Virus record (IMG/VR): IMGVR_UViG_2974671799_000001 | Coordinates: 96,001-160,000 of that record | Length of the DNA: 64,000 nucleotides | From: a virus | Lineage: Duplodnaviria; Caudoviricetes | Direction: 5' to 3' (one strand) | Shown here: positions 1 to 64,000 of the stretch, in pieces | How the letters are laid out: each line of letters starts with the position of its first letter | Position numbering within the stretch: position 1 is the first letter of the stretch | The notes under the pieces: generated by a model | What the model was told of the DNA's origin: nothing | Database searches by the model: none | The model's input: only the letters and a program-made list of their open reading frames with translations | Position numbers and translations under genes: made by a program

Positions 1-2198
1 GCACCTTGCTTTGGTGAAGCTAAACTAAATGTCTGTGTATAAGGTAAAGATGTATTACCACCTCTAAATATATACTCTGCATTGAACTTACCATCAACTG
101 TTTGTTTAAAATATGGGTCTGTAGAATTTCTAAATTCATTTATTGAAGGAGCGTTTATTATTGTAGCACCAACATTTCTATTTTTAATAACTTGTGTAAA
201 TTCGCTCTTTAAGTTATTTTCAATATAAGATTTGAAACCATCTACTAAATATCTGAAATCGATACGCTCTCTATCAGCTAAAGCATCACCTAATTCACTT
301 ACCAACACATTTAAAACCTCTCTTTGTCTAGAAGCTGTGTTATTAACAAATTGCTCTCTACGTTGTTTATAAGCTCTCATTTTAAAAGGCTTATAAGCAG
401 AAACCATTTCTTCTAATTCTAATTGTGAGATAACTTGACTAGTAGAACTATAAAAAATCTGTAATGTTTCAGAATTGTTTAGTTCAATTGTTAATTCAGG
501 TCTTTCAGCAACATTTGTCTCACTAACATTAACACCCATATATAACGGTTTATCAAAACTCACTAAATAAACATTTTTATCAGTACCGTGAGAAGCTTTT
601 AAAGCATCGATTTGTGCTTGTGTTAATGTTGGTCTTGCTATTACAGAACCACCATCAGATAAAGGAGCATCTAAAGGCGCACCACTTGAATCAAATTCAA
701 CTAATTGACCCGCTTGCGCGTGACCAACTGGGTAAATAAATTCACCTTGTGCATCTTGTGGGAAAATAGTTCCATCAGCTTGTAAAGGCATTAAGTTTGT
801 ATGAACACCAACTAAAATTTTAGTTGTACCTTTATATTCTAAGGATGTTACTGATGATAAGTTAGAATCTTTACCAACATATTTATCACCAATCCTAATA
901 GGCATTAAGTCAACCATATACATCTTTGATGTTTCAGCTAAACTATAATCAAAGTTTGAACCATTTGGTGTTACATTACCAACTAACCAAGGATTCACAA
1001 TATTAATAGCTGTGATATCAATATCTCTACTTAAATCTTCTAACTTGATATCATTATAATCAACTGTCTTATGTTTAGTTGTCTTAACATAAGACGCTGT
1101 TTCTATTACTTGATTATCATAGTTTGATACATCAATTGAACCATCAACCTCAGTATTCCATAAGTTATGACCGTTAAAGTCTATTGGTAATACTTGTTTA
1201 CCACCATTTGATGCATAAACAATGTTATCATCAACATCAACAGTTGGAGTCCAACGACTTGCATTATCTAATACAGTTTTGTTTATACCTGCCATTAAAC
1301 CTACAGTTGTGAAATCTAAATTGATTTGATTAACAACAGAAATATTATTTCCTGCACTATCAGTTAAATCAGGAATTAAAGAACCAGTATAAACACCAAC
1401 AAATCCACTTTCAGAAATTTGAGATAATTGTGTTAAACCATCTGTCGCCTCACTTAAAGTTCCAGTTGTTGAACGAACAATACCTTCATCAGTAAATAAG
1501 TAACCATACTGAGAATTTGCTTTATTATCATCCATGTTAGTTAAATCCTTATCGAAAACAAAAATATCAACGAAAGTATCATTTATTTTATCTTTTGGAT
1601 ATAAGTAACTAGGAACAGTTTTATTTAATGTATTCGCGTAATAAGATTCAATAGTTACATCATCAATACCACTATCAAATGATTTTCTAATGAAAATAGA
1701 TTTACGACTTGAACCAACGTTAGCGATAGAGAAAAAAGCATCTAATTCAGTATTATCAACAACAGCATCAATATCAACCTTCCAAAAACGTTCCGTATTG
1801 AAAAGACTTCTAAATGGTACTGTGGTTTCACCTAAATTGTTTTTATCAGAAGATAATGCTAATTGCAATTTACCCGATAAATCTTGCTCATCATCAAATG
1901 AACGTAAGTTAATACAAGCGATTGGTACACCAGTATTCAACATTTCGAATGCCGAACGATGGAAGTAAGAACCATCACGCTCTAATGTTCTGTCAATATC
2001 ACCATAATAAGACTTAAAATTAGTCCATGTATCATGATATGTTAATGTGTTAACAGCACCTACACGAGATTGACCAACTAGGATTCTAAGACCACTAGAA
2101 GATACTAACTCAGGTACTAAACTTCTGTCATAGTACAAAAAGTAAGTTCCCGCAGGCTTGTTGTTTACTATGTTTGCTAAATCTAAATTTAATGCCAT
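1..2198 (-). CDS. gp18: Tail sheath protein (T4 gp18-like), 3' end runs off the window
   Basis: Missing from the ORF track because it is truncated. ATG at 2198 reads MALNLDLANIVNNKPAGTYFLYYDRS...LVGQSRVGAVNTL...FKSYYGDIDRTLER, a sheath-type N-terminus. Near the window edge it reads DRERIDFRYLVDGF, resembling the sheath core. ATATATAAA late-type box upstream. Confidence 0.75.
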   Translation of the reverse strand, partial: MALNLDLANIVNNKPAGTYFLYYDRSLVPELVSSSGLRILVGQSRVGAVNTLTYHDTWTNFKSYYGDIDRTLERDGSYFHRSAFEMLNTGVPIACINLRSFDDEQDLSGKLQLALSSDKNNLGETTVPFRSLFNTERFWKVDIDAVVDNTELDAFFSIANVGSSRKSIFIRKSFDSGIDDVTIESYYANTLNKTVPSYLYPKDKINDTFVDIFVFDKDLTNMDDNKANSQYGYLFTDEGIVRSTTGTLSEATDGLTQLSQISESGFVGVYTGSLIPDLTDSAGNNISVVNQINLDFTTVGLMAGINKTVLDNASRWTPTVDVDDNIVYASNGGKQVLPIDFNGHNLWNTEVDGSIDVSNYDNQVIETASYVKTTKHKTVDYNDIKLEDLSRDIDITAINIVNPWLVGNVTPNGSNFDYSLAETSKMYMVDLMPIRIGDKYVGKDSNLSSVTSLEYKGTTKILVGVHTNLMPLQADGTIFPQDAQGEFIYPVGHAQAGQLVEFDSSGAPLDAPLSDGGSVIARPTLTQAQIDALKASHGTDKNVYLVSFDKPLYMGVNVSETNVAERPELTIELNNSETLQIFYSSTSQVISQLELEEMVSAYKPFKMRAYKQRREQFVNNTASRQREVLNVLVSELGDALADRERIDFRYLVDGFKSYIENNLKSEFTQVIKNRNVGATIINAPSINEFRNSTDPYFKQTVDGKFNAEYIFRGGNTSLPYTQTFSLASPKQG

Positions 2199-2285
2199 TT
2201 TAATAATTAATTTTAAACGTTAAAATTTTACTAACCAAAATATACTTTTGGTTTATTTTATATATACTTTTACATCAAAAAATGA

Positions 2286-4154
2286 CTAATTTTCAATCAT
2301 TTTTTGTGCATATTTACTATCATCTTTTAAATCAACCAAGTAGTTTATTTCATTGAAATTAAAACCATTAGAGGCTAAATAATCTTCTATCAACTCTCGC
2401 AAACTAGGTGGATTAACGGAAACCAACCAAGCTAAATGTAATAGAGGTGTTACCAAATCATCATGACCAACTTCGGCACAAAAATTACCCTTTTCATCTT
2501 TTTGAAAATTGGTTATTTGTCTAATAGTTTTAGAATCATAAATCCTAAATAGCCCCTTTTCCATTGATTTTTTGAACGCTTTTACACTCAAAGGTTTAAT
2601 TGCTCTGTTTGTTAAAAGTCCTACAGTCATTCTATTACTATCAGCACTACGTCTGAATTTAAAGAATGTTTCGGGGTATAATTCCCTATCAAAATTCTCA
2701 TCACCAATATTTAGGATTGTAAGTCTATGATAATCCCCATATTTATTTGCTTCGAATAAATATCTTGTTTGTTCTTGGTTTAAAATCTTTGTATGTAAAT
2801 CACACATAAATTCAGAAAAATCATCTAAACTAGTTGTATTGGATTCAAAAACCATATCTTGAACAAAATAAATATATGGTTTTCCATCAATCATTTTGTG
2901 AGTTATTCTCATAGTATGGTTTGTTGTATAATCAGAATCACCACCCAATCCCTCAGCCAAATCAGCAATATTGATATAGTAGTTTTTATTTTCCTTGTGT
3001 TCAATTTTCTTTGCAATGAATGGTGAAATACGAAGCGCATTTATACCATCACAAACATAATCATTAAGGAAATCATGTTGAAATCTATGTCTCCAATCAA
3101 CAAAATCTCTACTTATTTTATCAAGCTTTCTCATTGTTGATGGGTTCAACAATTTATCCATTGTTGCATCAAATGATAATTCGAATTGTACTTTGAACTT
3201 TTCTAGCCCAATTTCCGAAATCATTCTCTTTGCCCATTCTTTATCTCTTTTAGGAATTTGCCACCAATAAACTTTTGAAGGTTTAAATGTTGTAAGACCT
3301 TTTTCAGCTTTATTATAAAGCTCGAAAAATAAATCCTTACCATTAGGTGTTGATGTAATTATAAGTATGGAGTTATCTACTGCGGCGAGTGTCGGTTGTG
3401 CTTGTGATAAAAACTCTTCCTGTTTCTGTCTATCACCATCGAAACAAAACGCAAATTCATCAATATAAAGAATATAAACAGATAAACCATTCAATGCGTC
3501 TTTTGTACATGGTCTAGCTATAATAACACACTTATTATCAAATGATATAACCTTCTCATTCCAACCAACTATTCCCGCTTTCATATAAAACGGTAACAAT
3601 TCGTAAATTTCTTTTATCTTTGTTAAAACTTCCTTTGAAGTATCAAGTTTATTACCTAATATTGCAGTAAGTTTATTGTTCTGAAAAGTCATTTCCCAAA
3701 GTATATAAATACATGAGGAAGTGGTCTTTGCCGCCTGTCTAGACCATAACATTATATGTCTTCTACTAGGCTCTTCCAAAAATGCCCTTAATTGAGCATC
3801 CTGATAATCTCTTAATTTTATATGTCCTACACCACTACCATTTTTTAATTTACATTGTTCTTCAGCAAAATGATGTAAATTATTCATACAAATAAAATAC
3901 TCTTCTACTTCTTCTTTGGTAGGCTTAAATACTACATCAGCTTTTTTACGATTTATGTTCCAATCAAAAAATGGAGAATGTGTTTTACGACCGTTTTTTA
4001 TATTATCTGTCGCTATATCAACAGTTTCTGTAGTCCAAACCATATCAATAGGCGAATCAGCACCTTTCTGAATAATGGTTGGGTCGAACTTAGCGGGTTG
4101 TTGTGGCTTAGACTTCTTTTTAGACACTTTTTTATGTGCTTGAACTCTTTGCAT
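2286..4154 (-). CDS. gp17: Terminase large subunit (T4 gp17-like)
   Basis: Adenine-binding LRDYQ, Walker A-like SRQAAKTT, Walker B ILYIDEFAF, motif III ITSTPNG, nuclease ADLAEGLGGDSD and C-terminal GHDDLV. Confidence 0.95.
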   Translation of the reverse strand: MQRVQAHKKVSKKKSKPQQPAKFDPTIIQKGADSPIDMVWTTETVDIATDNIKNGRKTHSPFFDWNINRKKADVVFKPTKEEVEEYFICMNNLHHFAEEQCKLKNGSGVGHIKLRDYQDAQLRAFLEEPSRRHIMLWSRQAAKTTSSCIYILWEMTFQNNKLTAILGNKLDTSKEVLTKIKEIYELLPFYMKAGIVGWNEKVISFDNKCVIIARPCTKDALNGLSVYILYIDEFAFCFDGDRQKQEEFLSQAQPTLAAVDNSILIITSTPNGKDLFFELYNKAEKGLTTFKPSKVYWWQIPKRDKEWAKRMISEIGLEKFKVQFELSFDATMDKLLNPSTMRKLDKISRDFVDWRHRFQHDFLNDYVCDGINALRISPFIAKKIEHKENKNYYINIADLAEGLGGDSDYTTNHTMRITHKMIDGKPYIYFVQDMVFESNTTSLDDFSEFMCDLHTKILNQEQTRYLFEANKYGDYHRLTILNIGDENFDRELYPETFFKFRRSADSNRMTVGLLTNRAIKPLSVKAFKKSMEKGLFRIYDSKTIRQITNFQKDEKGNFCAEVGHDDLVTPLLHLAWLVSVNPPSLRELIEDYLASNGFNFNEINYLVDLKDDSKYAQKMIEN

Positions 4155-4168
4155 ATCATTTAATTTAA

Positions 4169-4224
4169 AAATACCTTAAAACGCATTTAAATAAGTTTTT
4201 AAGGTGCGGTTTAAGGTATTTATA
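4169..4224 (-). promoter_or_regulatory. TATAAATA late-type promoter box overlapping a hairpin/terminator upstream of terminase
   Basis: Minus-strand TATAAATA at 4217-4224; inverted arms 4169-4190 and 4199-4221 with a 12-bp perfect outer stem and T-run on the minus strand. Confidence 0.55.
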
Positions 4225-4227
4225 GTT

Positions 4228-4719
4228 TTATTCTTGAATTTCAGAGTTTATGCGGTCTAAATACTCGTTTTCAAACTCCCAATCATCATTTCCAGTATTG
4301 AAAACTGTTGAAGCCTTTGTGAGAACAAGTAAAGCCATATCTTGAAGTTTCTTTTCAAATTCCCATAAATCATCATCTGTAAAAGGAACAGTTAACTTAA
4401 TAGCTTGATATGATAAGTTATACTCTTCTTTACCAATAGATTTAATCTGAACTCTATCTTTTTGGTCAATAACCTCGACAAAGTTTATATATTTAACCTC
4501 TTGTGTAATAATTTCATTACCAAACCCATCTATTTCGACTTTATCGACAAAAATAGGTTTGTTTTCGTTTAATCTAACACGTTCAGTTAATATGTGATAG
4601 TACTTTTTGTTATTTCTTGTGTGAACATTTGTTATTGTTCGTCTCAATCTACATGGATTTCCGTCAAAATCAACATCCACGTTTTTATTCGTTATAATTC
4701 TAGAAGGAATAAATGACAT
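4228..4719 (-). CDS. Hypothetical protein
   Basis: 163-aa ORF co-oriented in the structural cluster; no recognisable motif. Confidence 0.7.
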   Translation of the reverse strand: MSFIPSRIITNKNVDVDFDGNPCRLRRTITNVHTRNNKKYYHILTERVRLNENKPIFVDKVEIDGFGNEIITQEVKYINFVEVIDQKDRVQIKSIGKEEYNLSYQAIKLTVPFTDDDLWEFEKKLQDMALLVLTKASTVFNTGNDDWEFENEYLDRINSEIQE

Positions 4720-4733
4720 ATTTTTGTGTTTTT

Positions 4734-4760
4734 AAAAGCGGGGCTTTGAAACCCCGCTTG
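4734..4760 (-). terminator. Rho-independent terminator after the giant fibre gene
   Basis: Stem AAGCGGGG/CCCCGCTT with T-run on the minus strand. Confidence 0.75.
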
Positions 4761-4771
4761 GTTTATATTAT

Positions 4772-7700
4772 TTATAGTATGTTTGTAAATCTTGTATCAT
4801 TATTTACAATCTCTCTACCATCAGCATAATTTGCATTAACAGCGTTGTGCATTATCTTACCGTTATTTACTAAAGCTTTAACAGTATATGCATCAGCAGT
4901 AGCATCAGGTGAAGCCTGTAAAAGATAAGTTGCTGTATTAACCATTAAGAACTTATTAGTTCCCCTAAATTCAATTACAGGGTTTGTTCTAGTAATTGGA
5001 TAATTATTAACACTATCAGCATCAACGATAATTGCATTTGTCGCATTCGCACTTTCAAAATCAACATTCTCAATAATTAATCTTAATGGGTCATACAAAG
5101 TTCCTGAATAATCACGTTGACCAAATCTAGTTCTTGCAACTCTAGCATTAACACTATCATTTTTATAAACTAAATCTTTTAAGTGTACAAAAGACTTATC
5201 GAAATCACCAGTTGTTCCCCTAGTTTGGTCTTGACAATCAAACAAATAACGTGTATTGTTTGTAGATTCTATATAACCAGTAGCAGTAAAATGCAATCTA
5301 AAGAAACTGTTTGTATGTAATAAAATACCCGCGTTTATATGGTCTATAGTACCATGCATTTTAAAGTTAAAAATACCACTTTGTAAACCATTAAAAACTC
5401 TAAAATCGTGGAAATTAGTACCACCTTTTATATCACCCAATTCAATATTAAATGTACCACCATACTTTACAGAATAATCACCATTTGTCATTGCAATAGG
5501 GCTTAAACCACAGTTATTAAATAAAACAACATATCCACCAGTAACACCAGTTACGTCAACTTCACCGATATTGAAATTATAAGTTCCGATTTGACCCTCT
5601 CTAGGAGCGTGCTGAATCATGTATAAAGACGATGATGTTGTTTGTGTACAAATTAATTTCCCAATAGTTAAATTAATTTCATCAAAACCAAATCCTGACA
5701 TTATACCTTGACCGCCTAAATCTCTATTAATTTCATATTCTGCAACATTTACATTAACAATATTTATCTTGCTATCATCACCACTTGTTGCCATTGTGAT
5801 AGGATTATTATTACCCGCACCACCTGTAACATTTCTAACCTTCTTAGCTATAATATCTATACTATCATACATTTTTAAACTCTTAGGTGATAAAACCTCA
5901 ATAATACCATCATTTATTAATATTTTACTATCATAAAGATTTGTATTTGTTTCAATTCTTAATGTTACAGGACTACTAGATTGAATTGTTATACCTCTAT
6001 AGTTATAAGACTCATCATTATTAATTGTAAACGTGTTATTATTACCAACTAATATAATTTTGAAATCAGAATAATCATACTTAGTTGTATTCGTTCTAAT
6101 CTCATCTAAAACATCATTAATATCATTGAAGTATTTATTAATGTTACCAAAAGCAGGTGTATGTGTAATCGCGCCCGATTTTACGATAGCAAAATTACCA
6201 TCATTAGGAACATTTTCTAAATATTCAACAGTAACTAAATGTTTATCTTCTGTTATTTCCGAAACACTAGCATTAGACTTAAAAACACCATCAGAATAAA
6301 CTTCTGTAACAATATTATCACCTAAAACAACTTGATTTGATTTAGTTGGTTGTGCATTATGACCGATTGCCGTTGAATTTTGGAACGAATATAATAAACT
6401 AAATGTATGTGTACCCGAACCTATACTATTAATCGTATTATCAACAAACTCAAATGTATTTGCATCAATAATCTCAATTCTTATTGGAACAGATGGTGAT
6501 AAACCACTTATAGAAGTACCACCACTACTAACAGAATATTGAATCAAAGTAACAGAGCCATTAGCACCGAAACCATGTGAATTTATAGTTATTCTATCAT
6601 TAGCAATATCAATATCTGTATTATTATCAGCAATACTTTTATCATTATATGTTATGATATCATTAAATGCATCTTGACCAAGTGCTGTATTAGAATCACC
6701 TACGGCATATTTTAATGAATTTCTACCTATAGCAGTATTGTTATTACCTGTTGACCTTTCACCTGCATTAGAACCTATTGCAATACCATATTCGTTTGAT
6801 GAGTAAGCACCTGAACTATAACCAATACTTATAGATTGTTGACCCTTATTAGAGTAACCCGCATTATTACCAATACCAATCAAATAATTCGCATCAGCAC
6901 TAAATATTGAAGCTGAACCGATACCAATACCTGCATAAGAGTTAGCATCACGACCAGCATGATAACCAACTAATGTTGCACTTTGACCTGTGTTATTTCT
7001 ACCTGCTTGATATCCGATACCAATAGTATATGCAACAGTATTATAATATATTGATTGGAAACCAATACCTATAGAACCTGTACCTGTATTATTCCCACCT
7101 GATTGATAACCAATACCTATAGCATTTTGACCCGAATTGGAAAATAGTGATTGATGTCCTATACCAATAGAGTTACTACCTGTATTACTTTGAGCTGATG
7201 AACCACCAATCGCAACAACATTATCAGCAGAATTTGCATAAAGTGCTGAACTACCAATACCTATAGAATTGTGACCAGTATTATTAACACCTGATGAACC
7301 ACCAATTGCAACAGCATAATTACCTGTGTTATTTTGTAACGCATAATCACCAATACCAGTACCACCTAAACCTTTACTTCCACTCAATGCTTCAAGTCCT
7401 AAACCAACTCCCGAAGTACTACCCCAAGAAGAACCATTCCAGTATTCTGATTGGAAACGCAACCTAATTTCATTATTTTTAACTCTTAAAGGTGCGTAGT
7501 GTCTAGCAAAATTCGTTCTTTCAGTAATATTATTTGATAATAAATATCTATCACCTAAATTAACATCATTTATAGCACCAGTATAAGGTACTGCATCATT
7601 AGATGTGACAAATCCTTGGTCATTCTCAAAACTAGATAATGAATCAATTTGTTTCCAAGTTAAAACCTCAACTTCATCACCATTATCTAACTTATATTTA

Positions 7701-10700
7701 ACTAAACTATCATCAGAAGTGTTTTCTACTTTGATTGTTTGTAACGTCATTGGTTCACTTGTGTAACCAACAAAGTTAGTTGTAGTAGTATTTGATGTTA
7801 TTAAACTTCCACTACTTGAAACAGTATGTAAACTTTCGAATAATGTATAATTATAAGTAGAACCATAACCAGTATTAGGTATAACTAAACTATTGCTGTC
7901 AATTTTCCAAGTTCTCCAATCAGGTAATGTAACACCTACATTAGTTTCAAAGAACTCATATAATCTCTTAAACCAAACTTTAGGGTCTTCGGTATTTGAA
8001 TAAATTTCACCTGTTTCTGTACCGTATGTAAAATCTGTTGCGCTAGAACCACCATGTAAGAAATAATCTGTACCATTATAAACAAATCCAGTAACTGCAT
8101 AATTTGATGATTTATTCATGTTAGTTGTAATAACATTAGTATCACCCATATCATAATGAACACCTGTAGATTCACCTATTAAAGCATTAGTATCTTTAAC
8201 ACTAGTTGATGGTAACATATCATTTTCAGATAATGTAGCTGAATTTGTAATGTTACCAAACCTTTTGGTGGTAAATGTTATATTTTCATATAAATCATCT
8301 ATATATGATGTTACATTTGTTGAAAAACTTGAAGGTGTGAAAGTTAATCTTTCGACAACAACTTGTGAATATGCATCTAGTGCGTCTGTTGTTGTGTTTA
8401 TATTTATACACAAATATGTTAAACCATTCCATGTTGATAATGTACCATTAAATTGACCTATTTCAAGTATGTAATTTGTATTACTACTTGTTAATAAAAT
8501 AGCATTAGCATCACTTACTGTAACAGATGGTGTACTTTCATTCATCGAAACAGCGAACTTAGTACTGAATTTAACAGGGTGATTTCCAGTTTGGTTACTA
8601 AATACACTAAAATCAACCTCAAATTTTCCACCAGTTGTTAATGTTAATGGAATTAAAATCATAGGCGAATTGTTCGAGGCAACTGACGTATCTTGAAAAA
8701 CACTATTTTTTGGAATCATACTAAATTTATTAGTTAATGGCTTCCAAATATTTTTACCACCGTTTGCTAAAACAAATTCTCTCGTTGCTAAATGTTTATC
8801 ATCAGTTATTTCAGCTATCTCAACATTAGATTTGAATAATCCCTCAGAATAAACCTCTTCTGTAAAATCACCACCCAAAACAACTTGATTTGACTTTGTT
8901 GGTTTCGAACGGAAACCAAGTGCAACAGAATTAGTTATTTTTAATTGAGGTATCAATGTTAAATCACCAGTACCTGCATCGTTCATAACATGATTTTTAA
9001 ACTCTAAAGTATTAGCATCTATGATTTCCATTGGGAAAACTGTAGTTGAGTTTAAACCACTTGGGAATGTTCCCGCAGTAGTAAACTTAACCAAAATTGT
9101 TTTACCTGTAGAACCTAAACCATGTGATGTAACTGTTAACCTTTCATTTGCATGGTCGATATTAGCATTCGAAATAACTTTATGGTTTGTTGTATCTTCG
9201 GTAAATTCATACCAAGCCTCGTGACCGATAAATGTATTACTTGAACCCTCAACATATCGTCCACTTCTATAACCTATACCAATATTATTATCACCGACAT
9301 TCTTTTCCAAAGATTGTTCACCCATACCTATCGTATTATCACCCAAGTTAGTAGCACCTGCGGTATAACCGATAAATATAGCTCTATCACCTGTATTATT
9401 TTGACCTGTATATGAACCTATACCAACAAATCTAAGACCTGTATTATTTTGTCCTGAATAATCACCTATAAATGTTGAGTTAGAACCACTATTACTAAAA
9501 CCTGCACTTTCACCAATACCTATAGAATTACTTGCGGTGTTATCATGTAAAGCCCTAGAACCTAAAGCGATTACAAAATTAGAGTTATTATTCATACCTG
9601 CTCTATAACCGAATCCTAAAACAGTAGTACCAGTATTTCCTTTTAATGCATCATGTCCTATACCGTTTACATAATTTCCAGTATTAGATTGCCCTGATTG
9701 ATATCCAACAAATACGCTACTTGTACCCGTGTTATTTGCACCCGCAGAACCACCGATAGCAACTAAATAACCACCAGTATTATTAGTACCTGCATTAACA
9801 CCCATACCAGTAGCTCTTAAACCAGTATTATTTCTTAATACATTATGTCCGAATCCTGAAACTTCTATACCTGAATTACTTTCTAAAGCCCAGTTACCAA
9901 AACCTGCAACATTAGAACCTGTATTATTCTTTAGTGCTTGATACCCATATGCATTTGAATCACCACCTGTGTTATTCATTGCAGATTCTATACCGTAAGC
10001 ACTAACCCTAGCACCTTTATTATTTAAAAGTGTATTCTGTCCTATACCATACGCCAACGCATTAACCCAAGATGAACCACCCCAGTATTTGTTTTGTACT
10101 CTAAAAGGAACTACATCATTAACCGTGAAAGGTTCGAAATGTATTGCTGTATCATTTATAAAGTTTGAATTATTTGAATTTAGAATATTTTCACCTAAAT
10201 CTAAATTTTGATTTGAACCATGTGATTTGTTGAATAAATCTGTTAATTGTAATTCATTCTCAACACTAACTTCTAAACCATCATCAAGCTTATATGTAAT
10301 ACTATTATCTTTTTTATTTAAAATTTTAGTTACTAAACCTCTTATTCTTTCTGTCTCGAATATGTTATTAGAACCATCAGTACCAATACTTTCAACCAAT
10401 GAATTTGCTGTATTTTTTGTTGATATCTTGGTTAATAATGACATATCAGCAGTAACACCAAAACCACTAGAAGGAATTTTTAATGTATTTCCGTCAACTT
10501 TCCAATATCTCCAATCAGGTAACTTTAAACCTGTTTTGGTTTCAAATACTTCATAGAACTTAGCAAACCAATATTCTGTATCATCTGTATTTGGATATAA
10601 TTCACCAACATGAGTATCATATCTAAATGTTGTTACTGTTCCACTTGGTAAAACGTGGGTTACACCATTATATTCAAAAGAAACTAAAGCATTACCTAAT

Positions 10701-13700
10701 GACTTATAAATATTAAAGTCTCTAGTATCAATATTTTCTAAACTTTGATAATATCCATCTGTTAAAATCTTTGTTTCAACAGTATCATTACTATTTGATT
10801 CTAAATACTCAATAGTAACTAAATGTTTAGGGTCTGATATTTCATTAACATCAGCTTCTGATTTAAAAACACCATATGAATATACTTCATCAACATTTGC
10901 ATCACCTAACATTACTTGATTAGATTTCGTTGCGTAAGAATTAGCACCTAAAGATGTTGTGTTTGTAAATTCTTTTAATGTTTCGAATTGATGTGTTGAA
11001 CCACTAGTACCTGCACTAGATAGTGTAAATGTTACTGGTCTTAAAGTATTAGCATCAATAACCTCAAATTGTGATATTGTACCACTAGATGAGTGAGGAA
11101 TACCAATATTATCAGAGCCAACAATTCTCTTATATCTCAAATAAACAATCCTAGATATAGAACCTAGACCGTGACCAGTTATTGTAATTAAATTATTACT
11201 TACATCAAAATCATTAGTGTTGTTTGTCGTAAATGTGTTTTCTGTAATAAAATCAGACATTGAACCATACCCAATTGCTGTATTTGTGTCTGAACCTTCA
11301 TTTAAGTATGTCAATGTATGAGAACCAATAGCAACATTATTATTAGATAAAGACCACCATGATGAGCTATGACCAATACCAATATTGTTTGAACCTGTAG
11401 CTCTGTTTAAAACACTATGACCGATACCAATACTCTGTGTTGCAGAACCACCATTATCAGACATTACATTATAACCTAAAGCAACATTGAAATTCCCTTG
11501 GTTACCATATAAAGACCTATAACCTAAACCAGTATTACTACTACCTGTATTACCTCTACCACTTTCATGACCTATGAAAGTAGAATTAACACCACTATTT
11601 GTATAACCTGCTCTATAACCAACCGCAACTAATCTACTACCTGAGTTACTAAATCCTGCCGAAGCACCATATGCTACTGTTTGAACACCTGAGTTAGAAG
11701 AACCTGCACTATGACCAACAAATGTACTTTGATTTCCAGTATTTGCATTACCCGCATTAGTACCTATTCCGATACTACTGTCACCATTATTGTTAGACAT
11801 TGCATAATTACCGATAGCAATAACAGAATCACCACTATTTGAGTGTGCTGAATTTTCACCAATCCCGATACCACTAGGCGCGCTAGTATTAATTAAAGCA
11901 TTATTACCCAATCCGATACCATTAGTTGTAGCCCAATCTGAACCATTCCAATATTCTCTTTGGAATCTCAAATAGTTTGGCGCACCATTATATAAGAATG
12001 GTACAAAATATTTAGATTTGGTAGAAACCTCTTCAATATAACCCAATTCAAGTTCTTGTGTTCCTAAATTAAGTTTTTGTGTTGCCCCAGTATATGGAAC
12101 ACCTTTATCTTCAAAATATTCTTTAGAAATCAAATGTTTATCTTCTGTTATTTCTGTAACATCAGCATTTGACTTGAATACACCTTGTGAATATACTTCA
12201 TTAATATTCTCATCACCCAACATTATTTGATTGGATTTTGTGAAATTAGAGTTTGCGCCTAAAGCTGTTGAATTTTCTATAACAAATTGAGCAGTTAATG
12301 TGTGAGTACCAGTATTATCACCTGTAGATGTTATACCATTAGCATTTAAAAACTCAATAGTATTTGCATCAATAATTTCAAATGTATTTGCTTCTGAATC
12401 ATTATTAAAATAAACAGTTAAACCACCGATAGCAGTTCCACCACCACTTAAATTATATTTTAAATTCACAATATCACCAACATTACCAAAACCATGTGAT
12501 GTAATTGTAATTCTATTCGTAGCAACATCAACATCTGTGGTTACATCATTTATTTGTTTTTCAGTTGATGCGTCTGTATTGAAATCACCAACCGAATTGT
12601 AACCAATAGCTGTGTTATTATTGAATGTGTTATATCTAAGTGTATTAGCACCTATACCTAAAGTATTAGCACCTTTATTATCTTTTAATGATTTGAAACC
12701 TATACCAATCGAATATTCACCAGTATTCCTATGCGCAGTCCAGTAACCAATACCAATACTATGTAAACCAGTATTTGAATAACCTGTTGTGTCACCTATA
12801 AAAACACCACCATTTGCAGTATTATCATGACCTGCTTGATACCCAAGTAATGTTGCACCAACCCCTGAGTTATTAACACCAGTTGCATACCCTGATATTA
12901 AAGATTGTGAACCTGTATTGTTTTGACCTGCCGCATAACCAATACCAACGACTCTATGACCCGTGTTATTAAATAAAACACCATTACCAATACCTACAGT
13001 ATCATCCCCTTGATTTTGACCACCCGCATTTATACCAATACCTAAAAATCTATAACCTTTATTGGCATTACCTGAACCACTACCAATTAAAAATGACTCA
13101 GAAGGATGCCAAGCACCAATCACAAACCTTTCTTTTTGTGTTTTAATTATATCAGTTCCATTAGAAAGTATAACTTTATTAAACCTAGCTGTGTTTAATA
13201 CTTCAACTTCTTTACCCGCATCCAAATAGTTATCACCTAATACAACATTATCTTTAGCACCTGTATATGGTACAGCATCACCTTCTTGTAAATACTCAAT
13301 ATCTTGCTCTAAGTGTGATAATTTAGTTATCAAACTCCACTCTGTAGGAGTTGGCTCTATTTTATAATCACCTTTAAAGAACTCCCTTGTAATTGTACCA
13401 TTATTATCCTCAACTTTCATCAAGGCTATTAAATTAGTTTCAATAGATTCGTATGTTGATACATTATCATCTTGGAATGACGGAATTGATTGTTGAACAC
13501 CATCATATATATTCACACTACCCATTAATGAAAAATCAACAGTAGAACCGTAACCACCTTTAGGCATTATAATTATAGTATTATTAGATTGGTCGTTAGA
13601 CCATGTTTCCCAATGAGGTAGTCTAACACCTGTTTTTAATAAGAAAATGTCATAGAATCCCTTAAATATGTCTTTTGCATCAATGCTTGTACCGTATTGA

Positions 13701-14461
13701 ACTTCACCAGTATTCTCCCCAATAGTAACATCAAATAAACTAGAACCATCATGTGTTATATATTGTGTACCATCATAAGTAAAACCAACGATAGCACCAT
13801 CTGAAATAGCACTAGGTACTGATAGTTTAAAAACATCTAAATTTAAAGCTATTACTTTATAATCTTCTAAAACAACAGTTTCCTCGTATTTGTCAATAAA
13901 TGTAAATGTTTGCTCTTCTGCAACACTAACACCACCATCAGCATCGATAACTAAACGTCTATTTGCATTACCTTCACCAAATTCAGAATCTAATTTTTTA
14001 TCAATATCACTTTTCAAATCAGAAGCAGTACCTTCATAAGTACCTTTATCCAATTTATTACCAATTTCATTGATATTATTGATTTGCTCTGCTGTTAAAT
14101 TAACATCATTTGAAATTACGTTCCAATCTGAACCATCATATAATTTAAGGCTTTTATCACTTAAATCATACCATAATGACCCAATTGCTAAATTCGTTGT
14201 CGGTGCTGTGTTTGAATAGTACACAACACTTGATGAATTTGAATCATCTTGCGCATCCTCAATATCCTGTAAATCGGCTATTTTAGTAAGAGTACCCATG
14301 ATGTTAAGGTAAATACCATCATTAACTACATATCCGAATAAAGCGTCTTCATTAAGCTCTTGTGTAGCCTCTTCAACGCTTCCGAATCTTTGTAATTTTT
14401 GACCAATAATAGTACCTTTTTTCTGTAGGTTTATGTCTTGACCTGTTTTAATTTGTTTCAT
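4772..14461 (-). CDS. Giant modular virion fibre / adhesin-like protein (3229 aa)
   Basis: Four blocks of ~14-aa Gly/Asn repeats (IGxxAGxxNTG, beta-solenoid-like). Each is followed by a D.....IT.T.HG.G...IDANT..F domain and a TKSNQ..LG...EVYS.G.FKS...KHL linker. Three copies of a K.G..LP.W..W domain; C-terminal beta-helix-like region. Confidence 0.8.
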   Translation of the reverse strand: MKQIKTGQDINLQKKGTIIGQKLQRFGSVEEATQELNEDALFGYVVNDGIYLNIMGTLTKIADLQDIEDAQDDSNSSSVVYYSNTAPTTNLAIGSLWYDLSDKSLKLYDGSDWNVISNDVNLTAEQINNINEIGNKLDKGTYEGTASDLKSDIDKKLDSEFGEGNANRRLVIDADGGVSVAEEQTFTFIDKYEETVVLEDYKVIALNLDVFKLSVPSAISDGAIVGFTYDGTQYITHDGSSLFDVTIGENTGEVQYGTSIDAKDIFKGFYDIFLLKTGVRLPHWETWSNDQSNNTIIIMPKGGYGSTVDFSLMGSVNIYDGVQQSIPSFQDDNVSTYESIETNLIALMKVEDNNGTITREFFKGDYKIEPTPTEWSLITKLSHLEQDIEYLQEGDAVPYTGAKDNVVLGDNYLDAGKEVEVLNTARFNKVILSNGTDIIKTQKERFVIGAWHPSESFLIGSGSGNANKGYRFLGIGINAGGQNQGDDTVGIGNGVLFNNTGHRVVGIGYAAGQNNTGSQSLISGYATGVNNSGVGATLLGYQAGHDNTANGGVFIGDTTGYSNTGLHSIGIGYWTAHRNTGEYSIGIGFKSLKDNKGANTLGIGANTLRYNTFNNNTAIGYNSVGDFNTDASTEKQINDVTTDVDVATNRITITSHGFGNVGDIVNLKYNLSGGGTAIGGLTVYFNNDSEANTFEIIDANTIEFLNANGITSTGDNTGTHTLTAQFVIENSTALGANSNFTKSNQIMLGDENINEVYSQGVFKSNADVTEITEDKHLISKEYFEDKGVPYTGATQKLNLGTQELELGYIEEVSTKSKYFVPFLYNGAPNYLRFQREYWNGSDWATTNGIGLGNNALINTSAPSGIGIGENSAHSNSGDSVIAIGNYAMSNNNGDSSIGIGTNAGNANTGNQSTFVGHSAGSSNSGVQTVAYGASAGFSNSGSRLVAVGYRAGYTNSGVNSTFIGHESGRGNTGSSNTGLGYRSLYGNQGNFNVALGYNVMSDNGGSATQSIGIGHSVLNRATGSNNIGIGHSSSWWSLSNNNVAIGSHTLTYLNEGSDTNTAIGYGSMSDFITENTFTTNNTNDFDVSNNLITITGHGLGSISRIVYLRYKRIVGSDNIGIPHSSSGTISQFEVIDANTLRPVTFTLSSAGTSGSTHQFETLKEFTNTTSLGANSYATKSNQVMLGDANVDEVYSYGVFKSEADVNEISDPKHLVTIEYLESNSNDTVETKILTDGYYQSLENIDTRDFNIYKSLGNALVSFEYNGVTHVLPSGTVTTFRYDTHVGELYPNTDDTEYWFAKFYEVFETKTGLKLPDWRYWKVDGNTLKIPSSGFGVTADMSLLTKISTKNTANSLVESIGTDGSNNIFETERIRGLVTKILNKKDNSITYKLDDGLEVSVENELQLTDLFNKSHGSNQNLDLGENILNSNNSNFINDTAIHFEPFTVNDVVPFRVQNKYWGGSSWVNALAYGIGQNTLLNNKGARVSAYGIESAMNNTGGDSNAYGYQALKNNTGSNVAGFGNWALESNSGIEVSGFGHNVLRNNTGLRATGMGVNAGTNNTGGYLVAIGGSAGANNTGTSSVFVGYQSGQSNTGNYVNGIGHDALKGNTGTTVLGFGYRAGMNNNSNFVIALGSRALHDNTASNSIGIGESAGFSNSGSNSTFIGDYSGQNNTGLRFVGIGSYTGQNNTGDRAIFIGYTAGATNLGDNTIGMGEQSLEKNVGDNNIGIGYRSGRYVEGSSNTFIGHEAWYEFTEDTTNHKVISNANIDHANERLTVTSHGLGSTGKTILVKFTTAGTFPSGLNSTTVFPMEIIDANTLEFKNHVMNDAGTGDLTLIPQLKITNSVALGFRSKPTKSNQVVLGGDFTEEVYSEGLFKSNVEIAEITDDKHLATREFVLANGGKNIWKPLTNKFSMIPKNSVFQDTSVASNNSPMILIPLTLTTGGKFEVDFSVFSNQTGNHPVKFSTKFAVSMNESTPSVTVSDANAILLTSSNTNYILEIGQFNGTLSTWNGLTYLCININTTTDALDAYSQVVVERLTFTPSSFSTNVTSYIDDLYENITFTTKRFGNITNSATLSENDMLPSTSVKDTNALIGESTGVHYDMGDTNVITTNMNKSSNYAVTGFVYNGTDYFLHGGSSATDFTYGTETGEIYSNTEDPKVWFKRLYEFFETNVGVTLPDWRTWKIDSNSLVIPNTGYGSTYNYTLFESLHTVSSSGSLITSNTTTTNFVGYTSEPMTLQTIKVENTSDDSLVKYKLDNGDEVEVLTWKQIDSLSSFENDQGFVTSNDAVPYTGAINDVNLGDRYLLSNNITERTNFARHYAPLRVKNNEIRLRFQSEYWNGSSWGSTSGVGLGLEALSGSKGLGGTGIGDYALQNNTGNYAVAIGGSSGVNNTGHNSIGIGSSALYANSADNVVAIGGSSAQSNTGSNSIGIGHQSLFSNSGQNAIGIGYQSGGNNTGTGSIGIGFQSIYYNTVAYTIGIGYQAGRNNTGQSATLVGYHAGRDANSYAGIGIGSASIFSADANYLIGIGNNAGYSNKGQQSISIGYSSGAYSSNEYGIAIGSNAGERSTGNNNTAIGRNSLKYAVGDSNTALGQDAFNDIITYNDKSIADNNTDIDIANDRITINSHGFGANGSVTLIQYSVSSGGTSISGLSPSVPIRIEIIDANTFEFVDNTINSIGSGTHTFSLLYSFQNSTAIGHNAQPTKSNQVVLGDNIVTEVYSDGVFKSNASVSEITEDKHLVTVEYLENVPNDGNFAIVKSGAITHTPAFGNINKYFNDINDVLDEIRTNTTKYDYSDFKIILVGNNNTFTINNDESYNYRGITIQSSSPVTLRIETNTNLYDSKILINDGIIEVLSPKSLKMYDSIDIIAKKVRNVTGGAGNNNPITMATSGDDSKINIVNVNVAEYEINRDLGGQGIMSGFGFDEINLTIGKLICTQTTSSSLYMIQHAPREGQIGTYNFNIGEVDVTGVTGGYVVLFNNCGLSPIAMTNGDYSVKYGGTFNIELGDIKGGTNFHDFRVFNGLQSGIFNFKMHGTIDHINAGILLHTNSFFRLHFTATGYIESTNNTRYLFDCQDQTRGTTGDFDKSFVHLKDLVYKNDSVNARVARTRFGQRDYSGTLYDPLRLIIENVDFESANATNAIIVDADSVNNYPITRTNPVIEFRGTNKFLMVNTATYLLQASPDATADAYTVKALVNNGKIMHNAVNANYADGREIVNNDTRFTNIL

Positions 14462-14561
14462 ATTAAAATATATGTTTAATTTGTTAAAACTTTTTGAAAT
14501 ATTTAAGTATTTCTGTTAGTTTATATATCGTTTCAAGCCAAAAATATTGACTTTTAGGAAT

Positions 14562-14594
14562 AAAAAAAGTTGCATCATTTGATGCAACTTTTTT
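14562..14594 (-). terminator. Terminator after major capsid gene
   Basis: AAAAAAAGTTGCATC-ATTT-GATGCAACTTTTTT hairpin. Confidence 0.85.
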
Positions 14595-14615
14595 AATATT
14601 AGTGTTTTAGTTAGA

Positions 14616-16388
14616 TTATATCCAACTTCCAAATCCAGTTTCTAATGCGATAGTTAAGTAATTTAACTCAGGGTGGAATCCAGCAGGTAAAAGAGCATAT
14701 CTAGAAGCTACTAAGAACTTGATAGACATTGTTCCCTCTGGAATAGTAGTTACAGTACTTACTAAATCGTAAGGCATGAACTTTAATCCTGAATCACTTT
14801 CGTTACCTTTACGCCCAATTAATACACGAGTATCAGTCCAATCCATATTAGGGTCACAGAATACCTCTAAGTTAGCGATTTTACCTAATCTATATAATCC
14901 CGCAGTATTACCTGAAATAGTACTAGCGTGGCTGTTCACTTCTGTTAAAGAGTCAACTAATGCCGCCTTTACTTGTGAGTTAACTACAGCAAAATCACCT
15001 TCTCCCTTACGAGATAAGTTGTTGATTAATGCTTGTGCCGCAAGTAATTTAGATTGAATCTTTCTTGCTCTTGTTAATTGGTTTTCAGCAGAACTATTTG
15101 TCTCAGAATTTTTAACAGCTCCAAAAACTCCTGAACGGTCAACATCCATAATATCTTTAAACTCTCCTGTCTCAGAAGCTAAGAATCCGAATGTATTCAT
15201 TGCCTTTGTTCCTACAGATGCAGGTGCTGTAAATAAGTTCAAATCAGCACCTTTAGATACTGCCGCGCTCGCCGCAGTTGTTACACCTAACTTGAATAAA
15301 GTCTTGGTAATGTGCTTGTTAATAGATTGAGATAACTCATTTTGCGCAGCCTTAAATAACTCTGTATAAACATCGATACCATAAGCTCCTAAGTCAGTTA
15401 CTTGGTGTCTTGTAGATTCACCTTCAATTGCATATTCAACAGGAGCAACTTGCTTAGTATAGAAACGTAAACCGATTCTAGAAGTAGTTCCTTTCTCTGC
15501 AACTTCTCTTGGGTCAGGATTCTCAGTAACTTGGTCAACAGTACTTGCCGCTTGAATGTGATTATCTAAAGCAGATACGTGTTTTGCTAAGAAAGCAGAA
15601 CCTAAATGTTGGATATCTCCTGCAACAACATCACCCGCTTCATCAGTTGGTGCTAAACCTGCCTCTGCTACAGCATTCATTACAGATAATACAGAATTAG
15701 TAGTATCAGCAACGAAAGCATTAGTTGTAGCGTTATAAGAACCCGCATTTACAACTTTTAAGATTAAACTTGCATCGATACGAGATTTACCCATATAAAT
15801 ACCCTCGATAGCTAAACCGTCTTGTAAAGCTGTTCCGTTAGAAGGAGTGATATATAAAGTATTACCCTTTACTAACTTGCTATAATCTAATCCCTCAGTT
15901 CCGATGATACCACCACTTACAGAGATATAAGAAATTTTGTGTTCAGCAGAATCTAAACGACCGCCCGCATAAACGATATCTAAGAAACCGTAAGTTGTTA
16001 AAGGCATATCGATTGGAATAGTAGGTACTAAATCTAATCCGATAGTTTGCGCGGCAACGTTCATAGCGATTCCTAAACGAGCAGTTGTGAAATCAGAACC
16101 ACCTTGATAAGCCTTATCCATAGATTGACCAACTGTACCATTTGGATTTTGTGGGTTTACAAAACTACCCATAGTTGGCATCTGTGCAGGAGTTGTTGCA
16201 CCGTAAGATTCTAAAATGTTCTGTCCTTGTAATAACGGACTTCCGTTAGCGTGGATAGATTCTGTAATTGCACAAATTTTAGCAATTGTTTCTAATTTTT
16301 GTTGATTCTCAACACCTGTAGATTCAGTAATTAATGCACCGAATTTTTCCTTTGCTACAGATGGATTAATTTTTTGATATTTTACCAT
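14616..16388 (-). CDS. gp23: Major capsid protein (T4 gp23-like)
   Basis: TIGLDLVPTIPIDMP, QNELSQSINKHI, GKIANLEVFCDP, GLKFMPY and C-terminal SRYAL motifs of gp23-type HK97-fold capsids; lies directly downstream of the protease/scaffold gene. Confidence 0.9.
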   Translation of the reverse strand: MVKYQKINPSVAKEKFGALITESTGVENQQKLETIAKICAITESIHANGSPLLQGQNILESYGATTPAQMPTMGSFVNPQNPNGTVGQSMDKAYQGGSDFTTARLGIAMNVAAQTIGLDLVPTIPIDMPLTTYGFLDIVYAGGRLDSAEHKISYISVSGGIIGTEGLDYSKLVKGNTLYITPSNGTALQDGLAIEGIYMGKSRIDASLILKVVNAGSYNATTNAFVADTTNSVLSVMNAVAEAGLAPTDEAGDVVAGDIQHLGSAFLAKHVSALDNHIQAASTVDQVTENPDPREVAEKGTTSRIGLRFYTKQVAPVEYAIEGESTRHQVTDLGAYGIDVYTELFKAAQNELSQSINKHITKTLFKLGVTTAASAAVSKGADLNLFTAPASVGTKAMNTFGFLASETGEFKDIMDVDRSGVFGAVKNSETNSSAENQLTRARKIQSKLLAAQALINNLSRKGEGDFAVVNSQVKAALVDSLTEVNSHASTISGNTAGLYRLGKIANLEVFCDPNMDWTDTRVLIGRKGNESDSGLKFMPYDLVSTVTTIPEGTMSIKFLVASRYALLPAGFHPELNYLTIALETGFGSWI

Positions 16389-16435
16389 TTGTTTTTTAAA
16401 ATTTAGTGTCCTTTCAGACTTTGTTTATAATTTAC

Positions 16436-18019
16436 TTATTTTTGTAGTGATTTAGCCCATTGCACTAATGGATTGTTCACAACTTCACTCGACTTTGATT
16501 CGTTAATGTTTTCTTGAATCGCTTTAACGTTATTATTATTAAAACGTCCAATCCAAAAACGTGTCATTTGACTTTCATTTACGAACTCTCTACTCTCAGC
16601 TTGCTCAAAAACAAAGTTTTTAAACTCTTCTGTAGAAGATTCCCATAAATGTTTAACGGTGTTTGGCATTGCTTCAAGTAACGTTTGTTTTTTCTCTTCG
16701 GCTTCCGTGATTTGCTTTTGCTTCTCAACTTCAACAGCCTCATTCACTAAACGCTCCTTTTCTTTAGCTCTAGTCATAGATTCAAGTTGCTCTTCAATTC
16801 TTTCAGATAATGACTTCTGTTCACCACCCTCATTGATTTGCTCTTCTTGATTCTCATTTATTGATTCATCAACTTGTTTACCATCGTTTGGTTTATCGTC
16901 TTCTTTAGACTTATCACCACCATCGTTAGTATCTACTTCTTCTTTAGCTTTATCACCATTTTTAGTATCTTCATTTGCATTTTCTTCTTCTTCTTCCTCA
17001 GTCTCATTTTTAGACTCTAATAATGCTTTAAAATCATCATTTAGAGACTCTAAGAACCAACCTTGGATAGCAGGCGCAAACTCATTTACAGTCCATTTTT
17101 GATAAGCCATCGCAGACTCATTTTGTGCTTCCATAACCTCTTCCATAATCTGAGGTCGGAAATGCTCATTTAAGTAGTTTAATTGATTTGGTGCAAATTC
17201 TTTGATTACCCAGTTTTGAGTAGCTCTACCAAATTTAACCATTGACTCGTGAAGTAAGTTTTGCATCTTTAATTCAGATTTCTCGATAATCTTTGTTAAG
17301 TTTTCATTGAAGAATTTCTCAACAATATCTAAATCTAAATTTTGTGAACTCTCAGTAACTAACTCAGCTTTTAACTCAGCTTTTAACGACTCCTTTAATG
17401 CCTCAACATCAATAGACTCTGTTACTTGTTTTTCTTCACCATCCAATGAATAACAAGCTGTCTCAATTATATATGTTTCACCTTCAACTTCTGACTCCAT
17501 TACATCAACCACAGCTTGTGAAAACCCTGGTTTGTAAACTAAATCAAACGTCTCTAAAACACTCAATTTCACCTCTTTAGATTCGGTTACAACACCTTTA
17601 CCTCTAGATGAAATCTTTAATTTAAGACCTCTTTTTACAAGCTTTTGCATTAACTTACCTTTATCAGTATCTAATAAAAGAATAGTTCCTGTTACAACAC
17701 CACTTTCACTAATATTAATAGATTCAAGTTTGTGTGATACATTATCCCATGTTAATTGCATTGTTTTTGGATGCTCAACTTCACCAAAAACAGCTTCATT
17801 TTGCATTCTAGCTTGTAATGACTCAACAACAGACTTGTAATTATCATAAGAATAAAAACGATTGTTGTTGTTCATAACTCCTGTTACACCAAATACACCA
17901 CTTAAACGCATACATCCATCAGGAACTTCACCTAGTGATTCATTGAATTTCGAATCTTTAGCACTCTCTAAAATTAAAGAGTTGGTCTTATTCAATGAAA
18001 TAATTACTTGTTCTTTCAT
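16436..18019 (-). CDS. gp21: Prohead protease (gp21-like) fused to acidic scaffold (gp22-like)
   Basis: N-terminal NNNNRFY, GEVEHP, VSH, ISSRGKG and FDLVYKPGF gp21 motifs; C-terminal ~350 aa acidic and coiled-coil-like with many xxES sites. Confidence 0.88.
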   Translation of the reverse strand: MKEQVIISLNKTNSLILESAKDSKFNESLGEVPDGCMRLSGVFGVTGVMNNNNRFYSYDNYKSVVESLQARMQNEAVFGEVEHPKTMQLTWDNVSHKLESINISESGVVTGTILLLDTDKGKLMQKLVKRGLKLKISSRGKGVVTESKEVKLSVLETFDLVYKPGFSQAVVDVMESEVEGETYIIETACYSLDGEEKQVTESIDVEALKESLKAELKAELVTESSQNLDLDIVEKFFNENLTKIIEKSELKMQNLLHESMVKFGRATQNWVIKEFAPNQLNYLNEHFRPQIMEEVMEAQNESAMAYQKWTVNEFAPAIQGWFLESLNDDFKALLESKNETEEEEEENANEDTKNGDKAKEEVDTNDGGDKSKEDDKPNDGKQVDESINENQEEQINEGGEQKSLSERIEEQLESMTRAKEKERLVNEAVEVEKQKQITEAEEKKQTLLEAMPNTVKHLWESSTEEFKNFVFEQAESREFVNESQMTRFWIGRFNNNNVKAIQENINESKSSEVVNNPLVQWAKSLQK

Positions 18020-18113
18020 GTATAATACTTTTTAAGTTTATATATTTGTTTATTATATATATGGTAGAAAGAACAAATGTACCGAGAAGATATAGGGGCG
18101 ATTTTTAGACAAT

Positions 18114-18146
18114 AAAAAACCGTAGAACTTTTTGTTCTACGGTTTG
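18114..18146 (-). terminator. Terminator downstream of the small peptide ORF
   Basis: AAACCGTAGAAC / GTTCTACGGTTT stem with T-run on the minus strand. Confidence 0.75.
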
Positions 18147-18199
18147 AAGTAAACATAATCAATTTTTAACCCCTAATAAAAAATGAAATGTTATTTGAA

Positions 18200-18304
18200 T
18201 TAGTTTCCTAATGCGTAAGAAGCACCTTTACCACAATCTTTTAAAAATTCTTTAAATGCTTTAAAAACTCTTCTTAATTCAATGTTAAATTTTTTCATAA
18301 TCAT
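18200..18304 (-). CDS. Small 34-aa peptide MIMKKFNIELRRVFKAFKEFLKDCGKGASYALGN
   Basis: Hand-translated, below the ORF-track cutoff. Has its own TATATTTG -7 element (18350-18357) and terminator; amphipathic helix pattern; alternative start 18298. Confidence 0.65.
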   Translation of the reverse strand: MIMKKFNIELRRVFKAFKEFLKDCGKGASYALGN

Positions 18305-18349
18305 TTAATTTTAATGTTTTTAATCCCCGTAATTAAAATAATTACAGTA

Positions 18350-18417
18350 CAAATATATTAACTATTTATTATTTAAAGTGTTAAATAAATGTTAAATAAA
18401 TGTTAAATAAATGTTAA
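18350..18417 (-). promoter_or_regulatory. Bacteroidetes-type -7 element with four 11-bp-phased TTAACA boxes
   Basis: Plus-strand TGTTAA at 18379, 18390, 18401 and 18412 (unit TGTTAAATAAA); minus-strand TATATTTG at 18350-18357, 21 bp from the nearest box. Confidence 0.7.
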
Positions 18418-18421
18418 AGTT

Positions 18422-18443
18422 AAAAAGCCCCTTTCGGGGCTTG
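18422..18443 (-). terminator. Terminator after A1-like gene
   Basis: Minus strand AAGCCCC-GAAA-GGGGCTTTTT. Confidence 0.85.
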
Positions 18444-18445
18444 TT

Positions 18446-20182
18446 TTATAATAATCCTGATAATGAATAATCATCACCAAAAATTAAAAGCTGTCTTTTA
18501 CCAGTATCATGAATAATATCATGTGCGTGTGCATGACTAGACATACCTTTTCTTGTATAATGTTGTTTTAAAGTAGCACTTAAACCTACACAATGACTAC
18601 CATTCATAATTGACGGACTGTGAGTGTGTGCAGTAGTTGTCTTACTACCCGATGATGCGAATTGTTTAACAGTTCCTTTAGAACCATTTGTGCCACTCTC
18701 ACCATGAGACGATATAACAATACCATTAATACGAACAGTTCTACCACATTCAATATAGTCAACATACTTTTTATTTTCATACCTCTTATTAACAAGATAT
18801 CCAAATAAGCACCCGTGTTCTGTTAAATCAGTAGATTGCATTATACTAGCATATTCTAAATATGTTGCGGAATTGTGTAAATCCTTCTTCCAATCCATAT
18901 CATTAATGTGTCTATCTAAGAACCAATCGTGATTCGATTCAATAACCAATATCTTATCACATTTGAAATCCTTCTTAACCATTTTCGGAAACTCTACAGC
19001 TTGCTCAACCTCATCTTTAATTAAGAATTTGCCTTGTAAAATCTTTTGACGCTGTAAATAATAATCACGTCTCTCATGTGGATTAAACCTATAACCATCT
19101 AAAACATCATGTAAAACAACATTTTTAGGTCTTAAAGATTTTGTTAATCTCTTTGTAGCTTCATATAACTTCATATCTAAAAGCTCTCTATGAATATCAC
19201 CCATTACCAAACCATCAACTTTTTTAATGATTGTGTGTTCACCATCCTTAATTCTAATATTCAAATCTGTGAATGTTCCATCAGTATCAGCAGAAACAGA
19301 ACGAGGAATATAACAAGTGTCTTTATCCTTCTTTTCAATGATTGTAAATCCATATGTGTGATTAAAGAATCCATCATCACCAGTTAATGAACGAGAATAA
19401 TTCTTAACACTTAATGCACCTGTAGATGCTCTAACTCTCAATGCATCACCTCTAAAACGTGGTGCTGTTTCTAAATGTATTCTAGGTGAACCAACAACTA
19501 AATGGTTATTTCCTGCGTGTGATGGCATACCTTTTAATGGTTCTTTCTTTGTTGGTCTAATATGTGAATCAGAAGAAATTACACAATCACCAAATTGAAT
19601 TTTATTATAGAATAAATATTTATCAACTTCAACATCCCACCATTGCATCCTAGCGTGTTTCTTAGATAATTGTTCAGCAGGACTCGTTGGATTTCTGTAT
19701 CTAGTAGGTATTACAATAATTTGAGCTTTCTTGTTAAATTTTTCTTTAAGAACTTCAATATATGTTTTGATATTTCCCCAAAGCTTATAATTTAAAGCTG
19801 TGGTGTTTTGTGCGGATGTAACGATTAAAATATCAGTATCTTCATCTATATTTCTTAATTGCGCTCGTTGTAGTTGAGGTGGTAATTTTGAAGCAGGTTT
19901 TGATAATTCTAGTTTAACCCACCATTCTCTAATGGTTCTGTCAGTAACACCAAATTTCTTTGTGAGTTTCTCACACTTCTCAACATGATTCAAATCATCA
20001 GAATAATAAATGGTTGTTATATACTGTATATCTTCATCTGTAAGTTTTCTGAAACCTTTCTTTGCGGTCTTTGAAATCTTAACATCATTTTCAATTCCGT
20101 TATTTGATTCTTTAGATTTTTTAGCCTTGGCTTTATTGTTATTTGATTTAACTTTAGCCTTGCTATCAGTCTTTTTACTCAT
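18446..20182 (-). CDS. T5 A1-like metallophosphoesterase-fold nuclease with N-terminal HTH
   Basis: Calcineurin-like motifs GDIH, HDVLDG, SNHD, SHG and AHTHS; VTSAQN and PTRYRNPT segments as in A1-type proteins; N-terminal KFGVTDRTIREW helix-turn-helix. Confidence 0.7.
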   Translation of the reverse strand: MSKKTDSKAKVKSNNNKAKAKKSKESNNGIENDVKISKTAKKGFRKLTDEDIQYITTIYYSDDLNHVEKCEKLTKKFGVTDRTIREWWVKLELSKPASKLPPQLQRAQLRNIDEDTDILIVTSAQNTTALNYKLWGNIKTYIEVLKEKFNKKAQIIVIPTRYRNPTSPAEQLSKKHARMQWWDVEVDKYLFYNKIQFGDCVISSDSHIRPTKKEPLKGMPSHAGNNHLVVGSPRIHLETAPRFRGDALRVRASTGALSVKNYSRSLTGDDGFFNHTYGFTIIEKKDKDTCYIPRSVSADTDGTFTDLNIRIKDGEHTIIKKVDGLVMGDIHRELLDMKLYEATKRLTKSLRPKNVVLHDVLDGYRFNPHERRDYYLQRQKILQGKFLIKDEVEQAVEFPKMVKKDFKCDKILVIESNHDWFLDRHINDMDWKKDLHNSATYLEYASIMQSTDLTEHGCLFGYLVNKRYENKKYVDYIECGRTVRINGIVISSHGESGTNGSKGTVKQFASSGSKTTTAHTHSPSIMNGSHCVGLSATLKQHYTRKGMSSHAHAHDIIHDTGKRQLLIFGDDYSLSGLL

Positions 20183-20226
20183 ATTTTATATTTGTTTTTT
20201 GATTTTACATATTCGTAATTTTTTTA

Positions 20227-20258
20227 CAAAAGTATAATAAAAATCTATATAAAACAAA
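20227..20258 (-). promoter_or_regulatory. Host-type (Bacteroidetes primary sigma) promoter of the A1-like gene
   Basis: Minus strand TTTG-N20-TACTTTTG. Confidence 0.7.
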
Positions 20259-20287
20259 AAAGATTGTAGAATTTCTACAATCTTTTT
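20256..20287 (-). terminator. Terminator after portal gene
   Basis: AAAAAGATTGTAGA-ATT-TCTACAATCTTTTT hairpin. Confidence 0.8.
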
Positions 20288-20331
20288 AAGACATACACCA
20301 AAAACGAAATATATTTCATTTTATGTTTTTA

Positions 20332-22083
20332 TTAGAATCCGAAGTTTAAATCATCACCACCACCACCATCAGGATTGTCAGGGTCTTCATTAAATTCGTC
20401 AAACTCTATTTCAAGACCAAACTTTGCTCTTGTTTGTTTTATTTTACGTTCCATTAATAATTTCTTTTCGATTGACTCCAATCTCAATTTATCAATGTAT
20501 TTTATTTCTTCTTCTGTAAAACCTGCATATTCCTTCATAGCATACTCAATAGGCATCCAAGGAATAGTATCTCCATCAGGTGTATCTATTGTTAACTTAT
20601 CAGTAATTTCAGAAATGAAATCAAATTTAGCCTTTAATAATTCCTGTCTAATCATCATTGATAATTCAGAATCGGAATTAAAATCCAAATATATGTTTTC
20701 AGCTAAATCAGGCTCATTATGTAAATAAGGATATTCCAAAATAAGTTGATAAGTTAAAGGTATCAATAATATCTTACCATATATGTTTTGAATTTTCCTT
20801 TTGAATTTATCAAATCCTATTTCCTCGATATAAACTGATGTAGGGTCATAGTTCCAAGTGTCCTGACCACCTTTTTCAAATCTATTAAAAGGCATCATTG
20901 TTGAACTATAAAACTTATTTTTCATATACTCATTCGGTTCCATATTCTGCATATCGAATCCCTCACCACCTAATACAGTAACTTCGGGTGTACCACTATC
21001 ACCATTAGATAAGAAAATATCTTTACTCATTGGTAAATTTGTAGTACCGTTCACAGATACATCACCTGAATATGAGTCGAAATTATAATCATCTTTGTAT
21101 AATTCCATAGTCATACTTACAGTTTGTTCTGAACGGTTACGACCTTGTGTTTGTGTAGGAATAGAATACATTGTCCTATATGTAGAATTAGTAACAGCCC
21201 AAATAATCTTTGTCTCATCAATAACACGCATCATGTTATATGGCTTAATAAGACCTTCCAAATAAGATGTTGTTTCATTTTCTTCCATATCATCAGACCA
21301 ACTCAAATAGATAATCTCATGGTCGAATAATACAGTACCATCACCCGAATAATTATTAAGGAAATTTGAAGCACCCATCACATTTTGTTGAATATCTGTA
21401 GTCGATTTGGGTCTATGAATCCAAAATCTTTGACCCCTTTCATAATAAGGTTCTAAAGTGTTAACATCAACCTCTACAAAGTGATGAATCTTTTTTGGAT
21501 TTGTTGGGTTATCATAAATTATGAACCATGCCTTTCTCCCATACTTTAGGAATTGATACATTTTTTGCCAAGCACCATCACCACTCAATCCCATTTTACG
21601 AACAAAATCAGAGAAGTTTAAATCTAGGTTTTCTTTAACCTTTTCTAAAACTTCCTTTTTAAAACCTAACTGTCTAAGTCTATCATCATGAATTTTTGGT
21701 TCAGCGAATGAAGGAATTTCTTTTGAAGTTATGATAAGCTCATTACATAATTTTGTTAAAACCTCTTTAATTTCAGGTTTTGATGCAATATCATCATAAT
21801 AGTTAGTCTTTCTTTCGTGTTCAAGGTTTTGAAAACCTTTGTTTTTATTTCTTTCAGATAGTAATTTTTTATGGCGAATTAATGTAGAATAAATTTCTTC
21901 ATCTTCTATACGAAAATCCTTTGCTTGAACTCCTTGCTTATCTTTTCTATGTAAATCCTTTTTTGAGTATGATGTCATATCAGTATTGAAATTACTAAAT
22001 AACTTACTCAATTTCTCTCTACGGTTGTCTCTAAGTTTATCTAGATTACTAACCCCCGCAAGTAAATGTTGTTTATTACTCAA
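20332..22083 (-). CDS. gp20: Portal protein (T4 gp20-like), TTG start
   Basis: SYLEGLIKPYNMMRVIDETKIIWAV, DIFLS..DSGTPEVTVLGG and EEIGFDKF match gp20 portal motifs. Confidence 0.9.
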   Translation of the reverse strand: MSNKQHLLAGVSNLDKLRDNRREKLSKLFSNFNTDMTSYSKKDLHRKDKQGVQAKDFRIEDEEIYSTLIRHKKLLSERNKNKGFQNLEHERKTNYYDDIASKPEIKEVLTKLCNELIITSKEIPSFAEPKIHDDRLRQLGFKKEVLEKVKENLDLNFSDFVRKMGLSGDGAWQKMYQFLKYGRKAWFIIYDNPTNPKKIHHFVEVDVNTLEPYYERGQRFWIHRPKSTTDIQQNVMGASNFLNNYSGDGTVLFDHEIIYLSWSDDMEENETTSYLEGLIKPYNMMRVIDETKIIWAVTNSTYRTMYSIPTQTQGRNRSEQTVSMTMELYKDDYNFDSYSGDVSVNGTTNLPMSKDIFLSNGDSGTPEVTVLGGEGFDMQNMEPNEYMKNKFYSSTMMPFNRFEKGGQDTWNYDPTSVYIEEIGFDKFKRKIQNIYGKILLIPLTYQLILEYPYLHNEPDLAENIYLDFNSDSELSMMIRQELLKAKFDFISEITDKLTIDTPDGDTIPWMPIEYAMKEYAGFTEEEIKYIDKLRLESIEKKLLMERKIKQTRAKFGLEIEFDEFNEDPDNPDGGGGDDLNFGF

Positions 22084-22138
22084 TTTGATTAATTTTTATG
22101 ATTAATATTTCTTTTTGGTGTCTTAGTGTATATATAGT

Positions 22139-22885
22139 TTATACGTTAAAACCTTGTTTTGATGCAAGTCGTCTAGTTGCTGATGTCTTACCCTTAGTTA
22201 TAAATTTCTTCCATTCCCTCTCCAATTCAATCTCGTTAATTTTTTTATATTCTTTAGACGGTAACCAAATAGCACGCTCCCATTCAATATGAGGAAACTT
22301 CACAGTCTTTTTTCGCAAACTAGGTATATACATTCTCACAGCAAATTCAACACCTAACTGTTTAGTCATACTTTTTATAGTTCTCCAATCTAGATAAAAA
22401 ACAGTATCAACACCTTGTTTCATTGCTTTATTATACTGAATCTTATACATTTTATAAACCATAAACAATACAGACTGTCTAATTTTAGGTGGTAATAAAT
22501 GTAAATTAATCCCAACTTCCCTAACACCCAACTTTGTTTTCTTTTGTCCGATACACAAAACCAAAGGTTGAGTATCATAGAAATCCAAAACATCCTCATA
22601 TTTCGGGGTATCATAATTAAACATATAAAGCATTGAAGGTTCTAACATTTTACCTTGATACTTCGCTTTAGGGTCTGTTCTAAGATATTTATTGAACCAT
22701 TCAACAGCTTTTCTATTCCTTTGCGCTCTATTTCGAATAGAACCGATTTCATTATTATGCATAGAATCCCACATATTGTAATCATCAGTATATCCCTTTT
22801 GATTGAAATACTGAGAAACTGCATTTATAAATCTATCAAATCTAGAACGTATATTTTTTATTCCACTAAATCGTTTTTTAGCCAT
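22139..22885 (-). CDS. gp2: DNA end-protector protein (T4 gp2-like)
   Basis: LYMFNYDTPKYEDVLDFYDTQPLVL, GINLHLLPP and EWERAIWLP match the gp2 family pattern. Confidence 0.8.
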   Translation of the reverse strand: MAKKRFSGIKNIRSRFDRFINAVSQYFNQKGYTDDYNMWDSMHNNEIGSIRNRAQRNRKAVEWFNKYLRTDPKAKYQGKMLEPSMLYMFNYDTPKYEDVLDFYDTQPLVLCIGQKKTKLGVREVGINLHLLPPKIRQSVLFMVYKMYKIQYNKAMKQGVDTVFYLDWRTIKSMTKQLGVEFAVRMYIPSLRKKTVKFPHIEWERAIWLPSKEYKKINEIELEREWKKFITKGKTSATRRLASKQGFNV

Positions 22886-22905
22886 TGTGTTTTTTTTGTT
22901 TTAAT

Positions 22906-22918
22906 TAATATAACAATT
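22906..22918 (-). promoter_or_regulatory. 13-bp upstream motif AATTGTTATATTA (copy 1)
   Basis: Identical copies at 42739 (-), 52363 (+) and 63763 (+), each 20-36 nt before a start codon. Confidence 0.65.
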
Positions 22919-22983
22919 GAAATCAAATTTTATCCTAATTTTATGTATTTTCAAATGTTAATTTATCTATGAAAAATATTAAG

Positions 22984-23133
22984 TTTATTTATGTTATTTG
23001 TATTTATAATATATAAAGGAAAATGCACCTAGGTACATTTTCACTGATTTTCTTTCAACGAAAAATGCGTTTTACTGAGAATCTTCCAAAGAATTTGTTA
23101 AAATATTGTCACTACAATAAAGTTTGCATATGT
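22984..23133 (+). repeat. 150-bp inverted repeat, left copy
   Basis: Ungapped 135/150 identity (hand-aligned) to the reverse complement of 43104-43253; contains the near-palindrome GAAAATGCACCTAGGTACATTTTC. Confidence 0.95.
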
Positions 23134-23367
23134 TGTATCGTTTACCAGTATAAACCACGAAAAAAATTACACTAAGTTTACGTTCCCTTAACATTAAATT
23201 TACATTAAACGACTTAAACATTTAATAATCAAATAATTATGAAAATTGTTAAAAATGTTAAAATTTTTCACTTATTAACATTAACTTAACATTCGCTAGA
23301 ATTTCGCTATTTTCTTAACATTAAATTAACATTGGAAAATGGTCGTTTTTGGGTCATTTTTTATATA

Positions 23368-23405
23368 AAAAGTGGCTTTACGAATTAAATCAGAAAGCCA
23401 CTTTT
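23368..23405 (-). terminator. Terminator after the 1478-aa gene
   Basis: AAAAGTGGCTTT / AAAGCCACTTTT stem. Confidence 0.7.
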
Positions 23406-23428
23406 AAGATACAAAAAGTATCGACAAA

Positions 23429-26400
23429 TTAAACCCTATCAATTAAAATTTTAAGATTTTCATTCAAATCAACATTATCAAAAAGTTCTAAAGATGATGG
23501 ATTTTCAGAATAAAAATCAATTTCAACATCACCTTTCAAAACTTTAGAAATCACATAAATTTTGCTAAATTCTGAATCAAAAAATCTTCTTAAAATAATA
23601 TCTTCAAAATCGAATTGTGATATATTTTGAGAATTGGTGTTATTATCGACTCCTAAAATATCAATCTTATCTTGTTCTGTAAAGTTCTTTAAATCGAATC
23701 CATAATTTTCTAAAATTCTTTTCAAGTAATCCTTTACATTTGAATAAACATCAATTATATCAGAGTCTGTTTTAATAACATCAAACTCAATAACCTTTTT
23801 ACTGGATAAAACCAAACTTATATCATGTTTGTATTCCATAGGATTACTAAACCAATGCAAGTTCTTAAAATCCTTCTTATCACTATAAACTCTATAATGT
23901 TTTGATAAAATAGTTTCTGAAAAATCCTTCCTATAAAACCAAACCTTATCATTCAATCTATCACTATTATTTTTAGATGATGGTAAAATATTATATTTAC
24001 TTGTTTTATATGAATATCCATAATCAGTATAATTTATACTAAAGAAATAACTAGATTTCCTTAATTGCTTAGTAATAGGTGTATAAAGACCATTTTGCCT
24101 AATCATATTAATAGTGTACTTATCAGACCTATTAAGTATATCATTATTCACGTTTTTAAGACCTATAACAGCCATCTTTGCTACAGGTTCAATTGGGTAA
24201 ATATCTAATAATGATGTGTTACCATAAATGTCAGTAACAGTTGTATTATTTGACTTAATCCAATCCATGATATCAGATGTTGAAATTAATGAAAAACGTT
24301 CAATAGCACCTACATTTTTTAATACCCTATCATATTCAGCATTTTCCAAAAGAATAGCTTCAACAATATCCATCTTATTTTGTTCATAAAATACATTATT
24401 ATTTGCTAAATACTCAGCCAACATATCATATTCTATTGTTGTTGTTACACCCGACTCTGTTTCTTTTATTTTTACATGAATTTCTGTACACCAAAAATGG
24501 TCTTTTCCAATTTCCTGTATATCCATAAATGTTATTAACATACCGAAATTTGTTGTTTCAGAATCATCAGTATCACCAAAGTAAACTTCAAAATTTTGTC
24601 TAAGTTCTAAAAATGATGTGAAATCAACATCAAACCTTTCTAATAAACCTTTACCAACATGAACATAATTAATACCATTTTGTTGAAAGTACCAATCATT
24701 TGTTTTGAAGTTCCCTAAATATGTTTTTGGTGAAGATGAATCATTAATACGTAATGAAATATTCTTTCTACCGAAACTTGATAAACTTGTTTCTGTTGCA
24801 TAATCACCATCAGAAAAATATAATAATGACCTATCCAACCAATAAACACCTTCTTGCTCCAATCCTGTTAAAACAGGTTCAGGAACATACATTGTAACAT
24901 ATAATGTGATTGATTTGAAAGCCTCATTTTCTAAAAGTTCTATATCTCTATCCTTACTTTCAGGTGCTGTACTTGTATTTAGAATTGCTGAGAATTTCCA
25001 TCCTTCATATTTGGAATCTAAAACAATCTTAACACCTCTAAAGAAGCATGAGTATAAATCATCTTCCTTCTTTATAATAGAATGTGACCTTATATAATTG
25101 TAAACATCGAAATCAGTACTTAAAACATCTTCTTTAGTAATATGCTTTACTGTGTAACTTGTTAAAATATCATTAATATGTCTATCAAAACCTTTTATTG
25201 AATCATTAATCTTAATTTCAGGATTATAAACAGGTAATGTTAATGTAGTTTTATGAAAATTCAAATCATAAATAGTCAAATCAGATGTATGACCATAAGA
25301 CAAACTAATACGAATTTCATTATTTTCACCAACAGCACTACCACCCAATGATAAAACTTTTGTATCTATTATATTTTCGGAAACACCACCAATCAAATTA
25401 ACATCAACATTCCAACTATCTATAACAACCATATTATCTAAATCAACAATTTCAATAAGTGTTCTAACACTCGTGTTTGCTGAATTTTCTAATGAAAAAT
25501 TGAATGAAAATTTAATATCACTATTAATTCCTTGTTCTCTTATATCTAACTTTCTTGAAATATAATTTTGACTATTATTAGGACTAAACTTTATACCACC
25601 ATCACCCGAATCAATCAAATCACCGTTAAGAACAAACCATTCGGAAATTTCATCAGGTTCATTTATATCTGTGTAAAATCTTTGAATTATATTTGTTGGT
25701 TGTTCTGTATCAATCTCAACATCCTTAATAGCAGGAATTTTACCAACGTTCAAATCCCTCATATAAGGTGGTAAACCTGTACCAATAACTAACCATGAAT
25801 GTGTAGCGTTTCTCAAATCCCTATCTTTAATATCCAAAGATGGTGCAAAATTACTATATCTAAAAGGTTGAGCTAAATTCAATGTGTATGGTCTATTATA
25901 AACATCTAAACCATCCTTATACATGAATTTATTAATAGACTGATTTATCATTGAATTTGATATCAAATCGTGGTTTAAATTTTCTGATAGTCTATTAAAT
26001 TCATTATCAATACTAGTTGCTTCAAAACTACTAGTATTTACATCACCTATTAACATACCCCTTTCTAATGAAATAGAATCAAAATATCTTGAAATAATCG
26101 ATACTAATTCAGCTTTATATTCACTCATTTCAGATTCGGAAGGCATAACATCATATTTCCCTAAAAAGTTTTCATCACTAACTTGGTTTAATAACCATTG
26201 TTTATATGTGTTTAATTCGAAATCAAAAACATCACCATGATATGTATTTTCTCTATCAAAATCAAATGCTCTATGCTCACAAGTCTTTAATCTATATAAT
26301 TTTGACTTTTCTGTTTTAATAACATTAATTATATCACCATTTGGATTATCTTCTCTAATTGAACTTTCCAAATTAAAGAAGTAATAACCCAACCATTTAC

Positions 26401-27865
26401 CCATTTCAATAACTTTAGATGTGTTTTCTTTATAATTTAAACTATCACCACCATTTACATCTAAAGGTATTGGAAAAGCTGTTAAAACCGAGTCAGATGA
26501 TGGACTATAGAATGTGTTTTCATATACAGAAACATTATCTGTGAATTTTAAAGGTATAATAGAGTAATTACGTGGTTTTTCAACCAATTTTATATTTTTA
26601 TAAGACTCATCATTTATAAGACTCTTTATAACCAAGTATTCATTTTCGAAAATTAAAGCATCTACAAATAAATTAGAAATATTTGTTCTAGCATATAATG
26701 TAAAAGACTTTGCTATATTTTCAGCAGTTTTCATTATATCATTAACAACGATATCATCCTCACTAATAGTATATTCAATCTCTGTTACACCATCCAATTC
26801 AAGTATTAATTTTTCACCAACACTAGGAAGAAAATTTGGCTTAATCATTATTAATGGTGTAAAATCACCACTATGTGTAAATGATGTGAATTGTATTGCA
26901 TTCAATGTATCAACAACCACAGGATTATCATTTAAATCACTTTCCGTTAAAACATCTTGTGACATTGTGATAGTTCCTTTGTTTTCTATTATTTTGAAAT
27001 GAGCTTCTGTATCATTAAATTCATTAAGACTTTCTAACTCATCCATTGTTGTATAAAAACCTATTAAATCTACAAATGTATCGTTTAAATCATCATTTGA
27101 TAAATCTAAATCAAAACAAAATTCCAAGTTTAAGAATCTTGAATCTATCATTTCATTTTTCCTGAAACCATCAACAATATCATGATTAAATTCAGTCAAT
27201 GTTCTTTCGTTTGCCAAAACATTAACCATATTATTATCATATTTCGTTTCTAGCAAACCACTATTTAAACTAGTACCAGTAAAGCTAAAACCCTCTTCAA
27301 AATTAGCAAATACACCGATATCATCGATATTATCCTTCATATACTTGATATGTCTATCTAATTGTTTACCCATTTCAGAACTTCTAAAATCATGTACATG
27401 AACTAATTCTTTTATAAATGGTTTTCCTTTATTAAAGTCATTCCTATTAACTCTATAAACAACAAATAAATCAGGTTTTGTAGCCTCTTTATCTATGTAA
27501 ATAGGTGCAAAAAATCTAAATCGTTTTGTTATAAGTTCTGAAACATCAGAGTAAGCACCATAATTATAAATTCTTTCATGTTGTTCTGAAAGCTCTTTTG
27601 TAACTAGATTTGAATCACTCTTTACATCAAAAATATTATCTTTTATGTCGAATAAATCAGCATAATTTTTAAGATTCACCATTAAATTACTTGTAGTGTT
27701 CAATTTATAAGCTTTATAAAGTGACCTAGCAAGTTCAGAATTTGAATTTATTGAATCCAAATATATGTTATCCTCATCACAAACAAACTTTATATTCCCA
27801 CTTAAACGCGGATTACATTTATTAAGTGTATAAAAACTGTTTGATATTTTATTGTCTTTTGCCAT
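23429..27865 (-). CDS. Large hypothetical protein, probably virion structural (1478 aa)
   Basis: Long acidic ORF with a central beta-rich, carbohydrate-binding-like segment; function not recognised. Confidence 0.7.
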   Translation of the reverse strand: MAKDNKISNSFYTLNKCNPRLSGNIKFVCDEDNIYLDSINSNSELARSLYKAYKLNTTSNLMVNLKNYADLFDIKDNIFDVKSDSNLVTKELSEQHERIYNYGAYSDVSELITKRFRFFAPIYIDKEATKPDLFVVYRVNRNDFNKGKPFIKELVHVHDFRSSEMGKQLDRHIKYMKDNIDDIGVFANFEEGFSFTGTSLNSGLLETKYDNNMVNVLANERTLTEFNHDIVDGFRKNEMIDSRFLNLEFCFDLDLSNDDLNDTFVDLIGFYTTMDELESLNEFNDTEAHFKIIENKGTITMSQDVLTESDLNDNPVVVDTLNAIQFTSFTHSGDFTPLIMIKPNFLPSVGEKLILELDGVTEIEYTISEDDIVVNDIMKTAENIAKSFTLYARTNISNLFVDALIFENEYLVIKSLINDESYKNIKLVEKPRNYSIIPLKFTDNVSVYENTFYSPSSDSVLTAFPIPLDVNGGDSLNYKENTSKVIEMGKWLGYYFFNLESSIREDNPNGDIINVIKTEKSKLYRLKTCEHRAFDFDRENTYHGDVFDFELNTYKQWLLNQVSDENFLGKYDVMPSESEMSEYKAELVSIISRYFDSISLERGMLIGDVNTSSFEATSIDNEFNRLSENLNHDLISNSMINQSINKFMYKDGLDVYNRPYTLNLAQPFRYSNFAPSLDIKDRDLRNATHSWLVIGTGLPPYMRDLNVGKIPAIKDVEIDTEQPTNIIQRFYTDINEPDEISEWFVLNGDLIDSGDGGIKFSPNNSQNYISRKLDIREQGINSDIKFSFNFSLENSANTSVRTLIEIVDLDNMVVIDSWNVDVNLIGGVSENIIDTKVLSLGGSAVGENNEIRISLSYGHTSDLTIYDLNFHKTTLTLPVYNPEIKINDSIKGFDRHINDILTSYTVKHITKEDVLSTDFDVYNYIRSHSIIKKEDDLYSCFFRGVKIVLDSKYEGWKFSAILNTSTAPESKDRDIELLENEAFKSITLYVTMYVPEPVLTGLEQEGVYWLDRSLLYFSDGDYATETSLSSFGRKNISLRINDSSSPKTYLGNFKTNDWYFQQNGINYVHVGKGLLERFDVDFTSFLELRQNFEVYFGDTDDSETTNFGMLITFMDIQEIGKDHFWCTEIHVKIKETESGVTTTIEYDMLAEYLANNNVFYEQNKMDIVEAILLENAEYDRVLKNVGAIERFSLISTSDIMDWIKSNNTTVTDIYGNTSLLDIYPIEPVAKMAVIGLKNVNNDILNRSDKYTINMIRQNGLYTPITKQLRKSSYFFSINYTDYGYSYKTSKYNILPSSKNNSDRLNDKVWFYRKDFSETILSKHYRVYSDKKDFKNLHWFSNPMEYKHDISLVLSSKKVIEFDVIKTDSDIIDVYSNVKDYLKRILENYGFDLKNFTEQDKIDILGVDNNTNSQNISQFDFEDIILRRFFDSEFSKIYVISKVLKGDVEIDFYSENPSSLELFDNVDLNENLKILIDRV

Positions 27866-27889
27866 ATTGTATTTTAAATAAGGTTTAAA

Positions 27890-29617
27890 ATGATAAATAG
27901 AGTAAAGAGTTTAACGAGAAACGTTAAAAAATTACTTAATATATTTATACTTTCATATATGGTATTCGAAATGACAAATACTGGTAAAAGAGTTCTATAC
28001 CTAGACCCAATTACAAATAACGACATAACAAGTATTGAAATAGATACAGAAAAGGAAGGTTCTTTAATAGCATCTTATCTTTTTTCATACTCATTCGATA
28101 ATGTTAATTGGTCTGATTATGCATCAAAAAGTGATACTTTATCATATCTAAATTCAGAAGAAACACAATCACTATCAACATATTTAAGAGTTCTTTTAAG
28201 TGTTGATGTTGACCCAAATGTTACACAATCATCTTTAATTAGTAACTATATAGGTATTGAAAATATCATGGTTAATGGTTCATCAATAAATGTTTGTGGT
28301 ATGGAATACTACCAAGATATAAATATTGTCGCATCAAACATAACAAATAATGCATTAAACCCATTTAGGAACTTAGATAATGCACACCATATGAGGGAAC
28401 AGATTTCTAAGTCAATTGCTATGACTATTGGATATGACGGTGTTTACTTTAAACGTGTTCCGAATGAGGAAACAAAATCAATTATTTTCAAGTCATATAA
28501 AATGTATCAAACTTTACCTGCACGAGCGATTAAAGTAGTTATTCCACCTGATGCAAACAATAATGAAAATATCAACTCATTCCAGTTCTTTATGAATAGA
28601 GAAAATATCGAAGTTGAAATTTTATTATCTCAATGGCATGATATATACGGTGTTGATGTTTATCCGAATGCAAAAGACGCTATTTACATCAATGTTTTCG
28701 ATAGAATGTACACTATATCATCGGCTAAAAAGAAAAGAGATTTTATGCATAGGGCTGTTGCTTATAAATTATATCTAGGAGTGTTTAAAGAAGGTGTTGA
28801 GATTGATAATTCACAAGCAGAAGAGGAAATTACAGATTTTAGTGATTTCACAGCATATGATATAGAAAATTCAGACCAAGCATATGATGAGATAGAAAAT
28901 GCAACTGGCAATGGTGATGATATTGAGTTTAGCTTATCAGAAGAAGAATCAGAATTTCAAAGCATTGATTCCAAATTATTAGATTTTCACAAAGGTATTA
29001 GAAATATTAAAACTGGTTTACTATTCAATGATGTTGAGTTCCAAAGATATATGTATAAAAGCGATACAGATGTTGACTTCTTAACAAGATATGATTTATC
29101 AAAAATGGATGATAACGAATATAGTGTTTCGGCTTGGTTTAAAATTTCGGAAGTTGGTAAAAGTGTAATGTTATTTAGTCTTGGTGATGGTATAAATTAT
29201 GCAGAATTGATTTATGTAAATTCAAACGGATTCATAACCTTGCACACAAAAGCCTCAGAAATAAACAAATATGTAACAGCTACAGGTGAAGCTATTAAAG
29301 AAAATGGTTATTATTCTGTTGTTTTGTCTAGAAGAGGTAAAAATATTTCAATTTCATTGTTATATTATAATGATGGTTCAATTGATTTTGTACAAAACAT
29401 ATTAGCAAGTGTTGAAATACCAGTTAATAAAAAAGTATTGGAAATTAAAGGAAATCATAAAACATCAATAGGAAATATTAGAGTAAATAAAAAATCAGTA
29501 CCTAAACAACAAATTATACCAATGATAACAAACTGGTCATTGGATGCAAACGATTATTTAGTAATTGATAATTGTCAAACTGGTATTGATTCAATAAAAG
29601 TTCAATCAAACGCGTAA
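27890..29617 (+). CDS. Neck/head-closure protein (gp14-like) with a C-terminal LamG-like domain
   Basis: Central IGYDGVYFKR...IFKSY...YPNAKDAIYINVFDRMYTI resembles T4 gp14; YSVSAWFK and YYSVVLSR are concanavalin/LamG-like; true start may be 27959 or 27971. Confidence 0.55.
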   Translation: MINRVKSLTRNVKKLLNIFILSYMVFEMTNTGKRVLYLDPITNNDITSIEIDTEKEGSLIASYLFSYSFDNVNWSDYASKSDTLSYLNSEETQSLSTYLRVLLSVDVDPNVTQSSLISNYIGIENIMVNGSSINVCGMEYYQDINIVASNITNNALNPFRNLDNAHHMREQISKSIAMTIGYDGVYFKRVPNEETKSIIFKSYKMYQTLPARAIKVVIPPDANNNENINSFQFFMNRENIEVEILLSQWHDIYGVDVYPNAKDAIYINVFDRMYTISSAKKKRDFMHRAVAYKLYLGVFKEGVEIDNSQAEEEITDFSDFTAYDIENSDQAYDEIENATGNGDDIEFSLSEEESEFQSIDSKLLDFHKGIRNIKTGLLFNDVEFQRYMYKSDTDVDFLTRYDLSKMDDNEYSVSAWFKISEVGKSVMLFSLGDGINYAELIYVNSNGFITLHTKASEINKYVTATGEAIKENGYYSVVLSRRGKNISISLLYYNDGSIDFVQNILASVEIPVNKKVLEIKGNHKTSIGNIRVNKKSVPKQQIIPMITNWSLDANDYLVIDNCQTGIDSIKVQSNA

Positions 29618-29621
29618 TAAA

Positions 29622-30395
29622 ATGAATAAAGATTTTGAATTTAATGAAAATAACGCAAATTTCGATTCACTAATTCCAAAAGATATAACAGGGCATTCAA
29701 TTTATGAAGGTGGTAGCCTACAAGGTCTTAGTGAGTATAAAGAATTTGGCGTTGAGGAACAAAAGACGAAAATAGAAAAAGAAGCTAAAGACCTAGTTAA
29801 ATCATTACTAGGCGTTTACTTCGATGTTGACCTAATCAATAATGACGACCATTTAAAAGCAATTCAAGCTGTTGAAACATCAAACCTTTTAGGTTTATTG
29901 GAGTCAGCACGATATGCACAACACGCTGTATCAACATTGATGTTGAAAATAGATGCAGGTATGCACGCTGATATACAGATATATAGTATATTAATAGAGC
30001 TTCAAAAGAGTGCTTTGGATATCCAAATGAAAGTTGCTCAGTATTCTAGAACACTTTCACCTTATTTAAGGTCACTAAAAGAAGATATCGAAGAAGCAGG
30101 AAATACGACTATAAATGTTTTGAGTCGTGTTGAAACTGATGATGTTAGTAAAAAGTTGGATGGTGGTATTGAAGGTGATTCAAAACAAATAGGTGAAAAA
30201 GCATTTAGAGGTGCTTTAGCAATGAATCAGTACTTCAAAGATATGATGGAAGATATTGAGGAATCAAAGAAGGAAAGGAAAGAAACAAATCAAGCAGAAA
30301 TGAAACAATCAGAAGAAAAGAACACAGAATATATAGATTTCGAAGAGATTTCAGATGAAGATGAACCTGATGGATATTTAGATGAAGAAGAATAA
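29622..30395 (+). CDS. Helical acidic protein, possible terminase small subunit (gp16-like)
   Basis: Two long helices (IQIYSILIELQKSALDIQMK) followed by FRG and an acidic tail resemble the gp16 layout; weak evidence. Confidence 0.4.
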   Translation: MNKDFEFNENNANFDSLIPKDITGHSIYEGGSLQGLSEYKEFGVEEQKTKIEKEAKDLVKSLLGVYFDVDLINNDDHLKAIQAVETSNLLGLLESARYAQHAVSTLMLKIDAGMHADIQIYSILIELQKSALDIQMKVAQYSRTLSPYLRSLKEDIEEAGNTTINVLSRVETDDVSKKLDGGIEGDSKQIGEKAFRGALAMNQYFKDMMEDIEESKKERKETNQAEMKQSEEKNTEYIDFEEISDEDEPDGYLDEEE

Positions 30396-30424
30396 AAAGA
30401 ACCACTAAAATAGTGGTTCTTTTT
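30394..30424. terminator. Bidirectional terminator between convergent genes
   Basis: AAAAAGAACCACTA-AAA-TAGTGGTTCTTTTT. Confidence 0.8.
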
Positions 30425-30671
30425 CTTTTTTATGTGTTTCGACCTCAACAGTCATTCCTTTTTGTTTATAATCAAGATTGAAAAACTCTTTTACTTCATC
30501 CAATCTAAAATCTACTGAAACATCATCTATACCATTTACAACCATAGATACTGTGACTCTATTTAGGTGTATTTCTTTTACATTCACATACTTATCGACA
30601 TATCTAGGATATAATCTTTTTAAAACTTCATCTTTTAATTTTACTGCTAGGTTTAATTTTGTTCTTTTCAT
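30405..30671 (-). CDS. Hypothetical protein
   Basis: 88-aa ORF at the end of a minus-strand run. Confidence 0.6.
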   Translation of the reverse strand: MKRTKLNLAVKLKDEVLKRLYPRYVDKYVNVKEIHLNRVTVSMVVNGIDDVSVDFRLDEVKEFFNLDYKQKGMTVEVETHKKEKEPLF

Positions 30672-30727
30672 TTTATTAAATTTGATATTTCAAATCTATT
30701 AAATAAAAACGAAACCACCAAAACATT

Positions 30728-31420
30728 TTATGAAATTTTTCCAACACCTAAAGATGTTGCAACACTACTACTTTTTAAAATGGTTTCAAAAGCGGGTGCA
30801 AGTCTATCACCAATCAATGAAAATGGTGTAACAAATCGATTTATTGATATTTCATAAGTTTGTTCTAAACTCATATTTTTAGCACTTGGTTCAGGTCTTA
30901 CTAACTCTGAAAATGCCTCATAAAAAGTCTCCCTAAATATATTCTCAACATTCACATAAACATTAGTGGATGAAACTGATATAAAACCACCATTTATCAA
31001 CGATGCTGAAACAAATTTTGAAAATGTTTCTATAAAATTACTCATTAACGTATAATTCCCTTTTTCAAATGTATTAGGAACACCCAATAATCTATTATTC
31101 ATTATATAAATTAAATCAATAGTTAATCCACCTATTAATTGATTTGCTAAACCTTGCGCATTAAATGGTAATGATTTTGTAGCACCATTAGATGTTGTGA
31201 CCACACCTGTTTGTGTATATGATAATAGCTCATTAGAAAAATCATTCGAAAATTTAACAAATTCGTTAGCAAACCCATTTGATGAAGCATTAGAAATATC
31301 ACTAACTGATGAATTTTTAAGAGAAACTTTAGGTGAGAAGTATGAACTAATCGCATTTTTAGATGCTGTTTCAAAAATGCTATTCAACGAAGCTCTAAAA
31401 CCTTGTGTGTTTAATGCCAT
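30728..31420 (-). CDS. Hypothetical protein (possibly virion-associated)
   Basis: 230 aa, starting MALN like the sheath gene and ending GVGKIS; no firm homology. Confidence 0.65.
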   Translation of the reverse strand: MALNTQGFRASLNSIFETASKNAISSYFSPKVSLKNSSVSDISNASSNGFANEFVKFSNDFSNELLSYTQTGVVTTSNGATKSLPFNAQGLANQLIGGLTIDLIYIMNNRLLGVPNTFEKGNYTLMSNFIETFSKFVSASLINGGFISVSSTNVYVNVENIFRETFYEAFSELVRPEPSAKNMSLEQTYEISINRFVTPFSLIGDRLAPAFETILKSSSVATSLGVGKIS

Positions 31421-31423
31421 ACC

Positions 31424-32020
31424 TTAAAATTTTAAAAATGAAGGAAATAACTCATTACCAATAACTCGTATTCCACTATTCTCTAAATGTTTCATATAAT
31501 CTTTCTCAGTCCTTCCAAACATATTATTGAACCTACTTTCAACAACTTCGGGCATTAAGAAATAATACACTAAATCAGTTTTCGTATATCCTGATTTAAT
31601 ATAGTCCGCATATTCCTGAATATGGAAATTAAATGTTGGTGTTGAGTATATAATTAAATTACTCTGTTCAAGCACACTATTTGAAAGATTTTGTAAATAT
31701 TCGTGGAAGTAAATTTTTCTATTACTCAATAACTGATTAATGATGAAAAGTTCATCGATAAAAATATCAACCTTTTTATACTTATTATCTATCATAAATT
31801 TTTCACCACCTCTTGCGAAATTATGGTCAGCTAATTGTTCAGCACCTTTAATAATACATTTTCTCATACCACCTCTTCGAATAACATCTTCGAATTTTTT
31901 AACAGAAGCTCTATTATAAGTGATAATTAGACAAGCATCAGCAGTACTATTATTAACACCTTCAATAATAGATGTTGTTTTACCCACTTGTCTTTCGACA
32001 ATATAATGTTTAATATTCAT
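31424..32020 (-). CDS. Small P-loop protein resembling a terminase ATPase N-domain
   Basis: ERQVGKTT near the N-terminus, Walker B-like IFIDE, and IIYSTP (motif III-like). Confidence 0.6.
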   Translation of the reverse strand: MNIKHYIVERQVGKTTSIIEGVNNSTADACLIITYNRASVKKFEDVIRRGGMRKCIIKGAEQLADHNFARGGEKFMIDNKYKKVDIFIDELFIINQLLSNRKIYFHEYLQNLSNSVLEQSNLIIYSTPTFNFHIQEYADYIKSGYTKTDLVYYFLMPEVVESRFNNMFGRTEKDYMKHLENSGIRVIGNELFPSFLKF

Positions 32021-32024
32021 ATAT

Positions 32025-32297
32025 TTAAGTTTTTACGTTTACGTTTTTGATATTCATTCCTGTTTTGAATGAATCTTCATATTGTAGATTATTAATTACT
32101 CTAGTGAAATTTTCACCAACTATTTCGCCATTTTTATTTTCACAAAATGATGCACCCATACAGCAATAAAATTTATGGTCTTTCGGTATTTGCTTTTTAA
32201 TAGCGTCATTTATAAGTGGTTCATATTTATCAATTATAGCATCTATTTCTGATTGTGCCTCATTGATTAACCTTTTTACTTTACTAGAATTATACAT
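32025..32297 (-). CDS. Hypothetical protein
   Basis: 90 aa; TATATTTG -7 element at 32314-32321 on the minus strand. Confidence 0.65.
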   Translation of the reverse strand: MYNSSKVKRLINEAQSEIDAIIDKYEPLINDAIKKQIPKDHKFYCCMGASFCENKNGEIVGENFTRVINNLQYEDSFKTGMNIKNVNVKT

Positions 32298-32313
32298 TAT
32301 AATTATTTTTTCG

Positions 32314-32376
32314 CAAATATAATAAAAAATTTTTTAATAAAAAGTTTGTTTTGTAATATTTTAAGTATTAAGTTTG
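32314..32376. promoter_or_regulatory. Divergent host-type promoters
   Basis: Plus: TTTG(32345)-N20-TAAGTTTG(32369); minus: TATATTTG(32314-32321). Confidence 0.65.
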
Positions 32377-32400
32377 TATCGAATTAAAAAACATTTAAAA

Positions 32401-33009
32401 ATGGAAACAATATTTGAAAAAATTGAAGATTTAAAAAGACAAATTTCTGATAAAGAGGATTTATTGGAGACTTTAAAGAAATTATTCAAGGAAGAAAACC
32501 CATTCTTTCAAGATAATTATGATTTAAGAGAATTATATAATAGTGATACAATTATTTTCGAATCATATCTAAAAACATTTGTTGATTTAGTTAGTAAAGA
32601 TTACACACCTAGTCGAGATTCATTCTATGTACAAACATTCGGGAGTTGCTTTCCGAGACACGAACCTAGAAATAGAACAAGTGATATCAGTAAGAATTAT
32701 ATAACTTTTGAGATAGGTCAAAGCACAATGTATGAAAGGGTTGCATATGGTAGAACTTACGAAGAAATTGTTAAATTTATAACTTTACAAACAAGACCGA
32801 TTCGTGAAATTTGGGTTAAGTGTTTAAATAGGAAAAGTGATTTCAATTTTTCTTTGGAAGAGTTCAAAAAGTTATTAATTGATGGTGATTCAAAAACTTT
32901 AGAATATTTTAATGAGTTCATTGAATATAAATCGCTACCTTTGCATTCAATATTAGACGTAGATTATGAATTTAACATTTTTATAGCATATTATGAGCAA
33001 CGAAATTAA
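32401..33009 (+). CDS. Hypothetical protein
   Basis: The track start (32374) lies inside the promoter; ATG at 32401 (METIFEK) preferred. Confidence 0.7.
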   Translation: METIFEKIEDLKRQISDKEDLLETLKKLFKEENPFFQDNYDLRELYNSDTIIFESYLKTFVDLVSKDYTPSRDSFYVQTFGSCFPRHEPRNRTSDISKNYITFEIGQSTMYERVAYGRTYEEIVKFITLQTRPIREIWVKCLNRKSDFNFSLEEFKKLLIDGDSKTLEYFNEFIEYKSLPLHSILDVDYEFNIFIAYYEQRN

Positions 33010-35203
33010 GACAAGCATTAATCAAGGAACAGACTATAATGGCAACCCTACTTGGTTGGAACGTCAACAGGAAATGTTGGAAGATGAAGAAAATAAACTA
33101 AAATCTTCTGATGTTGATTTCTCACAACTTTCCGAAGCAGAACTAAATGAATGTTTGGTTAAGGCTGTTAGAAACATTATGAGTTGGCAAAACATCAAAA
33201 AAGACCGTTTAAAGCGACAAATTAAAGTTTGTATGCATATCATTAAGGCAATAGTTAAAGGTAAGAAAACATTTGTTGTTTCAGCACCAACAGGATTCGG
33301 TAAAACAATACTTGGATTAATGATTGATGAGTTTCTAAGGAATGCAGAAGATAAATTAAATGGTGAGGTTTTCGGGTCTTATATTTTAACACCTAACAAA
33401 TTCTTACAAGACCAATACAATGATGATTTGATTAGGTTTAATTTATCAAAAACTCATGCACAAGTAAAAGGACAATCAAACTATCCATGCTTAGAAAATA
33501 GAGAATTAACATTTGCAACAAGACCTTGTTCAAAGATTTCAATTTCGAAACTACCTAAGAAAATGTCTTGTGGTGAAATATGCCCATATGTTGTTGCTAG
33601 GAATAAAGCAATTTTAACTAAGACAACAATTTTCAATTATAACTACTATCTATCACAAATGAATAGTGTATTCCCAAAGTTACAAGGTGGTGCGCCTTTC
33701 AAACCTAGAACTGTTAGTATTTTTGATGAGTGTCATACAATGCCAAGCATTTTACAAGAAACATTCCAAAAGGAATATGAATTTTCTAAAATGGCTTATG
33801 AAATCCAAAGTAAGCTAAACCTTATAGAAAGTATGTATGGTGGTATTGTTTCAGACTATAGTAATGAACCAAAGTATAAAGAAATGATATCAAAGGTTCA
33901 GCAATTTATTGGATGGTTGGAAAAATCGGAAGTATTATTTTTAGAATTATGTGATAAGTCTTCTAGAGAAGATAATCCTTCAATGATGAATGAGAGACTT
34001 ATGAAAGTTATTTCAGTTGCAACAACTGGTTTAAACCATGTTCTTAAACTTTATACAGAAATTGTACAAGATAATTTTCCCGAAGAACAAATAGGAATTG
34101 AAATTGAATATACTGACGAGCAACAAAGTATTTTAGACCATATCGAATACTTATCAGAAATTATTGAAAGTAATGAATATCTAGAATTTCAAAATAAAAA
34201 GATTGGTTTACAGTATATGGTAGTTGATACTAAAGTTATTCAACAAAAAGAAGGTAAGTCTAAAAAGGTTGCTGTTTTCAGATGTGAAAAGACAGACGAT
34301 TTAAGTAAATTTCATGTTAATAGATTTTTAAATTATTCTGTTTTCATGTCCGCAACAATCGGTGACTCTCATAAAGAACTAATGCAATTTGCTGACGATT
34401 TAGGATTAGAAGATGTTCAAACTATTATCAATCAGTCTGATTTTGATTTCACAAAATCTCCAATTGTTCAGTTCGACCCACCTTTGAAACTAAATTTCAA
34501 AGAAAAAGAAACCAACCTTCCTAAAGTAATTAAAAGAATTGTTGATATTTCTCAATATCACCCTAAAGTTACTGGTTTGATTCATACAGGTAATTATGAG
34601 TTTCAAGATGCTTTAAAGGAATATTTAGAAAATAATGGTTTGGATGATAGATTTATTTTCTGTACAAACAATAAAGATAAGATGGAAGGTATAAGACAAA
34701 TAAACTGGGATTTGGAACACGCAGGATGGTCAAACAGAATCCTTGTTGGTGCTTCACTTTTAGAGGGTGTTGATTTAAAGGGTGATTTATGTAGATTTAA
34801 TATCTTTATGAAAGTTCCATACTTATCACTAGGTGATACACTTGTTAGACGTAAAATGAACAGGATTAAAACATGGTATGGATGGCAAACAATGATTTCA
34901 TTTTTACAGGGTATCGGTAGAGGTGTTAGAGCAAAAGATGATTGGTGTGTAACATATTTATTAGATGGTTCGTTTAAAGGATTCTTTTATAACTATGGTA
35001 TTTTACCAAGTATAATTAGAACAAGGTTGAGAAACACAACAATTTTTCAATATTTTCATGGAATGAATAAGGAAATAGTTTCACCACCACCAACACCACC
35101 ATTACCACCATTAGATGATACAGCCGAAAAAATACTTGACGAAGAGTATAAAGAGCTTAAACCGTTAGATATGTTTAGTGGTCTTTCAGGCGATTATGAA
35201 TAA
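32993..35203 (+). CDS. DinG/XPD-family SF2 DNA helicase
   Basis: APTGFGKT, Fe-S-type cysteines (NYPC..RPC..SCGEICPY), FDECH, MSAT, EGVD, KVPY and QGIGRGVR. Confidence 0.9.
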   Translation: MSNEIKTSINQGTDYNGNPTWLERQQEMLEDEENKLKSSDVDFSQLSEAELNECLVKAVRNIMSWQNIKKDRLKRQIKVCMHIIKAIVKGKKTFVVSAPTGFGKTILGLMIDEFLRNAEDKLNGEVFGSYILTPNKFLQDQYNDDLIRFNLSKTHAQVKGQSNYPCLENRELTFATRPCSKISISKLPKKMSCGEICPYVVARNKAILTKTTIFNYNYYLSQMNSVFPKLQGGAPFKPRTVSIFDECHTMPSILQETFQKEYEFSKMAYEIQSKLNLIESMYGGIVSDYSNEPKYKEMISKVQQFIGWLEKSEVLFLELCDKSSREDNPSMMNERLMKVISVATTGLNHVLKLYTEIVQDNFPEEQIGIEIEYTDEQQSILDHIEYLSEIIESNEYLEFQNKKIGLQYMVVDTKVIQQKEGKSKKVAVFRCEKTDDLSKFHVNRFLNYSVFMSATIGDSHKELMQFADDLGLEDVQTIINQSDFDFTKSPIVQFDPPLKLNFKEKETNLPKVIKRIVDISQYHPKVTGLIHTGNYEFQDALKEYLENNGLDDRFIFCTNNKDKMEGIRQINWDLEHAGWSNRILVGASLLEGVDLKGDLCRFNIFMKVPYLSLGDTLVRRKMNRIKTWYGWQTMISFLQGIGRGVRAKDDWCVTYLLDGSFKGFFYNYGILPSIIRTRLRNTTIFQYFHGMNKEIVSPPPTPPLPPLDDTAEKILDEEYKELKPLDMFSGLSGDYE

Positions 35204-35221
35204 AAATAAAATCCGTTTCAG

Positions 35222-35252
35222 TTTGTTGAAACGGATTTTTTGTATATATTTG
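35222..35252 (+). promoter_or_regulatory. Host-type promoter overlapping the helicase terminator
   Basis: TTTG-N19-TATATTTG; hairpin AAAATCCGTTTCA/TGAAACGGATTTT at ~35208-35241. Confidence 0.65.
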
Positions 35253-35273
35253 TCAAAAATAAATTTAATAAAA

Positions 35274-36089
35274 ATGAATCTATTAGATAAATTTAATAAT
35301 GTTACTGTAAATAATAGTACTCGAATAAAATCAGATGTTTTAGCCAAGCTTAAAGAATATGAGTCTTTCATGAACATAAAAATAAATGAACTGGAAGACC
35401 AAATAAAGTACCTAAAATCGTATAATGGTTATGATGGTACTTATTTTAAAAATGTTATTGATGAATTGGAGTTTAGAATTTTGACTAGAAAAAGAGATTT
35501 TTTATCTAAATCTGTTGATTGTATTGAGGAAAATTACTTTTTTAAGTTTGATTACTATAAAAGGTTTCAATATAATAGGAATTTAGATAGTTTAGAAACT
35601 CTTAATAAAATGTATATAACGGTTGAATCTGTTTTAGATAATCTTTTCAAAATGACAGAAAATAAATCATTAGAAGTCTATGAAAAGGAATATCTTAAAA
35701 AAGATTTCAAAGAAACATTTAAAAGTGGTAGAAGTTGGGATGAAACAGAATTTTCATTTGCTAAAAATGGTACAGTATCATTAACAAATTCATGTTATTT
35801 ACATACTCATTATGGTGGTGATACAGTAATAACATCAAGTAACTTGAAAATAGAATGTTTATTTAGAGCAATCAATTTATTCATTAATGATAGTGTTGAT
35901 TTACCAAAGGTTTTTGCAGAATATGCTATAGAAACTAGTAATGGTAATTTAGAATTAGAAAGAAAGTATAAACCTGATGATGATTCAATTCTTTGTAAAA
36001 TTGATATGAACCTAAATTCTACAATTAAATTTAGATTTACTGACGCTCAAAATGCTAAAAAATTTCTAGAATTTTATGATTTTGCTTAA
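35274..36089 (+). CDS. Hypothetical protein
   Basis: Start moved to ATG 35274 (MNLLDKF), downstream of the promoter. Confidence 0.7.
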   Translation: MNLLDKFNNVTVNNSTRIKSDVLAKLKEYESFMNIKINELEDQIKYLKSYNGYDGTYFKNVIDELEFRILTRKRDFLSKSVDCIEENYFFKFDYYKRFQYNRNLDSLETLNKMYITVESVLDNLFKMTENKSLEVYEKEYLKKDFKETFKSGRSWDETEFSFAKNGTVSLTNSCYLHTHYGGDTVITSSNLKIECLFRAINLFINDSVDLPKVFAEYAIETSNGNLELERKYKPDDDSILCKIDMNLNSTIKFRFTDAQNAKKFLEFYDFA

Positions 36090-36121
36090 TAAACTATAAA
36101 TATTCTAAACATTTTTAGATA

Positions 36122-36904
36122 ATGAACATTACAGAATACTTAGAAAATATTACAGAAACAAAGACCTCATGTTCATGTGGTCTTGTTTTTCAAGTTGAAG
36201 AGGCTTTAGATGGTGATTTAATTGATAAGAAAGGATATGATTTAAACGGTCGTTTCAAGTACTGGAACACAAAACTTTTCAAATCAAAGTTAAAAATAGA
36301 AGGTGGTATTAAATTTGGTAGAACAACTAAAAATGCTACTGGAACAACAACATCTTTAGTTATTAGGGATAAGAGAAATAAGAAAGTTTTCACATCTGTT
36401 AGAGAAACAAAAGTTGTAATATCTAATAAGATGAATTATACACAAGAAACTTTGGATAAAGTTTTGATACATGAATTAATTCACGTATATTTTGACGAAG
36501 TTAAAATGTATGATGAAGGTCACGGTAATAACTTTAAGAAGTTAGCTAGTGAGATTTCTAAACACATTGGGTTCGAGATTCCGTTAAAAGATAATTTTTC
36601 AGAGATTGATACTGATGTTGTTAAACCAAAAGAAGTTGGTGTTATTGTTTATGAATTTCCGCATAAAACAAATGTTACATTCATGAGCGTAAATGCATAT
36701 GATAAACATATTGCTGAATGGGAATTGGCAACATTACCAAAATATAATCTTGGTGAAGTTAAAATAACTCACGGTATAGCAAAAACATTATTAGGAGATA
36801 AATACCCTAAAGTAAGAAACCTTAAAAAATTAGCTTTATATCCAATAAGCACAGATGATGCATTGAATATGCCTTGGGTTAAAGCAGAAGAATTATTTTT
36901 ATAA
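36122..36904 (+). CDS. SprT-like zinc metallopeptidase
   Basis: VLIHELIH followed by GHGNNFK (SprT HExxH...HG..F); TATAAATA upstream. Confidence 0.8.
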   Translation: MNITEYLENITETKTSCSCGLVFQVEEALDGDLIDKKGYDLNGRFKYWNTKLFKSKLKIEGGIKFGRTTKNATGTTTSLVIRDKRNKKVFTSVRETKVVISNKMNYTQETLDKVLIHELIHVYFDEVKMYDEGHGNNFKKLASEISKHIGFEIPLKDNFSEIDTDVVKPKEVGVIVYEFPHKTNVTFMSVNAYDKHIAEWELATLPKYNLGEVKITHGIAKTLLGDKYPKVRNLKKLALYPISTDDALNMPWVKAEELFL

Positions 36905-37521
36905 TGTTAGGTTTAGAAAGATATATCATAGAATCTTTACAAGATGTAAAAACTATGAAGACGTTTAAAAAATGGTTTGGTAAGTCAAAACTTAAAAACA
37001 AAGATGGTTCACCAAAGGTTATGTATCACGGAACAAGAGCTGAATTTAATGAATTTAGAGTTAATAATGAACTTGGCGCGCATTTTGGTGATGAGGAAGC
37101 CGCGAACGCAATACTATATGGTTCAAGTGGTAAGATAATGGAAGTTTACCTTAGATGCGAGAATCCAATTAGAGTTGATGATATGTTAGCTTTTGATTTC
37201 CCTACATTATGTGAATATTTTGAAGAAGATGAACCGAATAAATTACCAAAGGAAGAACTTGAAAAAATATTGGAGTTTAAAAAGGAATGGATAGCAATTG
37301 AGTTTAATTCACCACAAGAAATAAGAAAATCTGAAAGGATGGAAAAAGAGGGTGAAATGATGTTTGTTAATTTGTTTAAGAAAATGGGTCACGATTCTGT
37401 AGTTTACAGAAATCAAAGAGAAGGTAAAGCTGATTCATATATTATTTTTGACCCAAATCAAGTAAAATCAATTTATAATGAAGGAAAATTTAGTAGAAAA
37501 GATAACAACATCTATAAGTAA
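36904..37521 (+). CDS. ADP-ribosyltransferase-like protein (ART-PolyVal type), copy 1
   Basis: FKKWFG.SK, YHGT, GAHFG, VYL..ENP and GHDSVVYRNQRE...YIIFDPNQVKS. Confidence 0.7.
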   Translation: MLGLERYIIESLQDVKTMKTFKKWFGKSKLKNKDGSPKVMYHGTRAEFNEFRVNNELGAHFGDEEAANAILYGSSGKIMEVYLRCENPIRVDDMLAFDFPTLCEYFEEDEPNKLPKEELEKILEFKKEWIAIEFNSPQEIRKSERMEKEGEMMFVNLFKKMGHDSVVYRNQREGKADSYIIFDPNQVKSIYNEGKFSRKDNNIYK

Positions 37522-38008
37522 AAAAGAATGGTTAAAAAACTCAATGATTAAGAAACCAGTTTTTCACGGAACAGGTACTTACTTTGAGATTTTCAATACT
37601 GATACTAAAACTGAATTTGGTTCACATTTCGGAACATTGGAGTGTGCAAAGTATGTAGCATATAGGAGAAGTAAAAGTCCTATAATATTGAATGTTTTTC
37701 TTAATTTAGAGAATGTTTATGAATTACCCGACTTAGGAAAGTTTACTATCGAAAGAGTTCTTAACCAATTACATAAAGATGGTATTTTCACTAAAGATGA
37801 AATTATTGAATACAATCAACTAAATGATGATGTTAAATTAGGTCTTATTAAAAAAGACTTGGTTAAAAATCATAATATTGATGGTTTCAAGTATATAAAT
37901 AATAGAGAAGATAATGGAAACTTCTCTTACATAGCATTTTACCCAAATCAGATAAAATCTATTTTCGGTGAAATGACAAACCCAGTATTAACAAATTTTT
38001 ATAAGTAA
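37478..38008 (+). CDS. ADP-ribosyltransferase-like protein (ART-PolyVal type), copy 2
   Basis: FHGT, GSHFG, VFLNLEN and DGFKYINNRE...YIAFYPNQIKS; paralog of the upstream gene with a 44-bp overlap. Confidence 0.7.
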   Translation: MKENLVEKITTSISKKEWLKNSMIKKPVFHGTGTYFEIFNTDTKTEFGSHFGTLECAKYVAYRRSKSPIILNVFLNLENVYELPDLGKFTIERVLNQLHKDGIFTKDEIIEYNQLNDDVKLGLIKKDLVKNHNIDGFKYINNREDNGNFSYIAFYPNQIKSIFGEMTNPVLTNFYK

Positions 38009-38160
38009 AGTATGAAAAAAGATTTAAGTTGGGATTTGAATTGGAATGTAATCGATTCAAATCAAATAAAAGGTATTGATGAATTAGTATAAAAGATACG
38101 GATTTTGTGGTTTCTTATTTGGAACTATATAAAAAATCTCACATTAAATTGTGGGATTTT

Positions 38161-38191
38161 TTTGTTTTTAAGTATTTTTGTATTATATTTG
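38161..38191 (+). promoter_or_regulatory. Host-type promoter
   Basis: TTTG-N19-TATATTTG, preceded by a terminator-like hairpin at ~38131-38163. Confidence 0.7.
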
Positions 38192-38214
38192 CGCAAACTA
38201 AAAATATTTTTTAT

Positions 38215-39789
38215 ATGATTTTAAACCAAAAGAAACACGACCCATCAAAGTACGTTTTTGTTATTGACGGAAATTATTTGATGTCAAGAATGGCATTTGC
38301 TACTGGTCTAGACTTCTTTAAAAATCCTACATCAGACTCTAAAGAGTATTTTAAAGCATTGTGTAGTGGTTTTTCTAAATTAGTCACAGATTATATAGAT
38401 GCTATAGATGATGTTAAAATAGCAATAGATGGTTACTCATGGCGTAAGAAAGTGAAAATGATAGTACCTGAAATTTATAATGATTTACCAGTTGATAAAA
38501 GGACTTATAAAGCAAATCGTAACGTGGATGAAGTACCTATGGATATGAAAGTTGTAAAAACTGTATTCAATGACTTTGCTGATATGATGAAAGAAAAGTA
38601 TAACGTTCCAAAACTTTTAGCAGATAATGCCGAGGGTGATGATTTTCTTTATTATGCTATCAAAAAGGAAATTGAAAATGGTAGAAAAGTTCTTTTATAT
38701 ACATCCGATGGTGATGCACATCAATTAGCAAATGAAAATGTATTCATTCTAAAACAGATGCCAAACGATAGACCTAATAAATTGGTAATGTGTGAGAGTA
38801 AAAAAGATGAATTTTACCCAAATCATGGAAAGGAAACATCAGCTTTAGAAAGTTATTTTGGTGCTAATGATATTAAAACTTCTGATAATCTAGTTAAATA
38901 CTTTAAAGAAGATGATATCATGGTCGCAACACCTGCTGAATTTCTACTTCTTAAATCTATGAGTGGTGATAAAAAAGATAATATACCACCAACATTTGCG
39001 TGGAAAAAACAAGATAAAAATGGTCAGTTAAAAGAGTTCAAACCAACAATGATGTTTATCAAAAAAGGTCTTGAACGCATGGGTAAAACTATAGAAGATG
39101 TGACAGTTAAAGATTTATTCGACCCTAATTTTGTTAAGGATATTTGTGTAAATACTTTAAAATCAACACCTTTAATTGACAAGGTTAATGATTTTAAGAG
39201 GCAGTATAAAGAAAATATGAAGCACGTTTTCGATAAGAAGGGTGATTTCAATCAAATGTTGATAGATACTGTTTTGGGTTCAGAAGAAAAGGTTTTAGCA
39301 CCATTATACACAAATACAAAATTGGATGGAACTGTTTTAAGACCAACATTATCTCAATTGGAATATGCTTTAGAGGTTACAGAAATTTATATGAATAATA
39401 ACCCTGAAAGTAAGATTAAGTTGGAGCTAAAGAACAATGCATTCATTCAAAAGTTTTGTGAAGTTATGCATGAATCACATCCATTAATGCGTGATATAGA
39501 TTTAATCGTTAAAATTTTCATACAAAATAGAACTTTACTATATTTGAATGATAAAACTATTCCTGATTATGTTTTAAAGCAAATGGATGATTGTTACGAA
39601 TCTCAATCTAATTTGAGGTGTGAGGTTAGTGTTATTTCGGATTTCAAAAACTTAATTTCAACAGCACCAGTATCTGAAAGTATGTTTGATGCTATAGATG
39701 ATGATGTTGAAGATGAAGAAAGTGATGTTACAGAAGAGGAATTAGATGATTTATTAGGTGGTATTAGTGGTTTTGAAACTATGTTTTAG
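38215..39789 (+). CDS. rnh: RNase H / 5'-3' exonuclease (T4 rnh, FEN-like)
   Basis: VIDGNYL, IAIDG.SWR, YKANR, AEGDD, TSDGD..QL and GDKKDNIP; start moved to ATG 38215. Confidence 0.85.
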   Translation: MILNQKKHDPSKYVFVIDGNYLMSRMAFATGLDFFKNPTSDSKEYFKALCSGFSKLVTDYIDAIDDVKIAIDGYSWRKKVKMIVPEIYNDLPVDKRTYKANRNVDEVPMDMKVVKTVFNDFADMMKEKYNVPKLLADNAEGDDFLYYAIKKEIENGRKVLLYTSDGDAHQLANENVFILKQMPNDRPNKLVMCESKKDEFYPNHGKETSALESYFGANDIKTSDNLVKYFKEDDIMVATPAEFLLLKSMSGDKKDNIPPTFAWKKQDKNGQLKEFKPTMMFIKKGLERMGKTIEDVTVKDLFDPNFVKDICVNTLKSTPLIDKVNDFKRQYKENMKHVFDKKGDFNQMLIDTVLGSEEKVLAPLYTNTKLDGTVLRPTLSQLEYALEVTEIYMNNNPESKIKLELKNNAFIQKFCEVMHESHPLMRDIDLIVKIFIQNRTLLYLNDKTIPDYVLKQMDDCYESQSNLRCEVSVISDFKNLISTAPVSESMFDAIDDDVEDEESDVTEEELDDLLGGISGFETMF

Positions 39790-39792
39790 GAT

Positions 39793-40332
39793 ATGAATAG
39801 AAATTTAACTAAAGTAGGTGTAGATGTTGATGGTGTTTTCCTCGACTTCTACAGACACCTTTGTAATCGCAAAGGAATTGATATGATGATGCTTGATGAG
39901 TGGACTAATGATGAAATTAATGAAGTGTTTTATTCGATAATAGGTGATAATGAATTTTGGCAGACAATTCCTGCATTAAATATTCCTGAAATAATAACAT
40001 TTGATTTTGATTATTATATCACAGCATTACCACCCGAACATGAAAATGATAGGAAAATAAATCTAAGAAATTTAGGATTTCCTGATAAACCAATTATTGT
40101 TTCTATTGATAAGGTTAATGATTGTATTAAGCATGGTATTGGTTTAATAATTGATGATAAAATAAGCACTATTGAGGAATGTAACAATGCAGGTTTAGAA
40201 ACTATACATTATAAACCTAATTACTATACTCATAAATATGCAGAAGGTTACCCATCAGTAAGAAGTATGTTAAAAGTTGGTCAATTAGTAAAGCAATTTC
40301 AGGCAAGAAATAAGAACACAAATAATGTATAA
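39793..40332 (+). CDS. HAD-family 5'(3')-deoxyribonucleotidase-like protein
   Basis: DVDGV motif I, YIT motif II, K, and IIDD motif IV. Confidence 0.8.
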   Translation: MNRNLTKVGVDVDGVFLDFYRHLCNRKGIDMMMLDEWTNDEINEVFYSIIGDNEFWQTIPALNIPEIITFDFDYYITALPPEHENDRKINLRNLGFPDKPIIVSIDKVNDCIKHGIGLIIDDKISTIEECNNAGLETIHYKPNYYTHKYAEGYPSVRSMLKVGQLVKQFQARNKNTNNV

Positions 40333-40334
40333 GT

Positions 40335-40808
40335 ATGAATATTTTAAACCAAGAAAAAACCGATACTATTACTAAAATTTCATGGAATGATTTTTTGGAA
40401 GCATTCTTTATTAAGAAAAGTATCTATAAAAAGTTAACACCTAAAGCTAAAGAAGAACATCATTTTATGTTATGTAGAACATTAGCTAAAAAAGACCCTA
40501 TTTATATCAATAAATTACAAGAATATAAACATTGGACTATTATAGATATGCTTCACAGAAAATATTATAATGGTAAAGTTATTCCTAATTTTGTGTTTTT
40601 ATCAAATAAACAAGGTAAGAAAATAGATGTTTTAAAGGAGTTTAAAGAAAATGTTATCGAATACTACTTAAAAATAAATAACATTGAAATAAAGTCATTA
40701 AAAAGGCTTTGTGAGCTTTACCCCGATGATATGAAAGTAGAGTTAAAAGAGATAGATAAAATTCTTAATTCTAAAATCAGAAAATTAAAAGGACAAAAAG
40801 TAAAATAA
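40335..40808 (+). CDS. Hypothetical protein, possibly clamp-loader small subunit (gp62-like)
   Basis: Helical; FMLCRTLA segment reminiscent of gp62; weak evidence. Confidence 0.35.
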   Translation: MNILNQEKTDTITKISWNDFLEAFFIKKSIYKKLTPKAKEEHHFMLCRTLAKKDPIYINKLQEYKHWTIIDMLHRKYYNGKVIPNFVFLSNKQGKKIDVLKEFKENVIEYYLKINNIEIKSLKRLCELYPDDMKVELKEIDKILNSKIRKLKGQKVK

Positions 40809-40830
40809 AAAGCCCCATTCGGGGCTTTTT
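40807..40830. terminator. Bidirectional terminator
   Basis: AAAAGCCCC-ATTC-GGGGCTTTTT between convergent genes. Confidence 0.85.
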
Positions 40831-41594
40831 TAGTCTAAAGAAACTATTTTTGATTTTGTTTTTGGGTAAAAATCTTTATTACTTTTATACATTTTTCCTG
40901 AAATCTGACTTTTTAATTGTGTATTTAATTTCAAAAACGGTGCAAAAAGTGGCATTAAAACAGATGATTTAATACAAATTTGTGATGCTTCTTTTGCAAA
41001 TGAATCAACTATTTCTGAAAATGCTTTAATTGTTTCATTTGTCATATCCAAAGCATCATGGTTTGTTTGTCCTAATGTTGCGGGTTCTTCTGATTTATCT
41101 TCTGAACCTAATGATATAGACTCATTTGAAAGGTGTATAACTTTATCATATTGACTATTTTTGAAATAAAGAGTATTATCCTTCCTTAAATTTATTATTG
41201 CTGATTCATCATCCTTATCATATTGTAATATTAGACCATCTTTTTCAGTAAAAAGAACCTTTACTAATCCACTCGATTCATATTCCTCTAAGTCCTTATA
41301 AAGAAGTACGGCAGACTTTGTGTACTCATTATCATCAATACCCATATCATTAGCTGATTTACCATTAAATGTGTACCAAATAGGACACATTATTTCACCT
41401 TCTATGAAGTCTATTTGTACAATAGAATCGATTGGTGGCGGGTCTAATCTATTGAATGATATATTCTTTGGTATTGCCCAAGGAATTATACTTTCATCAA
41501 CATTATCATAAAATCCATTTACACGGACTTTAACACGACCTATTTTCTTAGGGTCGTCATTATCTATTACTGTTCCAAAATATCCGTTTTCCAT
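40830..41594 (-). CDS. Baseplate central spike/hub protein (gp5 N-terminal OB-fold type)
   Basis: YFGTVIDNDDPKKIGRVKVRV, IPWAIP and PPIDSIVQIDF..G...P OB-fold motifs; no lysozyme domain. Confidence 0.8.
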   Translation of the reverse strand: MENGYFGTVIDNDDPKKIGRVKVRVNGFYDNVDESIIPWAIPKNISFNRLDPPPIDSIVQIDFIEGEIMCPIWYTFNGKSANDMGIDDNEYTKSAVLLYKDLEEYESSGLVKVLFTEKDGLILQYDKDDESAIINLRKDNTLYFKNSQYDKVIHLSNESISLGSEDKSEEPATLGQTNHDALDMTNETIKAFSEIVDSFAKEASQICIKSSVLMPLFAPFLKLNTQLKSQISGKMYKSNKDFYPKTKSKIVSLD

Positions 41595-41595
41595 A

Positions 41596-42702
41596 TTATC
41601 TTATTAAATTAGCCAAACCTGCACCTTGAATATTTCCTTGTAAAAGGTTGTTTATATCATCCAACCCAGCACCAATATTATTTGAAAGTGTTGAAACTCT
41701 AGTGGCTAAACCACTTAATTGATACTCTTGATATGTATAATATGATGCTTGACTTTCACCATATCTAGATATATTATCTGTTGTATTTGTTGCTATTTGG
41801 TCTAGAATTTTTCTAGGTGTGAAATCTTTAGTTTCACCACTCAATACAGTTGTTAAAAGACTCATTTCCTCGCTAGAAAATGTCATTTCACCCATCATTG
41901 AAGGTGATAACATACTTAAATCAACATTCTCAAATCCTATAACAAAACTATTAAAGTTTTCCTGAACACTCATATTTGTCATTGCATCATAAAAAGCACC
42001 ACCACTTTCTGTAAGAAATTCACAATTTCCAAACTCGAATAACTGGTGATTTATTTCAGCAAATGATTGTGTTTCCCAGTTTCTAAGATATTTTATATCT
42101 GTTTTAAATACTCTCATATCAATAACATAAACAGACAACCCAAAAGACCTAAGATTCTCAGGTAATACAAATACTTTTCTATTTTTATCGTAAACTACCT
42201 CTCTCCACATTCTATTCAAAGATGCAATCTTTAAATCTAATGTTTCATATGTTCCAATAATTAATTTATTTTGATTCCTAAAGAATGAAATTTGCTCAAA
42301 AGGTTTTGTATAAACCTCTCTAAGACCTTCTATATTATTAAAAATCCAAGGTTGATGTGTATTAACTTCTGAAAGTCTAGCAATGAATAATTTAAGTATG
42401 TTATAACGATATGTATCACCGATATCATCCAAGTATTTCAATGCAGAGTTTGGATAACTTTCATCAGCTAGTAAACCATCAGTTGCTGAAAAGTTAAAAA
42501 ATAGTTTGAATCCATTAACAGTTGGGTCATTTAATAAAGACCTATGATTTTGTCTTAAAAGTTCAGGTGATTTATCATACGCATTCAAAAACTTCTCAAC
42601 ATCTTTATCAACATGGTATGTTTTTCCAATTATAAGATGTTTACCTTTTTGCCTTGCTTCATGTCTTTCAGTATTTGATGCTGTAATTACTTTTAATGCC
42701 AT
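41596..42702 (-). CDS. Hypothetical virion protein, possibly tail-tube-fold baseplate component
   Basis: Adjacent to the gp5-like gene; beta-rich (LFEFGNCEF); no firm family assignment. Confidence 0.5.
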   Translation of the reverse strand: MALKVITASNTERHEARQKGKHLIIGKTYHVDKDVEKFLNAYDKSPELLRQNHRSLLNDPTVNGFKLFFNFSATDGLLADESYPNSALKYLDDIGDTYRYNILKLFIARLSEVNTHQPWIFNNIEGLREVYTKPFEQISFFRNQNKLIIGTYETLDLKIASLNRMWREVVYDKNRKVFVLPENLRSFGLSVYVIDMRVFKTDIKYLRNWETQSFAEINHQLFEFGNCEFLTESGGAFYDAMTNMSVQENFNSFVIGFENVDLSMLSPSMMGEMTFSSEEMSLLTTVLSGETKDFTPRKILDQIATNTTDNISRYGESQASYYTYQEYQLSGLATRVSTLSNNIGAGLDDINNLLQGNIQGAGLANLIR

Positions 42703-42738
42703 TTTAAATAAATTTATTCTTTAGTATATTTATCATTC

Positions 42739-42751
42739 TAATATAACAATT
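42739..42751 (-). promoter_or_regulatory. 13-bp upstream motif AATTGTTATATTA (copy 2)
   Basis: 36 nt upstream of the 42702 start. Confidence 0.65.
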
Positions 42752-42822
42752 AAAATAATAATTATTTTGTTCAATTTTTAACCATGTTCATGAATCGTGA
42801 ACAATACAAAATAATGAACAAA

Positions 42823-42873
42823 ATATTCCGCTTTTATGGAATATATTAACATTATTCCACTTTTATGGAATAT
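42823..42873. repeat. Two direct copies of the dyad TATTCC-N8-GGAATA
   Basis: ATATTCCGCTTTTATGGAATAT (42823) and TTATTCCACTTTTATGGAATAT (42852), 29 bp apart. Confidence 0.8.
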
Positions 42874-43103
42874 TTAATTAAAATACTGATTATCAATATT
42901 CTACACTTTTTATTTTGTCCTTAAAAATAAATGTTAAAATTTTGTTAAAATTGTTAAAATCACATACATAAAATATTCAACATGACCAATTTTTTAACAT
43001 TTTAAATTATAATTTTAAGTAACTGATTTACAACGTTTTATAAGAATTTAACAAATTTCAGTATTTTGTTTAATTTTAAACAATTACACCCGAAAAATTT
43101 TTG

Positions 43104-43253
43104 ACATATACAAAACTTACTGTAGCGACAATATTTTAACAATTTCTTTATCATATTCTCAATAAAACGCATTTTTCATTGAAAGAAAATCAGTAAAAAT
43201 ATACCTAGGTGCATTTTCTTTTATATATTATAAATACAAATAACATAAATAAA
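43104..43253 (-). repeat. 150-bp inverted repeat, right copy
   Basis: Reverse complement matches 22984-23133 at 135/150; contains ACCTAGGT and TATAAATA (43229-43236). Confidence 0.95.
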
Positions 43254-43345
43254 AGCGCGCGGAGATAGGTTTAAAAAATTCTTATAAAAACTATCTAAAA
43301 ATGATTTATTTTTATACATTTGTGATTTAATAAAACTTATAAATT

Positions 43346-43684
43346 ATGAATAGAAATTTTATACGTGATGAGATACTTTATGAATTATGTTTATTAAATG
43401 GTGGGAAACGAAAAATTGGAATAACAAATTGGATGAATATTTTAATTGTTGAAGAAACTGAAATGAAAAGAAAATATTCGATAGAATTTTCGACTGGTTA
43501 TAAATGTTTGGTTACAAAAGAGTATTCGATAAGTGGTAAAAACTTAAATAGTTCTAAAGATGATATTATATACCCACCAAGAGTAAATATTAATTTTTAT
43601 GTTGAAGTTGAAACACCAAAGGGTAAGAATGAGGATGATTTCTATAACTTCCTTACAAAAAATTTTGATAATATATTTATTTAA
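43346..43684 (+). CDS. Hypothetical protein
   Basis: 112 aa; TACATTTG -7-like element at 43315-43322. Confidence 0.65.
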   Translation: MNRNFIRDEILYELCLLNGGKRKIGITNWMNILIVEETEMKRKYSIEFSTGYKCLVTKEYSISGKNLNSSKDDIIYPPRVNINFYVEVETPKGKNEDDFYNFLTKNFDNIFI

Positions 43685-43694
43685 CGTATATTTG
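43664..43694 (+). promoter_or_regulatory. Host-type promoter of the polymerase operon
   Basis: TTTG-N19-TATATTTG. Confidence 0.65.
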
Positions 43695-43722
43695 CATTTC
43701 AAACTAAAATTTATATAAGATT

Positions 43723-45276
43723 ATGCTTATAGACATTGTTCAACGAAAAGGGCGTGTTGAAGTTTCTTTTGTCGATAAAACAGGACAAATAGAATTAACA
43801 TCCATACCCACTACATTTGAGAATTGGGTTAAGTGTGATGAAGACGACCCACAAAAATCTAAAAAGTATCGAAACTGGACTGGTGAACCAGTTAAGAAGG
43901 TACATGATAGGGAATTTAAAGACTTGAATTTGCGTGAATTTTTATTACATAAAGTTCCGAAGGATATTCAAGAAAAGATTTTCGCTTATAATAAACCGAA
44001 TTGGTATGCTGTCGATATAGAGGTTGATGTTAGGAATTGTAATGGATTCCCTGAGCCAACAAAGGCTGAACACCCTATTTCAACAATTCAGGTAACAAAT
44101 CAACAACTTTCCACAGTTCTTTTGATTTTTGATGATATGAATCGTATTGAGGGAACACAGGAATATAAAGACTTTATTTCAGAAAGGGTTCGTAAACACT
44201 TTCAATCATCAAAAAAGGCACAAGATTTAATAAATAAGTATGCGAAGGATGGTGTTTTAAAATATGAACATATTGTTGTTAAGAGTGAGCGAGAATTATT
44301 AAAAGTTTATTTTGCTTTACAGAAAAAATCAATGCATCACATCATGGGTTGGAACTGGCTTGATTTCGATAGTCCTTATATTCATAAACGTGCTGTAAAA
44401 AATAATGTAAATCACTCAATGGCATCACCTGTTGGTGAGTTGGTGAATCGTGAAATATCTCGTGATAAGTTTGCTAAACATAAAGATTCAGAAAAGACAA
44501 AGGAAGATTTAGAACAAGAACGTAAGGAGCGAACATTTTCTACACCACGTCACAGAGTAGAAGTCGATTTGATGCAGGTTATAAATAAGTTCGATTATTC
44601 TATTGATAAAACATCATTAGCTTTAGATGCTATTGGATATCAAGCTGTTGATGTTCCGAAAATAAAGTATGATGGTAGTTTCCGTGATTTATTTTTAGAT
44701 ACAGATAATTTCCTTACATATTCGGCAGTAGATACGATTTTATTAATGATGGTTCACTTGCGTTTGAATACAATTACCTCATTGGAAATGGTTACATATT
44801 ATTCGAAAATTCCATTAGAGCGCGGATTTAGTACATTAGCTTTAGGTGATGCTATGTTTTGGGATGAACAATTTTCAAACGGATTGGTGTTTTGTCACGA
44901 AGATAGGTACTCAGATGATGATGATGGTGATACTGATTTTGAGGGTGGATATGTAATTAATCCTAGATATGCAACAGGTGAATGGGTTGCACTTGTTGAT
45001 TTTAAGTCGCTTTATCCAACTTGTGGTCAGTCTTTAGGTTGTTCTTTTGATAATATCATAAAAGAGAATGCTACGGATGAAGAAATAAAAGAGGCTATTA
45101 AACTTGGTCATAGAGTTTCAATGAATAGAACTATTTATGACAAAGATGATGATGGTACATTGACTCGTGTTTGGAATAGACTAATTTATGAGCGTTATCA
45201 CTTTAAGGATATTCGTTTATTTATTGATAATAAGATGCAACCAGTTATTAAAAAAATGATAGAAGCTCATGGATAA
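43723..45276 (+). CDS. gp43: Family B DNA polymerase, N-terminal subunit (exonuclease + motif A)
   Basis: ExoI AVDIEV, ExoII GWNWLDFDSPY, ExoIII YSAVD, FEGGYV and motif A DFKSLYP; ends after the first fingers helix. Confidence 0.92.
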   Translation: MLIDIVQRKGRVEVSFVDKTGQIELTSIPTTFENWVKCDEDDPQKSKKYRNWTGEPVKKVHDREFKDLNLREFLLHKVPKDIQEKIFAYNKPNWYAVDIEVDVRNCNGFPEPTKAEHPISTIQVTNQQLSTVLLIFDDMNRIEGTQEYKDFISERVRKHFQSSKKAQDLINKYAKDGVLKYEHIVVKSERELLKVYFALQKKSMHHIMGWNWLDFDSPYIHKRAVKNNVNHSMASPVGELVNREISRDKFAKHKDSEKTKEDLEQERKERTFSTPRHRVEVDLMQVINKFDYSIDKTSLALDAIGYQAVDVPKIKYDGSFRDLFLDTDNFLTYSAVDTILLMMVHLRLNTITSLEMVTYYSKIPLERGFSTLALGDAMFWDEQFSNGLVFCHEDRYSDDDDGDTDFEGGYVINPRYATGEWVALVDFKSLYPTCGQSLGCSFDNIIKENATDEEIKEAIKLGHRVSMNRTIYDKDDDGTLTRVWNRLIYERYHFKDIRLFIDNKMQPVIKKMIEAHG

Positions 45277-45568
45277 GGATATAAAAGAATTTATAGAGAA
45301 GTTAAATAGATTAGATGGAACACAACCGTTTCATCTAATCTTTGATAGGTTAATTCAATTAAAAGATAATGAGAGTACCGAGAATACATTACAGTTCATT
45401 AATAACTTTGTTGATGCTAGAGGATTATTTGGAGAAAATAGAATAATTTCTTATCTTCGCGTAATATTAATAGTCTTCAAATCATTTAGGTATGATGAGG
45501 ATTGGAAAGAAACACTTAAAAATGTTCAAGATATAATTGAATCGGAAATGGGTGTAGAACTAAAATAG
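45269..45568 (+). CDS. Hypothetical helical protein between the polymerase halves
   Basis: 99 aa, overlapping the stop of the N-half (likely translational coupling). Confidence 0.65.
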   Translation: MDKDIKEFIEKLNRLDGTQPFHLIFDRLIQLKDNESTENTLQFINNFVDARGLFGENRIISYLRVILIVFKSFRYDEDWKETLKNVQDIIESEMGVELK

Positions 45569-45590
45569 AACAAAATTAAATTTTAAGTAT

Positions 45591-46490
45591 ATGAGTAGAA
45601 AACTTATAGTAAAGGGTATAGACCCTTCAAATTTTATGAGATTGATTATAAAATCAGCACTTGTTAGAGATAAGAAAGGTGATAAAATCGCGGCTGAGTC
45701 TTTACCTCTTATGATTACTGGTGATAAAATCAAGTCTTTAAAAGAGACAAAAACTGAAACAACTTGTAAGTATTGGTATGAAGATTTAAGTCTTTTCTGT
45801 GAGAATGCCGATGAGGTAAAAGAAATTTTAGGGGATAATACTTGTAGAATTTGGCTTTTCAGTTGTAAAAGTTTAGTTTCGGGATGCTTGAAACATTTTA
45901 AAGAAAAGGTTAATTTAGAAATCATTTTAGATGATGGTAACTTTGATGCTGTTGAATATGTATCTATATTCAATGAGAGTGCTAAGATAAAATTTTCTGT
46001 TGGTGTTGCTTCTGCTACTTTTGATGAGTATGATGAAGAAGATTTGAATGATATTTTTGATGTATCTAGGGCTAAATGTTCATTTTCTTTATCTGATGAT
46101 GAATTAAAGAAGATTAAACAAGCATCTAAGATGGAATATATTTTAGGTAAATCACATGATGCTGTTTCATTTGTTGCTCGTGACGGTTCTTTATATTTCA
46201 AAACATTTACTGTTGAAATTAAATTACATGATACAGATGTTGAGTTCGATGAGTTTTACATTAAAAAAGATGTTATTGAAACTATTGATGCTGAGTCTCA
46301 CAATGTTTTTATAACCAACTGGAATAACACGGATTGTATTATTGTTAATTCTGTTGATTCTGATACATTCCAGTATATCGGTATCTTAAATAAATTCAAT
46401 ACATCTATTGATTTGGAAAGTGTTGAAGAAGAGATTGAAGCTGTTGATTATGCTAGTTTCGATGGTATGGATGAAAACCCATTATTCTAA
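45591..46490 (+). CDS. Probable sliding clamp (gp45/PCNA-like)
   Basis: Acidic two-domain alpha/beta pattern (FSLSDDELKKIKQAS...VSFVARDGSLYF) and position within the polymerase operon. Confidence 0.5.
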   Translation: MSRKLIVKGIDPSNFMRLIIKSALVRDKKGDKIAAESLPLMITGDKIKSLKETKTETTCKYWYEDLSLFCENADEVKEILGDNTCRIWLFSCKSLVSGCLKHFKEKVNLEIILDDGNFDAVEYVSIFNESAKIKFSVGVASATFDEYDEEDLNDIFDVSRAKCSFSLSDDELKKIKQASKMEYILGKSHDAVSFVARDGSLYFKTFTVEIKLHDTDVEFDEFYIKKDVIETIDAESHNVFITNWNNTDCIIVNSVDSDTFQYIGILNKFNTSIDLESVEEEIEAVDYASFDGMDENPLF

Positions 46491-47902
46491 TGAGTGATGT
46501 TTTAGATATAGCTTTCAAGGCATTAGCTATTGATGAACATTTAATTACAACAAAAGGAAATTCGCCTGACCTCGCACCTGATTTATTTGATGCGAGGGTG
46601 GCGATTGAAAAAACATTTGTTGATTTATGTGAGCGTTTAGATAATGTTGATGAAATAAAGGATGATAAAAAGGCTTTAGAGATTTTGTATGATGATTTAC
46701 AGAATGCATCTATCTTTTATGATGCTACACAGTTATCCGCAAAAACTCTTGCAAATTCAATGTATGGATATGTTGGTGCGCCATTTTCTAGATACTATAA
46801 AAAGTGTGTTGCCGCTGACATTACAGCCGAAGGACGTAACGCTACAAAGATGGCAGATGTAAGAACCACTCAATATTTTGAATCACCTAAAGGATGGGCT
46901 AGTGAGACTGAATATTTCGAAAAGATTAAAGTTGAATTTGCTGATATTATTAATGTTGATAAGTTGACACCTGTAAAGGCATCTAACGGATTGGGTATTT
47001 ATGGTGATACGGATTCTGTATTCTTTATCATGAAGCCTATTTTGGATAGCTTGGGTGTTAAACCTGATGCTGATAGTTATCGTTGTACTGAATTATGTGT
47101 TAGTATAATTATGAATCCTGTTGATAAGATACATAAGGAGTTATTTAGAAGATATGCTGAGAATAGGAATTGTAAGAATTTACAAGTATTTGAATTAGAG
47201 GCTATTTTAAGGCGAACTATTCACCTTGCAAAGAAAAAGTATATTGGTTCGTATTTTTGGAAGGATGGTAAATTTTTAATTCCTAAAGATTTTGATTCGA
47301 TACCGAATGCTTATAAGAGTATTAAGTTAAAATCTACAGGTTTAGAGCTTGCCCAAAAATCGACACCAGTAATTATCAAGGAATATCTTAAAAAGTATGT
47401 TTATTTGATGTTGTCTAGTAAACAGGTTTCTGATGAGTTTTACTTTAAGATGGCTTACGCAATGACTAAAAGTTTTTCTGATATGCATATTGATGATTAT
47501 TCTAAAGCTAGGGCGTTGGGTACATTTAACAAGTATCATGATATAAAACCTAATGGTCAATATATAAAAACTGGTGGTGATAAAGTTATGGGTGCTTGTG
47601 TTCGTTATAATAATGAAGTGATAAATCACGGTTTAGAATCAAAATATCCGATGATTGCGCAAGGTTCAAGGGTTAAGTTTTATGAAGATATTAATCAACA
47701 AACATTTGCATATCCAATTGATGATAATTGTTCTTTTCCCGAAGAATTTGCACCACCACCACACATAAGGTTGAATTTGGAAAAGATGTTATTTAAACCA
47801 TTAGAAAGGATTATGTGTAAGGTTACCAATGCAGATTTGAGTATGTTGGGTTCACAACATTATCAAGTAACTAAATCTATTTTCAAGAAGAAAAAGTTAT
47901 AA
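46490..47902 (+). CDS. gp43: Family B DNA polymerase, C-terminal subunit (motifs B and C, thumb)
   Basis: QLSAKTLANSMYG (motif B), ITAEGR, YGDTDS (motif C), KKKY and GLELAQKSTP. Confidence 0.92.
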   Translation: MSDVLDIAFKALAIDEHLITTKGNSPDLAPDLFDARVAIEKTFVDLCERLDNVDEIKDDKKALEILYDDLQNASIFYDATQLSAKTLANSMYGYVGAPFSRYYKKCVAADITAEGRNATKMADVRTTQYFESPKGWASETEYFEKIKVEFADIINVDKLTPVKASNGLGIYGDTDSVFFIMKPILDSLGVKPDADSYRCTELCVSIIMNPVDKIHKELFRRYAENRNCKNLQVFELEAILRRTIHLAKKKYIGSYFWKDGKFLIPKDFDSIPNAYKSIKLKSTGLELAQKSTPVIIKEYLKKYVYLMLSSKQVSDEFYFKMAYAMTKSFSDMHIDDYSKARALGTFNKYHDIKPNGQYIKTGGDKVMGACVRYNNEVINHGLESKYPMIAQGSRVKFYEDINQQTFAYPIDDNCSFPEEFAPPPHIRLNLEKMLFKPLERIMCKVTNADLSMLGSQHYQVTKSIFKKKKL

Positions 47903-48056
47903 TTTATATTAAAACTATAAATAAACTGTATAATATTGTTTGAAAGTCAAAGGTATTTTTTTATACTTTTGGCTTTCAAACAATATATAAATAAACGACA
48001 AATTTATTTGTCATAAGTGTAAGAAGTTTCAAGATAAAATAAAATTCTAATCAAGT

Positions 48057-50867
48057 ATGAAAAATTTTCAAAGTTTTGTAGATAAGTTCGTTGGAGAATC
48101 ACAATTAGGTGAGAACTTATTACAATTAAAGCCTATGTCTTCAAAAGGGGCATTGTACAAAATTAATGCGCTTAAACACTTCAACGAATCTGTAATCGAC
48201 ATACATTACATTGTTAATGATTTAGTGGTAGAAGGTATGAAATTACAAAACACGGACAAAAGTGTTTTCCAATTCGCTGATAATTTAAGAAATATGATTG
48301 TTGAAAATGAGAATGCATTTAATATTGCATTTTTATTTGAATCAATTGAGAAGTCACCAAGAAAATCAGAGATTGATGAAAGAACTCAAAATATTATTGA
48401 GTCTATAATCTTAGAAGGTGAATTAAAAATCGGAGCATCTGTAATGACAGGTGAATTATCAAGAAGTAAATTCTATTATAATGATTTAAGAAACATCGAG
48501 CAAAGAATAATTGAGAGTAATGCATCTAAAATGAAAGATGTTGTTACTTCTGATTTCGAGATTTCGACACCAGTTTCTTACGTTTTTGAAACAGAGCAAG
48601 GAAAAATCGTTAGAGTTCAGAATGATGTATTTTTAGTAACAGAAAGTGAAATTATACCAACACAAGCACCATCACAAGAATTTGTTACAATTTCTGAGAA
48701 TGCTAAAAATTTAAAATATAACAAAGATGGTCAAACAGTTTTAGATACCGCTTTAGGAACATTAGTTTTAGAAGGTGAGTCTTTAAGTGTTATTGATAAA
48801 GAAGGTGTTATCAATGAGAGTTTAAATTCAAAAGAATCAATCTTAAATGAGTTTGCTTTCCAAGTAAACGAAATGGGATTGAATGAATCTGAGTTAACTA
48901 AATTGGATGCATTTGTTGTTATTTCTGAAAATAGCGAAAACTTTAAGAGTTTAGAAAACTTCAAAGTTTTAAAGAATTTCACAACTGGTGATATTGGTAT
49001 GATTGCAACTGTTGGTAAAAATGTATTTGGTTCTATTTTGGAATCACAAAGAGTTTTCAAAGGTTCTAAGAATTTCGAAAGTATTACAGAAGCTGTAAAC
49101 TTCATGAATGAGAAAATCGGAGTTGATGCAACGCCTATTTTTGAGGGGGAAATGAAGGATGAAAAAGAAAAAGAAGATACTAAAAATGCAAAGGTTGCTG
49201 AAATAGATGAAAGTATTGCTAAATTAGAAGCTACAAGAACTAAAGTAGAAGAAGCTATGAAAACCACTACAGAAGGTTCAGAAGCTCATACAAAGTATTT
49301 AGAAATGTCTTCACAAGTTAGTGAGGAAATGACTAAGTTAAAGAAGAAAAAGAATGAAGTTCTTAACTTCGAAGGTGAAGAGGAAGAAGATGAAGAAGAG
49401 CAAATGGAAGAGTCTAAATCAGTATCGAAAATGAAAGTAGATATGAAGTTGGTTAAACAAGCTTTAGACAACTTTAAAGGTTTACAAACTACTAAAGGTG
49501 ATTTATTTGATATTTCTTATTTCCCTGATTTCACGGATGATGTTGATAAAGGTTATATGACTGGTTTAATTGGTAAAGTTGACCCTAATAAAGTTGATTT
49601 GGGATATTCTAAGAAGGATAATTTCTTTAGAGTTGCTTTATTTGACTATAAATTCAAGTTAATAAAATCTATTGATGAGATTGATACTAAAGAATCTGAT
49701 GCTTTAAAGTTTATCGGTGAATCTGAGGAAGAGGAAGAGGAAGAGAAAACTACCTACATGAAGTGTAAGGAAGAGCGTGATAAAATGGTTGAAGAAGGTA
49801 TTAAGATGAATAACTTAGATTGGGGTAAATCAACTGAGGAAAGAAATAAAAATCTTGAAGCTTATGATAAGTTGAAAACTGATGAAGAAAGAGAAGCTTT
49901 CAAAAAGAAGTTAAAAGGTATCAACGAATCTAAAGGTGACCAAGAAGAGTACCAAAAATTCTTTAAGAAGATGTTAAAGAAATATGGTGTTGAAGAGCCT
50001 GACCAATTAAAAGATGAAGACAAAAAGAAATTCTATGAGGAAGTAGATAAAGGTTGGAAATCTGACAAAGAAGAGTGTGGTGTTGATGAGAGTAGAATGC
50101 AAGATAATCCATTTTATATAGAGTTAGAATCTTTAAAAGTTGGTACTATTGTTAAAGGTGGTGTTATAAAAAGCATGAAAGCTAAACTTAAAACATACAC
50201 AAAAGTTGGCGACAATAAATGGGAGCGCGAAGGTGATGGTAAAGTATTTGAAACATCTAATGTTTATGTTAGCATTGGTGGTACTAACGTAACCATCATA
50301 GGTAAAGATGATAAATCGGGAACTGCTAAAATAGATGATACGAAAATCACTTACATAAAAGAAGGTGAAGATGAAAAAGAAGGTGAAGAGGAAAAAAACC
50401 GTATCAAAAACGAACCTGTAAAAGAAGGTGAAGAATCACCTGCCGATAAAATCGATTCTGAGGAAGAGGAAGAGGAAAAAGATGAAGATGGTGGAAAGAA
50501 GGATAAAGGTGATGTTAAAGTAGAAGAGTCTAATAAAGGACAAAACGGTGTTATCAAATTTGCATTTGATGATGATGAAAATGTTTTTTATAGTGATGGT
50601 TATAAGACTAAAATTCAAGTTATGGATGGTTCTTTTGACTATAGAAAGAAAGCTTGGGTTGAACCTGATTTCGAATCGGATGATTGGGAATACTTAAAAA
50701 AGGACTATGCTAAACAATTAAACAAGCAAGTTAAAGGAAAAACTTTCGTTTATGATGATAGTATATTAGAGTCTGAATGTGATGAAAAAGAGGTTGAAGA
50801 GAGTTATAAAGCTATCTTAACCAAAGCTAAAAACATTAATGAGTCTATCGAAGCTCTTTTAAATTAA
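48057..50867 (+). CDS. Acidic ES-rich putative prohead core / internal head protein (936 aa)
   Basis: About two dozen xxES sites, poly-E linkers and an ATATATAAATA late box upstream; N-terminus MKNFQSFVDKFVGES. Confidence 0.65.
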   Translation: MKNFQSFVDKFVGESQLGENLLQLKPMSSKGALYKINALKHFNESVIDIHYIVNDLVVEGMKLQNTDKSVFQFADNLRNMIVENENAFNIAFLFESIEKSPRKSEIDERTQNIIESIILEGELKIGASVMTGELSRSKFYYNDLRNIEQRIIESNASKMKDVVTSDFEISTPVSYVFETEQGKIVRVQNDVFLVTESEIIPTQAPSQEFVTISENAKNLKYNKDGQTVLDTALGTLVLEGESLSVIDKEGVINESLNSKESILNEFAFQVNEMGLNESELTKLDAFVVISENSENFKSLENFKVLKNFTTGDIGMIATVGKNVFGSILESQRVFKGSKNFESITEAVNFMNEKIGVDATPIFEGEMKDEKEKEDTKNAKVAEIDESIAKLEATRTKVEEAMKTTTEGSEAHTKYLEMSSQVSEEMTKLKKKKNEVLNFEGEEEEDEEEQMEESKSVSKMKVDMKLVKQALDNFKGLQTTKGDLFDISYFPDFTDDVDKGYMTGLIGKVDPNKVDLGYSKKDNFFRVALFDYKFKLIKSIDEIDTKESDALKFIGESEEEEEEEKTTYMKCKEERDKMVEEGIKMNNLDWGKSTEERNKNLEAYDKLKTDEEREAFKKKLKGINESKGDQEEYQKFFKKMLKKYGVEEPDQLKDEDKKKFYEEVDKGWKSDKEECGVDESRMQDNPFYIELESLKVGTIVKGGVIKSMKAKLKTYTKVGDNKWEREGDGKVFETSNVYVSIGGTNVTIIGKDDKSGTAKIDDTKITYIKEGEDEKEGEEEKNRIKNEPVKEGEESPADKIDSEEEEEEKDEDGGKKDKGDVKVEESNKGQNGVIKFAFDDDENVFYSDGYKTKIQVMDGSFDYRKKAWVEPDFESDDWEYLKKDYAKQLNKQVKGKTFVYDDSILESECDEKEVEESYKAILTKAKNINESIEALLN

Positions 50868-50876
50868 TAACAAATC

Positions 50877-50905
50877 AAAAGGGTGTTTTTATAACACCCT
50901 TTTTT
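50877..50905 (+). terminator. Terminator
   Basis: AAAAGGGTGTT / AACACCCTTTTT. Confidence 0.8.
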
Positions 50906-50922
50906 AATAACATATACAAAGA

Positions 50923-52308
50923 ATGAAAGTAACAGTTTATAAAGGTGGTGAATTACATAAAGTTAATGAATCTATCGAAAATGTTGAATTATTACAACAA
51001 AAATTGGTAAAAGAAGGTTGGACTCAAAATGAAAATGAGTTTACTTTAGGTGAAAATAAAATGGTTTTTGAATCAGTTGATGAAAAAGCACCGAAGTATG
51101 ACATGAAAGAAGTTCAGTCAAAATTTGGTAAGAAATTAACTACTCTTTTAGGTGATGTTTCTTATCAAGTTGGTCAAAAGAAACCAAGTACTACGGAATT
51201 ATATAGTACTAAGATTATTAACTCTTTTAAGGAGAAAAGAAATTCTAAAAATAATCCAAGGATTAAAAAAGAATATACAAAGTTCATTGAGTATTTAATG
51301 GATTTACACGAAGAGTGGTTTGGAACTTATTTAGGTGTTAGAAAGAATGTTTCAGAGGGATTAGATGTTAATAGTTTAGAAGCGGGTACAACATTGATTT
51401 ACGAGAATGAAGGTATTACTACTTATTTCCATATTAAAGAATTAGGTAATTTAAGGGCTGTTGGGAACATTTTAAATGAAAATGGTATGACAGTACTTAA
51501 AAATGTTGAAGTTCCATATACGATACTTGAAAAGTATTCTGAGAAGTATAGTTTAACAGAAAGTTTAGACTCTAAGTATTCAGATACTCTTTTACCAAAA
51601 ATTAAAGTAGGTAATAAAATCTCATTAGGTGGTGGTGGTGACAATAAAATGAAGGTTACTAACATCAACACTATGAAAAAGCGTTTAGAGGGTGAGTTTA
51701 TTGATAGTAATGATAAGGTTCGTTCTAATATCACAATTCCATTTTCATATTTCGCTAATCCACATTATAACAAAAACTATAAAATTGTTGAGAGTGAAGA
51801 TTTTGTTGATGTTTATTTTGTAAAGGAAAATAACACATTAAAAGTTGGTGAAGAGGTTTTTGAATTTGATACAATGGGTTCTATTAATGTTAGAGGTGTT
51901 GAAATGCAATTAACTGAAAATGTTGAAGACCTTTTAGAGTGTATGAATGATGTTTTTGCTGAAAGTTTCCGTTTTGGAAATGTTGAGTCTATGGATGATA
52001 TGAAATTATATTCTCGTGGATTAAATCATGGATTAAGACGTGATAGAGAAAGTATTAGAATAATTGAAGATAATAAGAATGCAACATCTTTTTTAGCTGA
52101 GTGGTTGGTTTTAGATACAAGGGATGAGGTTTTACAATTCCCGAAGATTTTACCACACTTAAAGGTAATTGAAGGTATGTTAACAAAAGCAAATGATAAA
52201 ACAAGTTTAGGTAAGATGAAAGTTCTTTTAGAAGAGGTTTTCTTACAACCTATTGATGAACAGGACTTTATGAATGTTGTTGATAAATATTCAAACTTGA
52301 ATTTATAA
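50923..52308 (+). CDS. ES-rich hypothetical protein, putative internal head protein
   Basis: VNES, VFES, LTES, IVES, FAES and NVES sites delimit short segments. Confidence 0.6.
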   Translation: MKVTVYKGGELHKVNESIENVELLQQKLVKEGWTQNENEFTLGENKMVFESVDEKAPKYDMKEVQSKFGKKLTTLLGDVSYQVGQKKPSTTELYSTKIINSFKEKRNSKNNPRIKKEYTKFIEYLMDLHEEWFGTYLGVRKNVSEGLDVNSLEAGTTLIYENEGITTYFHIKELGNLRAVGNILNENGMTVLKNVEVPYTILEKYSEKYSLTESLDSKYSDTLLPKIKVGNKISLGGGGDNKMKVTNINTMKKRLEGEFIDSNDKVRSNITIPFSYFANPHYNKNYKIVESEDFVDVYFVKENNTLKVGEEVFEFDTMGSINVRGVEMQLTENVEDLLECMNDVFAESFRFGNVESMDDMKLYSRGLNHGLRRDRESIRIIEDNKNATSFLAEWLVLDTRDEVLQFPKILPHLKVIEGMLTKANDKTSLGKMKVLLEEVFLQPIDEQDFMNVVDKYSNLNL

Positions 52309-52316
52309 AAGTGTAG

Positions 52317-52344
52317 AAAAAGACGGTTTTAAGCCGTCTTTTTT
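52317..52344 (+). terminator. Terminator
   Basis: AAAAAGACGG / CCGTCTTTTTT. Confidence 0.8.
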
Positions 52345-52362
52345 ATGATTTATTTTAAAATG

Positions 52363-52375
52363 AATTGTTATATTA
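52363..52375 (+). promoter_or_regulatory. 13-bp upstream motif AATTGTTATATTA (copy 3)
   Basis: 26 nt upstream of the gp55-like start. Confidence 0.65.
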
Positions 52376-52401
52376 TAGTAACAAATAAATAAATAATTAC
52401 A

Positions 52402-52761
52402 ATGACTAAAAAACAACCAGTTCCAAAGGATGAATTTAATGAAGAGATTCTTAAATCTAAAGCACAAGGTAGATTAACAGAACGAGCAGGACAACTTATT
52501 TTCAAGTTAGTTTCATATTATCAAGATACAAATGAATCAATGAAATATGATAGTGAAGATATAAAGCAGGATGTTAGAAGTGTTGCATTAACAATTATTT
52601 GTGAAAAGTGGTATAAATTCAATGAAAAAGAGTATAATAATGCATTTTCTTATTTTACTACAATGGCTAGAAATGGTCTTATGGAAGGTATGAATCGTCA
52701 TACTAGAAATAAAAATAATTCGGTACTGCGTTATGATACTGTATTCGATGAATCTGTTTAG
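52402..52761 (+). CDS. gp55: Late-transcription sigma factor (T4 gp55-like)
   Basis: DIKQDV...WYKFNEKEYNNAFSYFTTMARN matches the gp55 region-2 signature (N.F.YFT). Confidence 0.8.
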   Translation: MTKKQPVPKDEFNEEILKSKAQGRLTERAGQLIFKLVSYYQDTNESMKYDSEDIKQDVRSVALTIICEKWYKFNEKEYNNAFSYFTTMARNGLMEGMNRHTRNKNNSVLRYDTVFDESV

Positions 52762-52807
52762 AAGAGGTATTTAATTTCTTATATTTATATTTAGTTTTGT
52801 TATATTT

Positions 52808-52839
52808 TGGTAACTGCATTCGTGCGGTTACCATTTTTT
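52808..52839 (+). terminator. Terminator
   Basis: TGGTAACTGCA-TTCG-TGCGGTTACCA-TTTTTT. Confidence 0.85.
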
Positions 52840-52874
52840 GTTTGAAGGATATATAAAGTAAAACAATATCATAA

Positions 52875-53450
52875 ATGAAGACAATTTTAGAATATTTCGA
52901 CCCAATTTTGACAGATATGGTTTTTGAGTCAGCTAAACATAAATTAACATCATCTGATTTGATGAATGTTATATTACAAGATTATATAGAACACGTATTT
53001 TCTTTATATGGTTTATCACCTAGTGTTAGGGTAATGGTTACTCGTTTAAAGAATGGTTATAGAGGTTATGTTGATATGGCAAAGGTTACGGAATCTGATA
53101 AAACAAAGTTATTGATAAAGGTTAATAAGGATTTGGGAATAAATGCTTTGATGAAAATTATTGCACACGAGGCTACACACGCGAGACAGATACAAAATAA
53201 TCAACTTTGGTACACCGAAGAAGGTATAATGTGGAAGGGTGAGCAGTATATAAGTATGGGTGATTTTCAGAAGATTAACCGTACTATGGCAAAGAATAAA
53301 AAAGCGTTAGAAACGTATTTAAATTTTCCGTGGGAGATTGAGGCAACAGGTAATGAGAAAAATGTTGTTAATGATTATATGGAAAGTCAAAGATTTAAGG
53401 ATTTAAAAAATAACAACCCTGATAACTGGGTTTTAGATAATTTATATTAA
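52875..53450 (+). CDS. Zincin-like metallopeptidase
   Basis: IIAHEATHARQ (HExxH) and downstream YLNFPWEIEA; late box ATATATAAA upstream. Confidence 0.75.
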   Translation: MKTILEYFDPILTDMVFESAKHKLTSSDLMNVILQDYIEHVFSLYGLSPSVRVMVTRLKNGYRGYVDMAKVTESDKTKLLIKVNKDLGINALMKIIAHEATHARQIQNNQLWYTEEGIMWKGEQYISMGDFQKINRTMAKNKKALETYLNFPWEIEATGNEKNVVNDYMESQRFKDLKNNNPDNWVLDNLY

Positions 53451-53451
53451 T

Positions 53452-54045
53452 ATGATTAATTCACCAGTATTTAGTACATTCAAGACACATTTCCCTGCTG
53501 ACTTTTTCAAGTCTTCTATAGTTGGTAAGTATAACGAATGGATGTCTATATATAAAGGTAATATCGAGACGATACAAGACCTTTTAAATTTTTCGATTCA
53601 ATCGATTAAGTTTCCTGATTTGGGTAATGAGCCTATTTTACAACAAATACCAGTACAAGGTGGTGTTATTGATGTTAATACAAAACAAGTAAAACCTAGA
53701 GAATCGTTAATTGATGATAAAACATTCACCATCACATTCAAGCATATAGATGGGTTTAAGAATTATTTTCTTTTATATGAACATTATTTCCAATATGCTG
53801 AAAATAAAAACGGTGATAAACCTGATTACAGTAATATACCCGATATGAATATTGAGATTTATGATATACGCCAAAATCTATTATTTGTATTTAATTTACA
53901 GGGTGTTCAATTTACAGGTATGGATGGTTTGGATTTAACCAAATCAAGTTTAAATGCTGAATTTGATACATTCACTTGTACATTTGCGTTTAATTCATTT
54001 AGAGTATTATTTAACACACCTGAAAAAGCGGATTATCATGATTAG
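53452..54045 (+). CDS. Tail-tube-fold protein (gp3/gp19 family, tail completion)
   Basis: IQSIKFP, FTITF...NY, MNIEIYD and FTCTFAFNSF tube-fold pattern. Confidence 0.65.
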   Translation: MINSPVFSTFKTHFPADFFKSSIVGKYNEWMSIYKGNIETIQDLLNFSIQSIKFPDLGNEPILQQIPVQGGVIDVNTKQVKPRESLIDDKTFTITFKHIDGFKNYFLLYEHYFQYAENKNGDKPDYSNIPDMNIEIYDIRQNLLFVFNLQGVQFTGMDGLDLTKSSLNAEFDTFTCTFAFNSFRVLFNTPEKADYHD

Positions 54046-54511
54046 TTTAACACTTTTACAAGAGAAGAAAATAAAAGATTTTTTCGATGATTCTGAATAC
54101 ACAGGAAATAATTTATATCCTAAATTAGATTTAACTTCTAATCGTTGGGAAATAGATTATGATTCTATAGTTATTGATGCAAATATTGAAGTCGATACTG
54201 TTATCGAAATGAGATTGGATAAATTAGCTAGACATATTCTAGGTAGTGAAGATTTTGTTGATGTTATTGTTAAATTTAATAGGATTTTGGATGTTTTTGC
54301 TGTAAAGAAAGGTGATGTTATACGAGTTCCGAACTTGGCTAGTTTCTTCACTAATGTTAGAAAGGCTAATTATAAATCAAAAAACATAAAAAGAGACGTT
54401 TTAATTAATAAAAAAGGTAGTTCGGGTGGTAATAATTCAATAGCAACTAAAGTTGTTGGAAAAGACCTTAAAACATATAAAAAAGGTAAGAATGGTGTAA
54501 TTATATTTTAA
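54038..54511 (+). CDS. Baseplate wedge LysM-like protein (gp53-like)
   Basis: MRLDKLARHILGSEDFVDVIVKFN.I.D...GDVIRVP; start moved to ATG 54038 overlapping the upstream stop. Confidence 0.7.
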   Translation: MISLTLLQEKKIKDFFDDSEYTGNNLYPKLDLTSNRWEIDYDSIVIDANIEVDTVIEMRLDKLARHILGSEDFVDVIVKFNRILDVFAVKKGDVIRVPNLASFFTNVRKANYKSKNIKRDVLINKKGSSGGNNSIATKVVGKDLKTYKKGKNGVIIF

Positions 54512-54514
54512 GAT

Positions 54515-55825
54515 ATGAGACAAGAATTTGAAACTAAAATAATTCCACAAGATATTGTTGTTAGACAATCAAATGAGGAAGACCAAAATATTGAAGAGAA
54601 TGCAGGCTTATGGTTTCCATTAATTCGAGTTAAAGATACTGTTTTTAACCAAGATAAAATATTATCTTTTAAATATACTGTTGGTTCTGAGCTACTACCT
54701 TCTGTTAGAGTTACTATCGATGATTATGATAAAGCATTTTTAGAAGAACAGTTTCCTATGGTTGATGATAAGATTACTATTCGTATTTCTAACAACATAG
54801 ATACTGTGCATAAGCCTATAAAATTGGATTTTATAATTACTGATATTTCGGGTTCTGCTAATAGTAAATCAACAACAATTACAGCTATTCAAGATGTTCC
54901 TAAATTACACATTTATAAGAATACAGGTTGGAATGATTCTTTATATAATATTTTAAAGAAAATAGCAACCGAATGTGATTTAGGTTTTGTGACAAATATA
55001 CAACAATCTAATGATTCAGCAAATTATATTTGTCATAATGATTATTATTCATTTTTAAAGTATTCTGAAAATAGAATTGATGTTGGTCAAGATGATTCAT
55101 GTAAGATTTTCATTGATGCATTCAATAATTTGAATTTAGTTTCATATAAGAATGCTTACAGTAATCGTGAAATTACTAGACTTCAAACCAACCCAGTTAC
55201 TGGACTGGCGTATGATGATAATATTGATTTAAAGTTATCAAATAAGACATATAATGATGAAACTGATATTCATGCTCAAATAAATAATTGGACTCCTATT
55301 TCTAATTATGGAAAAGCATTTTTAAAGACTAAGAATATTGTTAATTATAGACAGCGTTCTACAGAAAAACATTTACAAAACACATTTAATGAATTTGGTA
55401 TTCAAAACATAAATTCAATTGATAATTCAATAGATAATGTTTTCAGTAATTTTGTTCATGAAGATTCTACATATTCAAATATTTTAACGAATAGAAAGAA
55501 TAACGATAGATTAATACAGATTTATAAACAAGGTACTTATACTCGTATGGTTATGGATTATTTCATACCTGATTTGTACCCATTTGTTTATGTACCTGTT
55601 GAACTTTATAATAACGGTCGTTTGAGTAAGTTGAACTCACAAGATTCAAATGTTGATTTGGATGAATTAAGTGAGCAAGAAAGTGAATATCCGTCAAATG
55701 GATTGTCATTAAACAATGAATTTACTGGGGATTATATCGTTACAGAAATAAAGTATTCGTATTTAAGAAGTGGAAGAAGTGATTCAAACCAAGTTAAAAA
55801 TGAATTACTTGCAATAAAAGTTTAA
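54515..55825 (+). CDS. Baseplate hub protein (gp27-like)
   Basis: LPSVRVTIDD, ILKKIATECDLG, FIDAFNNLNL and FTGDYIVTEIKY resemble the gp27/gpD hub; follows the gp53-like gene. Confidence 0.6.
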   Translation: MRQEFETKIIPQDIVVRQSNEEDQNIEENAGLWFPLIRVKDTVFNQDKILSFKYTVGSELLPSVRVTIDDYDKAFLEEQFPMVDDKITIRISNNIDTVHKPIKLDFIITDISGSANSKSTTITAIQDVPKLHIYKNTGWNDSLYNILKKIATECDLGFVTNIQQSNDSANYICHNDYYSFLKYSENRIDVGQDDSCKIFIDAFNNLNLVSYKNAYSNREITRLQTNPVTGLAYDDNIDLKLSNKTYNDETDIHAQINNWTPISNYGKAFLKTKNIVNYRQRSTEKHLQNTFNEFGIQNINSIDNSIDNVFSNFVHEDSTYSNILTNRKNNDRLIQIYKQGTYTRMVMDYFIPDLYPFVYVPVELYNNGRLSKLNSQDSNVDLDELSEQESEYPSNGLSLNNEFTGDYIVTEIKYSYLRSGRSDSNQVKNELLAIKV

Positions 55826-55828
55826 AGT

Positions 55829-56323
55829 ATGACATTAGTTGAATTAGTTGAAAGTATTGATTTAGACGAAAGAAGAAGTAAAAAATCTATTAAAGATTTA
55901 AAACCAAACCCTAAGAGTAAATTTAAGAGTGGTTATTTTCCTTTAAAAGATTGTAAGAAATATTTACAGGTTGATGATGAGCCATGTATTTACCGTTCAT
56001 CTTTAGAATTTAAGGTTTTTTATTGGTGTGAGCAATCACCATATATTAAGAATTGGGTTTCTGAACCTTTTTCTATACCTTATTTATTTGTAAATGAGAG
56101 GGGTGAGACTAGAAGAAGAAATTATAACATTGATTGTGTTATAGAGTTTACTGATGGTAGATTATGGTTTGTTGAGATAAAACCACATAGTTTAACCAAA
56201 CCAAATTCATTTGGATTTGAATTGAATAAAGCAAAATGGAATTATGCTATTAAGTGGTGTAATGAGCAACCATTTGATATTGAATTTAAAATAATTACAG
56301 AAAAATTTAATTTTTACATATAA
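55829..56323 (+). CDS. gp4: Head completion nuclease (T4 gp4-like, TnsA-type PD-(D/E)xK)
   Basis: KY....IYRSSLE, WVSEPFSIPY, YNID, VEIKP, NKAKW..A and FKIITE. Confidence 0.8.
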   Translation: MTLVELVESIDLDERRSKKSIKDLKPNPKSKFKSGYFPLKDCKKYLQVDDEPCIYRSSLEFKVFYWCEQSPYIKNWVSEPFSIPYLFVNERGETRRRNYNIDCVIEFTDGRLWFVEIKPHSLTKPNSFGFELNKAKWNYAIKWCNEQPFDIEFKIITEKFNFYI

Positions 56324-57105
56324 TGAAGTTATTACCCGAAGATTTCAGATTTATTGAAATCATACAACAAGAAATATCGGAACATTGTGCTGTTCCATTG
56401 GTTATTTCACCTGAAAGAATAAAGACAATCATTAAAGATTGTGCTGAATGGTTTTATGAATGGCATCCAAACGCTGTTCAAAGAAATCATTATTTAATAA
56501 AATATGATGATATATTAAAGGCGCGTGAAGGCAAATTTGCATCTACTATAAAAGTTCCCGAAGCTATAAAGTTTGTATTTAGGGTTCGTAAGGCTGATGG
56601 TGGCTTCTCTAAAACTACCGAAGCAAGGTATTTAAGAAATCCTTTATATGCAATGAATCGTTTTATGGGTTCTATGCATACTCGCGGTATGTCTTTAAAT
56701 GGTGGTGTTCAAGGACGTAATTTTGATATGGTTCAACAAGTTATATCATTATATGAGTTCCAAACACTACATTCTATAAGTTCGGCTAATAGAGGTGTTG
56801 CGCATGATTTTTCTGAATTTAGTAATGAGATTACATTTTTATCAAATGTTACTGGTGACATCATGTTGGAATGTGGTGTTAGAGTTCCGATTACTGAATT
56901 ATATTCTAATCATCATTTTAAGATGTATGTAAAGGGATTTGCTTTACAATCATTGTCTAGAATTTTGGGTACATTTGATTATAAATATATCGGTGATGTT
57001 GCTATAAATTTTGACGCTTTAAAGACAGATGGTGAGAAATTAGAGGAAAAGGTAGAGTCAGAAATAAAAGGGTTTAATTCTAGTAGTTTTATAATGACTA
57101 GGTAA
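56323..57105 (+). CDS. gp13: Neck protein (T4 gp13-like)
   Basis: IIKDCAEWFYEWHPNAV near the N-terminus and RILGTF..KYIGDVAINFDAL..DGE at the C-terminus, as in gp13. Confidence 0.7.
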   Translation: MKLLPEDFRFIEIIQQEISEHCAVPLVISPERIKTIIKDCAEWFYEWHPNAVQRNHYLIKYDDILKAREGKFASTIKVPEAIKFVFRVRKADGGFSKTTEARYLRNPLYAMNRFMGSMHTRGMSLNGGVQGRNFDMVQQVISLYEFQTLHSISSANRGVAHDFSEFSNEITFLSNVTGDIMLECGVRVPITELYSNHHFKMYVKGFALQSLSRILGTFDYKYIGDVAINFDALKTDGEKLEEKVESEIKGFNSSSFIMTR

Positions 57106-57142
57106 AATAATTATTATGAAAGGATTTGATGGACTATAAAAG

Positions 57143-57174
57143 AAAGGCTTGTGATTTAGAATCACAAGCCTTTT
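57143..57174 (+). terminator. Terminator
   Basis: AAAGGCTTGTGAT / ATCACAAGCCTTTT. Confidence 0.8.
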
Positions 57175-57233
57175 ATTTTTTGTCTTCAAACAATAAATAA
57201 ACTAAGAATGAAAAGTAAATAACAGAATATTTT

Positions 57234-60200
57234 ATGAAAAAATCAAATTCAATGGCACAGCAACTTTTTGACGTGAATCGATTAAACGATAATGCGTTGA
57301 AATTTATGCAAGCAATTTATGAAGCCATTACATCCGATAAAGAAAATATCACCACAACATTAGATTTGGGTGATGGTTCGACTAGGGATGTTATCATACC
57401 ATCAAATATATTCTTAAAATCGGAAGTTGAGCGAATGAAAGCTTCTTTTGAAAATATGATTGGTTTAGGAACATCTAGAGTAGGAACAATTGTATCAATT
57501 AATGATGGTGCTAACGATAAATTAAGGAACATAATTTTAAGTACTTTCAAAAAGGCTTTGGATAGAATGACGTTATCTGAAATGAGTTTTAAAAACCATA
57601 TTTCGGTATCACAAAATCCATTGATTGATAAGTTACTTTCGCCATTAACACATTTAGATGTTGAGTTACCTGAACGTTTCAATAATGAAAAGAATGTGGT
57701 AACTACTAAGTTTTTTGTTGAAAATTTAGATGGTTTGTCTGATGGGATGTCATATTCAGAAGTTAGGCAATATTTATCTACTAATAATGTATCATATACA
57801 ATTAAAGAAGATGTTTTAAAGTTAAATCCAACAAAGCAACGTTTTTATGGTGATTTCATGGTTATGTCAATAACAAGTAACGATGATGATACTTTAACTT
57901 GTAGAGTTGATAAATTAACATATAGTGATTCGTTGAATATTGTAGAAGATTCAAGGGAATTACAATTAGGTGATGAGCTTATAACTAGTGATGGATTAAC
58001 TCTTTATAAAGTTACTCGTGTTGTTAATGATGGTTTAGGAATTTATGTTACAATCAAATTAATAAGTGGTTTAAGTGCATTAGAAGTTGGTATAGGTGCA
58101 TTACAATACCGAGACAATACAACACCAGTTAAAACGGCTTCAATCCCTATTAAGGGTCAAGATAAAATCGTTTTATTCATTTCAAGTTTAGATGATAAAA
58201 ATGATGTGCAGGGTGTTTACTCTGATGCTAAGATTTTAGATACTGATTCATTAAAGATTTTATCTAATGGTATTGAGTTTAATTTCAATACTTATTATGC
58301 AAGTAATATTTTAGGATTAGGTGAATATTTGGAATCTGTTGTTCAAGAAAACACCGTTCCGAGAGCTTTAGCTAGTGATATCACGAAACCTGAATTAGAT
58401 GATAGTTATTTCAAGGTTGTTCAGGTAAATAAGCATATAACAAACACGGCAGATTCACAGAAGTTAAAGAGATATTCAGCAGAAAAGCAAAGATTGCGTT
58501 CACAAATACTTAAAACTTCTGATAAAATATACAGTTTAAGAACAAAAATAGGAAAAGGTCAATATAAATCGAAGGATGAGAAATCACAAGACGAATCAGC
58601 TTTAAATTTATTGATAAATAAATTACAAACAGAACAAAGCGAATTTTCATCAACTGTTGATAATATAGCTAGTTTGGCATCATTTGCGAATGCACCAAAA
58701 GCATCACCTAAGTATAGAGTTTTAGGTTTTTGGGAGATTGATGAGCCGACATCAAGTATCACAGGAGATTTACAAAGAATTGTTCAGTATAACATACGTT
58801 ACAAATATGTTCCAACAAATTCTGATGTTAGTGAACCTAGTTCTATAATGGTTGGTGATATTGATGCGTCTATATCATCTTGGAATGAATTGAAATCAGT
58901 TCCATTAAAGAAAACATTTGATGTGAATAGAAATAAATTTGTTTGGGATTCTGTTAATATTTCTGATGCTGACGTTAATAACATAAACCAAGTTGAGATA
59001 CCTATTTCATATGGTGAAAATGTTATTATTCAAGTTCAAGCTATTGGTGAAGCAGGATATCCAAGTAATCCAATATTATCTGAATGGAGTAGTCCTATAA
59101 AAGTTTCTTTTCCCGAAGAGTTGGCACAAGATGAAGATATAAAATCTATCGTTGAAGATAATAAACAAGATTTAATCAATACTAGTGTAAATAAGGAGTT
59201 TGAATCTAGGGGTATTGATAAATTAATGGGATTAGGTTATACAGAACAAGAGCGATATTTTCCTTTAGGTGTTAAGGATATTGCTTCGGGTCAATTCACA
59301 ACAGAACAAAAAACAATTTCTCTCGAAGAGTTGATAAAGTCTATGCAAACTGAGATTATTTCGTTAAGAGATATAGTTAATAGACGTACAACATCATATA
59401 GTGTAGAATTAGTTACAGGAGATAGAACATCACCTATAAATAAATTACAAACAATAGAAGTATTTGCGGGTAATTATACAGATGAGGTTGATGTAAACGT
59501 AGAATCTAATTACGGTGCTATTGTTGAGAAGGAATTTTATATTAAATTGATTAATAACAATGCTAATACAGCAGATATAACATCAATATCTAGTGGTTTA
59601 TTAACTGGTGTTACCGACAACAATAATTATAAAGATGTTGGTTTTGCGAAACATGGAACAAACACCAAACAAGCTCAAAAAAATGGGCAAATTATCTACC
59701 TTAGAAATAGAGACGTAAGTGGTTCTAATGAATTGGTTTACGTAAACAATTCACAGTCAAGCACGGAAATCGACTCAGGTGATAAAGAAACCACTACTGT
59801 TGAAGCTGAAAAAACTATTGTTGAATATGATGGTTCTAGCTTTAATAGGGTTAAATTAAGTAATGCTTCAACAGGTATAGGATATGTAGCAATGTCAATA
59901 AATCATCCTTTATATCAAGCATACTTACAAGATACAACAAATAGTACGTTATCTGATGCTTTAGTAGCTGAGTTTGAAAGAATACAAGAGTTTAACGATT
60001 CTTTATTGGAAGATAATAAACAACAAGATTTATCATCAATAGATTATATGGGATTTGTTGATAATGATAAATACATTTTAGGTAGAAATAGTACTGGTGC
60101 AAGACTATTCATGAGACTTACAGATATTCAAAATATTCAAGTTTCTAGCTCGGATTCATCAGCATCTATTCAATTACATAATGGTGAACAAAACGCATTA

Positions 60201-60464
60201 TTAATACCTGTTGTTTTCCAGTTTAGAATGATAGATATTTTAGGTAGAATAAATGGTGATTCTAAATTATCATTATCTGCATCAAATATCGAATATAAAA
60301 AGAAAATGGGTGTCGATTTAATAGTAGGTAATGAGCTATTTAAGTTTGATATAGTTGTAAGTGCTAAGTTTAGAAAAACAACATTAAGCGTTACAAGTTC
60401 AGAAACTAGTCAAGTTATTAGTGCTATTGATACTCAATCATCTAACAGACCAAATATTTTATAA
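57234..60464 (+). CDS. Large putative virion structural protein (1076 aa)
   Basis: Beta-rich with a central coiled coil and an FN3-like segment (YNIRYKY...IQVQAIGEAG...SEWS); late-type box upstream. Confidence 0.65.
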   Translation: MKKSNSMAQQLFDVNRLNDNALKFMQAIYEAITSDKENITTTLDLGDGSTRDVIIPSNIFLKSEVERMKASFENMIGLGTSRVGTIVSINDGANDKLRNIILSTFKKALDRMTLSEMSFKNHISVSQNPLIDKLLSPLTHLDVELPERFNNEKNVVTTKFFVENLDGLSDGMSYSEVRQYLSTNNVSYTIKEDVLKLNPTKQRFYGDFMVMSITSNDDDTLTCRVDKLTYSDSLNIVEDSRELQLGDELITSDGLTLYKVTRVVNDGLGIYVTIKLISGLSALEVGIGALQYRDNTTPVKTASIPIKGQDKIVLFISSLDDKNDVQGVYSDAKILDTDSLKILSNGIEFNFNTYYASNILGLGEYLESVVQENTVPRALASDITKPELDDSYFKVVQVNKHITNTADSQKLKRYSAEKQRLRSQILKTSDKIYSLRTKIGKGQYKSKDEKSQDESALNLLINKLQTEQSEFSSTVDNIASLASFANAPKASPKYRVLGFWEIDEPTSSITGDLQRIVQYNIRYKYVPTNSDVSEPSSIMVGDIDASISSWNELKSVPLKKTFDVNRNKFVWDSVNISDADVNNINQVEIPISYGENVIIQVQAIGEAGYPSNPILSEWSSPIKVSFPEELAQDEDIKSIVEDNKQDLINTSVNKEFESRGIDKLMGLGYTEQERYFPLGVKDIASGQFTTEQKTISLEELIKSMQTEIISLRDIVNRRTTSYSVELVTGDRTSPINKLQTIEVFAGNYTDEVDVNVESNYGAIVEKEFYIKLINNNANTADITSISSGLLTGVTDNNNYKDVGFAKHGTNTKQAQKNGQIIYLRNRDVSGSNELVYVNNSQSSTEIDSGDKETTTVEAEKTIVEYDGSSFNRVKLSNASTGIGYVAMSINHPLYQAYLQDTTNSTLSDALVAEFERIQEFNDSLLEDNKQQDLSSIDYMGFVDNDKYILGRNSTGARLFMRLTDIQNIQVSSSDSSASIQLHNGEQNALLIPVVFQFRMIDILGRINGDSKLSLSASNIEYKKKMGVDLIVGNELFKFDIVVSAKFRKTTLSVTSSETSQVISAIDTQSSNRPNIL

Positions 60465-60467
60465 TAA

Positions 60468-63400
60468 ATGGATAATTTACAATCAAGTGGGTTAAACCTA
60501 CGAAATATTAAACTTAGAGACTTAAATACATTAGTCTCAGATATACAATATAACTTCCAACAGATAGTGCAACTACCTGGTTTTAAGGGTGTTACAGGTA
60601 AAGATGGGTTATCTATTACTGGTGCTACTGGTGAGCGTGGTAATAAATGGGTTTTTGCTAATTCAGCATCATTCATAACTGAATATGTTACCGTAACCAC
60701 ATCAGGACAAGTTACACTAAACTTTTTAAATTCACAGTTAACAGCCGACTTAGCTCGGTTGTTAACTACTTTGGGTATTGATAAGTTGGTTGGAAATGAT
60801 ATAATTGTTTTACCATCTAGAGACGTTATACAGTTCAGTAGTTTAACAAATGAATTTGTATCTACTGGTATTAGATTTGCTGACGGTCTTTCATTAAATG
60901 AAGAAGAGGTTATCGAAATTATTAATGAGGTTTTAGGAGGTCTTAATAACAATGATGTTTACGGTATTTATAAGGGTATAATAAAAAACTATGCTGATAA
61001 TAGTGCGGGTCTAAACAATCAATCAAATTACAATTCTATTATTGATTTACCAGTATCGGGTTCGGGTATTGGTTTGGAAACTAATGATTTCATTTTTTCT
61101 GCAATAAAAGAGGCAAATATCGGTAATGGTGTTAATACCATGTTTTTAACAGGTTCACCAAAAGATTATCATAATTTGGCTCAAAAAACATTGACCAACA
61201 AAACTGTTGATTATATGGCAGGTGTTGATGATTTTGGTGCTTTGGCTGTTTTACAAAACTCATACAAAAATGGTATTTTAATAGGTCATAAAGATTCTAA
61301 TGATTTTAGTACATGGGGTAGAATTTTCAGAACAGAAAACAAGTTAAGATTTTTATCAGATTATGACCCTAAATTAGATGAAGTTGGAAGATTGGATTTA
61401 GCCAAGTCGGGAACTGTTTTATTTTCACCGAAGGATTTACAATTAATGATTAAGAACGGTGTTCTAAAAATGACTGATTATAAAACAAATTATGATTGGT
61501 TGGATGCTACTAGTGAAAGAATGGTTTTAGGTAATGCTAATTTACCTTACGTTTCAATATACTCTAAAAATTATGCAAAATTATACACAAGTATAGGAGC
61601 TAATACACAAATTTTAGGACTTTATGGCAATGAATTAAAAGCATCTATTTTTCAACCAAAAAATGATTTACTTGTTAATGACCAAAATTTATTGGTCACA
61701 CATAATATTTTATTTGATATCAAAGAAGATTTAGAAACATGGATTGATGATTTAGATGATAGAGTAAGTATATTAGAATCTCAAAATGTTTATAGACAAC
61801 AAACTAGATTAGTTGGTAACGCAAACGCAAACCTTTTAACTCAATTCGGTTTATACGATATTAGATATAATTCAAGTGCATCATATACAAATTTCCCAAA
61901 TAATACATTATCTAACGGATTTGCAACAAATGCGTATTTAAAAGTAAATAGGTTTGATGAAGGTACAAATGTTGTTATTGAACAAGAATATGTTAATAAA
62001 TCAGCATCAAATAACTATTTGGTTACATCAAAAAGACAGGGTATTTCAAACGATAGCGGTTCTACATTCACATGGTCAAATTGGACTGTTTTACTAGATT
62101 CTAGAAATTCATTATTCAAAGGCGATGGTTTATCTATTGTTATAGAAAATGAGACATTTGGTGATAGTGGTAAATTAGTTATAAAACATAAAGCAGGTGT
62201 TGGTTCTAAGGTAGAAGCTGAAAATCCAACAACAGATTCACATAAAGTTGTCCGAGGTTTGAATTTAGATTCAAGCGGACACCCTACAAGTGTTATAGCA
62301 CAAGATTTAGATGAGTGGTACTATGATAAAATTGAGATTGATAAACTTTTACGCTCGAATTTACCAATTGGAACAATAGTTATTTGGAGTGGTAATCCTA
62401 ATACAATTCCTGCGGGATTTATTTTATGTGATGGTAATAATGATACACCAAATTACGGTGGTAGGTTCTTAGTTGGATATGATGCAACAAACACAGATTA
62501 TAATGTTGTAGGTGCTAGAGGTGGTGAAGCTTTCGTTACACTAACAAAAGCACAAATGCCTATACACTCACATGGTGGTGTTACAGGTTCAGGTGGTGTT
62601 CACGACCATACAATAAGATTTAGATATTCAGGTGCTGAACAAGATAATCAAATTGGTTTCTTACAACCTGAGTGGTGGACTGACCAAACTAATATGGGTG
62701 AAAGTGGTGGTAATGGTACAGATAATGGCTATGTTAATGTAACAATACCATCAAGTGATGCGCATAACCACACAATTCAATCAGAGGGTGGTGGTCAAGC
62801 ACATGAAAATAGACCACCTTATGAAGTTGTTTGCTTTATCATGTTTGTTGGTTTCGGAGTTCCGTCAGTTACTTCACCAACAAATTTAAGTACAACAGTT
62901 GGTTTACCTTTTTCTGTAGTTCCTGATAGTATTGGTGTGGTAACATCATGGAGTGCTACAAATTTACCTTTAGGATTGAGTATTAATCCTACAACTGGTG
63001 AAATTTCGGGTATTCCAACAACACCAAGTAATAATGAAGTTACATTAATCGCTACAAACTCTAACGGTTCATCAGCACCATATAAGTTTTTCATAAATGT
63101 TGAACCATTCTTAGGTAGTGTTCCTGTAATCACGTCAGGTAATGTAATTGATGTTGAGGTTGGTCAATCATTTTCATATAGAATTACAGCAAGTGGTGAC
63201 CCTACTTCTTTTGGAGCTACTGGTTTACCATCATGGATGAGTTTAGATACAACAACAGGATTTATAACTGGCACAGTTCCGTTAGGAACACCACAAAGTT
63301 TATTTGAAATTAATGTAAGTGCTATTAATGGTTCGGGTACAGGTTCACAAAATGTTTCAGTTATTGTTACATCTTTAGCTACGATAAATGCACCTTTATT

Positions 63401-63680
63401 AATAGGTGGTGGACTTACAAGAAGTTTCTATACTGGTGAGTCTGTTTCATATAGTCATATTAATGGTGGTGGTACTGCTACGAATTGGAGTGCTTTAGGT
63501 TTACCAACAGGTTTAAGTATCAATGCTTCAACTGGTAGAATCACAGGAACTATAAATTTCGCTTATTCGGGCGAAACATTTAATGTGCAAGTTACAGCAT
63601 CTAACGCGGCAGGAATTTCAACAATATCATATAACATTTATGTTTATAGTGATTTTGGTGGTGATTTTAGAATAAATTAA
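60468..63680 (+). CDS. Tail fibre with collar domain and three C-terminal Ig-like (He_PIG-type) domains
   Basis: Short GxxG collagen-like run; tail-collar PIGTIVIWSG...GFILCDG and HSH/HDH/HNH motifs; three LP.GL.I...TG.I.G Ig repeats. Confidence 0.8.
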   Translation: MDNLQSSGLNLRNIKLRDLNTLVSDIQYNFQQIVQLPGFKGVTGKDGLSITGATGERGNKWVFANSASFITEYVTVTTSGQVTLNFLNSQLTADLARLLTTLGIDKLVGNDIIVLPSRDVIQFSSLTNEFVSTGIRFADGLSLNEEEVIEIINEVLGGLNNNDVYGIYKGIIKNYADNSAGLNNQSNYNSIIDLPVSGSGIGLETNDFIFSAIKEANIGNGVNTMFLTGSPKDYHNLAQKTLTNKTVDYMAGVDDFGALAVLQNSYKNGILIGHKDSNDFSTWGRIFRTENKLRFLSDYDPKLDEVGRLDLAKSGTVLFSPKDLQLMIKNGVLKMTDYKTNYDWLDATSERMVLGNANLPYVSIYSKNYAKLYTSIGANTQILGLYGNELKASIFQPKNDLLVNDQNLLVTHNILFDIKEDLETWIDDLDDRVSILESQNVYRQQTRLVGNANANLLTQFGLYDIRYNSSASYTNFPNNTLSNGFATNAYLKVNRFDEGTNVVIEQEYVNKSASNNYLVTSKRQGISNDSGSTFTWSNWTVLLDSRNSLFKGDGLSIVIENETFGDSGKLVIKHKAGVGSKVEAENPTTDSHKVVRGLNLDSSGHPTSVIAQDLDEWYYDKIEIDKLLRSNLPIGTIVIWSGNPNTIPAGFILCDGNNDTPNYGGRFLVGYDATNTDYNVVGARGGEAFVTLTKAQMPIHSHGGVTGSGGVHDHTIRFRYSGAEQDNQIGFLQPEWWTDQTNMGESGGNGTDNGYVNVTIPSSDAHNHTIQSEGGGQAHENRPPYEVVCFIMFVGFGVPSVTSPTNLSTTVGLPFSVVPDSIGVVTSWSATNLPLGLSINPTTGEISGIPTTPSNNEVTLIATNSNGSSAPYKFFINVEPFLGSVPVITSGNVIDVEVGQSFSYRITASGDPTSFGATGLPSWMSLDTTTGFITGTVPLGTPQSLFEINVSAINGSGTGSQNVSVIVTSLATINAPLLIGGGLTRSFYTGESVSYSHINGGGTATNWSALGLPTGLSINASTGRITGTINFAYSGETFNVQVTASNAAGISTISYNIYVYSDFGGDFRIN

Positions 63681-63701
63681 AATATATTTTTTTCATTCTT
63701 T

Positions 63702-63738
63702 AGGGTGGGTAATGCAATTTTTGTATGCCCACCTTTTT
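63702..63738 (+). terminator. Terminator
   Basis: GGTGGG / CCCACC stem followed by TTTTT. Confidence 0.65.
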
Positions 63739-63762
63739 ATTTTTATGGTAAAAAACGTTTTT

Positions 63763-63775
63763 AATTGTTATATTA
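63763..63775 (+). promoter_or_regulatory. 13-bp upstream motif AATTGTTATATTA (copy 4)
   Basis: 32 nt upstream of ATG 63808. Confidence 0.65.
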
Positions 63776-63807
63776 ATTAAAGAAATTAACTTATAAATAT
63801 TTAGATT

Positions 63808-64000
63808 ATGAAAAATTTAAGTACTGGTATGTACGTAAAAAAGAACGGTGAAAAGTCAGCTTCGATAGAGGTTGCTAGTTTCCAAAATGGTTTTGCAATA
63901 TTATCTGATGGTAAGTATTTGAAAATTGATGAATTAATGAGGGATTGGATGCAACCTTCTGTTAGATTAGCACCTGATTTTAGGACTGGTGATGAATTAA
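63808..64000 (+). CDS. Hypothetical protein, truncated by the window end
   Basis: Open frame MKNLSTGMYVKKNGEKSASIEVASF... to the window end. Confidence 0.6.
   Translation, partial: MKNLSTGMYVKKNGEKSASIEVASFQNGFAILSDGKYLKIDELMRDWMQPSVRLAPDFRTGDEL

What the first reader, a model, noticed from the sequence alone, without database searches (positions are those of the whole stretch)
22984..43253. A pair of 150-bp non-coding inverted repeats brackets a 20-kb segment
Seen: 22984-23133 and the reverse complement of 43104-43253 align without gaps at 135/150, with mostly transition mismatches. They occupy the two largest intergenic gaps. Each has a loop-less dyad centred on ACCTAGGT (left copy GAAAATGCACCTAGGTACATTTTC) and an outward-facing TATAAATA. 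Each ends ~95 bp upstream of an outward-reading operon (gp2-portal on the left, the polymerase operon on the right). Inference: this is a duplicated cis-element. It could be twin replication origins firing outward, recombination sites for inverting the 20-kb block, or a duplicated master promoter. No recombinase is visible in this window.
Basis: partly seen in the sequence, partly recalled or inferred. Interest (0 to 1): 0.8.

Follow-up and report, generated by a model that had tools for sequence, protein, structure and literature searches.

The report
Seven-copy intergenic control cassette, jumbo phage
The two inverted 150-bp repeats are real, but they are just two of seven copies of a non-coding cassette that sits at the head of major gene blocks in a 235-kb T4-related phage, most likely a transcription stop/start and protein-binding module rather than the ends of an invertible segment.

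Summary
In detail: 22984-23133 and the reverse complement of 43104-43253 match at 135/150 without gaps. The interpretation as a special pair does not hold. The window lies in a 234,670-bp T4-related jumbo phage with Bacteroidota-type promoters. That genome holds seven copies of the 150-bp core at 88-100% identity. All seven are intergenic and point the same way as the operon downstream. The two window copies are inverted only because the genome's two arms are transcribed in opposite directions.

Each copy sits inside a longer unit of 190-455 bp, in two subfamilies. Each unit carries arrays of TGTTAA/TTAACA hexamers. It also carries a 24-bp dyad that reads as an intrinsic terminator on the sense strand, and a T4-type late-promoter box TATAAATA 22 bp past the dyad centre. 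The phage encodes a gp55-like late sigma. A strict host-type promoter follows the core in 4 of 7 copies. A terminator hairpin precedes the unit in all 5 copies that have a co-directional upstream gene.

Both junctions of the 20-kb block keep the gene order of Tenacibaculum phage PTm1. No serine or tyrosine recombinase was found. Skew follows the coding strand.

Best reading: a repeated composite transcription-control cassette, related in kind to PeSLs. Origins and ncRNA genes are not excluded. No transcript or read data could be obtained.

The parts
22979..23371 (-). Left repeat unit (subfamily B), about 393 bp. Its sense strand is the minus strand, and it points at the gp2-portal operon.
   Evidence: Self-BLAST pairs genome 118979-119371 with 211670-211278 over 395 bp at 95.2%. 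Window coordinate = genome coordinate - 96000.
22984..23133 (-). Left copy of the 150-bp core shared by all seven genome copies.
   Evidence: It is 100% identical to the copy at genome 211516-211665.
23019..23042 (-). 24-bp dyad centred on CCTAGG. On the sense strand it is a terminator-like hairpin followed by a T-rich run.
   Evidence: The terminator scan finds 1 site in 22600-23600 against 0.1 expected in shuffles: 10 pairs, 4-nt loop. My own scan finds it again.
23001..23008 (-). TATAAATA box (T4-type late-promoter motif). It starts 22 nt downstream of the dyad centre and 123 nt upstream of the gp2 start codon.
23190..23340 (.). Array of TGTTAA/TTAACA hexamers in the left unit: 4 direct copies, then 2 inverted, then 1 direct.
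   Evidence: Positions -301 to -163 from the dyad centre. Tandem pairs at genome 119261, 119275 and 119315.
23372..23402 (-). Hairpin plus T-run just after the stop codon of the upstream 1478-aa gene. It is the terminator of the preceding transcription unit.
   Evidence: RNAfold of the 92 nt after the stop codon gives -23.7 kcal/mol for a GTGGCTTT...AAAGCCAC stem followed by TTTTTAT.
22139..22885 (-). First gene downstream of the left copy: a gp2-like DNA end protector. Portal (20332-22083) and head genes follow it.
   Evidence: phrog_429 at E 1.2e-39 and phrog_213 (portal) at E 4.4e-90. Synteny with PTm1 gp2, portal and MCP.
42879..43330 (+). Right repeat unit (subfamily A), about 450 bp. Its sense strand is the plus strand, and it points at the DNA polymerase operon.
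   Evidence: Self-BLAST pairs genome 138879-139330 with the units at 60294-60742, 79524-79931 and 181791-182245 at 89-91%.
43104..43253 (+). Right copy of the 150-bp core.
43195..43218 (+). Dyad of the right copy. It is degenerate, with 9 of 12 Watson-Crick pairs.
   Evidence: Read. The terminator scan does not call it.
43229..43236 (+). TATAAATA box of the right copy, 117 nt upstream of the next start codon.
42930..43142 (.). TGTTAA/TTAACA sites of the right unit: three direct TGTTAAAA at about 10-nt spacing, then inverted TTAACA at -213, -159 and -71 from the dyad centre.
43315..43322 (+). Host-type -7 box TACATTTG between the core and the gene start. It has no TTG at -33.
   Evidence: genome 139315.
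43346..43684 (+). First gene downstream of the right copy, 112 aa with no family match. Split DNA polymerase genes follow at 43723-45276 and 46490-47902.
52402..52761 (+). gp55-like late sigma factor, the likely reader of TATAAATA boxes.
   Evidence: phrog_234 (late sigma transcription factor; T4 gp55 matches it at E 2.9e-69) matches genome 148432-148701 at E 1.4e-7.

Best explanation
The two repeats are members of a seven-copy, strictly intergenic cassette that marks the head of major transcription units in a 235-kb T4-related phage of a Bacteroidota host.

Read in the direction of the downstream operon, each unit follows the terminator of the preceding operon. It then carries, in order:
(i) an array of TGTTAA/TTAACA hexamers at roughly one-helical-turn spacing. 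I infer these are binding sites for an unidentified DNA-binding protein;
(ii) a 24-bp dyad that folds on the sense RNA into a hairpin followed by U-rich sequence. I infer it is a second, insulating terminator, and possibly also an operator;
(iii) a TATAAATA box 22 nt past the dyad centre. I infer it is a late promoter read by the phage's gp55-like sigma factor.
A host-type promoter (TTG-N19-22-TAnnTTTG) usually lies between the cassette and the first gene.

The cassette would thus shield the downstream operon from read-through and give it a late-phase (and possibly regulated) start.

The copies are probably kept 88-100% alike by the homologous recombination and gene conversion typical of T4-type phages. 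The inverted orientation of the two window copies simply reflects the divergent transcription of the genome's two arms.

Shown here: copy number, positions, orientation, motifs, flanking terminators, the gp55 homologue and synteny. Inferred: every activity (termination, promoter use, protein binding, gene conversion).
For: Copies and position:
- Seven full-length matches of the 150-nt core at 89-100% identity to the query, four on one strand in the left arm and three on the other strand in the right arm.
- 7 of 7 copies are co-oriented with the next gene, 22-455 nt upstream of it.
- All seven lie in 7 of the 12 largest intergenic gaps, and 6 of the 7 largest gaps hold a copy.

Flanking terminators:
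- 5 of 5 copies with a co-directional upstream gene have a strong hairpin plus T-run right after that gene's stop codon, at -13 to -27.5 kcal/mol.
- The other 2 copies face a divergent gene.

Dyad:
- It is called terminator-like on the sense strand, 1 site against 0.1 expected.
- In my scan it is called on the sense strand in 4 of 7 copies.
- The C-to-T changes in its 5' arm keep G.U pairs only in the sense RNA.

TATAAATA box:
- It is invariant in 7 of 7 copies, at +22 from the dyad centre.
- Outside the repeats, 14 of 17 intergenic TATAAATA point at a gene start within 150 nt, including the large terminase. This is the strongest directional bias among 55 same-composition permutations.
- A gp55-like sigma factor is encoded, phrog_234 at E 1.4e-7.

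Host promoters:
- TTTG-N19/20-TAnnTTTG occurs 39 times, 31 of them intergenic.
- A strict one lies between core and gene in 4 of 7 copies.

Hexamer arrays:
- Tandem TTAACA pairs at 9-12-nt start-to-start spacing occur 17 times in the genome, against 0.85 in shuffles.
- 16 of them are intergenic: 13 lie inside 6 of the 7 units and 3 at one extra site.
- Subfamilies A and B share no BLAST-detectable flank, yet both keep this hexamer layout.
Against: - No transcript data exist, so no promoter, terminator or binding site is shown to work.
- Only 1 of the 7 downstream operons is morphogenetic (gp2-portal-head). The other six start with replication, nucleotide-metabolism or unknown genes, which is not where a late promoter is most expected.
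- A promoter plus terminator needs perhaps 60 nt. That does not explain 150 nt kept at 88-100%, nor arrays 250-300 nt upstream.
- The dyad is degenerate in the right window copy, and the terminator scan does not call it there.
- The TATAAATA boxes in the repeats lie 47-480 nt from the start codon, against 7-141 nt (10 of 14 under 50 nt) for the 14 boxes outside the repeats.
- The distant relative PTm1 has no comparable repeat family or hexamer arrays, so conservation across phages could not be shown.
Confidence: 0.55

Rival explanations
1. The units are multiple replication origins. The iteron-like TGTTAA arrays would bind an initiator. The dyad and the adjacent A+T-only stretch would serve as an unwinding element. 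A promoter would supply an R-loop primer, as at T4 oriF/oriG, and each origin would fire in the direction of local transcription.
For: - Direct hexamer repeats at about 10-nt spacing, confined almost entirely to these units.
- A dyad next to a 24-nt stretch with no G or C.
- Units insulated by terminator-like hairpins on both sides.
- 7 of 7 copies co-oriented with transcription.
- T4 is known (recalled, not from a call) to use several dispersed promoter-plus-unwinding-element origins.
Against: - Coding-strand GC skew is about +0.2 in all 17 gene blocks whatever their orientation, with no switch at any copy (window profile).
- No initiator protein was identified.
- The copy at genome 19101 lacks the direct array.
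- PTm1 has nothing comparable.
- Skew is a weak test for a phage that replicates largely by recombination.
Confidence: 0.15
2. Each unit encodes a non-coding RNA of roughly 250-270 nt, transcribed away from the downstream operon. It would start from a weak host-type promoter inside the core (TTG-N22-AAnnTTTG), run through the hexamer array and end at the bidirectional terminator of the upstream operon.
For: - A host-like box AAnnTTTG with TTG 22 nt upstream is kept in 7 of 7 cores. Substitutions fall at the two 'n' positions.
- The upstream terminators are A-run/T-run symmetric hairpins.
Against: - The box departs from the genome's own promoters, which use TA and a spacer of 19-20 nt.
- The array region folds no better than shuffles on either strand in both window copies, z from -1.1 to +0.3.
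- No Rfam match to the repeat element at E <= 1 in the seven loci. The six weak hits listed lie elsewhere in the flanks and are below their gathering scores.
- The alifold consensus keeps little beyond the dyad.
- Subfamilies A and B differ in sequence over most of the putative RNA.
Confidence: 0.07
3. The repeats are recombination sites that invert the DNA between oppositely oriented copies, including the 20-kb block. This would give genome isomers by site-specific or homologous recombination.
For: - The copies are inverted and long enough for T4-type homologous recombination.
- The most similar pairs always combine one copy from each arm: 94.8%, 95.2% and 90.7%.
- In Campylobacter group II phages, repeat regions separate modules that are inverted between CP21 and CP220 (PMC4546147, passages read).
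Against: - No resolvase (PF00239) or tyrosine recombinase (PF00589) in a six-frame search of the genome, while the controls rang in 12 and 14 of 14 genomes.
- There are seven copies, not two.
- Both junctions of the 20-kb block keep PTm1 gene order: ORF-295 homologue next to gp2-portal, and baseplate hub with ORF-235 homologue next to DNA polymerase.
- The inversion breakpoint against PTm1 is at genome 123865/123890, not at a copy.
- The longest perfect match between the two window copies is 34 nt.
- The tidy two-arm strand layout argues against frequent fixed inversions.
Confidence: 0.04
4. The unit is a selfish non-autonomous mobile element (MITE-like), or a set of terminase recognition (pac-like) sites built from hexamer arrays, as in phage P1.
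For: - The PTm1 gap between the ORF-235 homologue and DNA polymerase is 45 bp, against 643 bp here. That fits an insertion in this lineage.
- Hexamer arrays flanking a central site resemble P1 pac (recalled, not from a call).
Against: - No terminal inverted repeats or target-site duplications at the ends of the four subfamily-A copies.
- No transposase-like neighbour. The flanking proteins are unrelated to one another, with no blastp hit below E 0.38 among 13 neighbours.
- The strict co-orientation with operons (7 of 7) is unexpected for random insertion.
- T4-type headful packaging is not known to need pac sites (recalled).
Confidence: 0.06

Closest known systems
PeSL (promoter-early stem-loop) cassettes of T4-type phages (Arbiol et al. 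2010, PMC2839356, passages read; Comeau et al. 2014, PMC4122927, abstract and outline read)
   Same: Both are repeated, intergenic, composite terminator-hairpin-plus-promoter motifs in a T4-related genome. Both are conserved over about 100 nt or more, long enough to serve as substrates for homologous recombination.
   Different: PeSLs are about 100 bp and numerous. They are built on a host sigma-70-type early promoter that overlaps the stem-loop, and they cluster around ORFans in hyperplastic regions. Here there are 7 copies of 150-455 bp. The box next to the hairpin is the late-type TATAAATA. Hexamer arrays lie 150-300 nt upstream. The copies head core replication and head-assembly operons. 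Separately, this genome has true PeSL-like host promoters with a hairpin around the -33 TTTG.
Repeat regions RR1-RR4 of Campylobacter group II (CP220/CP21) T4-related phages (PMC4546147, passages read)
   Same: Both are a few long non-coding repeat regions that divide a large T4-related genome into modules. In both, some regions are in direct and some in inverted orientation, and they are suspected recombination substrates.
   Different: The Campylobacter regions are bipartite arrays of up to 18 units of 72-86 bp with a 13-nt core, and they are linked to a real module inversion between CP21 and CP220. Here each site holds a single unit with a unique 150-bp core, and the two junctions tested against PTm1 are collinear.
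T4 late promoters (TATAAATA read by gp55 with gp33 and the gp45 clamp; recalled knowledge)
   Same: An exact TATAAATA box occurs in 7 of 7 copies, and a gp55-like protein is encoded. Other TATAAATA boxes in this genome sit upstream of genes such as the large terminase.
   Different: A T4 late promoter needs only the 8-bp box. It does not explain the conserved flanks, and six of the seven downstream operons are not classic late genes.
T4 origins oriF/oriG (promoter plus DNA unwinding element) and iteron-type origins (recalled knowledge)
   Same: Both are several dispersed sites in one genome, each with a promoter next to an A+T-rich stretch and short direct repeats at helical spacing.
   Different: T4 origins share no long common sequence. 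No initiator protein and no replication signal was found here.

Membership tests
PeSL cassettes | Intergenic composite of a stem-loop terminator and a promoter | tested here: met
   A terminator-like dyad on the sense strand is followed 22 nt from its centre by TATAAATA in 7 of 7 copies.
PeSL cassettes | The promoter is a strong host sigma-70-type early promoter that overlaps or abuts the stem-loop | tested here: not met
   The shared core has no sense-strand TAnnTTTG box. Strict host-type promoters lie 73-115 nt past the dyad centre, outside the core, in 4 of 7 copies.
PeSL cassettes | About 100 bp, many copies, concentrated in hyperplastic regions next to ORFans | tested here: not met
   7 copies of 150-455 bp. 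They lie ahead of the gp2-portal, DNA polymerase, helicase, DHFR, RNA ligase and phosphoesterase operons.
PeSL cassettes | Mark indel or shuffling breakpoints between close relatives | not testable with these tools
   The only close relative seen (DNA polymerase 73% identical, on a 231,974-bp contig) could not be fetched.
Site-specific invertible segment (Gin/Hin-type or tyrosine-recombinase inverton) | A pair of short inverted sites flanking the segment | tested here: inconclusive
   Inverted copies do flank the block. But they are 150 bp long and are two of seven.
Site-specific invertible segment (Gin/Hin-type or tyrosine-recombinase inverton) | A serine or tyrosine recombinase encoded nearby | tested here: not met
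   PF00239 and PF00589 give 0 matches in the whole genome at E <= 0.01. The controls rang in 12 and 14 of 14 genomes.
Site-specific invertible segment (Gin/Hin-type or tyrosine-recombinase inverton) | Both orientations present in the population | not testable with these tools
   No sequencing run could be listed for the stretch.
Replication origin (T4 oriF/oriG type or iteron type) | Short direct repeats (iterons) and an A+T-rich unwinding stretch | tested here: met
   17 tandem TTAACA pairs in the genome against 0.85 in shuffles, with 13 of the 16 intergenic ones inside the units. A 24-nt stretch free of G and C follows the dyad.
Replication origin (T4 oriF/oriG type or iteron type) | A replication-direction signal or initiation activity at the site | tested here: inconclusive
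   Coding-strand GC skew is about +0.2 in all blocks whatever their orientation. Coverage data are unavailable.
T4-type late promoter | TATAAATA box and a gp55-family sigma factor in the genome | tested here: met
   The box is present in 7 of 7 copies. A gp55-like ORF lies at window 52402-52761, phrog_234 at E 1.4e-7.
T4-type late promoter | Drives late (virion) genes, with a transcript start just downstream of the box | tested here: inconclusive
   Only 1 of 7 downstream operons is a head-assembly operon. Transcript starts cannot be mapped here.
Campylobacter group II phage repeat regions | Bipartite arrays of many 72-86-bp units with a 13-nt core | tested here: not met
   Each site holds one unit, and self-BLAST shows no tandem multi-unit arrays. 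The feature definition comes from PMC4546147.

The most novel reading that the evidence does not exclude
The seven units are fixed 'hubs' where an unidentified phage DNA-binding protein assembles on the TGTTAA arrays and the 24-bp dyad. The hubs would couple DNA replication to late transcription. Each would be a dispersed origin, or a clamp-loading or nicking site, placed directly upstream of a gp55-type late promoter. This would give a T4-related phage sequence-defined enhancers of late transcription in place of T4's random nicks and forks.
Probability: 0.12. Interest if true: 0.75.

Novelty: new variant of a known kind. Interest (0 to 1): 0.4.

Why it matters
Transcription control in T4-related phages of Bacteroidota has, to my knowledge, not been mapped. 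I ran no dedicated literature search for this. My three searches were aimed at PTm1, PeSLs and Campylobacter repeat regions.

This genome shows three separable layers of signals in sequence alone:
- host-type TTG/TAnnTTTG promoters, often wrapped in a hairpin;
- T4-type TATAAATA boxes together with a gp55-like sigma factor;
- a seven-copy long cassette with hexamer arrays and a dyad, at the head of the main replication operons and the head-assembly operon.

If the cassette binds a phage regulator, it would define a 'middle/late' control system different from T4's MotA/AsiA system. It would also give seven natural test sites for that system. The cassette copies are the longest stretches of homology in the genome. 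They are therefore the most likely breakpoints for module rearrangement and for assembly errors in related metagenomic genomes.

Tried and rejected
Searches for relatives that carry the element:
- blastn of 22700-23500 against the phage collection: no match.
- Exact-pattern scans of IMG/VR and JGI metagenomes with the dyad region: 0 hits.
- Protein-anchored locus searches with gp2, the DNA polymerase, its 73% relative P0002 and a 10-sequence alignment, in viral, genome and metagenome collections: no usable locus.
- tblastn of P0002 in the phage collection: only relatives at 29% identity or less.

Sequencing runs: none was listed for window 21500-24500, and no RNA holder was listed.

Rfam at E <= 1 on the seven loci: only six weak, off-target hits below their gathering scores.

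RNA structure:
- The array region on both strands of both window copies gives z from -1.1 to +0.3.
- The putative leader after TATAAATA gives z +0.5.
- The core around the degenerate right-copy dyad gives z -0.8.
- A first shuffle script timed out. I replaced it and the strand-folding runs.

Small ORF in the core: a 44-50-aa antisense ORF exists in 3 of 7 copies only. The start codon is absent in the other 4 (read), and in the copy I traced (genome 60366) the nearest in-frame ATG meets a stop after 6 codons. Rejected as a gene.

Paralogy of flanking genes: none.

Terminal inverted repeats and target duplications: none seen.

A sigma-70 region-2 domain (PF04542) and phrog_12791: no match in the genome.

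The GCGCGG(AGA) island after the core occurs in subfamily A only and is not significant in the window.

Analogous repeats in PTm1: self-BLAST shows only 13 short pairs of 60-139 bp, and there are no tandem hexamer arrays.

Earlier findings of this scan: nothing on this genome or on this sequence.


Full report
OBSERVATION. The inverted repeat is real. The repeat finder lists 22984-23133 and 43104-43253 as a 150-nt pair, 90% complementary and 19,970 nt apart. It is the longest inverted pair in the window. A direct comparison gives 135 of 150 identities, with 10 transitions and 5 transversions. Similarity collapses just outside both ends, to 8/30 and 14/30. The copies lie in the window's two largest intergenic gaps, 543 and 643 bp. 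Each contains a dyad centred on CCTAGG and an outward-facing TATAAATA. The cores end 98 and 92 nt before the gp2-like gene (phrog_429, followed by portal, phrog_213) and before a 112-aa ORF followed by a split DNA polymerase.

CONTEXT. The window is bases 96001-160000 of a 234,670-bp virus record that CheckV rates complete.
- The genome has about 30% G+C.
- It has T4-type head, baseplate and replication genes.
- Its nearest named relatives are distant: Tenacibaculum phages PTm1/PTm5, Sphingomonas phage PAU and Chryseobacterium phages MA9V, with portals about 30% identical.
- The promoter signal of Bacteroidota is obvious. TTTG-N19/20-TAnnTTTG occurs 39 times, 31 of them in the 9% of the genome that is intergenic. 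TTGACA-N16-18-TAnAAT occurs once.
- Genes in the left arm (to 123,865) are almost all on the minus strand. Genes from 139,346 onward are almost all on the plus strand.

THE PAIR IS TWO OF SEVEN. A search of the genome with the left copy finds seven full-length matches at 89-100% identity:
- genome 19101, 60366, 79559 and 118984 (the left window copy) on one strand;
- genome 139104 (the right window copy), 182017 and 211516 on the other strand.
Every copy is intergenic and points the same way as the next gene, 22-455 nt upstream of it, in 7 of 7 cases. Six of the seven largest intergenic gaps hold a copy.

Self-BLAST shows that the 150-nt core is embedded in longer units of two kinds.
- Subfamily A: genome 60366, 79559, 139104 and 182017, 405-455 bp at 89-95%. 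The copy at 19101 shares about 190 bp with this subfamily.
- Subfamily B: genome 118984 and 211516, 395 bp at 95%, with a 100% identical core.
No other intergenic repeat in the genome comes close in length.

ANATOMY, read towards the downstream operon.
1. Upstream terminator. Where the upstream gene is co-directional (5 of 7 copies), a strong hairpin plus T-run directly follows its stop codon, at -13 to -27.5 kcal/mol.
2. Hexamer array. There are three or four direct TGTTAA at about 10-nt spacing near -300 to -250 from the dyad centre. Inverted TTAACA follow near -230/-213, -160 and -71. Tandem TTAACA pairs at this spacing occur 17 times in the genome, against 0.85 in shuffles. Of these, 16 are intergenic: 13 lie inside six of the seven units and 3 at one extra site, window about 18375-18420. 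Subfamilies A and B share no alignable flank, yet both keep this layout.
3. Dyad. The 24-bp dyad is perfect in one copy. The changes in the other copies are C-to-T in the 5' arm, which keep G.U pairs only in the sense RNA. On the sense strand it is followed by T-rich sequence. The scan calls it terminator-like in the left window copy but not in the degenerate right copy.
4. Late-promoter box. TATAAATA is invariant, at +22 from the dyad centre.
5. Host promoter. A strict host-type promoter lies between the core and the gene in 4 of 7 copies, and a -7 box alone in the right window copy. The gp2-portal copy has none.

IS TATAAATA MEANINGFUL HERE? The genome encodes a gp55-like protein at window 52402-52761. 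It matches phrog_234 at E 1.4e-7, the family that T4 gp55 itself matches at E 2.9e-69. Outside the repeats, 14 of 17 intergenic TATAAATA point at a start codon within 150 nt, including that of the large terminase. This is the strongest directional bias among 55 permutations of the same letters. A late-promoter reading of the box is therefore reasonable, though untested.

Inversion.
- No resolvase or tyrosine-recombinase domain is found in six-frame searches whose controls rang.
- tblastn of all ORFs against PTm1 shows that both junctions of the 20-kb block are ancestral. The ORF-295 homologue lies next to gp2-portal-head genes on the left. The baseplate hub and ORF-235 homologue lie next to DNA polymerase on the right.
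- The point where this genome is inverted relative to PTm1 is genome 123865/123890, 4.7 kb inside the block and not at a repeat.
- Homologous recombination between inverted copies remains physically possible, but nothing indicates that it is their function.

Origins.
- Coding-strand GC skew is about +0.2 in all 17 gene blocks whatever their orientation. GC3 skew is noisier, 0.03-0.28, but shows no switch at the copies.
- The window's skew profile simply follows gene strand.
- This gives no support, but it is a weak test.

Master promoter. This is the closest of the three readings. However, the unit is more than a promoter, and the shared core contains only a late-type box.

OTHER RIVALS.
- Structured RNA. 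There is no Rfam match to the repeat. Folds of the array region, the putative leader and the core are no better than shuffles.
- Small ORF. An antisense 44-50-aa ORF exists in 3 of 7 copies only.
- Mobile element. There are no terminal inverted repeats or target duplications and no related flanking genes.

COMPARISON WITH KNOWN SYSTEMS. In kind, this is a repeated composite terminator/promoter cassette, like the PeSLs of T4-type phages (PMC2839356, passages; PMC4122927, abstract). It fails the features that define PeSLs: a host early promoter overlapping the stem-loop, a size of about 100 bp, many copies, and ORFan-rich regions. Separately, this genome has true PeSL-like host promoters with a hairpin around the -33 TTTG. 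It also recalls the module-separating repeat regions of Campylobacter group II phages (PMC4546147, passages), but it lacks their multi-unit arrays. Earlier notes of this scan on other jumbo phages describe terminator-promoter cassettes that launch a folded leader of about 50 nt. Here the sequence after the box is neither shared by both subfamilies nor structured.

LIMITS. No relative carrying the element could be reached. A 231,974-bp contig with a 73%-identical DNA polymerase exists, but it was not retrievable. No sequencing run was listed. PTm1 has no equivalent family. All activities are therefore inferred from sequence. Supplementary files of the cited papers were not consulted.

VERDICT. 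The 'bracketing pair' reading is not supported. The element is a seven-copy intergenic control cassette, most likely an insulating terminator plus a late promoter plus a protein-binding array (confidence 0.55). Multi-copy origins are the main alternative (0.15).

Noticed in passing
whole genome (G000), including the window: Extreme avoidance of short palindromes. GATC occurs 0 times, CCGG 0, GGCC 1 and GGTACC 0 in 234,670 bp, against 614, 100, 100 and 13 expected from base composition. PTm1 shows the same trend, with 8 GATC and 8 CCGG sites. This suggests selection against host restriction systems.
   Followed up: partly
window 38130-38190, and genome 183694, 195124, 6276, 3794, 35257, 25513, 214472, 221774: Many host-type promoters (TTTG ... 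TAnnTTTG) have a hairpin plus T-run wrapped around the -33 TTTG. This looks like a Bacteroidota-style counterpart of PeSL early promoter/terminator cassettes. The short intergenic repeat pairs in the self-BLAST correspond to these.
   Followed up: partly
window 18375-18420 (minus strand): An eighth site with the hexamer motif: four tandem TTAACATTTAT units directly after a terminator hairpin. They are sense to the local genes and are followed by a TATATTTG box and an ORF of about 35 aa. The 150-bp core is absent.
   Followed up: partly
window 52402-52761 (+): A 119-aa ORF matches the T4 gp55 late-sigma family (phrog_234, E 1.4e-7).
   Followed up: yes
genome 191520-191594, 192032-192111, 192399-192478 (outside the window): aragorn finds a tRNA with a CUA (amber-reading) anticodon and two tRNA-Ile(UAU) in the second-largest intergenic gap. 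I did not examine whether TAG is ever read through.
   Followed up: no
window 27865/27890: Two genes start back to back only 24 bp apart. This point is both the strand-switch of the genome's two arms and the inversion breakpoint relative to PTm1. The cumulative GC-skew minimum of the window lies nearby, in the 27001-29000 window.
   Followed up: partly
window 4772-14461 (-): A 3229-aa ORF with many internal repeats spaced in multiples of 48 nt, plus four copies of a 181-nt unit at 1.3-2.6-kb spacing. It is partly homologous to PTm1 ORF-006 and is probably a fibre-like virion protein.
   Followed up: no
window 43723-45276 and 46490-47902 (+): The DNA polymerase is split into two genes, with two ORFs between them. 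It is also split in PTm1.
   Followed up: no
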